Assembly: GCA_041288095.1 (NCBI GenBank)
Contig: JBGGMJ010000134.1
Location: forward strand, 1 to 54,626
DNA from: Myxococcota bacterium
GTDB taxonomy: Bacteria > Myxococcota > XYA12-FULL-58-9 > JALHOP01
Length of the DNA stretch: 54,626 bases
Direction of reading: 5' to 3'
The position numbers were made by a program, and so were the translations under genes. The notes beneath the pieces were generated by a model, which saw nothing but the letters and a program-made list of their open reading frames with translations, was not told the origin of the DNA and did no database searches. How positions within the stretch are numbered: position 1 is the stretch's first letter; every line of letters begins with the position of its first letter. This document shows, one piece after another, positions 1-54,626 of this stretch.

Positions 1-2012
1 CGGGCGGCGGGCTGGCGGACGATGGCGCGCAGCAGCGTCGAGGGTGGCGGGTCGGTCATGACGTAGCCTGCGGCGATGCCGGTCGACGACCAGACCAGCG
101 GCCAGTTGCCGCCGGTGATCGTGACGTCGCCACCACTCGTATACATCTGCAGCGCCCGATAGCCATTAGGGCCCGAGCACTGCGTCGGCGCCAGCGGCAG
201 GTCTTCGTAGGTGTTGTTGCTCACGAAGCAGAAGGTGCCGGGGTTGATGCACACGACCGCGGTGCGGTCCGTGTCCACCGAGATGAGCTCGCCCGGCAGG
301 TCAGCGCATTGCTCGACGGTGTAGTTGCCGGGAACGGTGGTGTCGCCTAGCTCACTTGCGTCGAAGACGACGGCGCTCATGACGCGGATGTCGGTCGCGC
401 GCGGACTGTCGAAGTAGGCGTTGGTCGTCGTCTGATTGACGAGACCGACATAGATGTCCCCGAGGGTGATCGAACGGCTCGTGATCTCGGTGGCCATGCC
501 CTCCGGAATCATGCGCGTGCGTAGCACTCCGCCGGTGTCCGTCATCGCGGAACGCGGGATGAATACGCCGAAGCCGGCGTTGCCCGGCGTGGGACTCGAG
601 CCCGAGCCCGTCACATAAACGCCGTCGAAGGTGAGGGTTGCCGGGATGGCGAGCGTGCTGGCGAGCCCGTCGATGGTCTCGATGACGTTCGCCGGAATGT
701 CCGACGGCGCCGTCAGCGTCTCGCTCCAGGCTTGATTGAAGCGCAACGAGCTGGCCGTCACCGTAATCTCGCCGCCGGCATTCCAAAGCCCCAAGCCCGG
801 GGCCACGCCGCTCGGCGAATACGCGTCGCCGACGCGGTTGGCGCTGAACGCTTGGTTCGGTGTCGCAAGCTCGAACGCGGCGGGCCCGGGGGCGTTCGTG
901 AAGCTCGCGACGCCGTCGTAAACGACGCCTCCGTCGCGACTTTCGAGGATGTCCGAGATCTCGGACGCCGCCTGCAGGATATTGAACGCGACGCCCTTGG
1001 CGCCGCTCGCCACCATGACGCCGCCCTCGTTGACGACGCGCTGGGTCTCGCCGACGTTGACCTGGTCATCCTTGTTGTCTTCCGCCGCTCGCGGATCGCA
1101 GCGCATGGCCGAGCCCTCTTCGGCTTCGAACTCGACGGTGTTGTCGGGCCCGCCGCCGCTTTGCGAGCCGAGGATGACGTGCTCGAACCTGACGCTCACC
1201 GTGTAAATGCCGCCCTCGGTGGGGGCCATGCAGGTGAAGATCGGCCCCACGAGCGGGACGGTATCCGCTGGGCCGATGAACGTGACTGGGATCTCGGGAG
1301 AGACGGCGTAGGTCGCGGACGAGCGTTGGCTACCCGGGAAGCTGCGGACGTCGAGCTCCGCGGCGAGACTCTGGCCTACGATCTCGAACCCGTAGGCACC
1401 AGCGTCGGCGCTGGTCAGCGACACGTTTGGGAGGAAGGAGTCACCGACATGAGCGGGCCCGGCGGGGAAGCCCACGTTCAGCCCGAGGCCGGCGAAATTC
1501 GGGACGCCTCCCTCCTGGGCTTCGAACGCCGCGTGGAGGCTGAAGTGGCTGGCGCGCTCGGTGACCACCACGGTGTCGTCGGCGTGCGCGATCTTGGTCG
1601 AGCCCGCTATGATGCGCTGATTGGCGTCGTCCAGTGAGCCCGCTATAGCGAACGAGAGTCGTCCATCGCTTACGGCGGCGCTCGCCGGCAGGGTCCAGCT
1701 CAAGCTGGCCGGCGTGGTGAACGTGAGGCCGTCAGGGAGCAGCTCGATGACCGGACTCATGCGCTCAGGCACCCACGCGGGCACCTCGTCGTCCGGTAGC
1801 TGGCGAATCGTGATGGTCGTGTCGGCCGCCAGCGCGCCCGCCGGGATCTCCACCGTGAACGACCCATCTTCGAGGCTGATGCTGCCGCCCGCCGCGGCGT
1901 CGATCTCTTCGCTTACCGGGTTGGTTGGATCGGGCGGGTCGTCGTTCTTTTTGTCATCGCTGCAGGCAGCGGCGAGGAAGCAGAAAGCAGCGGCAACGGC
2001 GGCAATACGCAT
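1..2012 (-). CDS. Large lipoprotein with N-terminal ZU5-like domain (partial; runs off the left edge)
   Basis: Not in the ORF track because there is no stop in the window. Manual translation from ATG 2012: MRIAAVAAAFCFLAAAC-SDDKKND (lipobox), then GGSISLEDGSFTVEIPAGAL...IELLPDGLTFTTPA (ZU5-like). Same frame reads sensibly at the left edge; GGAG RBS upstream. Confidence 0.8.
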   Translation of the reverse strand, partial: MRIAAVAAAFCFLAAACSDDKKNDDPPDPTNPVSEEIDAAAGGSISLEDGSFTVEIPAGALAADTTITIRQLPDDEVPAWVPERMSPVIELLPDGLTFTTPASLSWTLPASAAVSDGRLSFAIAGSLDDANQRIIAGSTKIAHADDTVVVTERASHFSLHAAFEAQEGGVPNFAGLGLNVGFPAGPAHVGDSFLPNVSLTSADAGAYGFEIVGQSLAAELDVRSFPGSQRSSATYAVSPEIPVTFIGPADTVPLVGPIFTCMAPTEGGIYTVSVRFEHVILGSQSGGGPDNTVEFEAEEGSAMRCDPRAAEDNKDDQVNVGETQRVVNEGGVMVASGAKGVAFNILQAASEISDILESRDGGVVYDGVASFTNAPGPAAFELATPNQAFSANRVGDAYSPSGVAPGLGLWNAGGEITVTASSLRFNQAWSETLTAPSDIPANVIETIDGLASTLAIPATLTFDGVYVTGSGSSPTPGNAGFGVFIPRSAMTDTGGVLRTRMIPEGMATEITSRSITLGDIYVGLVNQTTTNAYFDSPRATDIRVMSAVVFDASELGDTTVPGNYTVEQCADLPGELISVDTDRTAVVCINPGTFCFVSNNTYEDLPLAPTQCSGPNGYRALQMYTSGGDVTITGGNWPLVWSSTGIAAGYVMTDPPPSTLLRAIVRQPAA

Positions 2013-2014
2013 GG

Positions 2015-2086
2015 AGTCTCCAGCAAAAGGCGCTGGAGACTAGCGTCTCGAGGGTTTTGGAGACAACCCGTCCATTTGGACGGGTT
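2015..2086. promoter_or_regulatory. Intergenic cluster of inverted repeats in the leader of the ZU5 lipoprotein gene
   Basis: AGTCTCCAGC(2015-2024)/GCTGGAGACT(2032-2041), GTCTC(2045-2049)/GAGAC(2060-2064), AACCCGTCCA(2065-2074)/TGGACGGGTT(2077-2086). Confidence 0.5.
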
Positions 2087-2094
2087 CTGGGAGC

Positions 2095-4416
2095 TCACGG
2101 CGTTTCAAAGGCGCCGATACTGAACGGCGCGTCGCGCTGTGTCCCGACGCGGTCGAACGCCGTGCCGTTGCACGGCTCCGCGACCTCGTGGACGCCACAG
2201 TCGGTGCCCGCCGGATCTTTTCCGCCGCTACGCAGCGTCGCTGTGGCCGCGGTCGAGAGCAGGCGGAAGTCGTCGTTCGGGTCGCCGTTCGCACCGTTCG
2301 GATCGACGAAGTACGTGGTCCAGGCAGAGGCGCCGGCGGCGGTGCCGTTCACGCGCCGGTGGTGGCAATCGCCCGACGGCGGACAGCCATCCGTGCGTGA
2401 CGGGGTGTTGTCGAGGGCGTTCACGGCGGTCGTCGTCGTAAGGGACGTCGCCGTCACCGGGAGATTGTAAAGCGTCGAGCACACGAGCATGGCGTTCGAC
2501 TCGAACGAGGCGATCTCGCTGCGGTAGTTTTCGCGCACGCAGATACCGGTCGCCGAGTGCGTCGCGAAGATGTTGTTACGCACGACATGGCGCTCGTAGT
2601 TGGAGTCGTCGAGGTAGAGGGCAAAGGAGCCCCCCGTGGCGTCGCCAGCAGCCAGGGTGTTGCCGACGAGCGTCGAGGCATAGCTGCGCAGGTAGACGCC
2701 CATGCTGGTCCCGGTCGTGGCGCCGAGTGAGCGGAAGACGCTGTCGCGTGCCACGACGCGTCCTTCCGACCCTGTCGAAAGCGCGTAGCTCTCGTCGACG
2801 CCGGCGCCGGCAATGGCGGTCGAGGCGTCGATGACCGCGACTGCATTGCTTACGACCGAGACTCCGAGCGCGACGTCGGCGGCACCGGCGCGGGCGAAGA
2901 CGTTGTTCAAGCGCAGCACGCCGACTGACGGGATGTTCTGGTCATTGACCAGGATGGCGATGCTCCGATCCGTACTCGGATTCGTGACCGCGCTCGTGTC
3001 GCTGATGACGATGTCGCACGGCGATGGCCCGGCGATTCTCACACCGGTGCTCGTGGGCGAGCCACCGGCGACAATCGTGAGATTCGTTGCGCGTGCGCAC
3101 CCTGTCTTGATGTCGAGTCCCGTGGTGCCGAGCGCGGCTGGGGCGTCGCTCGCGGTCAGTGTGAGATCTTCGAGACGCGGCCCCAAGCCCGAGACGCCGG
3201 TGATGCCGAGCGCTACCGCCGACCCATTCGGCTGTGCGTCCGCTGTAGCGGTGCAATTGCGTAATGTGAGCGTGTCGCTCACTTGGATGAGATCGACGGC
3301 CCGCACGAGGTTCGCCGCGGAGGCGACCCAGTCGAACCCGTCGACCGTTACCGGCTGCGTGACCCCGATGGCGCGCAGGGCCGTGCTCGTCGCGCTGACG
3401 CGCGTCGCGTTCCCGACCGGATCACGGGTCGCGAAGTCCGACGCCCAACCGCCGAGTAGATCCAGGGGACCACCGACGATCTCGACCGCTTCGTCGTAAC
3501 CCGCGGCGCGCGATGCGACTCGCACCGTCGGGGTCACGCCGACGCGCTCGGCATAGGCCAGCGCCACGCTCACGGCACCACCGATCGTGCGGAACGGTCG
3601 CGTCGGCGTACCATTTTGAATGGCCGAGCCATCGGAGCAACTCTCGGAGTCGCCGCAGCGGACGTAGACGATGTCGCCGAGCAGATCGAAGTCACGCACG
3701 ACGAACGCGTCGCCCGCGGCGCCCAGCCTGACGCGCCAATAGAGCGTGGTCGCCGATGGCAGCCCGGAGAGAGCAACGGAGACGGAGGGCGCCTCGATGC
3801 TGCGTGGGGTGCCGCCGACCAAGGTTTGGAAGTCCGCGGTGGTTGCGACCTCGACGACATAGGTCGTTGCGCCGGCGCGTGCCGTCCACGCGAACACGAC
3901 CGGGCCGTCCACCGCGAACAAGCGGGCGTGGTTCGTCGGGGCGACCGGGTCGGGAGGGCTGGGGTCGACGATGGGAGTAAAGCCTTGCACGTCGATGCTC
4001 GTCGGCGCGGCGAGCGAGTTACCGACTTCATCCGTCAACGGCGCGAGCTCCAACCTGTAGGCCAAGCCGGCGGTTTGGGGCGCCGTGAAAACGCGTAGAG
4101 ATCGGTGATCGCTGCTCCACACCTCGGCGGTGATGCCCAAGCTCGGCGTGATGGTCACGGCGCCCAGCGTCGGAGCCATGGGCTCGCTGAACAACACGGT
4201 GAGCTGCTCCCGGCCATCGCTGCCTGCCGAGGTGATGCTGGGTGGCTCGACGTCGAGGACCGACGTGCAGACCTGGGTGGTGGTCTGGCAGCGGTAGGGG
4301 TGCGGGCAGTCGGCGTCGCGCAGACAGCTGACGGTGAGGGCCTGCTCTTCGGTCAGCTCGAGGTTGGTCGAGCATGAGACGACGAGGCTGCTGGCGACGA
4401 GATACCGGAGTCTCAT
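2095..4416 (-). CDS. Lipoprotein with Cys-rich motif, Ig-like domain, FN3-like domain and right-handed beta-helix (pectin lyase-like)
   Basis: 773-aa ORF; lipobox LVVSC; C-x2-DADCP motif; LTVLFSEPM (Big_5-like); GTPTRPFRTI (DUF1565-like); VRNNIF beta-helix repeats. Confidence 0.75.
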   Translation of the reverse strand: MRLRYLVASSLVVSCSTNLELTEEQALTVSCLRDADCPHPYRCQTTTQVCTSVLDVEPPSITSAGSDGREQLTVLFSEPMAPTLGAVTITPSLGITAEVWSSDHRSLRVFTAPQTAGLAYRLELAPLTDEVGNSLAAPTSIDVQGFTPIVDPSPPDPVAPTNHARLFAVDGPVVFAWTARAGATTYVVEVATTADFQTLVGGTPRSIEAPSVSVALSGLPSATTLYWRVRLGAAGDAFVVRDFDLLGDIVYVRCGDSESCSDGSAIQNGTPTRPFRTIGGAVSVALAYAERVGVTPTVRVASRAAGYDEAVEIVGGPLDLLGGWASDFATRDPVGNATRVSATSTALRAIGVTQPVTVDGFDWVASAANLVRAVDLIQVSDTLTLRNCTATADAQPNGSAVALGITGVSGLGPRLEDLTLTASDAPAALGTTGLDIKTGCARATNLTIVAGGSPTSTGVRIAGPSPCDIVISDTSAVTNPSTDRSIAILVNDQNIPSVGVLRLNNVFARAGAADVALGVSVVSNAVAVIDASTAIAGAGVDESYALSTGSEGRVVARDSVFRSLGATTGTSMGVYLRSYASTLVGNTLAAGDATGGSFALYLDDSNYERHVVRNNIFATHSATGICVRENYRSEIASFESNAMLVCSTLYNLPVTATSLTTTTAVNALDNTPSRTDGCPPSGDCHHRRVNGTAAGASAWTTYFVDPNGANGDPNDDFRLLSTAATATLRSGGKDPAGTDCGVHEVAEPCNGTAFDRVGTQRDAPFSIGAFETP

Positions 4417-6755
4417 GGCGCCTCCACCGCGCCACGGGTCGGTGGTGCTCCGCGCGTCGCTCCCGCGAAGTCATCGTCGACGTCTCCGCACGCGACCGGC
4501 GCTTCGAGAGCGCCGCAATCGGTGCCGCTCGTGGACTTTCCTCCGCCGGCGTCCGCGGACGCGGACACGCTGGGGACAAAAGCCGCCGCGACGTCGAGGT
4601 GACCGTCGCTGCCAACACCGCTCGTGAAGAAGGCCGACGGTGTGATGCCCGAGACGACATTCGCGCCGTAGCGCGAATGCTGGCAGCCGCTGCAGGTCGC
4701 GGCGGCGATCTCGCCTCCGTTCAGCGCGTTGATCGCGGCGCCGGTCGTCAGAATCGCCGCGTCCGACTCGTTGCGGTACGGCGATCCACAACCAACGAGT
4801 GTGTTGCCTTCGAACGATGCCGGGTCGGTGATGAAGGCGCTCGACTGCTCGTTGATGCCGGTGCCGCCGTTGCCGCAGACGAAGAGGTTGTTGGTCACGA
4901 CCGGGCTGCCCGCGATCTGCACCATGGCGGTGGACGGCGCCCCGCTCACCACGGTGTTGTGAACCAAGGCGACGCGCGGAAGCCCGGTCATGTGGATCAG
5001 CGCGAGCCCCGTGGGGACGCTCCCATCGACGAGGATGAGATTGTTCACGAGCTCGGCGTCGAGGAGGCCGCCAGGATCGGTCAAGAAGACGGCAATAGAA
5101 GGGGCCGCGCATTCCGGGCAGCTGAGGCGGTTGTTGCGAACGCGCAGCGTCGTTGGCCCGAAGGGAAAGCTCCAGATCAATGGGCCGTGGTTGCCCGCCG
5201 GGATCTCGAGGATCGAGTCTTCGACATCGACCTCGCCGCCGGCGGCGAAGACCACGGCCGACAAGGTGCGTGGGCCGGCGCGCATCACCGCGTTGCGGGC
5301 GGTGAATCGCCCATCGTTGGTCACCGCGACCCCGATGCAGGCCTCATCGTCGGAGTCACCGCTCGGTGGCGCCACGTCGACCGAGCTTCCCGCATCGAGG
5401 GTCGCTGACGAGCCGACGTTCACGATGACGCCGGTCGAGGACGAGAGCGGGGCGCCCACGACGACCGAGCTCGCTTGGGTGAGATGCACCGTGCCGCTGC
5501 CCGCGGTGGTGACGGCGAGGCCGGTTGCCTTGTCGGGACCGGCCGCGGTCTCCAGCCGGCACGCCGAGAAGGTGACGCTGGCAGTCGCACCGTTGACGCT
5601 CGCGCTCGTGAGCTGCTGGGCGCCCGCGGGCACGCCCGGCGCCAGATCGGCGATGAAGTGCATGCCATCGATGGTCACCGGCGACGTGACCGCGCCGATG
5701 ACGAGCACCGTGCCGACCGCGCGCACGCTCGTCGGATTTGCCGCGACGCTGCGAGTCGCCGAGTCGAAGGACGCATCGAACCCGCCGCGTAGGGTCATGC
5801 CCCCGGGTGGCGCGACGATGTCGGTATAGCTCGCGGCACCGCGGCCGGCGACGGCGATGGTCGCGATGCCATCGGCGCGCGCCGAGGTGATAGCGCGCGC
5901 AACACTGCGGAAGGGAAAGGTACGGTCTCCGACTTCGCGACCGGCGCCCCCGGAGCAATCGGCGCCCATTGCACAGTAGACGTGCAAAGCGTCTTCGATG
6001 ACGCTGAATTCGCCGACGCCGAACGCGGCGGTCGTCGTGGTGTCGGCGCGGACGCGCCAGTAATAGGTGACCGGCGCGCTCGGCGTGAAGCGCGCGGAGG
6101 TCTGATCGCGGCCAGTCTCGAACGTGGTGACGGGCTGCGCGAAGTCGGACGTCGTCGCGATCTCGACGGTGTAGGCCGAAGCGCCACTGCGTGCGGTCCA
6201 TACCAGGTCGACGGGGCGGTGCTCGACACCGGCGATCACGCGACTCGCGTCGGGTGGCAGAAGCGTCTGCGGCGGGCTGTCGTCGGGAGCACCACCGAAC
6301 CCTCTGAAGAACGCCGTCGATCTCGTGTCCGCCATGGCGTTGCCTTGGGCGTCCGTCGCCGCGGACAGGTCGACGGTGTAGCCCACTCCGGGGAGCTGGG
6401 TCAGGGTCGAGATCGTCAACGTGAGTCCGTCGCCACTCGGGGTCACTCTCGTGACCGTGAGGCTCTCGCCGGCGAATGCCGTGGTGATGGCGATGGCATC
6501 TGGTTGCGGTGCTATCAGCTGCTCCGAGACAGCAACGACGATGGTCGCTGGGCTCGTCGCCGCGGCGCTCAGGACCTCCGGGGCTACATCGTCGCGCTCG
6601 CCGACGCAGGTACCGAGCGCCGTGCACACACGTCCATCAGGGCAGTCCGCGTCGAGCGCGCAAAGGATGACGACGCCCGGGGGTAGCTCGAGCTCGGCGC
6701 CGCAGGAGGCAACGAGGGCCGCGCAGACGGCGAGGCGTGCCGGGGTGGGACACAT
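4413..6755 (-). CDS. Paralogous beta-helix lipoprotein
   Basis: 780-aa ORF; lipobox LVASC; same domain order and motifs as 2095-4416 (DADCP, WTARSGA, PFRSV, GGK..G.DCG, GAVEAP); ATGA overlap with the downstream gene. Confidence 0.75.
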   Translation of the reverse strand: MCPTPARLAVCAALVASCGAELELPPGVVILCALDADCPDGRVCTALGTCVGERDDVAPEVLSAAATSPATIVVAVSEQLIAPQPDAIAITTAFAGESLTVTRVTPSGDGLTLTISTLTQLPGVGYTVDLSAATDAQGNAMADTRSTAFFRGFGGAPDDSPPQTLLPPDASRVIAGVEHRPVDLVWTARSGASAYTVEIATTSDFAQPVTTFETGRDQTSARFTPSAPVTYYWRVRADTTTTAAFGVGEFSVIEDALHVYCAMGADCSGGAGREVGDRTFPFRSVARAITSARADGIATIAVAGRGAASYTDIVAPPGGMTLRGGFDASFDSATRSVAANPTSVRAVGTVLVIGAVTSPVTIDGMHFIADLAPGVPAGAQQLTSASVNGATASVTFSACRLETAAGPDKATGLAVTTAGSGTVHLTQASSVVVGAPLSSSTGVIVNVGSSATLDAGSSVDVAPPSGDSDDEACIGVAVTNDGRFTARNAVMRAGPRTLSAVVFAAGGEVDVEDSILEIPAGNHGPLIWSFPFGPTTLRVRNNRLSCPECAAPSIAVFLTDPGGLLDAELVNNLILVDGSVPTGLALIHMTGLPRVALVHNTVVSGAPSTAMVQIAGSPVVTNNLFVCGNGGTGINEQSSAFITDPASFEGNTLVGCGSPYRNESDAAILTTGAAINALNGGEIAAATCSGCQHSRYGANVVSGITPSAFFTSGVGSDGHLDVAAAFVPSVSASADAGGGKSTSGTDCGALEAPVACGDVDDDFAGATRGAPPTRGAVEAP

Positions 6756-6833
6756 GGGTGAACGGAGCTTGGCTCAGCTCGGGTGCCCGTTCAAGCAAGC
6801 GCGCGGTGCGCTTTCGCGATAGGGTCGGCCCAC

Positions 6834-8312
6834 GTGTTTCGTTGTCTGCTCCTCATCGCAGCCTTCCTCGTCGCGGCGTGCGAACGGCCGGCGCCGGTCT
6901 CGAGCGGAACCTGGGTCGGTGGCTTCGAGCTCTCCGGCGAGCAGGTGGCGACGGAGCCCGGCATCTGGCTCGACTTCGATGGCGGACGAGCCCGGGTCGG
7001 TGAGGCCGACGCTTGGACCTCGGTCTTGCACCTCGAGAGGCGCGGCGACGTCCTCCACTTCGAAGTGGTGTTCAATGGAGCGGTCCACGTGTTCGACGCG
7101 CGTCGGGGCTCTTCGGATGTCATCGAGGGTGTCGTGGCATGTGGCGACACTGTCGGCGTGTTCCGTTTCGACCGCTTGGCGCCTTACGATGCAACCGAGT
7201 TTGCCCAGCAGGTCCAAGGCACCTACGTCACCGCTTCCAGATCCTTGCTGGTGACCTCGGAGCCCTCGATGGGTCGACTCTTCGATATCGACAGCGGCGC
7301 GACGCACGCGCTCCATCCCTTGGCCGACGGCACGTACCTCGTGGGCCCTGGGTTTGCTACCGCGTTTCCACGCGCGGGCCTCTTGCGGGCGAAGCGTGAT
7401 GCCGGGGGACGCGTCATCTCGCTCACGCTCGACACTGACGGAAAACACGAGACGGGGCACCTTCGCGACCCGGCGATGCAACATGTCCGCTTTAGTAGTC
7501 AAGGAGCGGAGCTGGCGGGCACTGTGTTGCTTGCCGAGGGCGCGGCATCGAGGCCGGGCGTCGTCTTCGTCCACGGCTCTGGACGAATCACGCGCGACGA
7601 CTGGTGGCAGCAAGCGATGGCGCGGGTGTTCTTGCGCGACGGCTTCGACGTGCTGCTCTACGACAAGCGCGGCGTCGGTGAATCGGGTGGCGAATACGTC
7701 GGCCGTGGCGCCAAGAATCAAAACAACGTCAGCCCCGAGAATCTCGAGCTTCTCGCCATGGACGCGAAAGCGGCCGTCGCGACTCTCGCGGCGCGACCAG
7801 GGGTCGACCCCAAGCGTGTTGGCTTGTTCGGCATCAGCCAAGCGGGTTGGATTATCCCTCTGGCCGCGTCGGCTTCGGACCGCGTCGCGTTCGTCGCGGA
7901 AGTCTCAGGTCCCGCCGTGTCGACGTTCCTCGAAGACGTCTACAGCAAGCTGCTCGCGGAAGACGGTGGAAGGCCGAGCCATCTAACGCCCGACGAGGCC
8001 GAGACCGTCCTTACTTGGGCACCCACGACCACGGGCTTCGACCCTGCTCCAGCGCTATCACGACTGCGTGTGCCCGCGTTGTTCGTCTATGGCGGGCGCG
8101 ACACGAGCATTCCACCCCGGGCATCGGCGCGGGTGCTGGGGCGGCTCGAACAGGACCACGACTTCGAGGTGGTGACGCTAGCGAACGCCGGCCACGAGAT
8201 GTTGGTCGTCGGGCGGGACACCGACGTGGAGCGCCGGCGGTCACCGGGTTTCGCCGGAGAGGGGCTTCTCGCCTTGCGTCAGTGGCTCAAAGCACATGTG
8301 CGCGAGCCCTAA
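6834..8312 (+). CDS. Alpha/beta hydrolase lipoprotein (S9/S15 peptidase-like)
   Basis: VFVHGSG, YDKRGVG, nucleophile elbow GISQAG, YGGRD, NAGHE; lipobox LVAAC after GTG 6834. Confidence 0.8.
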   Translation: MFRCLLLIAAFLVAACERPAPVSSGTWVGGFELSGEQVATEPGIWLDFDGGRARVGEADAWTSVLHLERRGDVLHFEVVFNGAVHVFDARRGSSDVIEGVVACGDTVGVFRFDRLAPYDATEFAQQVQGTYVTASRSLLVTSEPSMGRLFDIDSGATHALHPLADGTYLVGPGFATAFPRAGLLRAKRDAGGRVISLTLDTDGKHETGHLRDPAMQHVRFSSQGAELAGTVLLAEGAASRPGVVFVHGSGRITRDDWWQQAMARVFLRDGFDVLLYDKRGVGESGGEYVGRGAKNQNNVSPENLELLAMDAKAAVATLAARPGVDPKRVGLFGISQAGWIIPLAASASDRVAFVAEVSGPAVSTFLEDVYSKLLAEDGGRPSHLTPDEAETVLTWAPTTTGFDPAPALSRLRVPALFVYGGRDTSIPPRASARVLGRLEQDHDFEVVTLANAGHEMLVVGRDTDVERRRSPGFAGEGLLALRQWLKAHVREP

Positions 8313-8344
8313 CGCTCCCGTGACGTTCGTGAGGCGTTGGCCTC

Positions 8345-9253
8345 TCAGAACAGATCGTCCATCCGTGAGAGCAAGCGCTCGGCTTTGCGTTGCTCGACTT
8401 TGTTCTCCGCCGTGACCTCCGCGAGGGTGCTGGGATCCGCGCTCTTCACCTCGTTCAAGAGGCGCGTGAACAGCTCCTTGTCGTCTTGCTTGGTTGCGTA
8501 CATCTCGGCGTAGAGCACCTTCGTACCCAGGTAGCCGGGGGCGTTCTCGACCGCCTTGTCGAAGTGCTCCTTGGACTTGGTCATGTCGCCCCCCGCGAAC
8601 GAGGGTGCCTTGGCATAAAACGCGCCGAAGTAGCGGTGTGGCGCGGCGTGGAAGTAGGTCGGATCGAGCTCGAGCACGCGCTGCATCACCGCGAACAAGC
8701 GGTCCTTGTAGAACAGCTGCGTCGTGAACCCCTTTTCCGCGGCGAACTTGCCGAGGTTTGCGGCGTACCAGTAGACCGCGTCGAGGCCCTCGGGACCCAT
8801 CGCCTCGACCGCCTTTTCGACCTTCTCGCCGCCGCGCACGCGGGCCGCGAAAGCGGGCGAGATGGCCATCATGGCGCGCTCGCCGTAGTCGACCCCTTTC
8901 TCGAGGGTGGGCAGCATCGTGTCCTTCTCGTCGGCGAGACGCTTGTACCCGTCACCGAGCAGGTAATAAGCGCGCGACAACTTGGCGAGGATCGTGCCGC
9001 TCTCGGGCTCGGATCGCAGTGCCTCTTCCCAAAGAGCGATCGCCCTCTCGAGCTGGCCGCGGTCCTCGCGCTTCTCCCACGCTTCCGTGGCTTGGTCCTT
9101 GAGCGGTGTTGCCTGGTCGGCTTGCGCCTCACCCGCGCCATCGGCGCGTTGTTGCTTGGCGCTCGACTCCTTCTCCCAAGCGGCTTGCCGGCCCGGACCG
9201 CAGGCCGCTGTCAGCATGACCAAGACCAACACTGCGGGACGACTACACTCCAT
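8345..9253 (-). CDS. TRAP transporter TatT-family TPR lipoprotein
   Basis: ATG 9253 with GGAGA RBS; lipobox LTAAC; LELDPTYFHAAPHRYFGAFYAKAPSFAGGD and ENKVEQRKAERLL resemble TatT; last gene of the TRAP operon. Confidence 0.8.
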   Translation of the reverse strand: MECSRPAVLVLVMLTAACGPGRQAAWEKESSAKQQRADGAGEAQADQATPLKDQATEAWEKREDRGQLERAIALWEEALRSEPESGTILAKLSRAYYLLGDGYKRLADEKDTMLPTLEKGVDYGERAMMAISPAFAARVRGGEKVEKAVEAMGPEGLDAVYWYAANLGKFAAEKGFTTQLFYKDRLFAVMQRVLELDPTYFHAAPHRYFGAFYAKAPSFAGGDMTKSKEHFDKAVENAPGYLGTKVLYAEMYATKQDDKELFTRLLNEVKSADPSTLAEVTAENKVEQRKAERLLSRMDDLF

Positions 9254-9306
9254 GGACCTATCTCCAGTATTCAGTTTTGCCGGTGTATCGGCGGGTCGCG
9301 CGCGGA

Positions 9307-10761
9307 TCAAGGCGACGGCTTGTCGCTCGGCGGTGGCTGGTCGTTTTCGAGCTCGTCGATGAGCTTGCCGGTGAGGGAGCGCAGGCTTGGTCCTTCGGGA
9401 GCGGTTTCGACGGCCGGTGCGGCCGGCTTCCCGGCCCACGGGAACGCGGCGTAGAGCGGTCGGCCGTCGCGCAGGTTGAGCGCTCCGAGCGAGATCGTCG
9501 GGATGTAGATGATGAGCAGCAGCGCAAGACACGTGATCGCGAGCGTCGGCATGACGGCCCGGGCCACCTGAGCGAAGGGCTTCTTGAAGATGGCGCTGGC
9601 GACGAAGAGGTTCGTTGCCACCGGCGGTGCGAGATAGCCGATCTCCATGTTGACCACGAAGATGACGCCGAAGTGGATGGGGTCGATGCCGTAGACCTGG
9701 TAGGCGACGGGCGCCAGCATCGGCGCGAAGATGAGCGTCGCCGACACCGAGTCCATGAGCGCTCCCAAGACCACGAGCGCGATGTTGACGAGCAAGAGGA
9801 AGCCCGCGGCCGAGAGGTTCATGGCGCGCACCGCGGCGAGAAGGCGCTCTTGCACATCGACGAGGGCGAGAAACTCATTGAGTCCGAAGGCGAGCACGAT
9901 GATCGGCAGGAGCGCACCCATGAGCTCGGCAGCATCGACGAGGGCTACGAAGGCCCGCTTGAGTGTCAGCTCGCGGTGGATCCAGATGGTGACGATGAGA
10001 CTGTACGCGACGGCAACGGCGCCGGCTTGCGATGGCGTGTACCAGCCGCCGTAAATGCCTCCCAAGACGAGAATCGGCAGAAGCAGCGACCAGGCGCCGG
10101 CCTTGGCTTTGTCTTTGACCTCGGCCAGCGAAAAACGCGGCCGCTCGCCCGGCACCTTGCGTCCCTGCCAGACGCAGTAGACCGACAAGAGCCCGGCAAC
10201 CAGGCACGCCGGAATGAGGCCGGCGAGAAAGAGATCGGAGGCATCGACGCTGACGGCGCCGCTGACGCTGATGGCATAGATCAGCATGGACAAGGACGGC
10301 GGCACGAGGCAGCCGAGCGAGCCTGCTGTGGTGATCAGGCCTAGCGAGAAGTTCTCGGGGTAGCGGTTCTGCACCAGCGCGGGAAACATCATCGAGCCGA
10401 CGGCGATGAGCGTCACCGGCGAGCTCCCCGAGATAGCCGCGAAGAACATGCAGGCGGCGACCGCGGCGATGGCGAGACCGCCGGGCAGCGCTCCGAGTAG
10501 TGCTTGCATGAGCTCGACGAGACGGCGCGCGATGCCGCCAGCGGTCATGATGGCGCCGGAAGCGACGAAGAGGGGGATGGCCAGGAACTCCTGCTTGGTC
10601 GCCAGATTCTCCATGTGCTGGACGAGCACTTGGAGCTTGCTGATGGTCGACAGATCGGTGAAAGCGGCGAGACACGAGGCCGTCGTCACCCCGACGATGA
10701 CGTAGAGCGGCGCGCCGATGCAGACGAGCGCGAGAACCACGGCGATGACGAGCAGGGTCAC
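9307..10761 (-). CDS. dctM: TRAP transporter large permease
   Basis: LAIPLF, MTAGGIARRL, FFAAISGSS, GCLVPPS, GIDPIHFG, PPVATNLFV motifs; GTG 10761 overlaps the dctQ stop. Confidence 0.93.
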   Translation of the reverse strand: MTLLVIAVVLALVCIGAPLYVIVGVTTASCLAAFTDLSTISKLQVLVQHMENLATKQEFLAIPLFVASGAIMTAGGIARRLVELMQALLGALPGGLAIAAVAACMFFAAISGSSPVTLIAVGSMMFPALVQNRYPENFSLGLITTAGSLGCLVPPSLSMLIYAISVSGAVSVDASDLFLAGLIPACLVAGLLSVYCVWQGRKVPGERPRFSLAEVKDKAKAGAWSLLLPILVLGGIYGGWYTPSQAGAVAVAYSLIVTIWIHRELTLKRAFVALVDAAELMGALLPIIVLAFGLNEFLALVDVQERLLAAVRAMNLSAAGFLLLVNIALVVLGALMDSVSATLIFAPMLAPVAYQVYGIDPIHFGVIFVVNMEIGYLAPPVATNLFVASAIFKKPFAQVARAVMPTLAITCLALLLIIYIPTISLGALNLRDGRPLYAAFPWAGKPAAPAVETAPEGPSLRSLTGKLIDELENDQPPPSDKPSP

Positions 10762-11531
10762 GTCGGCACCTCCGGCGGCTCGGGTTCGGGCAACAGGCCA
10801 AGAGCTCGGCCGACGAGGCGAATGGCGATCATGGCAAACGCATAAGGCACGACGGCGAAGACGACCCACTTCGGCCAGTCCACAGCCGGGATGAGATCCG
10901 AGGTCGGGGACTCGCGCCACGCGGCGAAATGGTCGGCAAGCGAAATACTGCCGAGCAAAACGATGAGCAGGGAAAACGCGGCGGTGACAATCAGGGCGAT
11001 GCGTTTGATGGTCGGCTGAAGCGAGGCGGGCCAGAGCTTCTCGCCCATCTCGAGCGCCAGATGCCGCCCCTTGTACGTCGCCATCGATGCACCGATGAGG
11101 CCAACCCAGAGGAGGGTGACGAGGGCGCTGTAAGGTGCCCACACCATGCCTTCTGGCCGCAGCCGCACGAAACCCTGCACCAAGACCGTGATGAGCACAG
11201 TGCCGACGAACGCCCTGAGAACGAGAGCACCGCGTCCAAGGGAGCGCCCCGACGCCTGGGCCCTGGTGCGCAGCGCCGCGTAGACCGTAAGAAACCCAAC
11301 CCCGAGGATAATCCCCGGCGCTACCGTGGCATCGAGCCCCGCCACCGTCACATCGCCCCCGAAGTGTTGCAACACCCCAGCGAGCAACGTGGCGAGCCTT
11401 CCGGGTGACCGCGAAAAAATGCGGTGGACGACGTCGACGAAGACGACGAGGCCCATGCTCATGAAAAGGGCGCCGGCGATGGCGCGTTCTGCCGTGTAGA
11501 TGAGCGCGTCGAGACGCGCCCAGCGGTTCAG
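10758..11531 (-). CDS. dctQ: TRAP transporter small permease (start uncertain)
   Basis: VVFVDVVHR, WVGLIGASMATYKGRHLALE, WVVFAVVPYAF; lies between dctP and dctM; start placed at CTG overlapping the dctP stop. Confidence 0.8.
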   Translation of the reverse strand: MNRWARLDALIYTAERAIAGALFMSMGLVVFVDVVHRIFSRSPGRLATLLAGVLQHFGGDVTVAGLDATVAPGIILGVGFLTVYAALRTRAQASGRSLGRGALVLRAFVGTVLITVLVQGFVRLRPEGMVWAPYSALVTLLWVGLIGASMATYKGRHLALEMGEKLWPASLQPTIKRIALIVTAAFSLLIVLLGSISLADHFAAWRESPTSDLIPAVDWPKWVVFAVVPYAFAMIAIRLVGRALGLLPEPEPPEVPT

Positions 11532-12538
11532 GAGCCGCCCCGCATCTTGGCGAGCGCCGTGCGTGTCTCGTTGAGAAGTTTCTTCGTTCGGTCGCCTTGC
11601 AGCTTGACCAGGTCGTCCTGCACCTTGCGCGTGGCTTCTTCGAAAGCACGGCGCTCTTCGGTGCTCGGCGTGTGCACGGCGATGCCTTGGCTCTTCAAGA
11701 TCTCGACGAGGTCCGGGGCAATCTTGCGCACGGCTTCGCGGCCCTTGCCTTGGAGGCTCCGTCCTTCTTCGATGAGGATGGTTTGCAGCTCTTTGGGCAA
11801 CGCATCGAACCACTCACGGTTGAACGCGATAGCGGCCGGTTGGTAGATGTGCTCGGACAAGGTCACGAACTTCACCGACTTCGTCCACGATGCGGCGATC
11901 ATGTAGATCGTCGACTGATCGAAGCCGTCGACGTTACCGGTGGCGAGTGCCTGCGGCACTTCGGTAATAGGGAGCGGCATTGGCGAGGCGCCCAACGCTT
12001 TGTACATGCCTAGGTGCACTGGGCTCTCTTGCGAGCGCATCTTCTTGCCGCGCAGGTCCTGTGGCATCTTGATGGGCGCATCACGGGTGGCGAAGTGGCG
12101 GAAGCCGTTTTCACCCCAAAAACCCAAGATGAGCCCCGCCTTGCGGAAGGACTCGCCAAGCGGGTTGGTCAGCACGTTGTCGATGACGTGGTCGGCCTCG
12201 GCTGTGCTCCGGAAGAGAAATGGCAGCTCGACGACGTTGAGCTCGGGGACGAGGCTCGCGAGCGCACCGGTCGAAGCACCCACCGCTTGGATCTGCCCGC
12301 GCCGGCACTTCGTCACCATCTCGATCTCATCGCCGAGAACGCCGCCGAGCTTGAGGCGGACGTCGATCTTGCCGGGAGCCCGCTTTTCGACGTTCTGCTC
12401 GAACTTGGTCAGCAGCGCCGACCAGGGTGAATCCTGCGGCGCAACCGAGGCGAGGGTCATGACTTGCGCGGCAGGCTCCGCAGCGCGGCTGGGAAGGGCC
12501 GCGAGGAGCACGACGAGTAGGCACAAGGGCTGTTTCAC
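11528..12538 (-). CDS. dctP: TRAP substrate-binding protein
   Basis: Signal peptide after GTG 12538 with GGAGAA RBS; LASVAPQDSPW, ELPFLF, GENGFR, DLRGKKMR, ALATGNVDG. Confidence 0.92.
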   Translation of the reverse strand: MKQPLCLLVVLLAALPSRAAEPAAQVMTLASVAPQDSPWSALLTKFEQNVEKRAPGKIDVRLKLGGVLGDEIEMVTKCRRGQIQAVGASTGALASLVPELNVVELPFLFRSTAEADHVIDNVLTNPLGESFRKAGLILGFWGENGFRHFATRDAPIKMPQDLRGKKMRSQESPVHLGMYKALGASPMPLPITEVPQALATGNVDGFDQSTIYMIAASWTKSVKFVTLSEHIYQPAAIAFNREWFDALPKELQTILIEEGRSLQGKGREAVRKIAPDLVEILKSQGIAVHTPSTEERRAFEEATRKVQDDLVKLQGDRTKKLLNETRTALAKMRGGS

Positions 12539-12657
12539 AGTCGTTCTCCGGACGTTGGAAGTACGCTCGAAACTACGCGCCCCAGCAGACGCGGCCATGT
12601 TGCTCACGCAGCGTGTCACGGTCTTTCTGGTTCAGGCAGCCGATTCTCGAGGGAGAA

Positions 12658-12734
<77 letters not shown>

Positions 12735-12780
12735 GAACCAATCGCGTTGAACCGGTTTCCCGGCGTCAACGAGGGGGCGA

Positions 12781-12809
12781 CGTCTACTGAAAGCCCTTTT
12801 TGGTGTCAA
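12781..12809 (-). promoter_or_regulatory. Sigma-70-like promoter for tRNA-Asp
   Basis: TTGACA-N17-TAGACG on the minus strand, about 45 nt upstream of the tRNA. Confidence 0.6.
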
Positions 12810-12861
12810 GGCGATTGCGTCGCGATCAGGGTCGTAAGTGCGCCTTGAGATCTCACTTCTC

Positions 12862-12889
12862 GCAACGGTGCCGCCGCGCGCCTCGAGAA
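12862..12889 (+). promoter_or_regulatory. Variant sigma-28-like promoter
   Basis: GCAA-N16-CTCGAGAA, 8 nt before ATG 12898. Confidence 0.4.
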
Positions 12890-12897
12890 TGACCGCC

Positions 12898-13584
12898 ATG
12901 AGTCTTCAAGTCTCGGCAATCACCTCGCAAGCTGCTTCTCGTCCCGACGCCGGCACCCCCGCGCCAGCGGTCCTCGCCGATGCTCCGTTGCCCGCTGCCG
13001 CGGACGCCGTCGCGGCACCACGGCCGTCGCTGCTACCGCGCGCCAATCCCACCCTAGAGTTGGTTGCGCCGCGGGTCGCCACCGAGACGCCGGCGCCGCG
13101 CTTCCCGCGCAACCTCTGCTACCGCGGTGACTGTGGCGTCGAGATGGAGCGCATCTGGAACGCCTTCAACGCGGCCGGGCCGGTGGATGCCTCGCAGATC
13201 CCCAGTGTCTTCTCGGGCAACATGTTCTGGAAGAGCAGCTCGTACAATCCGAATCACGCCCACTTCGGCGGCGTGTTGCTCGATCGGCAAGCCGGTGGTG
13301 AGCTCACGTTCAACGGCCGCTGGACCTTCTTCGGACCCGGGAATCCGTACACCAATACCACGCTCGAGGAGGCGCGCCGCGAGTGGGCGAACCGTCCGCT
13401 GCCGGTGCAAGACCGCGGCGATCACCTCTATATCGACGCCAACCCGCGGACGAACGACCCGCGTTGGGTGCCGCTCGAATACTGGCTGCGCCAGGATGCG
13501 ACGACCCGCGACATCTACGTGGTCGGCTTCTTCGGCAACGGCCAGTTCGCGGTCGGGCAGCTTCGCGCCAACGCGAATCAGTAG
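12898..13584 (+). CDS. Hypothetical protein: Ala/Pro-rich N-terminus plus aromatic-rich globular domain
   Basis: ORF with GC-biased codon usage; starts MSLQVSAITSQAAS (alternative ATG 12889); no signal peptide. Confidence 0.75.
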   Translation: MSLQVSAITSQAASRPDAGTPAPAVLADAPLPAAADAVAAPRPSLLPRANPTLELVAPRVATETPAPRFPRNLCYRGDCGVEMERIWNAFNAAGPVDASQIPSVFSGNMFWKSSSYNPNHAHFGGVLLDRQAGGELTFNGRWTFFGPGNPYTNTTLEEARREWANRPLPVQDRGDHLYIDANPRTNDPRWVPLEYWLRQDATTRDIYVVGFFGNGQFAVGQLRANANQ

Positions 13585-13587
13585 CGC

Positions 13588-14436
13588 TTACGAGTCGCGG
13601 CGGGCGTCGTCGTAGGCCTTGAGGTGCTTCAAGGCTTCGTCGCGCTGGCCACGTTGCTCGAGCAGGGCCGCCAAGTTGAAGTGGGCGTCGGCGAAACCCT
13701 GATCGTGGGCGAGCGCCGCGCGGTAAGCGGCTTCGGCACCGGCCCAGTCACCGAGGTCGTGGAGGGTCACGGCGAGATTGAAGTGGGCAACCGGGTGCGT
13801 CGGATCGATGCGCACGGCGTTGCGAAAGTACGCGGCGGCGCGCTTGAGATCGCCGCCGTCCGAGCACATGCGGCCGATGTTGATGGTCGCTTCGACGTGC
13901 TCGGGATTGCAGGTGAGGGCGCGCAGATAAGCGTCGTAGGCGCCGGAGGAATCCGCCTCTTCGAGAGTCATGGCCATGTCGAACCAGTGGTCCGCGGCGG
14001 TCATGTCGCTCGGGCCGTCGAAGATCGCGCCCAAGGTGTCGGTGAGCTTCGCGGTGTTGCGTGTCTGGGTGACCTCGGCGGTCTTCATCTCACCGAACGC
14101 GAAGCAGGCCTGACCGCTCACCGGCTCCCAGGCCTGGTGGCCGTCGCTCGCGACCAGGACTCCCGCATCGACGCGGAGTTGCAGCGACGAGAGTGATTGG
14201 CTGCCGAGCTGCCGACGGAGCGCCGCGAGGGCACGCTCGACGCGCGAGGCGGACAGACCTTCGGAGATGAGTCGCGCCGCCGTGCGCAGAACCGCGAGAT
14301 CCTGGAACCCGAATGTGGGTTGATCTGGGTTCTCCGACACCGCCTGGTCCCCGGAGGGCAGGGCGACGCGGGCCACGGTGCGGATGCGCTGCTCCGAGAG
14401 CTTCACCAACCGGGCGGCTTGGCGGGTCGTGAACAT
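13588..14436 (-). CDS. MerR-like HTH plus TPR protein
   Basis: FTTRQAARLVKLSEQRIR...FGFQDLAVLRTAARL (MerR-like); TPRs AHFNLAVTL, ADAHFNLAALL. Alternative GTG 14445. Confidence 0.85.
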   Translation of the reverse strand: MFTTRQAARLVKLSEQRIRTVARVALPSGDQAVSENPDQPTFGFQDLAVLRTAARLISEGLSASRVERALAALRRQLGSQSLSSLQLRVDAGVLVASDGHQAWEPVSGQACFAFGEMKTAEVTQTRNTAKLTDTLGAIFDGPSDMTAADHWFDMAMTLEEADSSGAYDAYLRALTCNPEHVEATINIGRMCSDGGDLKRAAAYFRNAVRIDPTHPVAHFNLAVTLHDLGDWAGAEAAYRAALAHDQGFADAHFNLAALLEQRGQRDEALKHLKAYDDARRDS

Positions 14437-14542
14437 TCGACCCACTCACTATCACCAAGGTCCGACAGCGCCGATACTTTTCTGTGGTAGGATTCAGCCA
14501 TCGATGTCGCGACTCGGACGGCGCCTCGACGAAGACCAGACG

Positions 14543-15508
14543 ATGGCTGAGCCCGCACAAAAACCGCGCATCCTCGTAGTCGACGACGACCCTAACAACC
14601 TGCGTCTGGTCGCCGAGACTCTCGATGGCTTGGGTTATGCCCTCGAGACGGCGACCGACGGCGTGCAGGCCATCGAGCGCGTCCGTGAATCGGCGCCGGA
14701 TCTGCTCATCCTCGACGTCATGATGCCGAAGATGAACGGCCTCGAGGTCTGCCGCATCGTGAAGTCTCTTTCAGCGGACGCGTTCATCCCGATCATCCTC
14801 GTCACCGTGAAAGGCGACGTCGACAGCAAGGTGACCGGACTGAAGCTCGGCGCCGACGACTACCTCGCCAAGCCCTACAACCCCTTGGAGCTGCGCGCGC
14901 GTGTCGCGTCGATGCTCCGCATCAAGGCGCTGCAAGACAAGATCAACACCAAGCGCCGCGAGCTCGAGGCGTTGTCGATGACCGACGACCTCACCGGGCT
15001 GTTCAACCACCGTGCGATGCAGCAGCGCTTGAAAGACGAGTTCATGCGGGCGCAGCGTTACAACGATCCGCTGTCGCTGCTCATGATCGACGTCGATCAC
15101 TTCAAGAAGGTGAACGACCGCTTCGGGCACCTCTTCGGAGACTACGTCTTGGGCGAGCTCGCGCAGGTGCTCACGCGATGCGTGCGCGAAATCGACTTGC
15201 TTGCCCGCTATGGCGGAGAGGAATTCCTCGTCATCCTTCCGCAGACCCACTTCTCGGGGTCACTCGCGGTGGCGGAGCGCATCTGGCGCACCGTGGGCCG
15301 GCACGAGTTCAACGACAACAACGTGCAGCACCCAATCACCGTGTCGATCGGTATCTCGTTCTATCCCAACAAGAACGTCGCAACCGTCGAGCAGCTGGTC
15401 GCTTTCGCGGACCAGGCCCTCTATCAAGCCAAGCGCGAGGGTCGCAACCGCATCTGTCTGCACCAGCACATGAACTATCTCTATCGCCCGGAGCGGGCCA
15501 CCTCGTGA
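14543..15508 (+). CDS. Response regulator diguanylate cyclase (REC-GGDEF)
   Basis: ILVVDDD, LDVMMP, DDYLAKP; DDLTGLFN, DVDHFKKVND, RYGGEEF, I-site REID. Alternative ATG 14504. Confidence 0.95.
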   Translation: MAEPAQKPRILVVDDDPNNLRLVAETLDGLGYALETATDGVQAIERVRESAPDLLILDVMMPKMNGLEVCRIVKSLSADAFIPIILVTVKGDVDSKVTGLKLGADDYLAKPYNPLELRARVASMLRIKALQDKINTKRRELEALSMTDDLTGLFNHRAMQQRLKDEFMRAQRYNDPLSLLMIDVDHFKKVNDRFGHLFGDYVLGELAQVLTRCVREIDLLARYGGEEFLVILPQTHFSGSLAVAERIWRTVGRHEFNDNNVQHPITVSIGISFYPNKNVATVEQLVAFADQALYQAKREGRNRICLHQHMNYLYRPERATS

Positions 15509-16503
15509 GCACGGTTCTCGTGGTCGACGACAGCGAGGCGTTGCGCATCGCGACGCGTCGTATGCTCGAGCAGTCGTCATTGTCGCTGAAGGTCATCGAA
15601 GCCGCGGACGGCGCCGAGGCCCTGCCGCTCGCGCTCTCTGGTCAGGTCTCCATCGTCGTCAGCGACATCGTCATGCCGCGCCTCGACGGCATCCAGCTCT
15701 TGCGCGGCATCCGCGCGCATCGCGACTGGGACAGCTTGCCGGTGATCCTCGTGACCTCGCAGGCCGAGGAGGACACGCGCAACGTCAGCTTCGAAGCCGG
15801 CGCCAACGATTACCTGACGCGGCCGTTCGATTCCGAAGAGCTGCTCGGCCGCATCAAGGTGCAGCTGCGCTTGAAGAGTCTCCACGAGGAGCTCAAGCGT
15901 GCCGATGAGCGGCACCGCCGTTTGGGTACGCACGACGAGCTCACTGGGCTCGCGAACCGCCGGCACCTCTTGGACCTCACGCGGCGTGAGCTGTCACGGG
16001 CGCGTCGCCACAAGCTCGCCATGTCGGTCTGCATCCTCGAGCTCGATGACGTGCGCGCGGTCGAGCAGCGCGTGAGCCACCTCGCGGGCGACGCCATCAT
16101 CAGCGACCTCGCGACCATCCTGACGCGCAACTTGCGCACCGCCGACATTCTGGCGCGCATGGGCCCGCACAAGTTTGGTGTCTTGCTGCCGCATACCGAC
16201 GCGGCGCAGGGCCGGGCCGCGGGTGAGCGTCTGCGGTCGGCGGTCGGCAGCTATACGTTCCCAGGCAGCCTGCGCGCCGAGCTTTCGGTGTCGGTTGGCG
16301 TCGCCACCTACCCGACCGGCGCCCTCGAGACCGTCGACGAGCTGGTCAACGCCGCCGAAGCGAGCCTCGACAAGGCACGCGGCAAGGGTGGGAATCGGGT
16401 CGAGGCGTGGAGCCCGGGCGAGGGCGAAGAGAGCTGGGCCAAAGCCGCGCGCGTGTCCGTTTCAGCGGACGACGAGAATAGCGGCGAGGCCGCCAAGGGT
16501 TAG
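15505..16503 (+). CDS. REC plus degenerate GGDEF protein
   Basis: VLVVDDS, SDIVMP; DELTGLAN; A-site reads RMGPHKF; RTAD I-site kept; GTGA overlap with the upstream gene. Confidence 0.88.
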   Translation: MSTVLVVDDSEALRIATRRMLEQSSLSLKVIEAADGAEALPLALSGQVSIVVSDIVMPRLDGIQLLRGIRAHRDWDSLPVILVTSQAEEDTRNVSFEAGANDYLTRPFDSEELLGRIKVQLRLKSLHEELKRADERHRRLGTHDELTGLANRRHLLDLTRRELSRARRHKLAMSVCILELDDVRAVEQRVSHLAGDAIISDLATILTRNLRTADILARMGPHKFGVLLPHTDAAQGRAAGERLRSAVGSYTFPGSLRAELSVSVGVATYPTGALETVDELVNAAEASLDKARGKGGNRVEAWSPGEGEESWAKAARVSVSADDENSGEAAKG

Positions 16504-16510
16504 GGCGCGG

Positions 16511-17359
16511 CTAATTGCGCTTGCCGGGCGTCGGGATCAGCGCGATCTCGATGCGGCGGTTCTTGTGACGGCCGGCGGCGCTGGCGTTGCTGGAGGCGGG
16601 GCGATACTGCGAGAAGCCCGCGGCTACCAGGCGCTCGCCCGGCACCTTCACCTCGTCTTGGAGGAAGCGCACGACGTTGGTGGCGCGCGCCGCCGACAGC
16701 TCCCAGTTGCTCGCGAACGTCTCCGTGAGCTTGCCGGTGATCGGTAGCGAGTCGGTGTGGCCGCCGACCTGAAGGACTTTGTCGTCGAGCTTGATCAAGG
16801 TCTCGCCGACGCTCTTCAGCACTTCCTTGCCACGCTCGTTGAGCTCGGCGACGCCTACGTCGAAGAGAATCTTGTCGCTGACGTCGACCGTGAGCTGGCC
16901 GTTGATCGCGGAGACCAGCACTTCGCCCTTCTTGATCTCGGCCTGGAGCTTCTTGCTCAGCTCTTCTTGCGCGCGCGAGACGGCGTCGAGCTCGGCCTGC
17001 TTTTGGCTCAAGACCGACGACAAGCGCGCCCGCTCGGCCTCGCTGTTGTCGCGGTCGCTCTTCAATATGTCGACGATGTTGCGCATCGTGGTGAGCTCGT
17101 CGAGCGTCTTGGCATGCTCGGCTTCGAGGTCGCGCAGCCGAGCTTGCATGGGCAGACCGACGTACAACACGCCCGCGATCACCGCGCCGACGACGATGGC
17201 GAGGAGCATCCACGGGACGATGCCGCCGCGCTTCTCGACGACGCGCACCTTCTCCGGCTTCTCTGGGAGCTCGCGGACCGGGCCGTCGCCCAAGGTGTAG
17301 CGCTCTTCGTGCGGTGCGTCGTGCACCGTCGGTGCTTCGCGTGGTGGAATCGTGCTCAT
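16511..17359 (-). CDS. OmpA/MotB-family peptidoglycan-binding membrane protein with coiled coil
   Basis: Single TM, coiled coil, ILFDVG, GHTD, NWELSAARA, NRRIEI. Confidence 0.88.
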   Translation of the reverse strand: MSTIPPREAPTVHDAPHEERYTLGDGPVRELPEKPEKVRVVEKRGGIVPWMLLAIVVGAVIAGVLYVGLPMQARLRDLEAEHAKTLDELTTMRNIVDILKSDRDNSEAERARLSSVLSQKQAELDAVSRAQEELSKKLQAEIKKGEVLVSAINGQLTVDVSDKILFDVGVAELNERGKEVLKSVGETLIKLDDKVLQVGGHTDSLPITGKLTETFASNWELSAARATNVVRFLQDEVKVPGERLVAAGFSQYRPASSNASAAGRHKNRRIEIALIPTPGKRN

Positions 17360-18093
17360 GTTCGCCCCACTTGAGTGGCCGGAACCGCTTCGATCAATTC
17401 GAGCTGCGCGAGCGCGTAGACGAACGCGCGCAACGCCTTCGGCGGCAGCGGCACCGACCGCGCCAGCTCACCGGTGTGCCTTGGCGAGCGTAGTAGGGCG
17501 GCGGCCATCTGCTCGGCGGGCTGGAGCTGTGTCGCCTCGTTCTCGAGCTCGGGCTTGGCGACGATGGCCTGGAAGGCGAGGTCGGCGATGGTGTCGCTGG
17601 TGACCTCGATGCGTGCGTAATCGCGGACGCCGAGATAAATGGTCGAGAGGGGCTGCATCGGCGCCGGCGCGAAGTCGGTGAGGTGGACGAGGCCGTTCAA
17701 GAGCTCGAAACGACCCTCGCGAGCCGCGAAGAGCGAGAGGAAATTGAGCTGTGACTGGCGCGCCATGACGGCGGTGAGCTGGTCGTCGGTGAGCAACTTC
17801 ATCTCGAGGAGGATCTGGCCGAGCAGCTTGTCGGTACGGTTGTGGACCGCCAGGGCTTCATTGAGCTTGTCCTCGGAGAGCACGTGCTCTTCGACGAGGA
17901 TGCGGCCGATGGGGTGCTTGAGCCGCGAGAGACGGGCACCCTGCGGCGCGCCCTGCACGAAGAAGGCGCGCGACACGCCGATGGGGTCGTGAATCTCGAT
18001 GACGCCCGTGGCCCGGCTCCTAGCCAACTGACCGACGAGCTTCGCGAAGGGATGGTCGCGCAAATCACCGGATAGCTTGGGCTCGTGTGGCAC
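17356..18093 (-). CDS. DUF4388-like protein with degenerate MshEN-type repeats
   Basis: LSGDLRDHPFAKLV...ATGVIEI; IGRILVEEHVLSEDKLNEAL and LGQILLEMKLLTDDQL; EGRFEL. Confidence 0.75.
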   Translation of the reverse strand: MPHEPKLSGDLRDHPFAKLVGQLARSRATGVIEIHDPIGVSRAFFVQGAPQGARLSRLKHPIGRILVEEHVLSEDKLNEALAVHNRTDKLLGQILLEMKLLTDDQLTAVMARQSQLNFLSLFAAREGRFELLNGLVHLTDFAPAPMQPLSTIYLGVRDYARIEVTSDTIADLAFQAIVAKPELENEATQLQPAEQMAAALLRSPRHTGELARSVPLPPKALRAFVYALAQLELIEAVPATQVGRT

Positions 18094-18161
18094 GCAGAAT
18101 GTCTAGCGAACGAGCGGCGAGAGTGCAAAGCAGACTTCGCTCGTGCTAGAGCCTTCGAGAC

Positions 18162-19019
18162 ATGCGTCTCGGAGTGGTCCTCAAGAAAAACGCCAAGGAA
18201 GCGCTCACGGCGCTGCGGCGCATTCACATGGTGGCGCAGGCGACTCCCATCCTCGTCGAGGACAACGGAGCCGTCATGGCCGCCGACATGCCCGAGGGCG
18301 TGCGTATCGTCCCTGGCGGCGAGTTCGCCAAGGTCTCCGATCTGGTCATCGTGCTGGGTGGTGACGGCACCCTCATCCACGCCGCTTCGCTCCTACGTGA
18401 TCGTGTGGTGCCGATCATCGGCGTGAACTTGGGCCACGTCGGCTTCCTTACCGACATCGCCATGGACGAAATCGAGCGCGCCGTGCCGCTGGCTCTCGAG
18501 AGCCGGCTACCGCACCTCGACCGACTGCGTCTCGACGTGCGGGTCACCACGATGATGGGCGATATGGTGGTGGAGAAGCGCGTCCTCAACGACGCTACCC
18601 TCACACCCGGCCGCATGGCGCGCCTCGCCGAGTACCGCATCATGCTCGGAGGCGAGCTCGTCACCTCGATGCGCGGCGACGGCCTCATCGTGTCGACCCC
18701 GACCGGTTCGACCGCTTATTCGATGGCGGCGGGTGGCTCGATCGTGTGGCCCGGCTTGCACGCTGTAGCGGTCACACCCATTTGTCCGCATTCGCTGACG
18801 CAGAGGCCGTTGGTGCTCGACCCGAGCGGCGAGCTCGAGGTGCGGCTGGTCGGGCAGGGCGACGCGGTGGCGACCTTCGACGGCCAAGCGAGCTGTCCGT
18901 TCGGCACGGGCGACGTCATGACCATCAACGTCGCGCCGGTGCCCACGCGCTTGTTGTCGCTGCCGGGCGGGAGCTACTTCCAGACCCTACGGGCGAAGCT
19001 GCGTTGGGGCTCGCAGTAG
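18162..19019 (+). CDS. nadK: NAD kinase
   Basis: GGDGT, GVNLGHVGFL, LND, DGLIVSTPTGSTAYSMAAGG, TPICPHSL, LRAKLRW. Confidence 0.96.
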   Translation: MRLGVVLKKNAKEALTALRRIHMVAQATPILVEDNGAVMAADMPEGVRIVPGGEFAKVSDLVIVLGGDGTLIHAASLLRDRVVPIIGVNLGHVGFLTDIAMDEIERAVPLALESRLPHLDRLRLDVRVTTMMGDMVVEKRVLNDATLTPGRMARLAEYRIMLGGELVTSMRGDGLIVSTPTGSTAYSMAAGGSIVWPGLHAVAVTPICPHSLTQRPLVLDPSGELEVRLVGQGDAVATFDGQASCPFGTGDVMTINVAPVPTRLLSLPGGSYFQTLRAKLRWGSQ

Positions 19020-19652
19020 CTCGATCCCCTCGCGCACCATGCCGAGGAGCTCGTCGCGTTCGTCTTCGTCCATGCCGCGCGAGCTCGCGGTGAGGCGCTC
19101 GAGCATGCTTTCGAGGAGGGGGACGGCGCCGACGTGCTCGCCGCGCAGGTAGGCGAGCAGCACCACCTCGATCTGATCGTCCGGGAAGGTCGCGGCGTCT
19201 CCCAGGGTGGCCACGAAGGCGTCGAAGGCCCGCAGGGTCTTTTCGGCGTCGACGCTCTCCATGACCGTCATGGCGGCGCGCCGTTCGTCGGCATCGCGGC
19301 TGTCGTCGCGCCAGATCGCCTCCACGGCGGGGAAGAAGGTCGCGCCCTCGATGGCGGCGACCGCTTGCAGGGCCTCCTCGAAGACAATGATGTCGTCGGG
19401 GTCGTCGATGGTGGCTTTCAAGCCCGCGAGCGCCTCGCCATCGCCCCGCTTGGACAGCACCGTAAGCGCCCGGACACGCACAAGCTCGTCGTCGTCTTCG
19501 TGTGCCGCGGCGCGCCAAAACTCCGTGACCATGGGCAGGTCGAAGCTTTCGAGCTTGTCGAGCACGACCTCGCGCTCGTCCTCGTCTTCGAGCTCGAAAT
19601 ACAGCTCGATGAGGGCTTCCGCGTCGAGGTCGTTGGCAGCTTCGTCGGTCAT
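18987..19652 (-). CDS. Acidic HEAT-repeat-like protein
   Basis: 221-aa helical acidic ORF with DDDELVRVRAL and DADERRAAM; convergent 33-bp overlap with nadK. Confidence 0.7.
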   Translation of the reverse strand: MTDEAANDLDAEALIELYFELEDEDEREVVLDKLESFDLPMVTEFWRAAAHEDDDELVRVRALTVLSKRGDGEALAGLKATIDDPDDIIVFEEALQAVAAIEGATFFPAVEAIWRDDSRDADERRAAMTVMESVDAEKTLRAFDAFVATLGDAATFPDDQIEVVLLAYLRGEHVGAVPLLESMLERLTASSRGMDEDERDELLGMVREGIELLRAPTQLRP

Positions 19653-19727
19653 CCGGCCGGGCCATCCAACCCGTTCATCGGCGCCCGCGCAAGGTCGTCA
19701 GCTTGACTTGCTTCGCGGCGACCTGGA

Positions 19728-20606
19728 ATGCTTTTCCGCACGATGTTGTCTTTGGTTGCCATCGCGGTCGTCGCCGCGGTCTCCCCCGTGCAGCGCGCCG
19801 AGCAGCTCTATAATCAGGCGCGCTACGAAGATGCGCTCAAGGCGCTCGGGCGCTCGTGTCAGGGAACCAATATCCGCGAGAGCGAGCAGGTTGCCTGTGA
19901 GAAGGTGCGAGCCTTCGCGCTGGTCGCCCTCGGCCGCGAGCCCGAGGCCCGCGCCGCATTCGATCGACTGATCGTCGCCAATCCGGACGCCGATCTCGGA
20001 GCCGACGTTTCGCCGAAGCTGCAAGCGCTCTTCAGCTCCGCCAAGCGCGAGATCGCCCAGGTCATGAGCCTGCAGCTCGAGCCCGTCTCGCCCGGCGTCG
20101 CCAGCGGCGGCGGTACCAACGCGCCGTGGCCGCTCACCGTGCGGGTGCCCGGTGATGTCTACATCGATGCCCTACATGCGCACATCGCGACCGCGAGCAC
20201 GTCGCGCTACAGCGAGGTGACGCTGCGCTCGCAAGACGGCGTGTGGATCGGCATGTACGAGCCACAGACGGAGCCGTCGGCGCCGCGTTATTACCTGGTG
20301 GCGACGTTGACCTCCGGCGTCAACGTCAATGTCGGCGATCCAACGTCCGCCAAAGCGGTCGTAGTGAGCGCCGCGCCCCTGGACCCGATTGGCTACGATC
20401 CGCTCGAGCCCCAGCACGCGGAGCCCAATGCGTTGGCGGCGACCCGGCGTGGCGATGACGGCGACAAGATCGCGGGGCTGCCGCCGTGGGCGTTCTGGAC
20501 GGCGGTAGGCGGCGCCGCCGTGGTGACCGGCGTCTTGGTTTATGTGTTGACGCGTGGCGGTGGCGACGAGCCGGGTGCCGTGCGCGTGGGGCTCACTTTC
20601 CAATGA
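19728..20606 (+). CDS. Exported TPR-containing protein with C-terminal TM anchor
   Basis: Signal peptide, AEQLYNQARYEDAL, ALVALGREPEARAAF, PPWAFWTAVGG TM segment. Confidence 0.75.
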   Translation: MLFRTMLSLVAIAVVAAVSPVQRAEQLYNQARYEDALKALGRSCQGTNIRESEQVACEKVRAFALVALGREPEARAAFDRLIVANPDADLGADVSPKLQALFSSAKREIAQVMSLQLEPVSPGVASGGGTNAPWPLTVRVPGDVYIDALHAHIATASTSRYSEVTLRSQDGVWIGMYEPQTEPSAPRYYLVATLTSGVNVNVGDPTSAKAVVVSAAPLDPIGYDPLEPQHAEPNALAATRRGDDGDKIAGLPPWAFWTAVGGAAVVTGVLVYVLTRGGGDEPGAVRVGLTFQ

Positions 20607-21031
20607 ACCGCGCACTGCTCATGGTCGCGCTCTTTGCGAGCGCCTGCGGCGACAACGGCCTCGAGACCGCGAGCGGCACGACCGCGTCGATTCTCCTGCA
20701 ATCGCAGCTCGAGACGTCGACCCGCAGCATCACCGTGCGCGTGTTCGCGCCGCGTGACCGCGAGAACGTCATCGTCACTTGCACGAGCCTGCTCTCGGGA
20801 AACCCGCTCGACGACCGCTACGAGGCGCTGCAGTCCGCCGAGTTCGACTACCCGCCGGTCGAGGGCGCGAGCATCGTGGTCTCGAATGTCGACGCCAAGG
20901 AGGGCGTGGTCGTTTACGTCGACGCGCGCGACGCCACCGACCAGGTGATCGGCGAGGGCTGCGAGGCGGGCGTCAACGTCAAAGGCGGCGAGACCGCCAG
21001 CGTCGAAATAACCATCTATCCGGCGAGCTAA
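20603..21031 (+). CDS. Hypothetical lipoprotein
   Basis: MNRALLMVALFASAC lipobox; ATGA overlap with the upstream gene. Confidence 0.8.
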   Translation: MNRALLMVALFASACGDNGLETASGTTASILLQSQLETSTRSITVRVFAPRDRENVIVTCTSLLSGNPLDDRYEALQSAEFDYPPVEGASIVVSNVDAKEGVVVYVDARDATDQVIGEGCEAGVNVKGGETASVEITIYPAS

Positions 21032-21040
21032 TCGCGGAAA

Positions 21041-21439
21041 TTACGCACTGCGCAGGAACGCGCGGATGCGTTGGGCGCCGTCGCCTTCGACGTGCACGAA
21101 CTTCACGCCCATGCCGAGGCCGTCGGAGTTGGGGGCGCTGCTGACGACCTCGCCGCGCGCCACCACCATCTCGCGGTCACCGGGCAACGCGAACTTGAGC
21201 GTCACCTGGGTGCCCATGGGATGGGGAATGGCGCGGTCGAAGAAGACGCCACCAGCCGCGATGTTGCCGCTGCGCCGGAAGTAGATGTCGTCGCCCGAGA
21301 TCTCTTCCATCCAGAGCTCGAGAGGAAAGCGCTGGTCTGCTCTTCGATCGCGTTGGCGCCGGTCGGTACCGCGGCGATCCTGCGAGATCGAAGAGGAGTC
21401 TTTACGACGATCGGCGACTCTGCGGTCGCGACGGGTCAT
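21041..21439 (-). CDS. PilZ-domain protein (myxobacterial TIGR02266-like)
   Basis: RRADQRFP (RxxxR), NIAAGGVF, GEVV, GMGVKF. Confidence 0.88.
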   Translation of the reverse strand: MTRRDRRVADRRKDSSSISQDRRGTDRRQRDRRADQRFPLELWMEEISGDDIYFRRSGNIAAGGVFFDRAIPHPMGTQVTLKFALPGDREMVVARGEVVSSAPNSDGLGMGVKFVHVEGDGAQRIRAFLRSA

Positions 21440-21587
21440 CGGAACCTCGGCTGCTAGCGTTAGAACGGGCCTGGCCGTTCAGCACCATCTCTTGCGCGCC
21501 TAACACGCGTTCGCGAGCGACAGCAAGCGCTATGACGCGCGTCGGGCCTGGGCGCGATCGATCGGGTGTGGGCGGTTGGGCGGCGCT

Positions 21588-21651
21588 ACAGCACATCTCA
21601 TAACCCGCGTTGAGGTAATTCGCCGCGGCGGCGGGTTATGAGCTGTGCTGT
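21588..21651. repeat. 21-bp inverted repeat (1 mismatch) with 22-nt spacer; possible MITE/IS-end remnant or REP-like hairpin
   Basis: ACAGCACATCTCATAACCCGC (21588-21608) and GCGGGTTATGAGCTGTGCTGT (21631-21651). Confidence 0.7.
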
Positions 21652-21702
21652 CGCCTTCGGCGGGTATTTCGCTTCGCTAGTTGGCCGCCGCTTGAGGCGG
21701 CC

Positions 21703-23202
21703 CTAGTGGCTGCCGGTCGCATAAAGCAGCCCGGCGCGCGCCAGGTAATAGTCGCGCAGCGCGTCGTACATCATGCGTCGCGACTCGACGAGGGCGGCCA
21801 AGCCTTCGAGAAGATCACGCGGCTCCCCGGTGCCGGTGTCGTACGCGTTAGCGGAAAAGGTGACCCACTTGCGCGTCGCCTGGATGGCGTCGGTGGAATA
21901 CTCGAAGATCTCGCGGGCCTGCCTGAGGTCGGTGTAGGCCATCTGCACTTGCAGCGGGATGCCGGTGGAGGCGAAGCGCTCGAGCGCATCCAGCTGCTCG
22001 TAGGTGGCCTCGGCGGCGTCCGACTTGGCCTGCGCAGCCCACGGATTGAGATCGAAGAGGAGCGCCAGCGCGAGGCCACCGGCGACACGGTTGTACGGAT
22101 CGTTCCAGTAGGGGTTGCGCGCGTTGTCGCGCGTCGGCGCCCAATCGGCTTCGAACTGGCCCGCGATAGCGAGCACCGGCAGGTTGGCTTTGATCTCCGC
22201 GATCGACAGAGCCTTGGCGGCGCTCTTGCCGTGCGCGAGCTGTTGCCACTCGGGACGGTTCGCGGCGGCGTCGGCGATGTAGCTGGCGAGCTCGCGGAGC
22301 GGCTCCTCGGGAATCGGTGGCAGCCTGTCGTCGACGAGGTCGAGGTTCGCGGTCGCCGCCATACCCATGGTGTGCTTGAGCGCGACCAACGCCACGGCTT
22401 GACCGTTGCGCGCGTTCAGCAAGAAGCGACGCACCTGCACCGCCGAGAAGCGCAAGCGCGAGAGGTCCGATTGCGACACCTCGCCTTCACCGGTGTCGTA
22501 GAGCTCTTGCGCGCGCTTGAGCGCCTGCTCGACATAGCCCTGCGCCTGCTCGAGCGTCGGGATGAGGCTGCGTGCGTAGAGGTGCGTGTAGTAGAGCTTG
22601 CGCACTTCCCAGGCGATGGTGTTCTCGGTCTCGCGTAGCCGCGCCTTCTCGACCTCGGCGCGCTCCGAGGCGGCTTCCTTGGCGGCGTCGGCGCGGCCGA
22701 ACGTGTAGATGGGCTGCGCGAGTGTCGCCTCGAGGTGCGCGTAAGGGCCCCAGTCGGAGAGACTCTTCCACTCGTTGGTGTGGGCGTTGATATCGCCGCG
22801 CACGGTGTACATCGGAGCGAGAAAGCCCATACCGGCGATGCGCGGATAAAAGAGCGCTTCGACCTGAGCAAGTCGCGCCTGGTACTCGTGCACGCGACCT
22901 TCGGCCTCCATGATGCGGCCGTTGCTGTCGAGAGCGATGCGCACGCAGTCCTCGACGCCGAGACGGTGCGTGACGTCGTCGATGACCACCGGCGTTGGTG
23001 GCGGTGGCTCTGGTCGGGGAGCAGGGGGCGGTGAGTCGAGCGGGCCGGTCACCACGTCTTCTTCCGCGGCTGGGTCCTTCTTCTTGGTGGTCTTCTTGCC
23101 GGCTGCCTTGGGGGCGGCGAGCACACCGACGCCGAGCGCCGCGCCCGGATGGGCGAACGGCGCGGCGACGAACGCCGCGAGCGTCAGCGCCGCCAACATC
23201 AT
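21703..23202 (-). CDS. TolC-family outer membrane efflux protein
   Basis: LGVEDCVRIAL, LAQPIYTFGR, VRKLYY, two OEP-like helical repeats; signal peptide. Confidence 0.88.
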   Translation of the reverse strand: MMLAALTLAAFVAAPFAHPGAALGVGVLAAPKAAGKKTTKKKDPAAEEDVVTGPLDSPPPAPRPEPPPPTPVVIDDVTHRLGVEDCVRIALDSNGRIMEAEGRVHEYQARLAQVEALFYPRIAGMGFLAPMYTVRGDINAHTNEWKSLSDWGPYAHLEATLAQPIYTFGRADAAKEAASERAEVEKARLRETENTIAWEVRKLYYTHLYARSLIPTLEQAQGYVEQALKRAQELYDTGEGEVSQSDLSRLRFSAVQVRRFLLNARNGQAVALVALKHTMGMAATANLDLVDDRLPPIPEEPLRELASYIADAAANRPEWQQLAHGKSAAKALSIAEIKANLPVLAIAGQFEADWAPTRDNARNPYWNDPYNRVAGGLALALLFDLNPWAAQAKSDAAEATYEQLDALERFASTGIPLQVQMAYTDLRQAREIFEYSTDAIQATRKWVTFSANAYDTGTGEPRDLLEGLAALVESRRMMYDALRDYYLARAGLLYATGSH

Positions 23203-25715
23203 GCGCCCCGCGCCTTGGGCAGCTCGGCCGGCGCAGCCTCGTCGCTCGGCTCATCTCGCTTTTGCGGAGCGGCCTTGGCGAGGCGCCAGGCGACGAATGA
23301 CGGCAAGGCGACGTTGCAAGCGAGCAGGTTCATGGCGAGACCCAGGAGCGCCATCTTGCCGAGCGAGTTGAGACCCGTGTGATCGGCGATGACCAAGGCC
23401 AGGAAGCCGAGCGCGTTGGTGAGGAGTGATCCGGTCACGGCGTGGCCGGTCTCGCTGAACACCGGCGCGAAAGGCTCACCCGCGTCGATGCGCGACGTGA
23501 GATGCGCGCCGCCGTCGATGCCGATGCCGAAGAAGAGCGGGATCATCACGACGTTGATGTAGTTGAGCGACAAGCCGGCGAGAGGCATGCAGCCCAAGGT
23601 GGCGAGCAGCGTCGCGGCGGCGGGGAGGATGCACGCGATAGCGGACTTGAAACTGCCGATGAACAGCCATAACGACAAGAACACCAGGCCGATGGCGAAG
23701 CCCATGACCGGCACCGACTCGCTCGCCACCATCTCGATGACGTCGGCGAGCATGAGGGCCTCGCCCGCCGCGAGCACATCGGTGCCGTCGGTGAGCTTGA
23801 TGCCGCGGATCTCGCGCGCGAACGAGCGGGTGAACGAGCCGTCGGATAGGTCACGCGCCGCGAACACCAGGACGAACCCAGAGTCGCGCTTGTCGTCGAG
23901 TCCTTGGAACTGGCGGCGCACCTCGGCCGGGAGCTCGTCGCGCACGAAGGGTTGCGCGTGCACCATCTTGTCGACGCGGTCGAAGTCCTTTTTGTCCTTC
24001 TCGGCGAGCTTGTCGCGGTCGATACGGCGGACGATGCGCTCCATGCGCTGGATGATCTCGAGCTTCTCCGTCTGACCGATTGGCACCAGATCCGCTGAAG
24101 CGGCCACGAAGCGCACCGTCGAGGCGTCGCCGTTCTTCTCCATGCGCTCGCGGACTTCCGCGGCGACCTTGGTCTCGTCGGCGGCGGACGCGGTGAGCAT
24201 GACGACCGGCGTCTGCGAGTAGCCGACCAGCCCATCGATCTCGCGATCGAGCTCGTAGGAACGCAGGTTGCTCGCGAGCAGCGAGCGCAGATCGTAGTTG
24301 AAGCGTAGCTTCGGCAGGGCGACGCAGAAGACCGCGAGCACGAGCACGGAGCAGACGAACACCGGCCGCGCCTTACGCATGATCCAGTGAACGTAGCGCG
24401 GCACTTCGTCGTGACGGACATGGCGCGGCTTCCAGCCCAGGCGCATGGCGACGCTGATGAGGGCCGGCAAGATGAGCTGATACGAGACGACGAAGAGGAA
24501 CATGCCGGCGGCCGCGATGATGCCGAACTCGCGGAAGGCGCGGAACTCCGAGAGCGCGAGGCCACCGAAGGCGACCATCGTCGTGAGCGCGGTGATGGCG
24601 ACGCCTCGGCCGGTATTGCCGAAGGTGCGGCGGACGTTCTCCTCGCGGTCGCTCGTGATCCACCACTCGGTCTCGAAGCGCGCGAGGAGGTGAATGCCGT
24701 TCTCGATGCCCATGCCCGAGAGGATGGCGCCGACGAAGCCGGTGAGGATGTTGAGGATGCCGAAGGCGTAGGCCGCGAAGCCGTACGACCAGACCATGCC
24801 GACGGCCAGCGGCACCATGACCAAGCCGATCGCCGAGACGCGGCGAAAGTGGAAGGCCAAGAACACGAAGATGAGCACGAAGCTTGCGAGGTTCGCCCAG
24901 CCGAGGTCGCGCTGGATGAGCGCTTGCTGGTCGACCTTCTTCTTGTAGTTGCCGCCGATCTCGTAGGTGAAATTGGGCCCGTATTGCGTCAGGTCCATGC
25001 TCTTCAAGACGGCTTCCGTCTTGGCGATGATCTGCTGCGAGACCTGCAGGTTCAGGCCGGCGCGGGCCGGCTTGGCGAGGATGGCGATCATCCGCTTCTG
25101 CGGACTCATGTAGTAGCTCTCGCCGATCTGCGAGGCCATCCAGCTCGTCTTGCCGCCGTGCTTGCTGTACTTCTTGTTCAGGTCGTCGAGCGTGATCTCG
25201 GGCGGGCCGTCGTCTTCGAGGTCGAGATAGAGCGGGTTCGCCTTGCGCTTCTCGTAGGACTCGCGCTCCTGGAGCTTGCCGAGCAACTCCTCGAGGTCCT
25301 CGTTGCTCAAGAAGTAGAGCGCGTGCTCTTCGAAGAACGCGGTGGGCCGACGATAGTCGATGTAGCGAAAGTCTTCGATCGCGGCGAGGCGCGGCGCTAC
25401 GTCATCGGCGAAGCGGCGCAGCTGCTCCGGCTCGGCGTTTTCGCCCAGGACGGTGACGTAGCCGAATCCGCCGAAGCGCGCTTCGAGCTCATGGAGAGCG
25501 CGGACGCTCGGGAAGCTCGAGGGCAACAGCTCGGCGAGATCGGCGTTTACCTTGAGCCGGGTGGTCCCGAAGCCCAAGATGGCGGTCAGCGCGGCGGCGA
25601 TGGCGAGCGCCATCCATGGCTTGCGATAAGCCCAGACCGCGACGTTGCCGAGGAGCTTCTCGAAAGCGTCGGCGAGGCCGCCGAGACGCTTCAAGAACCC
25701 GCCCTCACTGGACAT
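23199..25715 (-). CDS. MMPL/RND-family transporter
   Basis: Two TM clusters separated by periplasmic loops; GMGIENGIHLLARF and GIGIDGGAHL; ATG 25715. Confidence 0.9.
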   Translation of the reverse strand: MSSEGGFLKRLGGLADAFEKLLGNVAVWAYRKPWMALAIAAALTAILGFGTTRLKVNADLAELLPSSFPSVRALHELEARFGGFGYVTVLGENAEPEQLRRFADDVAPRLAAIEDFRYIDYRRPTAFFEEHALYFLSNEDLEELLGKLQERESYEKRKANPLYLDLEDDGPPEITLDDLNKKYSKHGGKTSWMASQIGESYYMSPQKRMIAILAKPARAGLNLQVSQQIIAKTEAVLKSMDLTQYGPNFTYEIGGNYKKKVDQQALIQRDLGWANLASFVLIFVFLAFHFRRVSAIGLVMVPLAVGMVWSYGFAAYAFGILNILTGFVGAILSGMGIENGIHLLARFETEWWITSDREENVRRTFGNTGRGVAITALTTMVAFGGLALSEFRAFREFGIIAAAGMFLFVVSYQLILPALISVAMRLGWKPRHVRHDEVPRYVHWIMRKARPVFVCSVLVLAVFCVALPKLRFNYDLRSLLASNLRSYELDREIDGLVGYSQTPVVMLTASAADETKVAAEVRERMEKNGDASTVRFVAASADLVPIGQTEKLEIIQRMERIVRRIDRDKLAEKDKKDFDRVDKMVHAQPFVRDELPAEVRRQFQGLDDKRDSGFVLVFAARDLSDGSFTRSFAREIRGIKLTDGTDVLAAGEALMLADVIEMVASESVPVMGFAIGLVFLSLWLFIGSFKSAIACILPAAATLLATLGCMPLAGLSLNYINVVMIPLFFGIGIDGGAHLTSRIDAGEPFAPVFSETGHAVTGSLLTNALGFLALVIADHTGLNSLGKMALLGLAMNLLACNVALPSFVAWRLAKAAPQKRDEPSDEAAPAELPKARGA

Positions 25716-26700
25716 GTTGTACCTCGAGAATACCGCGCTTCGCGTTGGGAGGCGTCGCCGGCTGGGCGTCGAGGGTCGCACGATACGTCCGTGTCACCGG
25801 ATTGCCAACGACGGAGCGCGCCAGGACTCCGAGCACGCCGTACTCTTCGACCGGCGCGTAACGATAGAGCTGCGACTCCGAGGTGATGGTGAAGGTGAGG
25901 TCGCCGGCCGCGCCTTCGATGGTGTAGCCCTTGGCCTGGTCCTTGGCGTCGATGCGGTTCAGCTTGAGCTTGGCGAGCGGTCGCGCGAATGGTTCCTTCT
26001 CGCGCCAAAGCCAGCCGCGCAGCGTACCGTCGGGAAGGTTGCGCGCGAGGAGCAAGACCGAGTCGCCGCCCGAGAGGCCGCGATAGCGTACCCATCGCGT
26101 GGCGAGCTGCGCCGGTAGGGTGGTGCTGCGCGAGTGGTCCATGTAGCCGAAGCCGGTGAGCTTGCGTTCGCCGCGACCCGGAACAGTGAACGTCGCTTCG
26201 ACCTTGGCCCATGGAATGGCGATGGCGTAGGCGAAGCTCTTTCCTTCCACCGTCACCTTCGCGTCGGGCGGGGAGCGGGGTTGGATTGCCGCGGCGAAGG
26301 CGAGCTTCGCGGCGCCTTTCTCGAGCTTTGCTTGGATGGTCGTCGCGCCGCCGGCGGTCGCCGCCGAGCAGGTGGTGACCGATAGCTCGCTGGCGCTCGC
26401 CTTCCAGGAGTCGCGGCCGACGCGATCGCTCGCGGTCCACGCTTTTTGGTCGGGCTCGACCACGAGCATGCGGCAAGCTCCGTTGGCATCGCCGACGCCG
26501 AGGTTCGAGACATTGAGCTGCAGCTGCACGTAGGTGCCGTCTTCGAGATCGGCGATCGCGGTCAATGTCTCGGAGTAGTTGTCATCCTCGTCGAGCTGTG
26601 GCTCGAGAAGAGACGCGGCGGCGCCCGAGCTGGGAATCGCGAGCAAGCAAACCACGGCGAACGTCCAGAGGGCGTTCCTGTTGACAGGGGCCTTTATCAT
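25705..26700 (-). CDS. Exported protein, possibly AttH/Svf1-like lipocalin fold
   Basis: Signal peptide; YSETLTAIADLEDGTYVQLQLNVSNLG and LTGFGYMDHS resemble AttH/CrtC/Svf1-type beta-barrels; first gene of the MMPL-TolC operon. Confidence 0.6.
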   Translation of the reverse strand: MIKAPVNRNALWTFAVVCLLAIPSSGAAASLLEPQLDEDDNYSETLTAIADLEDGTYVQLQLNVSNLGVGDANGACRMLVVEPDQKAWTASDRVGRDSWKASASELSVTTCSAATAGGATTIQAKLEKGAAKLAFAAAIQPRSPPDAKVTVEGKSFAYAIAIPWAKVEATFTVPGRGERKLTGFGYMDHSRSTTLPAQLATRWVRYRGLSGGDSVLLLARNLPDGTLRGWLWREKEPFARPLAKLKLNRIDAKDQAKGYTIEGAAGDLTFTITSESQLYRYAPVEEYGVLGVLARSVVGNPVTRTYRATLDAQPATPPNAKRGILEVQHVQ

Positions 26701-26719
26701 CGGGTCAAGCCAGCGCGTT

Positions 26720-28390
26720 ATGGTTCGTCTCGCCACTGCCGTCAATCGCGGCCGGTTGCCATTTTTGCTCGTCATCATGGCTGCTTGCGCGTCCAAGGAC
26801 ACAACACCGGCGGCGCCCGAGGCCGTCCCGCCGTACCTCACGGTTTTTCTCGTCGACGGGTTGGTCCAGGACGTCTTCGCTCGTGAGCTCGCCGCCGGCC
26901 GCCTCCCGAACATCGACACCATGGTGCGCGAGGGAACGGTCATCGAAAACGGCATCTCCAGCTTCCCAAGCATGACGGCTTACGGGTTCTACCCATTCAT
27001 CACGGGGGAGGACGCCGCCGCGAGCGGCGTTCTCGGGCTGCGCTGGCTCGACCGCGGCCGGGGGACGGGCATCTTCCGCAACTACGTGGGCCGCACGTAC
27101 AAGCTGATGAATGAGGACCTCAAGGCCGAGCCACGCACCATCTTCGAGGTCGCCGGCAGCCTGACGCAGACCTTCCAGAGCTACATGAATCGCGGCGCCA
27201 CCGAGCGGCCGATGGCGGGGATACGTTTTTCGCTGGCCAAGTATCGCGACGCTTGGTGGCTCGGCCGCCTGTTGTCCGGTCTGGGCCCGTCCGTGTCGCC
27301 CACCTTCGCCGACGTCGAAGGCGAGCTCGTCGATACCGCGATCGCCGCGCTCGAGAGGAAGCCCAAGGTTCAGTGGATCACCTTCACGTCACCGGATGGC
27401 TATGCGCACGTCCATGGCCTGGGCGACGCTTACGCCGACCGCTTGCACGAGGTCGACGCGCTCATCGGCCGCTATCGCGAGGCGAGTCGCAAGCTCGGCC
27501 TGGAGGAAGACCGGGTCTATGCCGTCCTGACCGACCACGGCATGGCGCAGATCAACGTCAATCTCGATCTCAGCACCGCTATGGCGGAGACCTTGGGCCT
27601 CGCGATGTTCCGCGGCGACGCCACCGAAGTGTGGAGCACCTCGCTCGACACGACGCTCGCGGATTTCGCGGAGGTCGACGGTGTCATCGGCACCAACGGC
27701 AACACCATGTGCCACCTGTATCTGCGGCGCGACGGTGACGGCTTCGCGCGGCCGTTCATGGCCGGCGAGCTCCGCTCGTATGCTCCACCTACCGCGACCG
27801 CGCGCGGCATGGCGGACAAGACCGTGGATGTCATCGAAGGGCTGCGCCGCCTGCACGGCATCGAGCTGGTGGTGGCGCGCGGGATCCCAGGCACCATCGA
27901 GCTCTTCACCGCGGAAGGCGAGGGGAGCATCCGCATCGGCAGCGACGACAGCTACGCCTATGCGGCGCGTGGCATCGACCCGCTCGGTTACGCTGGCGAG
28001 CCTTCTACGTCCGCTTTGATGGACGGACAGGCGCACTCCGCGGCGCACTGGCTCGCCGCGTCGCTCGCGGGCAACTTTCCCGACGCATTGCACAGGCTCG
28101 GGACCCTGTTCGCCGATGTCAACGCGGGCGACATCGTGGTCACCTCCATTCCCGGCTACGACTTGGTCTCCGACTACGAGATGGTGGTGGGCGCCTACCG
28201 CGGGGGACACGGGGGCCTGCGGGCCGATCAGCTCCGCGTCCCTTGGGTGCTTGCCGGCAGCGGTGTGCGCAAGCGCGGACATGTCGAGGCGGCGCGCGCC
28301 GAGGACGTTGGTGTCACGCTTCGCCTCTTGACCGGACTACCGGTCGAACCCAACGTTCATGGCAGGGCCATCGACGGCGTTCTCCGCTGA
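26720..28390 (+). CDS. Alkaline phosphatase superfamily (nucleotide pyrophosphatase/phosphodiesterase) lipoprotein
   Basis: FLVDGL, FPSMT, DGYAHVHG, LTDHGM, GGHGG; lipobox MAAC. Start uncertain. Confidence 0.85.
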   Translation: MVRLATAVNRGRLPFLLVIMAACASKDTTPAAPEAVPPYLTVFLVDGLVQDVFARELAAGRLPNIDTMVREGTVIENGISSFPSMTAYGFYPFITGEDAAASGVLGLRWLDRGRGTGIFRNYVGRTYKLMNEDLKAEPRTIFEVAGSLTQTFQSYMNRGATERPMAGIRFSLAKYRDAWWLGRLLSGLGPSVSPTFADVEGELVDTAIAALERKPKVQWITFTSPDGYAHVHGLGDAYADRLHEVDALIGRYREASRKLGLEEDRVYAVLTDHGMAQINVNLDLSTAMAETLGLAMFRGDATEVWSTSLDTTLADFAEVDGVIGTNGNTMCHLYLRRDGDGFARPFMAGELRSYAPPTATARGMADKTVDVIEGLRRLHGIELVVARGIPGTIELFTAEGEGSIRIGSDDSYAYAARGIDPLGYAGEPSTSALMDGQAHSAAHWLAASLAGNFPDALHRLGTLFADVNAGDIVVTSIPGYDLVSDYEMVVGAYRGGHGGLRADQLRVPWVLAGSGVRKRGHVEAARAEDVGVTLRLLTGLPVEPNVHGRAIDGVLR

Positions 28391-28460
28391 AGCGGTTTGC
28401 CTCCCCGGTTCCGGCGTGCGATGGCCCGACATACCCCCATGAAATAAGGAGCATCCCCCG

Positions 28461-28841
28461 ATGCGTTGGCTCACTATCGCGCTCTTCGCGCTCGCCGCTT
28501 GTCATAACAACAGCGATCCCAAGGCGGGCACCGCCCACCTCGACGATGTTCGGTCGAGCCTGCGGCAACTCGGCAAGGACATCAGCAAGGTCACGGCGTC
28601 CATCGCCGACAGCAAGACCTCCGAGGACCCCAGCACCTTCCGCGGGCGCGTCGAGGCCGAGAACAAGCGCCTCCACGAGCGTTTCGAAGGTCTGCGCGAG
28701 CGGACGCGCAAGGCGGTCGAGACCGACAAGGACAAGGCGAACCGCGAAGAGATCGAGCAACTCCAGAAGGAGCTCGACGAGACGCAGAAAGAGCTCGACG
28801 CGATGGACGCCAAGATGAAGGCCGAAGCGCCGTCCGCGTGA
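28461..28841 (+). CDS. Small coiled-coil lipoprotein
   Basis: MRWLTIALFALAAC lipobox, AAGGAG RBS, heptad-rich C-terminus. Confidence 0.8.
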   Translation: MRWLTIALFALAACHNNSDPKAGTAHLDDVRSSLRQLGKDISKVTASIADSKTSEDPSTFRGRVEAENKRLHERFEGLRERTRKAVETDKDKANREEIEQLQKELDETQKELDAMDAKMKAEAPSA

Positions 28842-28845
28842 AGCT

Positions 28846-29397
28846 CTAGTCGTCGTCGTCCGAGCGCTTGAAGTCGAGCACGCGGACGCCGACGCGCGCG
28901 CCTTGCTGGCGGGCGAAGACGCGAACGTCGTTGATGAGGGCAAGGTGCCGCGACTCAGGGCCGCCGAGCACGAAGAAGATCGTCGCTTCGCCGCGGTCGC
29001 TCCTCAGGTGCTCGGTGAGCCAGGCGCGGGCGACCGTGGCATTCAGCCGCTCGGCGTCCTCGAAGAGAGCGACGCCTCGCGGGCCGGTGTTTGTCCGCGA
29101 TAGCGTTGGCCAGGTGGCGCGGTCCAAGGTGACGTCGTGAGCTCCCGAGCCCTTCTCGAAGTGGGTGCCGGTGGCAAGGTGCGCGAAGACCTCGGCGACG
29201 ATGCGTGCTTCCGGGCCCGCGTCGACCATGAAGACGAGGTCGACCGCGGGCAGTGATTTGTTGCCAAGCTGGTCGAGCATCGCGACCGCGCCCGTCCTCG
29301 CGAGCGGACAGTTCTCGAGGGCGTGCTGGAAGACCGCCACATATTGACGCCGCGCCGCTTCGGGGCTGACCTTGAGGGTCTTCTCGTTGATGAACAT
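28846..29397 (-). CDS. Hypothetical protein
   Basis: 183-aa ORF filling the gap between genes with normal composition. Confidence 0.65.
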   Translation of the reverse strand: MFINEKTLKVSPEAARRQYVAVFQHALENCPLARTGAVAMLDQLGNKSLPAVDLVFMVDAGPEARIVAEVFAHLATGTHFEKGSGAHDVTLDRATWPTLSRTNTGPRGVALFEDAERLNATVARAWLTEHLRSDRGEATIFFVLGGPESRHLALINDVRVFARQQGARVGVRVLDFKRSDDDD

Positions 29398-29463
29398 CGA
29401 AAACGAGTATCCGCTTTCGACGACACACCCGGCAACCGAAATCGGGCCGAGCCTCGAGGCGTC

Positions 29464-30783
29464 CTAACGGCGCACGTCGAACGCGTGTCCCGTGAAGAAC
29501 ACGCCGTGCGCCGAGTCCCAGTACTGACCGCGCGGCGTGTCGTCGGCGTTCGCCGGTCGTACCGCGAAGCGCGCATCGGTGGCCAAACGAGCGCTGGCGT
29601 CGGGGAAGCCGATCGCCAGCTGCCAGCGACCGGCGGCGAGGTCCGAGGGCACCGCCATGCCGGCGCGCGCGTTGGTGTCGCGACCCGGCATCCAGTCACG
29701 CATGGGCACGTCGAGGACGAGCGGCAAGGTGCGTCGCTCACCGGTGGCCGTGTTGTGCAAGTGCGCGACGGCGCCACGCTCGTTGTACATGCGTGCCCAG
29801 CCTTCGTTGGTGACGCGCAAGCCGATGCCCGCGGTGGAGCCGGGGACGAGTGACGCTGGCGCGTCGACCTCGTCGATGCGCATGCGATAGCCCATGCGCG
29901 ACGCTACCTCTGGAAAGCAGCCCTCGCGGCGCCAGTTCTCGTGGAACGCCGTGTTGTAGGTGCGATTGAGATAGGTGAGGTGAAAGCGGCGTCCCTCCGA
30001 GCGCACGGCGTCACACGAGAGTCGCGGCACCGGCCGCGCGTCATCGTCGGGGTTGCAGGTTTCGCCCCCGAACGGCGCCACGGCGCTGCGGGCCGCGATG
30101 GCGGAGCGCTGCCTTTCGCGTTCGCGGGTATCTTCGGAGTAGGTGCCGACGTCGGTCGGGCTCGACATGAAGCAGTCGTTATGGGCGCCAACGCGGCCGT
30201 CGCGATCCGTGGCGCCATGCCGCTCGACGTCTCGGGGGTAACGAAACTGCACGGCGCCGGGGACGTTCGCGAGAAGTGACTGGCCAATGCGCGCGCGCCA
30301 GGCAGGCGCGTCGAGACCATGGCTGCTCGAATGCCACTCGCCCCAGGCGCCGATGAAGCCGGCCTGGGTGAAGGCGACGGTGTCCCGGTTGCGTTCGAGC
30401 ACTGGGGCGAGCTGGCTGATGTGCTCGAGGACGCGTTCGCCGGGGGCATCGCGAGCACCGCCGTAGCCGGATTCTCCCTGCGGCTGATTGTAACTGGCGC
30501 GGATGACGGCCTTGAGCCCGGCGCGGCGCACTTCGGCGAGGCCCGCCTCGATGGCCTGCAGCGTCGAGGGCGGGATGGGCGCGTCGCGAAAGCGGTCGAG
30601 GCGAATGTGCGTCAGCACCAGTCTGTCGCCGCTGGCGTGGATGCGCCGGAGCTCGTTGCGCAAATCACTGGGGCTCGCGGCGAGGTTCTCGACGTCGCGA
30701 TAGAAGCCACGCTCCGGGTTGCTCTGCGCAACCTCGGGCCCTGCGCCTCGCAGGCGCACGACTGAGCGAGCGCCATCCGCCAT
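29464..30783 (-). CDS. DUF4874/DUF4832 putative glycoside hydrolase
   Basis: NPERGFY, AGLKAVIR, QAGFIGAWGEWH, HNDCF, GGETC, MGYR, NEGWA; no signal peptide. Confidence 0.85.
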   Translation of the reverse strand: MADGARSVVRLRGAGPEVAQSNPERGFYRDVENLAASPSDLRNELRRIHASGDRLVLTHIRLDRFRDAPIPPSTLQAIEAGLAEVRRAGLKAVIRASYNQPQGESGYGGARDAPGERVLEHISQLAPVLERNRDTVAFTQAGFIGAWGEWHSSSHGLDAPAWRARIGQSLLANVPGAVQFRYPRDVERHGATDRDGRVGAHNDCFMSSPTDVGTYSEDTRERERQRSAIAARSAVAPFGGETCNPDDDARPVPRLSCDAVRSEGRRFHLTYLNRTYNTAFHENWRREGCFPEVASRMGYRMRIDEVDAPASLVPGSTAGIGLRVTNEGWARMYNERGAVAHLHNTATGERRTLPLVLDVPMRDWMPGRDTNARAGMAVPSDLAAGRWQLAIGFPDASARLATDARFAVRPANADDTPRGQYWDSAHGVFFTGHAFDVRR

Positions 30784-30847
30784 TTGACTACATACACATA
30801 CCCCCGGCGAGCTGGCTTATCTCCCGGGGGTTTATGGATGTGCTTAT

Positions 30848-31273
30848 TTAGTCGAGCTGCTGCTGGATCTCTTCGAGCTTCGCTTGGGTGAGGTCCTTGG
30901 CGAGCGATTGCGTGACGCACTTGGCGAGGGGCGCGGAGAGCTGATCGCGCAGCAGACCCAAGAAGGCCGGTGGCGCGACGAGCACGAGCTGGTCGAAACG
31001 GTTTCCGGTGCGGCCCTCTTCGAGCCTGCGCGCGAGCTCACGAGCGAAGTTCTCTTGCTCGTGGTTCTTGGGCACCGAGTCGGAGCCGACCCCGTGGCGG
31101 GCTCCGCCGACACTCGCGAACGCCGTGGTCGTCCCATCGGTGACCAAGTCACGCGCCTTGGCGCGGCCAGCGGGGTGCTCGAGCGTCTGCATTTCGACCA
31201 ACTTCGCGCGTGCTTTCTTGGCGCAGATGCGTGCCCGGCTGCCGTCCGCGATGACCACCCATGTACCCTGCAT
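30848..31273 (-). CDS. Host attachment family protein (baeRF/AtsE-like)
   Basis: TWVVIADGSRARI, LVLVAPPAFLGLLR, KDLT; GGAGG RBS. Confidence 0.9.
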   Translation of the reverse strand: MQGTWVVIADGSRARICAKKARAKLVEMQTLEHPAGRAKARDLVTDGTTTAFASVGGARHGVGSDSVPKNHEQENFARELARRLEEGRTGNRFDQLVLVAPPAFLGLLRDQLSAPLAKCVTQSLAKDLTQAKLEEIQQQLD

Positions 31274-31493
31274 TCAAACCCTCCAGGTTGTCGTTGCCAG
31301 CAAGGTATACATCGTTCGGATCGAACGCCGCCTCTCCGTTTGGGGGGCGCGAGTGGTGGGTGCCGTCCCCCTACTGTGGGTGTGGGCCCACACAATCCTG
31401 GCTAACAATTTCGATGCTCATGGGTCAGCCTCGTGCAATCGCGGATCTTCCGTAAGTCCAGGCGCGGTGCGGGGATTGCATACAGCTGAGGCT

Positions 31494-32810
31494 GTGCGGT
31501 CGCACCTCCTCAACGTCCTCGGGCTGCTCGGCATGGCTGCCTGCGGCAACGAGATCATGGCCCCCGGTCTTTACGACCGGCGTGTGACCATCGCCGATGA
31601 TGGTGACCGCGATGGCGGTGACTCGGGACCTTCGGGTGGTGACCCCGCGCCGGGAGACACCAGCCCGCCGACTCCCATCGTCACCGCGCTCGTCGCCGCG
31701 AGCGCCGTCACCCAGTCCGCTTTCGCGGGCGCCGAGGTCGACGACGCGCCGGCGGTCTTCGTGCGCGATCAGTTCGGTAATCCCATGGCGGGTCAAGCGG
31801 TGCACTTCACGCTCGAGGCCGGCGGTGGCGTGCTCGACCCGGCGTTCGTGACCACGGACGCCCAAGGCAGGGCGACCGTCACCACGTGGGCTCTGGGTAA
31901 GCGCGTCGCCCCGAATCAGGTGCGGGCGCGCCTCGACTCAGCGCCCGCCATCGCCCCGGTCACCTTCGATGCGACCATCCTTACCGACTACACGATCACC
32001 GTGCGTTTCTTGACCTCGGTCACGACCTCGCAGCGTGCCGCCTTCGAAAACGCCGCGGCGCGCTGGTCGGCCGTCATCGTCGGCGACCTCGAGAATTTTC
32101 AGATCAGCCGCTCGCAGCTACCATTTGGTTGCGCGCGCGACACCGCCGACACGACGCTCATCAGCGTCGACGACACGATCATCTTCGCGAGCGTGCAGCC
32201 GATCGATGGGCAAGGCGGCATCCTCGCGCAAGCCGCGCCCTGCGCGCAGCACGACTTGGGCGGCATCGCTGTCGGCGTCATGTCGTTCGACAGCGACGAC
32301 CTCGAGTTCCTCGAGAGCAACAACGTCCTCGAAGGCACGATCCTGCACGAGATGGGACACGTCGTCGGTATCGGTTCGTTGTGGGCCATCAACGGGCTCG
32401 TGATCTCGCCGTCCATCGGCTCGCCCGGCGCCAACACCCGCTTCACGGGGGATGACGCCGCGCAGGCCTTCGTCGACATCGGCGGGACCGGCTTTACCGG
32501 CACGGTGCCGGTCGAGAACAACGGCGTCGCTGGGTCCGCGGATGCGCACTGGCGCGAGTCCATCTTCAGCAACGAGCTCATGAGCCCGGCGATCAGCGGC
32601 ATGGAGCCGAGCCTGCCTATGTCCGCCGTCACGGTTGCGTCCCTCCGCGACATCGGCGGCTACGAGATCAACGATCTGGCGGCCGACACCTTCGCAATCG
32701 TTCAAGCCCTGACAGCCGCGGGCCCGCAGCCTCCGCCGCTCGGCGAGTGCCATGTCGTGAGCCCGAGCGAAGAGCACCCGCTGGGCGGCGGACTGGTCGA
32801 GTTGCGTTAG
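31494..32810 (+). CDS. Leishmanolysin-like (M8) zinc metallopeptidase lipoprotein with Ig-like domain
   Basis: Lipobox MAAC; VRDQFGNP..TTDAQGRA (Big_1-like); HEMGH; GSADAHWRE; ELM; ASLRDIG. Confidence 0.88.
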   Translation: MRSHLLNVLGLLGMAACGNEIMAPGLYDRRVTIADDGDRDGGDSGPSGGDPAPGDTSPPTPIVTALVAASAVTQSAFAGAEVDDAPAVFVRDQFGNPMAGQAVHFTLEAGGGVLDPAFVTTDAQGRATVTTWALGKRVAPNQVRARLDSAPAIAPVTFDATILTDYTITVRFLTSVTTSQRAAFENAAARWSAVIVGDLENFQISRSQLPFGCARDTADTTLISVDDTIIFASVQPIDGQGGILAQAAPCAQHDLGGIAVGVMSFDSDDLEFLESNNVLEGTILHEMGHVVGIGSLWAINGLVISPSIGSPGANTRFTGDDAAQAFVDIGGTGFTGTVPVENNGVAGSADAHWRESIFSNELMSPAISGMEPSLPMSAVTVASLRDIGGYEINDLAADTFAIVQALTAAGPQPPPLGECHVVSPSEEHPLGGGLVELR

Positions 32811-32828
32811 GAATCGCCGAGCCCGCGC

Positions 32829-32900
32829 CCCGATACTGGCAACGTGTCAGGGGGTGACGCCGATACGTTGGCCAAGTGATCGCAATCACTTCGTCGATAC
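32829..32900 (+). promoter_or_regulatory. Three tandem sigma-28-like -10 boxes
   Basis: CCCGATAC 32829-32836; GCAA(32839)-N16-GCCGATAC 32859-32866; GTCGATAC 32893-32900, 12 nt before ATG 32913. Confidence 0.65.
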
Positions 32901-32912
32901 AGGGCCAGAGGA

Positions 32913-33488
32913 ATGGACCGCGTACCCCTAGCTGATCGCATCGCTACCGTGGCGCCTCTGTCGCCTCGTGAGACCTCGCCGCTCGCGGGTCGCGCAAGCA
33001 AGCTCGGAGCCGAGGAGCTCATCGTTCTGGCGGGTGAAAAGGAGGGCGTCGAGGCGGTGCAAGCGGCGGCCAAGTCCGCGCAGGAGCGCGTCGCCAAGGT
33101 TGGCGAGCCCGTGATCGCCGATGCCAAGCTGGCGACCGGCCAGGTCGGAGCGATGGCCACCATCCTTCGTGTCGGCCACTTCTACGACCAGGCGACCATC
33201 AACGACGTCCGCGGCTTCCACGGGAGCGAGCACGCCCGGGTCGACGAGGCGGGTCGCGGCGCCTTGGCGCGTGCCGCGAGGATCTTCGTGCAAGCCACGC
33301 GCACCTTTCTGCGCATCGTTGGCGGCACCTTCTTTCCCGGCGTCGTGCGCGCCGGGACCGACGCGGCAATGGCCCAGCGTCCAGCCTATGAGACGGTCGA
33401 AGCGGGCATCAACGCCGCGACCGGCGATCTCGCGAAATCTGTCGAACAGGTCCCCAAGGCGCCGACCGTGCAAGGCGGGGGCAATTGA
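32913..33488 (+). CDS. Hypothetical helical protein (operon gene 1 of 3)
   Basis: 191-aa Ala-rich ORF, GAGGA RBS, no signal peptide; stop overlaps the next start. Confidence 0.7.
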   Translation: MDRVPLADRIATVAPLSPRETSPLAGRASKLGAEELIVLAGEKEGVEAVQAAAKSAQERVAKVGEPVIADAKLATGQVGAMATILRVGHFYDQATINDVRGFHGSEHARVDEAGRGALARAARIFVQATRTFLRIVGGTFFPGVVRAGTDAAMAQRPAYETVEAGINAATGDLAKSVEQVPKAPTVQGGGN

Positions 33489-34537
33489 TGTTGGCTGTGA
33501 CCCACGAAGTGCTGCCGGTGCAGCCCCCCAAGGTGAGCTCGCAGGCCGATGCCGTGGCGAGCGGACAGCGCATCGCCGCCGACGCGCAGCGCAAGGCCGC
33601 GAAGATCTTGAGCCACGTGGTCACTGTCGCCGAGCAGCAGACCGCGAAAGTCCAACGCATCGATCGCCTGTGGGTACCGAAGAGCCAGCGCAACACGCCG
33701 GTGCGCGAGCCGGTGGCCGTACCTGGACCGCGGCGCTTGCCAACCTATGCCGACCTGCGGGCCAAGCTACGCGACTTGAACGATCATGGTTGGCGGGCCT
33801 CGTACAGCGAAGCCCGCGTCAACTGCGCCCTCGGCAAGCTCGACTCCACGGTGAAACGCGCCCAAGCGGAAGTCGAAGAGGTGATCGCGCAGGCGTCGCG
33901 TGAGCTGCTCGCCTTGTCGTGTCTCTACGGCGACGACTCCCCGATGTGGCAAGGCGTTTACACCGCCATCCTGGTGAACGGGCCGCGCGGCTTGCAGTTC
34001 GATCTCACCTGCGAAGCGGCGCGCAAGATGGTCAAGGAGCGCGGCGCCGACCAGCCGACCGGCAGCTATCGCGGTGACGACGGCAAAGAGCACGCCGTCC
34101 CCAACGTGCCGCGCGCCATGACCCAAAGTCTGAACGCGGCCGTCGATGCGAGCTCTTCGATAGCGGACAGCATGCGCAAGCTCACGAACCGGGCGCATCG
34201 CATCGCCTTCTTGTCGTGGATCGGTCACGGCATTGCCTTCTGGCGCGACCGCAACGCCGAGCCGACCCGGGCGCTGGCGTGCTACGCCAAGGCCGAGAAG
34301 CAGGCCTTCGCGTCGGTGAACGCGGCGCTCGCGGGAGCGACGCGGGCCGTCGCCGCCTGGCAAGGCTTGTACCCAGCGGCCAGCGACTTCTTCATTGGCG
34401 CGCTCGACGCCGTGCACCCCAACAAGACCATGTACGAAAGCTTCAAGGAGAGCGCCAAGGCGCCGAAGGCGCTGGTTCGCAATCGCGGTGACCGCGCGCT
34501 CGCCGATGCGAGTGCCCCCGGAGAGGTCGTCGGGTGA
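33488..34537 (+). CDS. Hypothetical helical protein (operon gene 2 of 3)
   Basis: About 350 aa; TGATG coupling; hydrophobic patch IAFLSWIGHGIAFW. Confidence 0.72.
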   Translation: MLAVTHEVLPVQPPKVSSQADAVASGQRIAADAQRKAAKILSHVVTVAEQQTAKVQRIDRLWVPKSQRNTPVREPVAVPGPRRLPTYADLRAKLRDLNDHGWRASYSEARVNCALGKLDSTVKRAQAEVEEVIAQASRELLALSCLYGDDSPMWQGVYTAILVNGPRGLQFDLTCEAARKMVKERGADQPTGSYRGDDGKEHAVPNVPRAMTQSLNAAVDASSSIADSMRKLTNRAHRIAFLSWIGHGIAFWRDRNAEPTRALACYAKAEKQAFASVNAALAGATRAVAAWQGLYPAASDFFIGALDAVHPNKTMYESFKESAKAPKALVRNRGDRALADASAPGEVVG

Positions 34538-34944
34538 TGGTGAGCTCGGTAAAGAAACGCACTCCAGGGGAAGCCGCCGCGGCGGTCGCCCGCGAGCAGG
34601 GCACGGCGCACCGAGGGGTCGCCAAGCGCGCCCGTGCCAAGGCCGGCACCGTCGAGCAAGAGTACGAGCAGCGCGTCGAGCGCGCCGTGCGCCGGGTGAA
34701 GAAGCCCGAGACCGTTGGTGGATTGAAGGCCGCGTTCTTGAAGATCCGCGAGCTGGTGCGCGGTGACGCTAGCGCCGCCGATGCCGCGCTCGAAGGCGTG
34801 CGCGTCGCCATCGATTGCGGCAAGCGCCTGGGCGCCCTCGACGGCGAGGCCGCTCACGCGGACACTTCCGCTCAGAAGCTCGAGGGCTTCGCGGACAAGC
34901 TCGAGAAGCAAGAGCCGCTGCCGCCGCACGTCGGCCGCCGCTAG
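34537..34944 (+). CDS. Hypothetical helical protein (operon gene 3 of 3)
   Basis: About 135 aa; TGATG coupling. Confidence 0.65.
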   Translation: MVSSVKKRTPGEAAAAVAREQGTAHRGVAKRARAKAGTVEQEYEQRVERAVRRVKKPETVGGLKAAFLKIRELVRGDASAADAALEGVRVAIDCGKRLGALDGEAAHADTSAQKLEGFADKLEKQEPLPPHVGRR

Positions 34945-37067
34945 TCGGCCGAGAGCGGGCCGCGCCGCCGGCGCAGCCAAAACATGCCCGCGACGAGCCC
35001 GAGCCAGGAGCCGTGGACCGCGCCGCATCCCATCGTTGGCTGTTCGAGCACCGCCATGGTGACGCTCGCTTCGGCGCTGTTGCCGGCGGTGTCCTGGGCG
35101 GTGGCGCGCACGCGGATGGTGGCGCTGTCCGGCAGATCGTCGAGCGCGAGAACCTCACCATGTCGCACCGTCCCCGAGCGGATGATCGTATCGGGGACCG
35201 CTTGTGAGCTGACGATGCCGACCTGATAGGCGATGCGCTCCGCCAAAGCGGTGTCGTCCTCCGCCTCGATGCGCAAGCGCAAGCCGTGCGTCCCGACGAT
35301 GCCGCGGGGCTGCTCGGCGAAGCGGATGGTGGGTGGGAGAGCATCGACGTCGACGTTCACGTCGAAGCCGACGGGGTCGAGGTTCCCCATGAGATCGACG
35401 GCGGCGAGGTGAATGGTGTGCTGGCCGTCCGCGAGCCCTTCGACGAGCACTTGCGCTCCGGCCCGCAGATCGCTGTCGGCGGGACTGCCGTCGACCGTCA
35501 CCTGATGCCGCATGAGCTCGCCGATGGTGGTGTTGTCCGTGGACGCGACGGTGATGGCGACGTCCGGCGAGCATGGGCAGACCGGCGCCGCGCCGATCGC
35601 GGTCGTCGGCGGCACGGCGTCGCTCGCGTCGATGTCGACGAGGCCGATCTCGGCGATGACCGCGTCGTTGGTGGTACGGAGCGCGCCGATGGTGATGGCG
35701 ACGTACGCCGCGTCGAAGAGGCCGGTGATGATCGGCAGGTCGCCGATCTGCTTGGTGACGAACGGCATGACGGCGTTGCGCACGAAGCGGTCGACTCCAT
35801 CCTGGGTGAAGCCGAGGCTCGAGCTGCCGAGGGTGATCTGCAGCGGCGTGACGCTGGCTTCCGTCGTCGCCAGCACCAGCTCGCGGGTCGCGGCACGCAT
35901 GCGTGTGTCCGCGGCAATGGACAGGTTGCCGAGGAAGTCCGCGGTGTAGTCGCGGTCGTTGGGGACGGTGACGGCGATATGCCCCGACAAGCGCGACAGC
36001 TCGACGGTGGCGCTACCGGTCTCGCTGGCCACGAAGGCCACGCGCGGCGGCGCCAGCGCGTTCAGGGTGACGTGGGTGGTCGTGCCTTTGACGAGGGTCG
36101 CGAGCAGGTCGTCGATGGCGGGTGCCGCGCTCGGTACCTCGAGGCACAACCAGCCGGCGCGCCAAGCGCTCTCCACCACGTTTTGGGCGAAGCGGCTCGA
36201 GATGGCGACGCTGGTCGCTTGCGGCATGACGATCGACGGAGGCGGAGACGTCGGTGCCACGCTCGAGTCGAGACCGGCGGTGCAGTTCGCTATGACGGGC
36301 GCGTCGGTCTTGACGCCGAAGGTCATGGTGATGCCGGCGGCGTCGATGGCCACGCCCTCGGGCTGCGCCGTGACGGCGATGCCCTTGATGGTCGTCGGCT
36401 TGATGAGATCGGAGGTGAGGGCAGCGACCTGCGTTTCGATCAACGCCGGGATGAAGGCTTCGATCTCCGCGGCGGCGTAGTTGATGAGATCGTCGCGCAG
36501 CCATTCTTGGCTGGCGTCGAAGGCGCTGGCGTAAGCGGCGCATCCCGTGAGCTCGATGGTCACGTTCGCGTGATCGACCGCGAAGGTGAAGGCATCGACG
36601 ACCAACGTTGGTACACATTGATTGACCGCGATGCTGGCGCGCGCGTGCGCGGTCACCCCATGTGCGACGACGTGTGCGTCGCAGCTGTCGTCGGGTAGGG
36701 CGCAGATCTCGAGGTCCATGTCGCCCGTAGCGTCGATGTCGCCATGGATGTCGATGTCGATGCCGCCATCGACGAGCGTCACCGCGTAGGTCGTGTTGGC
36801 GAGGTGAACGGTGCCGCGCTTGAAGTGGATGATGGTGTCGTCGAACCAGAGCCCGCATTCGCCGAGCACGACGTCGAACTGGCCGAGGCTCGCTTGTTGC
36901 GGCACCAACGCTCCGAGCGGCCGCAAGACCTGCTCGATGCTCTCTTTCTGAATACGCGCGACGACGGCCTGCGACACCAGACCCGGGTCACAGACGGCTT
37001 TCGCCACGCTTGCGTGGAGCACGACCGTCGCTGCAAGCGTCGCGACGGCACACGTCCGGCTCATCAT
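34941..37067 (-). CDS. Exported protein with putative BPI/LBP (TULIP)-like region, Ig-like domains and MYXO-CTERM-like anchor
   Basis: Signal peptide; AVVARIQKESIEQV and VAISSRFAQNVVESAWRAG resemble the two BPI halves; C-terminal GCGAVHGSWLGLVAGMFWLRRRR. Confidence 0.65.
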   Translation of the reverse strand: MMSRTCAVATLAATVVLHASVAKAVCDPGLVSQAVVARIQKESIEQVLRPLGALVPQQASLGQFDVVLGECGLWFDDTIIHFKRGTVHLANTTYAVTLVDGGIDIDIHGDIDATGDMDLEICALPDDSCDAHVVAHGVTAHARASIAVNQCVPTLVVDAFTFAVDHANVTIELTGCAAYASAFDASQEWLRDDLINYAAAEIEAFIPALIETQVAALTSDLIKPTTIKGIAVTAQPEGVAIDAAGITMTFGVKTDAPVIANCTAGLDSSVAPTSPPPSIVMPQATSVAISSRFAQNVVESAWRAGWLCLEVPSAAPAIDDLLATLVKGTTTHVTLNALAPPRVAFVASETGSATVELSRLSGHIAVTVPNDRDYTADFLGNLSIAADTRMRAATRELVLATTEASVTPLQITLGSSSLGFTQDGVDRFVRNAVMPFVTKQIGDLPIITGLFDAAYVAITIGALRTTNDAVIAEIGLVDIDASDAVPPTTAIGAAPVCPCSPDVAITVASTDNTTIGELMRHQVTVDGSPADSDLRAGAQVLVEGLADGQHTIHLAAVDLMGNLDPVGFDVNVDVDALPPTIRFAEQPRGIVGTHGLRLRIEAEDDTALAERIAYQVGIVSSQAVPDTIIRSGTVRHGEVLALDDLPDSATIRVRATAQDTAGNSAEASVTMAVLEQPTMGCGAVHGSWLGLVAGMFWLRRRRGPLSAD

Positions 37068-37078
37068 GTTCACCGTTG

Positions 37079-37105
37079 TTATCGGCGAACGACGACCGGG
37101 GTTGC
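37079..37105 (-). promoter_or_regulatory. Sigma-28-like promoter
   Basis: GCAA-N15-GCCGATAA (consensus FliA -10), 11 nt before ATG 37067. Confidence 0.75.
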
Positions 37106-37155
37106 GCGATGCTTTGACGCGCCGCGCAATTGCCGCCGGCCGCAATGGCGTCGCT

Positions 37156-37635
37156 TTAGCCCTTGGCCGCTGCCTTCAAGCCGGCAATCTCGATCTTGCC
37201 CATTTTCATCATGGCGTCGGTCACGCGCTTCGCCTGGGCCTTGTCGGGCCCCCCCGCCAGCTCCTCGAGGAGCCGCGGTACGATCTGCCAGCTCAGCCCG
37301 TATTTGTCCTTGAGCCAACCGCAGGGCTCGTGGCGACCGCCCTTGCCCAAGGCGTCCCAGAGGCGGTCGATCTCCTCCTGCGTCTCGCAGTTCACCTGGA
37401 TCGAGAACGCGTGGTTGAAGTCGTCGAGCGGACCAGCTTCGAGCGCCCGATAGGGAATCCCGGCGAGTGTGAATTCGATGGTCTTCACCGATCCAGGGGG
37501 GCCGCTGGGACTCTCCGAGTGGAAGGTCGTGACCTTGCCCATCTCCGAGCCTGGAATGAGGGAAGTGTAGAGCTTCACGGCCTCTTCGGCGTTCTTGGCG
37601 AACCACAGAAACTGCGTGACGGTTATCTTCGACAT
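37156..37635 (-). CDS. VOC/PhnB-like (3-demethylubiquinone-9 3-methyltransferase family) protein
   Basis: ITVTQFLWF..NAEEA, CETQEEIDRLWDAL, CGWLKDKYGLSWQIVP; AGGAG RBS. Confidence 0.93.
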   Translation of the reverse strand: MSKITVTQFLWFAKNAEEAVKLYTSLIPGSEMGKVTTFHSESPSGPPGSVKTIEFTLAGIPYRALEAGPLDDFNHAFSIQVNCETQEEIDRLWDALGKGGRHEPCGWLKDKYGLSWQIVPRLLEELAGGPDKAQAKRVTDAMMKMGKIEIAGLKAAAKG

Positions 37636-37787
37636 CGTCGCTCTCCTGGCACGCGCCCCTTGCGCGCTCTCAACATAAGGACGGCGCCGAACGTCCCGAA
37701 CCGACATCGAAACAAAAAAACCACCGACAAAGGCTACCCGCGGCGGCACTGACTATATTTCTTGCTGGGTTCGGGGGGGAAATAGAC

Positions 37788-40226
37788 TTGAATGCCACTA
37801 ATAGCGCGGTGCTTCGCGCCGTCTTGTCGCTTTTGTTCGTGAGCTTCGCCGCGGCCGTAACGGGATGCAGCGACGGTGATCCCGCCGACCCGCGGGAGTT
37901 GGCTGGTGATCGCGATGAGAACGGCGATCACGACATCTTGAGTGATCGCGACAATCCTGGTGACGGCGACGAGGACGAGCCGACCGACGAGGATGAGCCG
38001 CTCGCGCCGTTCGGGCTGGCGACGCGACCCCAACAAGCGAATTGCCGTGCCTTCACGCCGCCGCCCGTGAGCGACGGCTTCGTCTTCGTCGACCGCTTCC
38101 CGAACATCGAGCTCGATACGCCAACTGGTCTGTTCCGGCGGCCGGGCGACAACAGTCGCTGGTACGTCACCGAGCGCGGCGGCCGCATCGTCTGGTTCCC
38201 GAACAACACCAACGCGCAAGCCGCCGACCTGCACGTCGCGCTCGACATCTCCGACATCAACTTCGCGGTGGTCGACTGCAGCATGGGCTCGCTCGCGTTT
38301 CCACCGGACTTCGCGACATCGCAGGTCGTCTATGTCGGCTATTGCTACCAGAACCCCGACGCGGGCTGGCAGACGCAGGTGCGCTTCTCGCGCTTCTCGA
38401 CCTTCGACGGCGGCGATACCTTCCCGCGTGAGACCGAGGAGCTGATCATCGCGCTCGACATGCCGCTCGATGCGATCCACGACGCGCCCGGGCTGCATGC
38501 GGCGGACGCCGCGCGTTTCGGCGCCGACGGCTACTACTACGTCGCGCTCGGCGATGGCGGACCGCTCTACAACTTGGGCGGCGTCCAAGCTCAGGACACC
38601 AACGACCTGCGCGGCAAGCTCTTGCGCATCGACGTGTCGGACACCGACCTGTCGCTGGTGAACGACGGCTACGTCTCCGGCCGCCAACGCATCGCCGCGA
38701 CCTATCCGGCGGACAATCCTTTCATCGCCGGCGGCGGGCATCCGGCGGTCTACGCCTACGGTTTCCGCAACCCCTGGCAATGGCACTTCGACAGTCAGAC
38801 CGGCGCTATTTGGCTCGGCGACGTCGGCAACAGCAGCTGGGAAGAGCTGAACCGCGGCATCGTCGCCGGTGGCAACTACGGTTGGGGGTACTTCGAGGGT
38901 ACCCACTGCGCCACCGACAACGGTTGGACGCAGGAAGATTGCGACACGGTGACCGGCACCATCCCGCCGCTGCTCGACTACGCGCACGGCGATCTCGAGC
39001 AGGAGGGCAGGGCGATCACCGGCGGTGTCGTCTATCGCGGCAACGGCGTGCCGTCGCTCAAGGGCTCGTACATTTTCGGGGACTCATCGGGCGCGCGCAT
39101 CTGGGCGGTGCGCAACGTCGATACGCTGCCTGGAGGGTCGATGCCGGCCAAGGAGCTCCTGGCGAGCGAGGCTCCGGTGTCCGCTTTCGCGCTCGATCAG
39201 AACGGCGAGCTGTTCGCGGCCATCCTCTATCCGACCGCGGCGTTCCCGGCCGGTAAGGTATTGGCGCTGCAGCCGTCGCCGATCGATCCCGGCGCGGTTG
39301 GCGGTCCGCCGGACCTACTCTCCGAGACCGGCTGCTTCGACCCGCTCGACCCGACGAAGCCGGCGAGCGATCTCATCCCCTTCGCGCCCGCCGCCGAGCT
39401 CTGGTCCGACGACGCCACCAAGCGCCGCTGGATGGTCGTACCCAACGGCGAGACGGTGACCGTCAAAGCGGATGGTGACTTCGAGTTTCCGGCGGGGAGC
39501 GTCCTCATCAAGGAGTTCAGCTTGGATGGGGACCGCATCGAGACGCGCTTCCTCGTGCACGAGGAAGAAGAAGGGAGCTGGGCGGGCTACACCTATCGTT
39601 GGAACGAAGACGGGACGGAGGCGACGCTGGTCGACGAAGGCGGCGCCCTGGTGGGCATCGGCTCGCGGACCTGGCTTTATCCCGCGCGAGCGCAGTGCTC
39701 GCGCTGCCACACCAAGGCCGCCGGCGACACGCTCGGGCCGGAGGTGGCGCAGCTCAACAATCCGCTCACCTACGTGTCGAGCGGACTGCGCGCGAACCAG
39801 ATGGCCACGCTCGAGCACATTGGTCTGTTGAACATGGACGCTTTCACGACGCGGCCCTACCCGGCGTTGCCCGCAATCCGCGATAGCAGCGCGTCGGTCG
39901 CCGATCGCGCGCGCGCGTACCTGCACGCCAACTGCGCCAACTGCCACCGCGCTGGCGGTACGACCTTCACGTCGCCGGACTTCCGCTACCAGTTGCCTCT
40001 CGCGCAGATGAACATCTGCAACGAAGTGCCGACGATCAGCGACGCGGAGATCCCGAACGACCCGCGCCTGTTCGCGCCCGGGGAGCCGGCGCGCTCGGTG
40101 GTGTGGGCGCGCATGAAGACCACGGACCCGGCGCTGCGCATGCCGCCGTTGGCGAGCAGCATCGAGGACGAGCTCGCGACCGACCTCATCGCCGATTGGA
40201 TCGCCGAGACGAAAGCTTGTCCGTAA
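37788..40226 (+). CDS. PQQ-dependent sugar dehydrogenase-like beta-propeller fused to a di-heme c-type cytochrome domain; lipoprotein
   Basis: Lipobox VTGC; VALGDGG, GKLLRIDV, PADNPF, YAYGFRNPW, GDVG, GGNYGW; two CxxCH motifs (CSRCH, CANCH); RMPPL. Confidence 0.88.
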   Translation: MNATNSAVLRAVLSLLFVSFAAAVTGCSDGDPADPRELAGDRDENGDHDILSDRDNPGDGDEDEPTDEDEPLAPFGLATRPQQANCRAFTPPPVSDGFVFVDRFPNIELDTPTGLFRRPGDNSRWYVTERGGRIVWFPNNTNAQAADLHVALDISDINFAVVDCSMGSLAFPPDFATSQVVYVGYCYQNPDAGWQTQVRFSRFSTFDGGDTFPRETEELIIALDMPLDAIHDAPGLHAADAARFGADGYYYVALGDGGPLYNLGGVQAQDTNDLRGKLLRIDVSDTDLSLVNDGYVSGRQRIAATYPADNPFIAGGGHPAVYAYGFRNPWQWHFDSQTGAIWLGDVGNSSWEELNRGIVAGGNYGWGYFEGTHCATDNGWTQEDCDTVTGTIPPLLDYAHGDLEQEGRAITGGVVYRGNGVPSLKGSYIFGDSSGARIWAVRNVDTLPGGSMPAKELLASEAPVSAFALDQNGELFAAILYPTAAFPAGKVLALQPSPIDPGAVGGPPDLLSETGCFDPLDPTKPASDLIPFAPAAELWSDDATKRRWMVVPNGETVTVKADGDFEFPAGSVLIKEFSLDGDRIETRFLVHEEEEGSWAGYTYRWNEDGTEATLVDEGGALVGIGSRTWLYPARAQCSRCHTKAAGDTLGPEVAQLNNPLTYVSSGLRANQMATLEHIGLLNMDAFTTRPYPALPAIRDSSASVADRARAYLHANCANCHRAGGTTFTSPDFRYQLPLAQMNICNEVPTISDAEIPNDPRLFAPGEPARSVVWARMKTTDPALRMPPLASSIEDELATDLIADWIAETKACP

Positions 40227-40262
40227 TGGCGGACGGATGCTTCAGAATGGAATGAGCAACGA

Positions 40263-41594
40263 GTGACCAATAAGAAATCCAAGAGACGCGACCCGGACCG
40301 GGCGAGCTTCCGCAAGCACCCGGTCGAGTATGTCATGCGTCTCTTCGCCGACGTCCGCGCGGGCGAGGCGGCGACTGTCCTTTTGCTCAGCCTCAACGTC
40401 TTCTTGTTGCTCACCGCCTACTACTTGCTGAAGGTGGCCCGCGAGCCGTTGATCCTCGAGGGCGGCAAGGCCGAGGTGAAGACGTTCGCGTCGGCGGGGC
40501 AGGCGGTGACGCTGGTCTTGGTGTCGTGGGCGTACGGCTGGCTCGCTCACCATGTCGGCCGCATGAAGCTCATCGCCATCGTGTCCATCTTCTTCGTGGG
40601 CAACCTGGTGCTGTTTTTCGTGCTCGGTGAAGCCGGCGTGCCGCTCGGCATTCCGTTTTATCTGTGGGTCGGCGTCTACAGCCTCACCATCCTCACCCAG
40701 TTTTGGGCGTTCGCCGCGGACATCTACACCGACGCCCAAGGCAAGCGTCTGTTTCCAATCATCGGCATCGGTGCATCGGTGGGCTCGGTGCTTGGCGCCT
40801 TCCTGCCCAAGTTGATGATCGAGCTCGGGCCCTTCGTCTTGATGCTCGTCGCCGCGGGCCTATTGCTCGCGGCGCTCGCGGTGACGTTCGTCGTGCACCG
40901 GCGTGAGCGTGAGCTCGGCAAGGAAGACGAGGAAGACCACCATGACCAGCCGCTCGCCGGGGCCAACGGCTGGAAGCTATTGTTCGCGGACAACTACTTG
41001 CTGTTCATCGGGGCGCTCGCGCTCATCATCAACTGCGTCAACACCAACGGCGAGTACATCTTCGACCGCACCTTGCTCGCAACAGCCGAGCAAAAGGCCG
41101 CGCAGTCGGGCCTCGAGGTCAGCCAATACATCGAGAGCGTCAAGTCGACCTACTTCCTGTGGGTGAACGTCGTCGGCTCGGCGCTGCAGCTCTTCGTGGT
41201 GTCGCGTGTCATCAAATACGTCGGCGTGAAGCGCGCCTTGTTCGTCATGCCGCTGATCTCGCTTGTTGGCTATAGCGGACTGACGCTCGCGCCGGTGCTG
41301 CTGCTCACGCTTGTGGTCAAAGTCGGCGAGAACAGCCTCGATTACTCGCTGCAGAATACGGCGCGGAACGCCCTGTGGCTCGTGGTGCCGCGCGACGCCA
41401 AGTACAAGGCCAAGCAAATCACCGACACTGTCATGGTCCGTCTCGGCGACGTATTGGCCGCGGGTGTCGTCTGGGTGGGCACGAAGATGGCGCTGGGGAC
41501 GCGTGCCTTCGTCATCGCCAACATCGTCTTGGCGGTTGCGTGGTTGGCCGTGGTCTTCTATCTGGGGCGCACGCATGAGGAGCGCAAGGCGTGA
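40263..41594 (+). CDS. NTT/TLC-like (ADP/ATP translocase family) MFS transporter
   Basis: LLTAYYLLKVARE, QFWAFAADIY...KRLF, DYSLQNTAR, KYKAK..TD..RLGD; about 12 TM segments. Confidence 0.85.
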   Translation: MTNKKSKRRDPDRASFRKHPVEYVMRLFADVRAGEAATVLLLSLNVFLLLTAYYLLKVAREPLILEGGKAEVKTFASAGQAVTLVLVSWAYGWLAHHVGRMKLIAIVSIFFVGNLVLFFVLGEAGVPLGIPFYLWVGVYSLTILTQFWAFAADIYTDAQGKRLFPIIGIGASVGSVLGAFLPKLMIELGPFVLMLVAAGLLLAALAVTFVVHRRERELGKEDEEDHHDQPLAGANGWKLLFADNYLLFIGALALIINCVNTNGEYIFDRTLLATAEQKAAQSGLEVSQYIESVKSTYFLWVNVVGSALQLFVVSRVIKYVGVKRALFVMPLISLVGYSGLTLAPVLLLTLVVKVGENSLDYSLQNTARNALWLVVPRDAKYKAKQITDTVMVRLGDVLAAGVVWVGTKMALGTRAFVIANIVLAVAWLAVVFYLGRTHEERKA

Positions 41595-41727
41595 GCTCTG
41601 GCCGCGTCGGGTCGTTCTTGCTCATGGTCGTCGCGCACGCGGTGCCGTTCATCGCGACTCGTCTACGCTTCCGCCCGGCCCAGGTCCTCGAGGGGACCTG
41701 GACCGAGCCGAAGGCAATAGAGAATTC

Positions 41728-43230
41728 TTAGTCTTTTTTGGCTTCGACCTGCTGGATGCCCTGCCACAGGGGCAACGTCCCATCCTTCGTGATGATGGCA
41801 TACGCGTAGGACTGGTCGAAGTTGATCGCGATCGGTGGCGGCGGCTCGCTGTGCATCGCCGACTCCATCATCGCCATCTCGACGACCTGCGCCGCCTTGG
41901 TCTGGCGCGGGCCGAGCTCGATGACTGCTTTCAATCGCGCTGCGTTCGGCGCCGTCTCGCCCGAGGCGATCATGCCGCTGAACTTCAGGGGCGCGAGCTT
42001 GCGCAGCACCTCGAGGAAGTCCTCCGGCTTGAACTCGGTCTTGAACGCGCCGAGCTGGAACTTGTCCTTGGCGTCGAAGTCACGCGCTTCGGCGTTCGCG
42101 AAGGCGGCCGCGAGCTGGGCGCTGCCGACGTCGAGGAGGAGCTGCTTCGGGGTGAGGTTACCCTTGGGCATCATGGCGACGAAGCTCGCGCCTTGCTCAT
42201 CGCCGTAGGGGAACATGACCGCGGTGAAGCGCGCATTGTCGATCACCTTGAGGCCGCCCTGGGCAAGCTTCATGCGCCCGTTGGCTGCATCCGAGGCCTC
42301 CTTCAGTCGCGGGATGATCTCGTGCTGCGCACCCTTGAGGTAGGGGACCTCGAGGTACTTCGCGGCGTCCTTGTTCCATTCGGCGGCCGCGAGCTTCTCG
42401 ACGGACGGCTCTTCGTCGCCCTTGCGGTGGTACCGCTTGGCGTTCGCGAGCAGCGACGGACCGAAGTCCTTCTCCTTCTCGAGACGGGTCTTGTAGCCCG
42501 GGTCTTCGATGAGCTCCTTCGCGTGAACGAAGGGATGGGTGAAGGTGCCCTCGAAGCCGATGGCCGAGATCAGCGACCAGATGTACTCCGGCAGCGCGTC
42601 CTTATCGACGAAGTCGTTGATCATGCCGTTGGTGGCATCGGAGATCGTCTTGTTCATGTCGGCGGCCGCGTCTTCGAAGTCCTTGTCGGTCTTGAGCGGC
42701 TTGTCGATGACCTTGTCGCCGGCCGTGGCCTTCTTGAAGCTGTCGGTGAAACCACCGGTCTTGATCTCGTTCGAGAAGGCGATGTTGGCGAACTTCACCG
42801 CGATGCCCTTGTCGAGACTACCGAGGCGAGCCGCGAGCGCTTCGGCCCCGGCGCTGACCTGCTCGAGGCTCAAGCCGTCGAGACCGAGGGTCTTCAAGTA
42901 GTTGTTGCGCTCGGCGCCTTCCTTGGTGCCCTTGGCGGCGAACATGAGCAAGGCGGCGACGCCCGGCGCGGAGAAGGTCGCGCTCTGGCCGTCGACGACC
43001 ATCTCCTGCGTCAGGATCTGCGCGATACGGCCGATGCAACCGGCAATCTTGCTCTCGACGGTTGCCTTGGCGCCGCCGGCGCCCTCGACGCGCGAGAAGG
43101 CCGAAGCGCCGTCGACCGCCGCCGATTGGTTGCTGATGCTGGAGCTCGGACCAGAACCTGAGCCGGTCTCGGGTGCGCGAGCGATGTTGCGACCAAGAAT
43201 GCGGCCAATGTGTGAAATCGAATCAGTCAT
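41728..43230 (-). CDS. Divergent serpin with Ser/Gly-rich N-terminal extension
   Basis: FSAPGVAALLMFAAKGT, ISDATNGMI, LISAIGFEGTFTHPF, MFPYG, FVAMMP, C-terminal INFDQSYAYAI..LPLWQG. Confidence 0.75.
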   Translation of the reverse strand: MTDSISHIGRILGRNIARAPETGSGSGPSSSISNQSAAVDGASAFSRVEGAGGAKATVESKIAGCIGRIAQILTQEMVVDGQSATFSAPGVAALLMFAAKGTKEGAERNNYLKTLGLDGLSLEQVSAGAEALAARLGSLDKGIAVKFANIAFSNEIKTGGFTDSFKKATAGDKVIDKPLKTDKDFEDAAADMNKTISDATNGMINDFVDKDALPEYIWSLISAIGFEGTFTHPFVHAKELIEDPGYKTRLEKEKDFGPSLLANAKRYHRKGDEEPSVEKLAAAEWNKDAAKYLEVPYLKGAQHEIIPRLKEASDAANGRMKLAQGGLKVIDNARFTAVMFPYGDEQGASFVAMMPKGNLTPKQLLLDVGSAQLAAAFANAEARDFDAKDKFQLGAFKTEFKPEDFLEVLRKLAPLKFSGMIASGETAPNAARLKAVIELGPRQTKAAQVVEMAMMESAMHSEPPPPIAINFDQSYAYAIITKDGTLPLWQGIQQVEAKKD

Positions 43231-43274
43231 TGCAGTACCCTTTTTGCGTGGAACTTCCCGTTTAACGCCGACGG

Positions 43275-43301
43275 GTATCGGCGCGCTGATTGCGCTGTTG
43301 C
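43275..43301 (-). promoter_or_regulatory. Sigma-28-like promoter
   Basis: GCAA-N15-GCCGATAC, 44 nt before the serpin ATG. Confidence 0.72.
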
Positions 43302-43347
43302 GTTTTCGGGAGTGCCAGCGTGGAAGGGGGAGTGTGACGCGCGCACG

Positions 43348-43379
43348 AAACGGCGAGCCGCCATTGCAGCGGCCCGCCG
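43348..43379 (-). terminator. Probable intrinsic terminator
   Basis: CGGCGGGCCGC-loop-GCGGCTCGCCG then TTT on the minus strand, just after the stop at 43400. Confidence 0.5.
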
Positions 43380-43399
43380 AGTCGCTTGGAACTGCTAGA

Positions 43400-43885
43400 C
43401 TAGTTGGTCGACTTCGGAGCGTGCGCTTCCATCATGGCGATGTCTTGCTGCATGAGCGCCGCCATTTCCTTCTCGGTCTTGAGCAAGCGCTTCATCGATT
43501 CCATGATCTTGGGGTCGGACATCATCATCTTCTCGTCGTGCGGCGCGTTCGGCCACTTGGCGGCGTTGGTCATGTTGGTCGCGGTCTTGCCCATCATGGT
43601 GGCGAGGTCGCGGTGATCCTTGGCGAGCATCTTCATGCCGTCGGCTTCGGCGATGGCGTCCTTGTTGCCCTTGGCCGTGGCCACCATGAAGGCGGCGTGG
43701 GCGTCCATCATGTCGGCGACGGAGGTCATGAGCTCGACCATCTTGGTCGGCAACACCGCGCGGTCGGCCATGTGCTGGCCGCAGCTCTTCATGTCCTTCG
43801 CCTTGCTGTCCATCTTGTCGCCAGCAACAGCCACACCCGCAACACCAGCCACCAACAAACAACACGTCGCTACGATCGCCTTCAT
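43400..43885 (-). CDS. Exported Met/His-rich helical hypothetical protein
   Basis: Signal peptide MKAIVATCCLLVAG; GGAG RBS; very Met-rich. Confidence 0.8.
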   Translation of the reverse strand: MKAIVATCCLLVAGVAGVAVAGDKMDSKAKDMKSCGQHMADRAVLPTKMVELMTSVADMMDAHAAFMVATAKGNKDAIAEADGMKMLAKDHRDLATMMGKTATNMTNAAKWPNAPHDEKMMMSDPKIMESMKRLLKTEKEMAALMQQDIAMMEAHAPKSTN

Positions 43886-44016
43886 TGGAATCTCCATTTG
43901 GTTTGGTACGGCGTGCCGGGCTTATCCCGCTTCCGACCAGGATGCACGACGCGGTGTGGTGGTGTTTTGGGGCCGGCGCCGATCGAACCGGCTAAGTGCG
44001 CTCCGGGGCGCGTCAA

Positions 44017-44751
44017 TCAGCCGGCGAGCTCTACTGGAAGCACGTGCGCGGCGATGCCGGCGGCGTCGCGAATGGGGCCACCGGCGGCCGCCACGACGAC
44101 GCTGGTCGGGGCGTGGCTCCCGAGCGTTCGTTGGATGCCGGCGATCTCTCGCGCAGCGTCGGTGACGAACGCGCCCACGCGAAAGCGCGCCAGCAGGCCA
44201 GCGACCTTGTCGCTCTTGAACGGCACCGTGAGCTGACCGTTTTGCTTGCACAGCAGCAGCGTGAACGGAATCTCGTGGTCGTTGAGGAACGTTCTCGTCG
44301 CGGGACCGAGCTCGGTGTTGCGGCCGGTCAGGATGATGTTTTGGATGCCGAGGCGCGCGGCTCGTTGCATGCGCTCGACAATCGCTCGGATGGGAACGTC
44401 GTCGCCGAGGCGATCCGCCTGCCAGAAGACGCGGTCCCAGACGATCTCGAAGCGCCGCTGGTCGAGTCCGAAGTCGCGGATCACGTCGTCGGTGTGCGGC
44501 GCGGTGTCGCGGAGCTGCGCCAGGGTGGCGGTTCGGCCATAGGCATGGAGGGCGGCGAGCATACGCTTGCGCGTCTCCACGATGGTGCCGTCGATGTCCC
44601 AGACGATGGCCCGAGGACCGCGCGCGGCGCCTAGCTCGGTGATGATGCGGTCGAGCACCGCGCCGCCGTCGGTCGGCAGGCCGGCTTGCAGCGGAGCGAC
44701 GTAGCGCGCCTCGCCAGTCGACCCCAAAGCCAGTCCGCGCGGCTGCATCAC
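44017..44751 (-). CDS. HAD-superfamily phosphatase-like protein
   Basis: IVWDIDGTIV (motif I), ILTGR (motif II), FK, FVTD; no signal peptide. Confidence 0.8.
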   Translation of the reverse strand: MMQPRGLALGSTGEARYVAPLQAGLPTDGGAVLDRIITELGAARGPRAIVWDIDGTIVETRKRMLAALHAYGRTATLAQLRDTAPHTDDVIRDFGLDQRRFEIVWDRVFWQADRLGDDVPIRAIVERMQRAARLGIQNIILTGRNTELGPATRTFLNDHEIPFTLLLCKQNGQLTVPFKSDKVAGLLARFRVGAFVTDAAREIAGIQRTLGSHAPTSVVVAAAGGPIRDAAGIAAHVLPVELAG

Positions 44752-44756
44752 ATCGA

Positions 44757-44784
44757 GTATCGGCGAGGAGACGTCGGGAGGTGC
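44757..44784 (-). promoter_or_regulatory. Sigma-28-like promoter
   Basis: GCAC-N16-GCCGATAC, 5-8 nt before GTG 44751 / ATG 44748. Confidence 0.6.
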
Positions 44785-44873
44785 CCGCTGCGGCGCGTCA
44801 ATGAAACCCTGACAAGTTTTTTGGTGGGGGCGCCGAGTTGCCGCTATGAGTTACCCTCCCCAGGAGGTGAGTC

Positions 44874-47159
44874 GTGCTCCGAGAGCTTCGACCCGCTGTG
44901 CTCGCCGGCGCTCTGTTCGCTTTCGCAGTCAGCTCAGCCAACGCGCAGAGCACTCCGCCCGAGGAGCCGGTGATTCCGCTCGAGGGTGCCGACACCCAGC
45001 GGGTGAACATCGAGGAGGCCGGCAGCGGCAGCATCGAAGAGTTCTCCATGGAAGAGCTCTTGAATCCGAAGGTCGTCACCGCGTCGCGCAGCGCCGAGCC
45101 GCTACGTGAGGCGCCAGTGCCGATCACCATCATCACCTCCGAGATGATTCGCGCCTGCGCGGGACGTCAGCTGATGGACGTGCTCACGGCCTACGTGCCC
45201 GGCATGACCTTCGTCGCCGATGCCAACGAGGCGAACATCGCGATGCGCGGTGTCTACGCGTCGTCGCAGCAGAAGATCCTCATCATGGTCGACGGCCACC
45301 GTCTCAACCAGCGCGCTTATCTCGCCGCGCCTCCCGACTACGGCATCAGCGTCAACCCGGACAAGGTGGCCCGTATCGAGGTGCTCCGCGGTCCGGGCTC
45401 ATCGATTTACGGTAACGTCGCGCTCACCGCGGTCATCAACATCGTCACCAAGGAAGGCAAGGAGCTCGACGGGGTTCGCGCCGTCATCGGCGCCGGCAAC
45501 TACGGTCAAGTTCGCCTCGACATGGCGTACGGCAAGCAGTTCGCGCCGGAGCACGACCTCACCATGTGGGCCACCGTCTATCGGGCCAAGGGCGAAGGCC
45601 GCAACGTCGACATCGAGGACGACTACTCGCTCGTGCCGCGCGGTGGCGAGGTCGTGATCAGCGGCGCCCGTCAGCCGGAGAACTACGACGTCGGCATGCG
45701 CTACCGCATCCACGACTTTTCGGTCTACGCGCAGCTCAACCGAGCCGGCTGGCGTGCGACCTACACCGACGTTGGACGCCTCGGCGAAATCTACGACTAC
45801 ACCGTCTTGCGTAGCTTCGAAGGCATCAAGAACGGCCTCTACAACAACAACACGCATGTCGCGATCGACTACAACCACGTCTTCAACGACAGCTGGTCGG
45901 TCACGGGCCAGCTAGGCTTCGACGCCGCCGAGATTCGCGGCAGCGACGTCACCAACTCGACGAACGGCCGTCAGACGCTGTCGTGGAACGAGCGCGGCAT
46001 CAACGGCTTCTTCCAGGTCAAGTACGACTACATCGTCCCGGGTTTGGGCCGCGGCAACGCCTTCGTGGGTGTGGCCGCCGACGTCTATCAGCTCTATGAC
46101 TCGATGACGATCGTCGGCACCAACGGCGCGCTCGAGACCGTCAACGACGTGCGCGGCCGCGAGCTGCTCCGCACCGGCAGCGAAGGCATCTACTCGACGT
46201 TCGCGCAGGTCAAACAACACCTCGGCGGCATGTTCCTGCTCAACCTCGGCGCCCGCGTCGACTACAAGGTGCGTCGCGGTCCGGTCGGCGATCCGTTCCC
46301 GCTTCCGGAAGTCGACGACATCACCGACGTATCGCCCCGCGCCGCGCTCATCTTCAACCCGGCCGACGAGTTCGACATGAAGCTGTCGTACGCGGAGTCG
46401 TTCGTCGACGCACCGTACTGGTATCGCTACAACAACATCCCGAGCTACCAGGGCGCCGTCGACCTCGAGCCCGAGAAGGCGCGTTCGCTCCAGCTCACTC
46501 CGACGGTGCGATTGCTGGACGGTCTCGTCATCTCGACCACGAACTTCTCGTACAACCGTCTGTCGAACGGCGTCTTCCGCGTGCCGGACGCCAACATCGA
46601 CCCGGCCAATCCGGTCTATTACAACAACTCCGGTGGCTTGAAGACCGCGACCGTCGAAGAGGAGATCGCGTTCAACACGGAGAACCTGCGCTTGCGCGCC
46701 AACGCCACGTTCTTCTACGTGCTCGACGTCGAGGGCTATACGGCCTTCGATGACGCGAGCGAAGCCGCCGACCCACGGCGCACCACGTCGAACCGTGTCT
46801 GGCACGTGCCGATGTTCTACGGCGCGTTCGTGGCGAGCGGCCGGCCGCTCCTCGACATGGCGCCGAGCACCTGGCTGGACGTCATCGTCCGCTATGTCGG
46901 TGACCAACAAGCGCCGATCCAGGCGGTTTCGATCAACAAGCCGGACGCCTCGGCCAACTTGCTCAACAAGAACAAGGCGCGCATCCTCCTCGACGCCCAG
47001 ATCCGCAGCGGCGACCTCTACGTGAAGGGCCTTTCGGTGTCCGCTAACGTGCACAACCTGCTGAATCACACCTACGGTCAGGGCGGCACGACGCGCTTCC
47101 CGTATCCGCAGGAAGGTCGCTGGTTCATGGTGCAGCTGGGCTACGCTTTCAGCCCGTGA
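44874..47159 (+). CDS. TonB-dependent receptor
   Basis: Signal peptide; VVTASR, plug domain RIEVLRGPGSSIYG..AVINIVT; NLLN..Y..GR..LGYAF C-terminus; AGGAGG RBS. Confidence 0.93.
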   Translation: MLRELRPAVLAGALFAFAVSSANAQSTPPEEPVIPLEGADTQRVNIEEAGSGSIEEFSMEELLNPKVVTASRSAEPLREAPVPITIITSEMIRACAGRQLMDVLTAYVPGMTFVADANEANIAMRGVYASSQQKILIMVDGHRLNQRAYLAAPPDYGISVNPDKVARIEVLRGPGSSIYGNVALTAVINIVTKEGKELDGVRAVIGAGNYGQVRLDMAYGKQFAPEHDLTMWATVYRAKGEGRNVDIEDDYSLVPRGGEVVISGARQPENYDVGMRYRIHDFSVYAQLNRAGWRATYTDVGRLGEIYDYTVLRSFEGIKNGLYNNNTHVAIDYNHVFNDSWSVTGQLGFDAAEIRGSDVTNSTNGRQTLSWNERGINGFFQVKYDYIVPGLGRGNAFVGVAADVYQLYDSMTIVGTNGALETVNDVRGRELLRTGSEGIYSTFAQVKQHLGGMFLLNLGARVDYKVRRGPVGDPFPLPEVDDITDVSPRAALIFNPADEFDMKLSYAESFVDAPYWYRYNNIPSYQGAVDLEPEKARSLQLTPTVRLLDGLVISTTNFSYNRLSNGVFRVPDANIDPANPVYYNNSGGLKTATVEEEIAFNTENLRLRANATFFYVLDVEGYTAFDDASEAADPRRTTSNRVWHVPMFYGAFVASGRPLLDMAPSTWLDVIVRYVGDQQAPIQAVSINKPDASANLLNKNKARILLDAQIRSGDLYVKGLSVSANVHNLLNHTYGQGGTTRFPYPQEGRWFMVQLGYAFSP

Positions 47160-47165
47160 CCAAGG

Positions 47166-48926
47166 CTAGCGGCGCGCGGCGCGGCGTGGACGATCGCCGC
47201 CGAAGCCACGCGTCGCGAAGGTCGAGTCGGTCGTACCGTAACGCAGGTTCAAGAGCGCGTTGGCGATGCTCTCGGGGTAGACCTTCTCTCCGAACTGACG
47301 GTTCAAGATCGTCTTGATCGTTCGAGCGGACTTGTGGCGATGCGCGACGATGAACGGCAGCTCGGAGTCGCGGCGGGATGGGCTGCCGTGCCACGAGCAG
47401 TAGGGATCGGCGAAGTAGAAGCGCTCCTCGGGCGTGTCTTTCTCGCCATTGGTTGCGAGCAACATGATGTCGCCGGCGCGCTCGCCGCGGATGCCGGTCG
47501 CGAGATCGGCGAGGCGGGTCTCCATGTCGACGTACGACGGATGCGGATGCTTCGCGAGATAAGCGGCGATGGGCATGGTGTGGCCATGCCCCACGTAGAC
47601 CTCGAACGGAGCATCGATCTCGTCGAAGGGCACCGGCTCGCGTGTCAGCACCATGTCGATCGACCCCTTCATGTTCGGCATGCCGGTGCCGTCCTTGCTG
47701 GCGCGGAAGAAGGCTTCGGCAAGCGGCACGACGTCTTCGTCGAAGCGCGGGGGCTTGGTCCAATCGCAGGGCTGAGCGCCACTCTCGCACGTCGAGCGAT
47801 CCGCGACATAGACGTACGCGGTGGCGCCGCCGGCGACCCAGACGGCGTCGAAAGGCGTGGTCTTGGGCACCTCGCGCTTGAAGGGCCGCAGCTGGTACCC
47901 GGCATTTCTCATGAGCGCGGCCGGCCCGGTGTCGCCTTTGGCGGACATGGCATGGCTCTCGTCGTTGACGACCTGGGTGTGGCCATGGTCCGCCACGACG
48001 ACGATGTAACGGTCGTCGAGGGCGTGACGCTCGGCGAGGCGGTTGTAGAGCTTGCCCAGCGCCGGGTCCGCGACCGCGGACATATAGCCGCGACGCGCCA
48101 CGTCCGGGCCTTCTTTGGCGACGTGTGCGTAGAGGTCGGCGCCCGCTAGATAGACGGTGAGAACGTCGGGAATGGGGCCGTCCTCGAGCGCATCCACGGT
48201 AACGCCGATCGCTTGCTTGTCGAGGGTGGCGTACGGACCGCGCGGGTCCTTCTCGCCCGTGACCATGTCGACTGTGTGCTCTTCGACGAAGTGCTGGAAC
48301 GCCTTGGCGAGAATCGTGCGCTTTGCGACCAGGACCTTGTCTGCTCCAGCGTACAGCGAATGCATGGTGACCCACACCAAGATGTCAGGGTCGCGCTCAC
48401 GCATTTGCTCGTAGATGGTGGGCCCGGCTTTGAGACTATCGAGATAGCCGTCGGTGTAGATCGCGATGCTGGGCTCGGCATCGCTGAAGGTGACCGGCGC
48501 CGGCGCGCCGAGGCGCGACGCTTCGCGAATGAAGAACTCGTTGCCGGTGACGCCGTGGATGGCGGGCGGCAGACCCGTGATGGTGGTGGTCCAGGCCGCC
48601 ATGGTGGACGAGGGCAAGGTCGCGATCATCCGGTCATCGAAGTGCGCGTGCGGGAAGGTGTAGGTGCCGTTGTCGGAGAGGAGCGCCGCGAGCGCGGGCA
48701 GCTGACCTTCGCGGAGCATGCTGTAGAGTGTATCGCGGTCGATGCCGTCGAAGAGCAGGATGAGGAGCTTGTTGTTCGTGAGCGGCGAGCTCGCAGGCTG
48801 ATCGTCGCCGCGCTCGCGCAGCTCACGCGCGCGCCCCTGCCCAACCAGCTGGGCGACCTTGACTGTCGTTCCACAACCGCCGAGCACCGATACCAACACG
48901 GCCGCGCAAGCCCAACGCCAACCCAT
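47166..48926 (-). CDS. Alkaline phosphatase superfamily lipoprotein
   Basis: Lipobox LGGC; FDGID, LPSST, TGLPPAIHGVTGN, DLYAH, ADHGH, WHGS. Confidence 0.85.
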   Translation of the reverse strand: MGWRWACAAVLVSVLGGCGTTVKVAQLVGQGRARELRERGDDQPASSPLTNNKLLILLFDGIDRDTLYSMLREGQLPALAALLSDNGTYTFPHAHFDDRMIATLPSSTMAAWTTTITGLPPAIHGVTGNEFFIREASRLGAPAPVTFSDAEPSIAIYTDGYLDSLKAGPTIYEQMRERDPDILVWVTMHSLYAGADKVLVAKRTILAKAFQHFVEEHTVDMVTGEKDPRGPYATLDKQAIGVTVDALEDGPIPDVLTVYLAGADLYAHVAKEGPDVARRGYMSAVADPALGKLYNRLAERHALDDRYIVVVADHGHTQVVNDESHAMSAKGDTGPAALMRNAGYQLRPFKREVPKTTPFDAVWVAGGATAYVYVADRSTCESGAQPCDWTKPPRFDEDVVPLAEAFFRASKDGTGMPNMKGSIDMVLTREPVPFDEIDAPFEVYVGHGHTMPIAAYLAKHPHPSYVDMETRLADLATGIRGERAGDIMLLATNGEKDTPEERFYFADPYCSWHGSPSRRDSELPFIVAHRHKSARTIKTILNRQFGEKVYPESIANALLNLRYGTTDSTFATRGFGGDRPRRAARR

Positions 48927-48998
48927 TCCCACCCCCGCGAATCCTATCCTTGGAAAATGGTGCTGCTTTCGGCCGGCGCAATGTCCTATGATGTTCGC

Positions 48999-49292
48999 AT
49001 GCCATTCCACGGTCTGTACAACTCGCGCCGCGCAACCCCGCCACAGCCGTCGATTGCCGCGGTTTGGGGAGAGTTGGCGCGGCGTTACGTGAAGCCCGAG
49101 CTCAACGCCAAGTCCGGTCCGGAAGAGATCTGGAAGGGTGTGCTATTTTTGCGAAAGATGGGCTACATCGCCGTCGACAGCGAAACGCAGGCGCCCGCTC
49201 CCGACATCACGCCTGGTGACATGCCCGAGATCGCCAACATCGTCGCCCAGCCGCGCGCGGCCAAGAAGTCGACGACCAAGAAAGCCAAATAA
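48999..49292 (+). CDS. Small hypothetical protein with Lys-rich tail
   Basis: 3' part of ORF 48213-49292 fills the gap between two minus-strand genes; start uncertain (48981 or 48999). Confidence 0.55.
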   Translation: MPFHGLYNSRRATPPQPSIAAVWGELARRYVKPELNAKSGPEEIWKGVLFLRKMGYIAVDSETQAPAPDITPGDMPEIANIVAQPRAAKKSTTKKAK

Positions 49293-49309
49293 GCCCGCTT
49301 GCCCGGTGG

Positions 49310-50698
49310 TCAGCGCTGGCCGCGGACGTACGCTACCAGGCCGTCCGCGAGCGACTTCGCGTAGCTGTCGAGGAAACCCCCGGGGACGCCGTAGGCAGTT
49401 CCGCGATCGCGGAACACCAGGGGGAAGATGCCCGGATGATTGTAAGTCGCGCCTTCGAGATACACGCTGAGGGGCTCGCCGGGCACCGCGTGTGGCAAGC
49501 GCAGGCTGCGGGCGAAGACGCCGGTGTCCTTGCCGACCGGCAACAAGAACTTGGGGTCGACCGCGCCCGTTTTGCCCGGCACTTGCGGGACCGCGCCGGT
49601 CGTCGCGCAGATGCTCTTCACCAGCGTCGCGGCGAGGTCCGCTGAAGCGTTCCAGCTGGTGCTCGCGCATTGCTGGACGAAGCGGGCTTGCCCCATCTTC
49701 GACTCGATGGAGTCGACCGAGAAGCAGCCGGGCACGTAGATTTTCACTTCGTGACGCGCCTCGGCGTTTACCTGATGAACCTCGGCGTCGAAGTGCATGA
49801 TGATGCTGATGTCGGGATGGTGACTGCCCATGCGTTCGGCGCGGCGCTCGAGGTCGAGCGCGCTCAGGAACGTACCGCGGTTGCCGGCGCGCTTGGCGAG
49901 CTCGGGATCGGCGTCGAGCAGCGCGTTCACGTAGGCGCGGTTGTTGGTGCGCGTGACGCGTCCCTGGCGGGTGATGACCACCTCGGCTCCGAGGCTTGCG
50001 AGGCGGCGCGCCAGGTTGCGCGCCGAGATGGCGTTCAGATCGCCCTCGGTGAGACCGTCCGCTGGAACGGTCTCGGGGTTCGTCGGCGGCGGGCCGTAGG
50101 TGACCCACTTGCCCTCGCGCATGTCTTCGATGTCGCCGAAATGGCCGGGGTCGAGCGCGACGCGAAGCCCGAGGAGCGGTTTGTGTGGCGGGGCGGTGCG
50201 AGCGATCTCGGCGATGCGGGCCACCGGCGAGTGACGGCTTGGTGCACGGGGCTCGTCGGCGAGCCGCACCTTGCTGATCGGCTCGCCCGCCTTGCCGGCA
50301 ATCAGCAAGTAGTCGCGACCGTCGATGCGGTCGAACGACGCCCGGGAGCGCGCTTCTTGCGAGAGCAAGAACGGCAGGACGCCTTCGACCTGGGCTCGGC
50401 TCACCGGGATCTTGGCGGGTAGGGGGGCCTTGGTGCTGTCGAGCTGAACGACACGCGGGATGAGGCGGTGGATATCACGCTCGCTCATCGCCTCGGCGCC
50501 GTCGGGAACGGTCATTCCGGGCATGGCGACACAGGCCATCAACTTTTGCGCCGCGGGGCTCATGCGAGCGCCCTCGCGCGCTGCCGTGAGATACCGCAGC
50601 GACTGCATGACCGGGCCCGCTGGCGAGGCCGGGCGCGTGTCGGTGCTCGGAGCTGATGCATGGGCCGTGAACTGGTCCGCTGGCGAGACTTTGCGCAT
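49310..50698 (-). CDS. N-acetylmuramoyl-L-alanine amidase (Amidase_3) with long N-terminal extension and no signal peptide
   Basis: VALDPGH, EGDLN, LGAEVVITR, LERRAE, IMHFD, YLEG: all Zn ligands and the catalytic Glu present. Confidence 0.85.
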   Translation of the reverse strand: MRKVSPADQFTAHASAPSTDTRPASPAGPVMQSLRYLTAAREGARMSPAAQKLMACVAMPGMTVPDGAEAMSERDIHRLIPRVVQLDSTKAPLPAKIPVSRAQVEGVLPFLLSQEARSRASFDRIDGRDYLLIAGKAGEPISKVRLADEPRAPSRHSPVARIAEIARTAPPHKPLLGLRVALDPGHFGDIEDMREGKWVTYGPPPTNPETVPADGLTEGDLNAISARNLARRLASLGAEVVITRQGRVTRTNNRAYVNALLDADPELAKRAGNRGTFLSALDLERRAERMGSHHPDISIIMHFDAEVHQVNAEARHEVKIYVPGCFSVDSIESKMGQARFVQQCASTSWNASADLAATLVKSICATTGAVPQVPGKTGAVDPKFLLPVGKDTGVFARSLRLPHAVPGEPLSVYLEGATYNHPGIFPLVFRDRGTAYGVPGGFLDSYAKSLADGLVAYVRGQR

Positions 50699-50708
50699 TG
50701 GACCGGCT

Positions 50709-50735
50709 TTATCGACCCGGCACCGCCCGGGTTGC
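50709..50735 (-). promoter_or_regulatory. Sigma-28-like promoter embedded in the 3' end of the upstream gene
   Basis: GCAA-N15-GTCGATAA, 10 nt before the amidase ATG 50698. Confidence 0.68.
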
Positions 50736-51623
50736 GGCGATGAGCGCGCCGACCTCGCGGCTGACGGCATCGACGACGGTGGGGTGGCCAGGAACGCCGA
50801 TGTGCCAAGCGGGCACGCGCGTCTGCAGATCGGCCCCATCGATGGTGCCGAAGACGGGTAGACGCAGCGTGCGTGGGAAGTTGAAAACGCGCGCGGTCGA
50901 GGCCCAGCGTTGCAGCGGTGTCTGTGGGGTCGACACCGCGTCGATGGTGACCATCAGGTCGAGGCGCGTGTTGGTCGCGGCGAGGGTGCGGGCGAGCGAG
51001 CTCGCGGAGGCGCCGCCCATGCTGTGGCCCGCCACCACCAGCCGGCGCGCCCGTGACTGCTGCTGCCAGATCCGTGCGCACGTCGCTGGCAAGCCGTTCG
51101 GATCACCGCTCTCGGCCTCGTGGGGGAACACCAGGAACTCCATGCGATCCCCGTGGCGCTGCAACAGCGGTCGCACCAACCCGTGCAAGACGTAGCCGCT
51201 GGCCATCGCGCCTTGGGGTGGGTCACGTCGGGCGCCCGCTGCCCATGCGTAGGTTTCCGCGGTGCCGCTCTCGTCGTAGGAAATCAGGCCCTCGAAACCC
51301 ATCACCAGAGTGTTCACGCCTCTCGCCGCCGCATCGTCCGAAAACGCCTGGCAGGCGGCGCGCGACCGCTCTGGTGTCCAGTCGGTACCGTCGAAGTGGG
51401 GCTTGGGCGGGCGATCGCGGCGCGTCGCCGGCAGTGTTGCGACCCGAGCGGTCGAGCGCGCTGGCTCGGCAATCTGGGGGCGGGGATTGCCGGCAACCCT
51501 ATAGAGACCGGCGGTGAGGGGCACCGTGGTGCTCGGTGCCGCCTCTATATCGTCCCGATTTTGGGCGGAGAATCGGGTGCTGAGGACGCCCCGAGGCGGT
51601 TCGATCGGCGGGATACCCGACAT
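50709..51623 (-). CDS. Alpha/beta hydrolase with disordered N-terminus
   Basis: VVAGHSMGG, MVTIDAV, C-terminal WH; no signal peptide. Confidence 0.8.
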   Translation of the reverse strand: MSGIPPIEPPRGVLSTRFSAQNRDDIEAAPSTTVPLTAGLYRVAGNPRPQIAEPARSTARVATLPATRRDRPPKPHFDGTDWTPERSRAACQAFSDDAAARGVNTLVMGFEGLISYDESGTAETYAWAAGARRDPPQGAMASGYVLHGLVRPLLQRHGDRMEFLVFPHEAESGDPNGLPATCARIWQQQSRARRLVVAGHSMGGASASSLARTLAATNTRLDLMVTIDAVSTPQTPLQRWASTARVFNFPRTLRLPVFGTIDGADLQTRVPAWHIGVPGHPTVVDAVSREVGALIAATRAVPGR

Positions 51624-51726
51624 CGACAGTCATACACGGTGGAGGAGCTTGTGGGTGCTGGTGGGACGAAAAACGTCATTAACCCGCAGAGCTAGGGTCG
51701 TGTACTTCTCTTGGGACGGTTCCACC

Positions 51727-53181
51727 ATGACCACCACGACGACGACGAACAATCAGCGGGTCTCTCGTTACGGGAGCCCCGAGCTCAACGACAACATCAA
51801 CCGCGTCATCACCATGCTTCAGACCGGCATCGGCACTGAAGACGAGGGGACGCGCTACAACGACCTGAAGCAGCTCGAGCGCCAGGTCATGGCGGACGTG
51901 AAGTCCGGCAAGTTGCCGCCCGAGAAGGCGTTCCAGATCGCCGCCGAGGTTCGTCGCCAGCTCACCACCGAGGCGCTGCAGCGCTTCGACGAGTACTTCA
52001 ACGAGAAGAACGCTCGCGGCAACCTGAACACGCTGATCGACGAGGCAGCCGACGGCCGGGCGCAAGCGCAGAGCTCGGCCCGCATGGGTCGTCAGATGCA
52101 GACGGCGATGCTCGCCCTGCGCAACTTCGACGGTCCGCCGAGCGAGCTGCTCGACGCCCGCCAGCATCTCGACGAGCTCGAGGCGCGCGGCGGACTCGAT
52201 CCGATCGGCGCCGCGGCGCTTCGCCAGAGCATCGACGCGCGTCTCGCCGAGATGGTCGGCGAAGGTCAGCTCGGCATCGCGCCGCCAACGCCGGTGTGGA
52301 ACGCCTTCATCGACTCGCAGGCCGCGCGCGACTCGGCGCGCAACATGTCGCAGCGCGCCGTCGCGGTGCAGCCACGCGACGTCTTGCTGCACCCCGAGAA
52401 GTTCGAGCCGACGCTGCGGGCGACGCTACGCACTGGGAATATCGCGCTCGGCGAGCTCGGTCGCTTGTCCGCTGAAGCGGGCGAAGCGCAGCGCCGCGGT
52501 ACGTTGTCGAACGCGGGTCGCCGCGCCATCGATCGCGCTATCGATTCAGGCGTGAAGAACAGCGCCGGCGTCATCGACCCCGCTGCTTCGGTGCCCCGCA
52601 ATACGGCGCTCGCGGCGGCTCGCCCCGGCGGCGTCGTGCAACGCACCCTGGGTGCGACGTTGCGACCAGAAGCGCTCGAGGACGGCAGCGGCGGCGTGAC
52701 CGAATCGGTGTCGCGTGAGGCGCGCGCGCGCAACGTGGCGCCGGTGACCGTGTCGGCCGCGCAAGCGAGCGTCAGCATCGCGGCGCGGGCCATCGACAGC
52801 GGTTCGCGTCCGACGGCGGCGCGCTCGACCAACGCGGAGGTCGAGAACGCGCGACGCAACGCCTTCGACTTTCACGATCCAGTCATCGCGCAACAGTTCG
52901 TGCATGCGCTCACCGGCCGTACCAAGGTGACCGCCGGCCAACGCGCGGCGCTCGTCGACTCGGTCTTGCAGAACGGCGCTATGTCGCTGGGTGAGCTACG
53001 CGCCTTCCAGATCGCTCTCGATGACGCCTCGCATCTCGGCCTCGTGACCCGCGAGGAGTCGCAACAAGCGTGGCGCACGGTCGCCTCGGAAGCCGCGCGG
53101 CATGTTGGCGGCTCGACGATCGCGGCACGGGCGCAAGGCGAAGAGATCGCTCGGCACGGCGTGCAACGCTTCCGCGGCTGA
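51727..53181 (+). CDS. Hypothetical helical protein starting MTTTTTTNNQ
   Basis: About 484-aa ORF with GC-biased codons; no signal peptide. Confidence 0.75.
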   Translation: MTTTTTTNNQRVSRYGSPELNDNINRVITMLQTGIGTEDEGTRYNDLKQLERQVMADVKSGKLPPEKAFQIAAEVRRQLTTEALQRFDEYFNEKNARGNLNTLIDEAADGRAQAQSSARMGRQMQTAMLALRNFDGPPSELLDARQHLDELEARGGLDPIGAAALRQSIDARLAEMVGEGQLGIAPPTPVWNAFIDSQAARDSARNMSQRAVAVQPRDVLLHPEKFEPTLRATLRTGNIALGELGRLSAEAGEAQRRGTLSNAGRRAIDRAIDSGVKNSAGVIDPAASVPRNTALAAARPGGVVQRTLGATLRPEALEDGSGGVTESVSREARARNVAPVTVSAAQASVSIAARAIDSGSRPTAARSTNAEVENARRNAFDFHDPVIAQQFVHALTGRTKVTAGQRAALVDSVLQNGAMSLGELRAFQIALDDASHLGLVTREESQQAWRTVASEAARHVGGSTIAARAQGEEIARHGVQRFRG

Positions 53182-53204
53182 GAGCTCCGCGCGGACATTT
53201 CGGC

Positions 53205-53231
53205 GCAACTCGTCGCCATCAGCCTCGATAA
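53205..53231 (+). promoter_or_regulatory. Sigma-28-like promoter
   Basis: GCAA-N15-CTCGATAA upstream of ATG 53300. Confidence 0.58.
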
Positions 53232-53299
53232 CCGACGCCCAAACCTGCGCGGGTAGGGCCGCCCCCGATCCTTCGCTGCAGGTGAGCGAAGGATGAGCG

Positions 53300-54553
53300 A
53301 TGTCGACTCAGGTGAGCGCCATTGCGGGCATTGGCCCGGTTGGCGTGGTGTTGTCCGGCGAAAGCGCGCCCTCTGGCGACGCCTCCGTCGGTGCGGCCCT
53401 GCCCATCGTCTCCGAGGTGCCACGGGCGCTACGCTTGGTCTCCGGCGGCGAGCATACCGGTTTGAGCTTGGCGTCTCCCGCCGGCGCACGGATGCGCATG
53501 GCGCAGGTCAGCGAATTCCCGCCCGAAATGCCGCTCACGCTCGAGGAACGTCAGGCAGCGATCCAAGACCTGGTGCGCGAGATCCTCACCGACCGCGCTC
53601 GCAACGTCGACACCACCGAGGCCGAGCAAGAAGTACTCGCCTATCTCTGGGACACGCCGCTTGGCGAGCGGCGCATTCTCGCGCAGTGGCTGGCGTCGAC
53701 CGCCGCTACCGGGCCCAGCGGCGAGACCATGTTCCTCGATCAGGTGCTCGACGAGACCCTCGAGGGCGACGCTTGGCGCAGCTTCTCGTTCTTCATGTAC
53801 CAGTACACCGCTGGGTTCGGTGACCGCGAGGTGCCGCCCGTCATCGTTGGCGGCGTCTACCATGCACCGGATTGGTGGTACACGACGCGGCCGTACGACC
53901 GTTACGAGCCGTACTGGCAATACCGACTGCCGTCGAGCTGTCCGTTCATCGACTTGCCGGTGGTGATCATCACCATCCCGCATCGCGGCCACTATCGCGG
54001 ACCGCACCGTGGGCGTGATTGGCACTACCCGCGCAATCATGGCGACCGCTGGCAACGTCCACCAAGGCGGCCAGGCCCGCGTCCGGAAGGACCGCGGCGA
54101 CCGGGCGGACACCGGCGTCCAGGGCCGGGCAGGCCGGGTGGTCCGCGTCGCCCGGAGGGTCCGCGCACACCGCCGCAAGGCCCACGCCTGCCGCCGCAAG
54201 GTCCGCGGCTCCCCCCACAAGGCCCCCGTGTGCCCCCGGAAGGCCCGCGCATGCCGCCAGAGGGTCCGCGCCGTCCGGAAGGTCCGCGTCTACCGCCGCA
54301 AGGTCCCCGCGTTCCTCCGGAAGGTCCGCGGCAGCCGCCACAGGGACCTCGTGGTCCAAACCGTCCCGAGGGTCCGCGTGGCCCCAATCGTCCGGAAGCC
54401 CCACGTGGCCCGCGCGGCGGCGAGCATCGCCCCGAGCCGCCACGGCAGCAGCCCCGGCCGACTCCGAACATTCCTCGACCCACCCCCAACATCCCGCGTC
54501 CCGCGCCAGGTCATGGCGGCGGTGAGCGCGGTGGTCGTGGGGGCCGTCGCTAA
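53300..54553 (+). CDS. Hypothetical protein with Pro/Arg/Gly-rich repeat tail
   Basis: 417-aa ORF starting MSTQVSAI; C-terminal P(Q/E)GPR repeats. Confidence 0.75.
   Translation: MSTQVSAIAGIGPVGVVLSGESAPSGDASVGAALPIVSEVPRALRLVSGGEHTGLSLASPAGARMRMAQVSEFPPEMPLTLEERQAAIQDLVREILTDRARNVDTTEAEQEVLAYLWDTPLGERRILAQWLASTAATGPSGETMFLDQVLDETLEGDAWRSFSFFMYQYTAGFGDREVPPVIVGGVYHAPDWWYTTRPYDRYEPYWQYRLPSSCPFIDLPVVIITIPHRGHYRGPHRGRDWHYPRNHGDRWQRPPRRPGPRPEGPRRPGGHRRPGPGRPGGPRRPEGPRTPPQGPRLPPQGPRLPPQGPRVPPEGPRMPPEGPRRPEGPRLPPQGPRVPPEGPRQPPQGPRGPNRPEGPRGPNRPEAPRGPRGGEHRPEPPRQQPRPTPNIPRPTPNIPRPAPGHGGGERGGRGGRR
54083..54411 (+). repeat. Coding tandem repeat, 12 copies of P(Q/E)GPR (mostly 18-21-nt units)
   Basis: For example ccgccgcaaggcccacgcctg / ccgccgcaaggtccgcggctc / cccccacaaggcccccgtgtg, with synonymous variation. 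Confidence 0.85.
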
Positions 54554-54626
54554 ACGCGCCGCATCCACATTGGTGCCGGTCGCCTCGTCCGCCAAAATGG
54601 ACGAGGCGGCCGTCACCAATCGATGA

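Follow-up and report, generated by a model that had tools for sequence, protein, structure and literature searches.

On sequence statistics, a genuine class of oriented promoters with the two-block motif cGCAAC-N14/15-gcCGATAa stands ahead of approximately 395 genes or operons in the genome of an uncultured Myxococcota bacterium (G000; 5.85 Mb, 66% G+C, assembly 90% complete). The motif is probably read by sigma A, a FliA/WhiG-family paralogue that would keep sigma-28 specificity for the -10 element. The motif, and the position of sigma A beside a secretion system of type III (T3SS), point to a large, secretion-coupled gene programme. Taken as a whole, the promoter class with sigma A as its reader and a T3SS-coupled programme is the best explanation, and we regard it as likely.

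Sites were scored with a two-block matrix trained by EM on 3392 upstream regions from the whole source genome. Genes were called with our own crude codon-usage caller, so start codons and site-to-start distances are approximate. A first-pass annotation of the window (the whole stretch of 54,626 nucleotides that was analysed) had listed nine copies of the motif, all of which were confirmed in position, letters and strand (Table 1). Six scored 17-22 bits, one (12862..12889) was marginal, and the two already called weaker were at background level. At 37079..37105 both boxes are identical in a related genome (G002) and the spacer is different; at 43275..43301 GCAAC and GCCGATACCCG are kept in G001 and G002 and the spacer has diverged. 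Gene 34941..37022 has three paralogues, and the motif is present at these too. The called upstream gene 50709-51524 has its stop codon in the TAA of the 50709..50735 site. The coding score is low (22.3) for ORF 53300-54553, which has rival ORFs and no Pfam family. The score at 44757..44784 is split into 5.8 bits for the -35 and 12.6 bits for the -10. In the 14-17 bit class, to which the marginal site belongs, only 126 of 364 matches genome-wide have a promoter-like context.

Table 1. Candidate promoter sites and their genes in the window, with sigma factor loci elsewhere in the source genome (distances approximate).
Feature	Position	Strand	Sequence or length	Score	Context or family
Promoter site	37079..37105	-	GCAAC-N14-GCCGATAA	22.4 bits	intergenic, 58 nt from called start of 34941-37022
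Regulon gene	34941..37022	-	693 aa		no Pfam family; 'BPI-like' in first-pass annotation
Promoter site	43275..43301	-	GCAAC-N14-GCCGATAC	21.9 bits	46 nt from start of 41728-43230
Serpin-like regulon gene	41728..43230	-	500 aa	E 3.9e-18	Pfam Serpin
Promoter site	50709..50735	-	GCAAC-N14-GTCGATAA	20.9 bits	147 nt from called start of 49310-50563
Amidase-like regulon gene	49310..50563	-		E 1e-05, 26.1 bits	weak Pfam Amidase_3 (cut-off 27)
Promoter site	53205..53231	+	GCAAC-N14-CTCGATAA	21.3 bits	downstream ORF 53300-54553, uncertain candidate
Promoter site	32839..32866	+	GCAAC-N15-GCCGATAC	17.0 bits	48 nt from start of 32913-34944 string
Three tightly packed regulon genes	32913..34944	+	191/349/135 aa		no Pfam family for any
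Promoter site, weaker -35	44757..44784	-	GCACC-N15-GCCGATAC	17.4 bits	10 nt from called start of 44017-44748
Regulon gene	44017..44748	-		E 3.3e-05	faint Pfam HAD_PNKP (HAD/PNKP-phosphatase), under cut-off
Marginal site	12862..12889	+	GCAAC-N15-CTCGAGAA	14.3 bits	abuts called start of gene 12889-13584
Weaker site	30817-30843			6.4 bits	background level
Weaker site	6795-6822			7.9 bits	background level
Sigma A	G000 contig C92:35188-36072		294 aa		FliA/WhiG-like
Paralogue B	C127:21744-22571		275 aa		
ECF candidate operon	C126:17223-18726			17.6 bits	site at head

Across the source genome, GCAA and NNCGATA occur 152 times at a spacing of 15 and 86 times at 16, compared with 12-37 times at each of 23 other spacings (5 to 29). 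Intergenic copies make up 129 of 152 (85%) at N15 and 52 of 86 at N16, compared with 23 of 186 at seven control spacings; for CGATA overall the figure is 884 of 6978. For 96 N15 and 52 N16 sites, a same-strand start follows within 1-100 nt. Two control spacings give 16 and 13 matrix matches of at least 18 bits, and the true spacings give 252. On these counts the motif is commoner than chance would give. Genome-wide motif discovery by EM also recovered the two blocks, with approximately 529 expected sites and a posterior above 0.9 for 401. About 395 genes have an oriented intergenic site, at an approximate median distance to start of 41 nt. Orthologous genes of G001 and G002 have conserved boxes ahead of them, with diverged spacers. 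A separate sigma-70-like class (TTGAC-N17/18-TAnnnT) is present and shares only one of its 35 regions with the regulon.

Chance likeness in a 66% G+C genome would suit the two weaker sites and the marginal one, which are at background level; as an account of the likeness among the window sites it is extremely improbable, being contradicted by the spacing histogram, control spacings, intergenic and orientation bias and conservation in relatives. For the six strong window sites a chance origin was refuted by spacing, controls, orientation and conservation. It is very unlikely that the motif instead serves a transcription factor or other DNA-binding protein as its binding site. Some activator sites also lie at a fixed distance from genes, but the half-sites differ, orientation is strict, the 15/16 spacing is rigid around a variable spacer, and the median of 41 nt to the start completes a geometry that is that of -35/-10 elements. 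One half-site, moreover, is identical to the -10 of a known sigma factor.

The first-pass annotation had proposed a sigma-28-family reader with a shifted -35 (GCAAC) and a large non-flagellar regulon, and all these main points of its inference are backed computationally. Two FliA/WhiG-like genes were found in the source genome, sigma A and paralogue B; the best NCBIfam match of both is FliA_WhiG (163.7 and 166 bits, respectively, under the cut-off of 189.6). Like other group 3 sigma factors, sigma A has regions 2, 3 and 4, and its nearest solved relatives in the PDB are FliA and WhiG, FliA-FlgM entries included. The -10 of the EM matrix (GCCGATAA) equals the sigma-28 consensus as quoted in the first-pass annotation. 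Region 4.2 was inspected, and its -35 recognition helix reads SKSWxSR in sigma A versus ESRVSQ in canonical FliA. SKSW[TA]SR[LK]H is present in 20 of 20 aligned sigma A orthologues, at identities down to 43%. Close relatives carry a third, canonical FliA (paralogue C) as well as flagellar genes; B and C carry [DE]SR[VA]CQL at the helix, and PDB FliA and WhiG are alike ([DE]SR[VA][SC]Q). The altered helix would thus lead sigma A to prefer GCAAC over TAAA, in line with the proposed shift. In flagellated relatives (G001 and G002), the flagellin promoter and the promoter divergent from flhA read TAAA-N15-G[GC]CGAT, so canonical FliA appears to read a different -35.

Could another sigma-28 paralogue, B or the flagellar FliA (C), read the motif, alone or with sigma A? 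Paralogue B, whose best family match is likewise FliA_WhiG, is found (59-92% identity) only in G001-G003 and G005, the relatives with the highest site counts (60-143), and since it is present exactly in the most site-rich genomes (G000-G003, G005) it may contribute. The RI[RK]GAI.D.LR block of region 2.4/3.0, expected to read the common -10, is common to sigma A, B and C. Such a reader is nevertheless unlikely, given the canonical helix of B and C and the TAAA of the flagellar promoters. The motif is kept in G010, G013 and G015, where neither B nor C was found, whereas G024 has a C-type factor yet 1 motif match versus 1 control. The site count of G000 equals that of its relatives although a C-type gene, flagellin and rod gene were not found in it, and no site of at least 12 bits lies upstream of paralogue B.

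Sigma A, the preferred reader, did not prove lineage-specific as first supposed: of 151 genomes sampled from the phylum, 90 have an orthologue, and the lineage-specific feature is regulon size. Within the genus the strict pattern has 91-143 matches versus 2-4 in control; enrichment extends through the order and is also seen in families f12 and f13, where sigma A identity is at least 50%. Where sigma A is the only FliA-like factor (G010, G013, G015), matches are 19 vs 2, 20 vs 1 and 42 vs 3 control. By hand count, with motif enrichment set at 15 or more matches and at least 4x control, sigma A is present in 29 of 33 enriched and 61 of 118 non-enriched genomes, all mutually related rather than independent samples. 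Presence of sigma A is therefore not sufficient for a large regulon. The enriched genomes without it are G005 (60 vs 1 matches), where the TPR neighbour is directed off the contig, whose end is 670 nt away, G114 and G148 (70-75% complete), and G094, in which a sigma A orthologue was not found.

One correction to the first-pass annotation concerns gene context: the locus to which sigma A is linked encodes a non-flagellar T3SS. Sigma A comes last in a conserved module (111 aa, 185 aa, TPR chaperone-like protein, 159 aa, sigma A) that heads the myxobacterial non-flagellar T3SS locus. Upstream of sigma A the module is syntenic: of 39 loci, 34 have the TPR gene and 27 the 185-aa gene. The complete genome G119 shows the gene order module, sigma A, sctI, sctJ, sctL, N, O, P, Q, fliO, R, S, T, U, followed by sctV and sctD; in 11 genomes of family f17 sigma A shares a contig with sctV, at a distance of 14.5-22.6 kb. 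The T3SS genes of G000 are sctJ, L, N, O, a P-like gene, U and V. Searches of the 90%-complete source assembly for flagellin, a rod gene or a second FHIPEP gave no match, which agrees with the large non-flagellar regulon predicted from the window.

At 18 of 33 related loci with enough flank, a match of at least 17 bits lies on the same strand 1.2-2.3 kb upstream of sigma A; the other 15 have none at the expected place. The G000 module is likewise preceded by a site (C92:38061, 18.6 bits), and further G000 sites stand at the head of the sctJ operon (17.3 bits) and at sctV (17.6 bits). G119 has a 23.5-bit site ahead of the module and three further sites of at least 18 bits inside the locus. The DUF1521 gene of the G119 locus has a site; neither of the two in G000 does. 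The motif ahead of the module suggests positive autoregulation of sigma A. No site was found directly upstream of the sigma A gene, and autoregulation requires read-through over three intergenic gaps of 113-175 nt.

This module site also bears on the idea that the motif is an ECF-type promoter, read by one of about two dozen ECF-like sigma factors. Sigma70_r4 matches number 32 in the source genome, the architecture GCAAC-N16-CGATA is similar to that of ECF consensus promoters, and one ECF operon has a site at its head. However, a site stands at only 1 of approximately 26 small sigma genes, with a poor -10 (CCGAGAT), whereas that ahead of the sigma A module recurs at the 18 loci and in G119. 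The -10 of the motif extends to the eight-base sigma-28 consensus gcCGATAa, and some 400 promoters conserved across an order are unusual for an ECF factor. We consider an ECF reader quite improbable.

A candidate regulator of sigma A is encoded next door. In a complex model of sigma A(66-294) with its 159-aa upstream neighbour, median ipSAE was 0.79 (best control, 0.00). In the tool's calibration, 116 of 157 solved complexes reached the ipSAE mark, as did 2 of 215 mismatched pairs; these counts are valid only roughly here because our own alignments were used. Model runs share at least 44% of contacts, and partner pLDDT is at least 57. The fold model supports binding of sigma A by this neighbour, which had no match to FlgM or any other family; more speculatively, it is possibly the anti-sigma factor of sigma A.

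Among the top regulon genes, 50 of 60 have no Pfam family at E ≤1e-5 (comparison set: 10 of 34 non-regulon window genes). Signal-peptide-like N-termini are found in 12% of regulon products versus 28%. Residues 2-25 contain 31.2% S, T, P, Q and N versus 23.7% (p = 7e-34), and fewer hydrophobic and acidic residues. These polar N-termini could in part stem from mis-called starts. In the proposed mechanism, sigma A would drive GCAAC-type promoters, including those of its own module and T3SS genes. More speculatively, the T3SS would export the putative 159-aa anti-sigma factor in FlgM-like manner, freeing sigma A, and many regulon products without signal peptide or family may be T3SS substrates.

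In the E. coli/Salmonella paradigm, sigma-28 (FliA) is held by the anti-sigma factor FlgM, which is exported by the flagellar T3SS. Sigma A resembles FliA in family (by best match), in the -10 GCCGATAA, in adjoining type III export genes and in having a small neighbour predicted to bind it. It differs in its probable -35 (GCAAC versus TAAA) and helix (SKSWxSR versus ESRVSQ), in lying beside a non-flagellar secretion machine, and in its apparent targets, approximately 400 mostly unknown genes rather than flagellar ones; the putative 159-aa anti-sigma factor has no detectable FlgM similarity. Chlamydia sigma-28 is a family member used outside flagella, and attack-phase genes of Bdellovibrio have FliA-type promoters. 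To our knowledge, the WhiG, Chlamydia and Bdellovibrio factors keep a TAAA-type -35 and are the sole sigma-28 of their genomes. Streptomyces WhiG, with RsiG, is another use of the family outside flagella (PMC7005675, PMC13595943). Sigma A would likewise be a sigma-28-type factor taken over for a programme outside flagella while the -10 stayed conserved, but relatives have a canonical flagellar FliA beside it, and its -35 specificity appears to have diverged.

In Bordetella, the injectisome exports BtrA, an inhibitor of BtrS, the sigma factor driving T3SS genes. The same logic is proposed, by analogy, for sigma A and the 159-aa protein, although BtrS is an ECF factor and sigma A belongs to the sigma-28 family. 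ECF promoters have AAC in the -35 and CGT in the -10; the motif likewise has AAC, a -10 starting CG and similar spacing, but its CGATA(A) after GC is the sigma-28 form. The locus content of G119 and G000 fits the Myxococcales-type ('Myxo') non-flagellar T3SS, the early-branching T3SS* of M. xanthus (Abby and Rocha, 2012, PMC3459982), a paper whose main text does not contain the words 'sigma' or 'FliA'. A literature search found no paper on a sigma factor, its promoter or its regulon for the Myxo T3SS. Section 7 of one review implicates the M. xanthus T3SS* in prey lysis (PMC10849154), and it is only by analogy with that system that the predation-stage role first suggested for the regulon is plausible.

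The source genome assembly (5.85 Mb, 212 contigs, 66% G+C, 90% complete) was searched on both strands for the bipartite motif, cGCAAC followed after 14 or 15 nt by gcCGATAa. All gene calls were made with a home-made codon-usage caller (5030 genes, 93% coding). Among 6978 occurrences of CGATA, the octamer NNCGATAN was preceded by GCAA at 15 nt in 152 cases and at 16 nt in 86; each of the remaining 23 spacings between 5 and 29 gave 12-37. Intergenic positions accounted for 129 of the 152 N15 sites and 52 of the 86 N16 sites, compared with 23 of 186 at seven control spacings, and 96 (N15) and 52 (N16) sites lay 1-100 nt upstream of a start on the same strand. The site profiles read cGCAAC and gcCGATA[A/C], with a spacer that carried no information. 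Naive iterative refinement of a matrix drifted (802 to 5832 matches) and was replaced by a ZOOPS-type EM (zero or one site per region), in which the spacer between two blocks was left free and 3392 upstream regions served as input. This yielded about 529 expected sites (posterior above 0.5 in 491 and above 0.9 in 401), with spacers of GCAA-N15 in 64% and N16 in 33%. The -10 half of the matrix, g c C G A T A a (C 0.96, G 0.98, A 1.00, T 0.77, A 0.80), agreed with the sigma-28 element GCCGATAA; the -35 half was cGCAAC, not the TAAA of sigma-28 promoters at 15 nt. Matches at or above 16, 18 and 20 bits numbered 402, 252 and 141 on both strands of the whole genome, versus 67/86, 16/13 and 4/0 for two control spacings. 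At 14 bits or more there were 687 matches, 432 of them intergenic and 396 within 300 nt upstream of a same-strand gene, defining a putative regulon of 395 genes, whose CGATA boxes lay at a median of 41 nt from the called start. The motif is real, and the placement upstream of genes that the first-pass annotation had noticed was borne out by these spacing, intergenic and control-spacing counts.

A housekeeping promoter was considered as the identity of the motif and rejected. A second class of sites, sigma-70-like TTGAC-N17/18-TAnnnT, was recovered separately, with a spacing peak of 13 and 21 versus about 2. Since only 1 of its 35 regions overlapped the regulon, and since the regulon products are largely family-less, the motif was not assigned to that class.

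The letters of all nine sites read in the window by the first-pass annotation were reproduced. Six scored 17.0-22.4 bits and a seventh 14.3; the two it had called weaker reached 6.4 and 7.9 and were not upheld. A match within the MFS transporter gene is probably due to chance, and could be an antisense promoter. The motif was found upstream of all four paralogues of the 693-aa family-less protein, which the first-pass annotation had called BPI-like. No supported site was found for the 141-aa protein gene or the leishmanolysin-like gene adjoining it. The two response-regulator/GGDEF genes belong to a c-di-GMP signalling neighbourhood unrelated to the motif. Coordinates are collected in the table.

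Features in the window, in the source genome (G000) and in related genomes
Feature	Location	Strand	Remarks
Two adjoining response-regulator/GGDEF genes	window 14504-16503		near PilZ gene 21041-21310 and DUF4388 gene
141-aa protein	window 30848-31273		Host_attach / bacterial eRF1-like family 12, E 2.6e-42
Leishmanolysin-like protease with Big_1 domains	window 31494-32810		adjoins 141-aa protein gene
693-aa family-less protein	window 34941-37022		one of four paralogues
Paralogues of 693-aa protein	G000 C148:16507-18618; C160:24059-25828; C79:35085-37217
Motif match	window 41512-41539	-	17.5 bits; inside MFS transporter gene 40263-41594, opposite strand
Motif site	window 50709-50735		TAA of -10 box GTCGATAA doubles as stop codon of called upstream gene 50709-51524 (weak Lipase_3 match)
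Sigma A	G000 C92:35188-36072		294 aa; NCBIfam TIGR02479 FliA_WhiG, 163.7 bits
Site upstream of sigma A module	G000 C92:38061		18.6 bits
185-aa gene, sigma A operon	G000 C92:37386-37943
189-aa gene, sigma A operon	G119 L147:7710-8279
RND efflux operon and 488-aa gene	G000 C92:24.4-35.2 kb		OEP, AcrB-type, HlyD-type
Paralogue B	G000 C127:21744-22571		275 aa; FliA_WhiG, 166.1 bits
ECF-containing operon	G000 C126:17223-18726		second gene ECF-type; site at C126:17132, 17.6 bits, poor -10
DUF1521 protein	G119 L148:5740-6912		inside T3SS locus, behind 18.3-bit site
Flagellar clusters of relatives	G001:C2 ~514.9-528.2 kb; G002:C2; G005:C48		two flagellins, rod genes, flhA-flhG-fliA

Genome-wide counts in other genomes were of an exact pattern, with the reversed pattern as control. 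GCAACN{15,16}CCGATA occurred 117 times in the source genome (control 4) and 91-143 times in three genomes of the same genus (controls 2-3); for most of the order's genomes the count was 8-60. Across 151 genomes of the phylum, related and therefore non-independent samples, enrichment was also seen in families f12 and f13 (e.g. 53 versus 1, 43 versus 4 and 45 versus 4), and family f17 stayed at background (about 5 versus 3). Upstream of the serpin-like gene, orthologues in the relatives G001 and G002 kept GCAAC and GCCGATACCCG across a diverged spacer; upstream of the 693-aa gene in G002 the boxes were identical, with four changes in the spacer.

The source genome gave 32 region-4 matches. Two of the genes, sigma A and paralogue B, were FliA/WhiG-like and are candidates for the sigma-28-family factor anticipated by the first-pass annotation. 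Both scored below the curated FliA_WhiG cut-off of 189.6 bits; for sigma A it was still the top family, with SigB/F/G next at 87 bits. The top PDB matches of sigma A were FliA 9wsm (E 6.4e-27), chains of 6pfv/6pfj, Aquifex sigma-28 1rp3 and E. coli FliA 6pmi, aligned over residues 70-290, and FliA/WhiG proteins are thus its closest solved relatives. One FHIPEP gene was present in the assembly; flagellin and a rod-protein domain were searched for there and neither was found. A third sigma candidate, on contig C31, carries an RpoH-type QRKLFFKLR box.

Five relatives (G001-G003, G005 and G011) carry flagellins, a second FHIPEP gene beside flhG, and a 241-aa canonical FliA, paralogue C, to which the flhA-flhG-fliA arrangement belongs. 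The corresponding cluster of the source genome was either unassembled in a 90%-complete bin or lost; to our knowledge, flagella are not a classical myxobacterial trait. The flagellin promoter of G001 is TAAA-N15-GGCGATGA, and a TAAA-N15-GCCGATA site is divergent from flhA in G001 and G002. The canonical FliA of the lineage therefore reads the textbook -35, which means that the GCAAC class has to be read by a different factor. In the source genome, TAAA at N15 before NNCGATA was counted at 6 sites, versus 0-6 at other spacings; canonical TAAA-N15-GCCGATAA promoters were not found there, and the [TC]AAA-type sites listed were mostly far from gene starts.

Inspection of region 4.2 gave substance to the shifted -35 proposed by the first-pass annotation. 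All 20 aligned orthologues of sigma A, down to 43% identity, read G[LQ]SKSW[TA]SR[LK]H, and SKSW[TA]SR[LK] stands in 20/20 in place of the canonical helix [ST][DE]SR[VA][SC]Q[LI]. Paralogues B and C have V-T-[DE]-S-R-[VA]-C-Q-L, like FliA and WhiG in the PDB. The changes in sigma A from E to K, R to W and Q to R presumably include base-contacting positions, judging by sigma-70/-35 structures. An RI[RK]GAI.D.LR block (regions 2.4-3.0) is common to A, B and C, which fits a common -10.

Paralogue B may contribute to reading the motif, being present in the genomes with most sites; its -35 helix is canonical, however, and it was not found in three motif-bearing genomes. It was detected in the genus of the source genome, in G005 and, more distantly, in G006 and G012. 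Sigma A was the only FliA-like factor in G010, G013 and G015, which kept the motif. Its identity was 63-80% across the order and 50-69% in f12 and f13. By hand count it was present in 29 of 33 motif-enriched genomes versus 61 of 118 others, again non-independent, which makes it near-necessary and not sufficient for a large regulon. In G005, with 60 pattern matches and no sigma A, the orthologue of its TPR neighbour is directed outward, with the contig ending 670 nt away.

ECF sigma factors recognise promoters whose -35 contains AAC and whose -10, at a distance of about 16-17 nt, is of CGT type. On architecture, an ECF factor is a possible reader, since the motif has AAC in its -35 and ECF-like spacing, and one ECF-containing operon carries a site with a poor -10. 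The -10 of the motif is CGATA, not CGT, and no site was found at any of the remaining small sigma genes. What argues against an ECF reader is the length of the -10, eight bases, and the conservation of the site at the sigma A module. The ECF operon could instead form a sigma cascade downstream of sigma A.

Direct autoregulation of sigma genes was looked for and discarded: no site of 12 bits or more lay directly upstream of any of the six large/group 3 sigma genes of the source genome, and a site for sigma A emerged only at the operon level. There, sigma A is preceded by a syntenic string of genes for proteins of 111 aa, 185 aa, 138 aa (TPR) and 159 aa. Of 39 sigma A loci, 34 had the TPR gene, 27 the 185-aa gene and 15 the 159-aa gene. 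A same-strand site of at least 17 bits was located 1.2-2.3 kb upstream of sigma A in 18 of the 33 loci with enough flank, including orthologues of 48-62% identity, where about one locus is expected by chance from genome-wide density. The likely reader is sigma A, a paralogue of sigma-28 in a T3SS locus with re-tuned -35 specificity, which from sequence comparison likely controls about 400 mostly family-less genes in this lineage. The reasoning of the first-pass annotation was essentially right and can be sharpened to this T3SS-locus factor and a regulon of about that size. Its term lineage-specific applies to the regulon of hundreds in the present genus and not to the factor, as sigma A is conserved across much of Myxococcota.

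Sigma A is not linked to flagellar genes and is linked to genes of a non-flagellar T3SS. Contig C92 carries sctJ, sctL, sctN, sctO and a FliK/SctP-like gene 11 kb from sigma A, with sctU on C41 and sctV on C31; in all, the genes found in the source genome occupy three contigs, the search there having covered J, L, N, O, P-like, U and V. Sites were found at the head of the sctJ operon (17.3 bits, C92:24294), 382 nt ahead of sctV (17.6 bits) and before the gene following sctU and its TPR neighbour (20.6 bits). In the complete 9-Mb genome G119, from a family of large genomes, the sigma A orthologue is 46% identical. The order there is 91 aa, 189 aa, TPR, 131 aa, sigma A, sctI-like, sctJ, a FliG-like gene, sctL, N, O, P-like, Q, fliO, R, S, T, U, TPR genes, sctV and sctD, on one strand except sctD. 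All export and basal-body genes that form the core of a Myxococcales-type T3SS (sctJ, L, N, Q, R, S, T, U and V) are thus present in G119. A 23.5-bit GCAAC-N14-GCCGATAA precedes the 189-aa gene, and three more genes of the locus, including a DUF1521 gene and a TPR gene, stand behind sites of 22.8, 18.3 and 18.9 bits. In 11 f17 genomes sigma A and sctV were found on a single contig at a distance of 14.5-22.6 kb. From these sequences the regulon appears to be small and centred on the T3SS locus in f17, and to have grown to hundreds in the present genus.

Several further features of these loci were recorded. In G119 sigma A directly abuts sctI; in the source genome an RND efflux operon and a 488-aa gene separate it from the sctI/sctJ operon, which has its own site. 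The gene that opens the sigma A operon (185-189 aa) gave a faint C-terminal match to the T3SS needle family (E 0.02) and is followed by a TPR protein, as in needle-chaperone pairs; the Myxococcales-type system of M. xanthus, T3SS*, is described as needle-less and as having neither secretin nor translocon genes. DUF1521, the self-cleaving domain of NopE-type effectors of rhizobial T3SSs, was tried as a marker of T3SS substrates and set aside, both DUF1521 genes of the source genome being without a site.

The G119-type locus is of the same kind as the early-branching "Myxo" non-flagellar T3SS described in the main text of Abby and Rocha (PMC3459982), where the words "sigma" and "FliA" are absent. 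T3SS* is required for prey lysis according to section 7 of PMC10849154. In the literature searched, supplements excluded, no sigma-28-like factor, promoter or regulon was described for Myxococcota or their T3SS; the only 'Sigma' in PMC11804543 is the name of a supplier.

Among the 60 top-scoring target genes, 50 had no Pfam family at E ≤1e-5; among the other ten are a serpin, a subtilase, a thermolysin-type protease, a Ser/Thr kinase, a glutathione peroxidase and hydrolases. At the same threshold, 24 of 34 window genes without a site had a family. By heuristics, regulon products were less often signal-peptide-like (12% versus 28%) and lipoprotein-like (3% versus 9%) than other proteins. In proteins without such signals, residues 2-25 held 31.2% S, T, P, Q and N versus 23.7% (Mann-Whitney p = 7e-34), with fewer Leu, other hydrophobic and acidic residues; the remainder of the protein was no different. 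This composition fits type III secretion signals without establishing them, and mis-called starts could contribute to it. Paralogy was considered as an explanation of the regulon and found to be minor: 55 of the 395 genes have a paralogue inside it, and no family in it exceeds 4 members.

A possible anti-sigma factor is the 159-aa protein whose gene immediately precedes sigma A; its N-terminal third is of low complexity, and its C-terminal part is helical and conserved. Neither it nor the 131-aa protein matched any Pfam family, FlgM included, even at E 10, and an alignment profile searched against PDB sequences returned only a designed helical repeat protein (E 0.003) and no PDB family. Complex models of sigma A (residues 66-294) with the 159-aa protein gave ipSAE values of 0.48, 0.85 and 0.79 (median 0.79; best control 0.00), part of which may reflect likeness to sigma-28/FlgM complexes already solved. 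Contact agreement between runs was at least 44% and partner pLDDT at least 57; contacts involved sigma residues 154-202, 226-233 and 285-293 and partner residues 69-157. In the calibration of the modelling tool, 116 of 157 solved complexes attained the mark, as did 2 of 215 mismatched pairs; since the models here were built from our own alignments, these counts apply only approximately. The models support binding of the 159-aa protein to sigma A without showing it, and its export by the T3SS is suggested purely by analogy with FlgM.

Taken jointly, a GCAAC-tuned sigma A, an anti-sigma exported by the T3SS and an arsenal of about 350 T3SS substrates form a tentative reading, which we hold to be unlikely in its entirety. 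A sigma-28 paralogue whose -35 helix was re-tuned from TAAA to GCAAC would be held by a small anti-sigma encoded by its neighbour. An active T3SS would export the anti-sigma, e.g. upon prey contact, and the freed sigma factor would amplify its own operon and turn on secretion genes. In this lineage it would also turn on about 350 family-less proteins, with polar N-termini and no signal peptides, that would be T3SS substrates. If true, a free-living or predatory myxobacterium would possess an effector repertoire of Legionella-like size. The likelier core of this reading, recognition of the motif by sigma A, would show how promoter specificity is re-tuned after duplication to keep two related sigma factors from cross-talk. 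It would also provide the poorly understood T3SS* with a candidate regulator, a promoter motif and a candidate substrate list, none of which was found in the literature searched. The orthologue, conserved helix and 23.5-bit site in G119 may make the idea testable in cultured myxobacteria, and the motif offers a functional grouping for about 400 otherwise unannotatable genes.

Sigma-28 is the textbook case of a sigma factor tied to the flagellum and controlled through export of its inhibitor by that organelle. Here a paralogue that probably reads the same -10 and a different -35 sits in the locus of the non-flagellar T3SS that branches closest to the flagellum, and TAAA promoters coexist with it in relatives. 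This would suggest that the regulatory logic was co-opted together with the export apparatus as the injectisome lineage arose.
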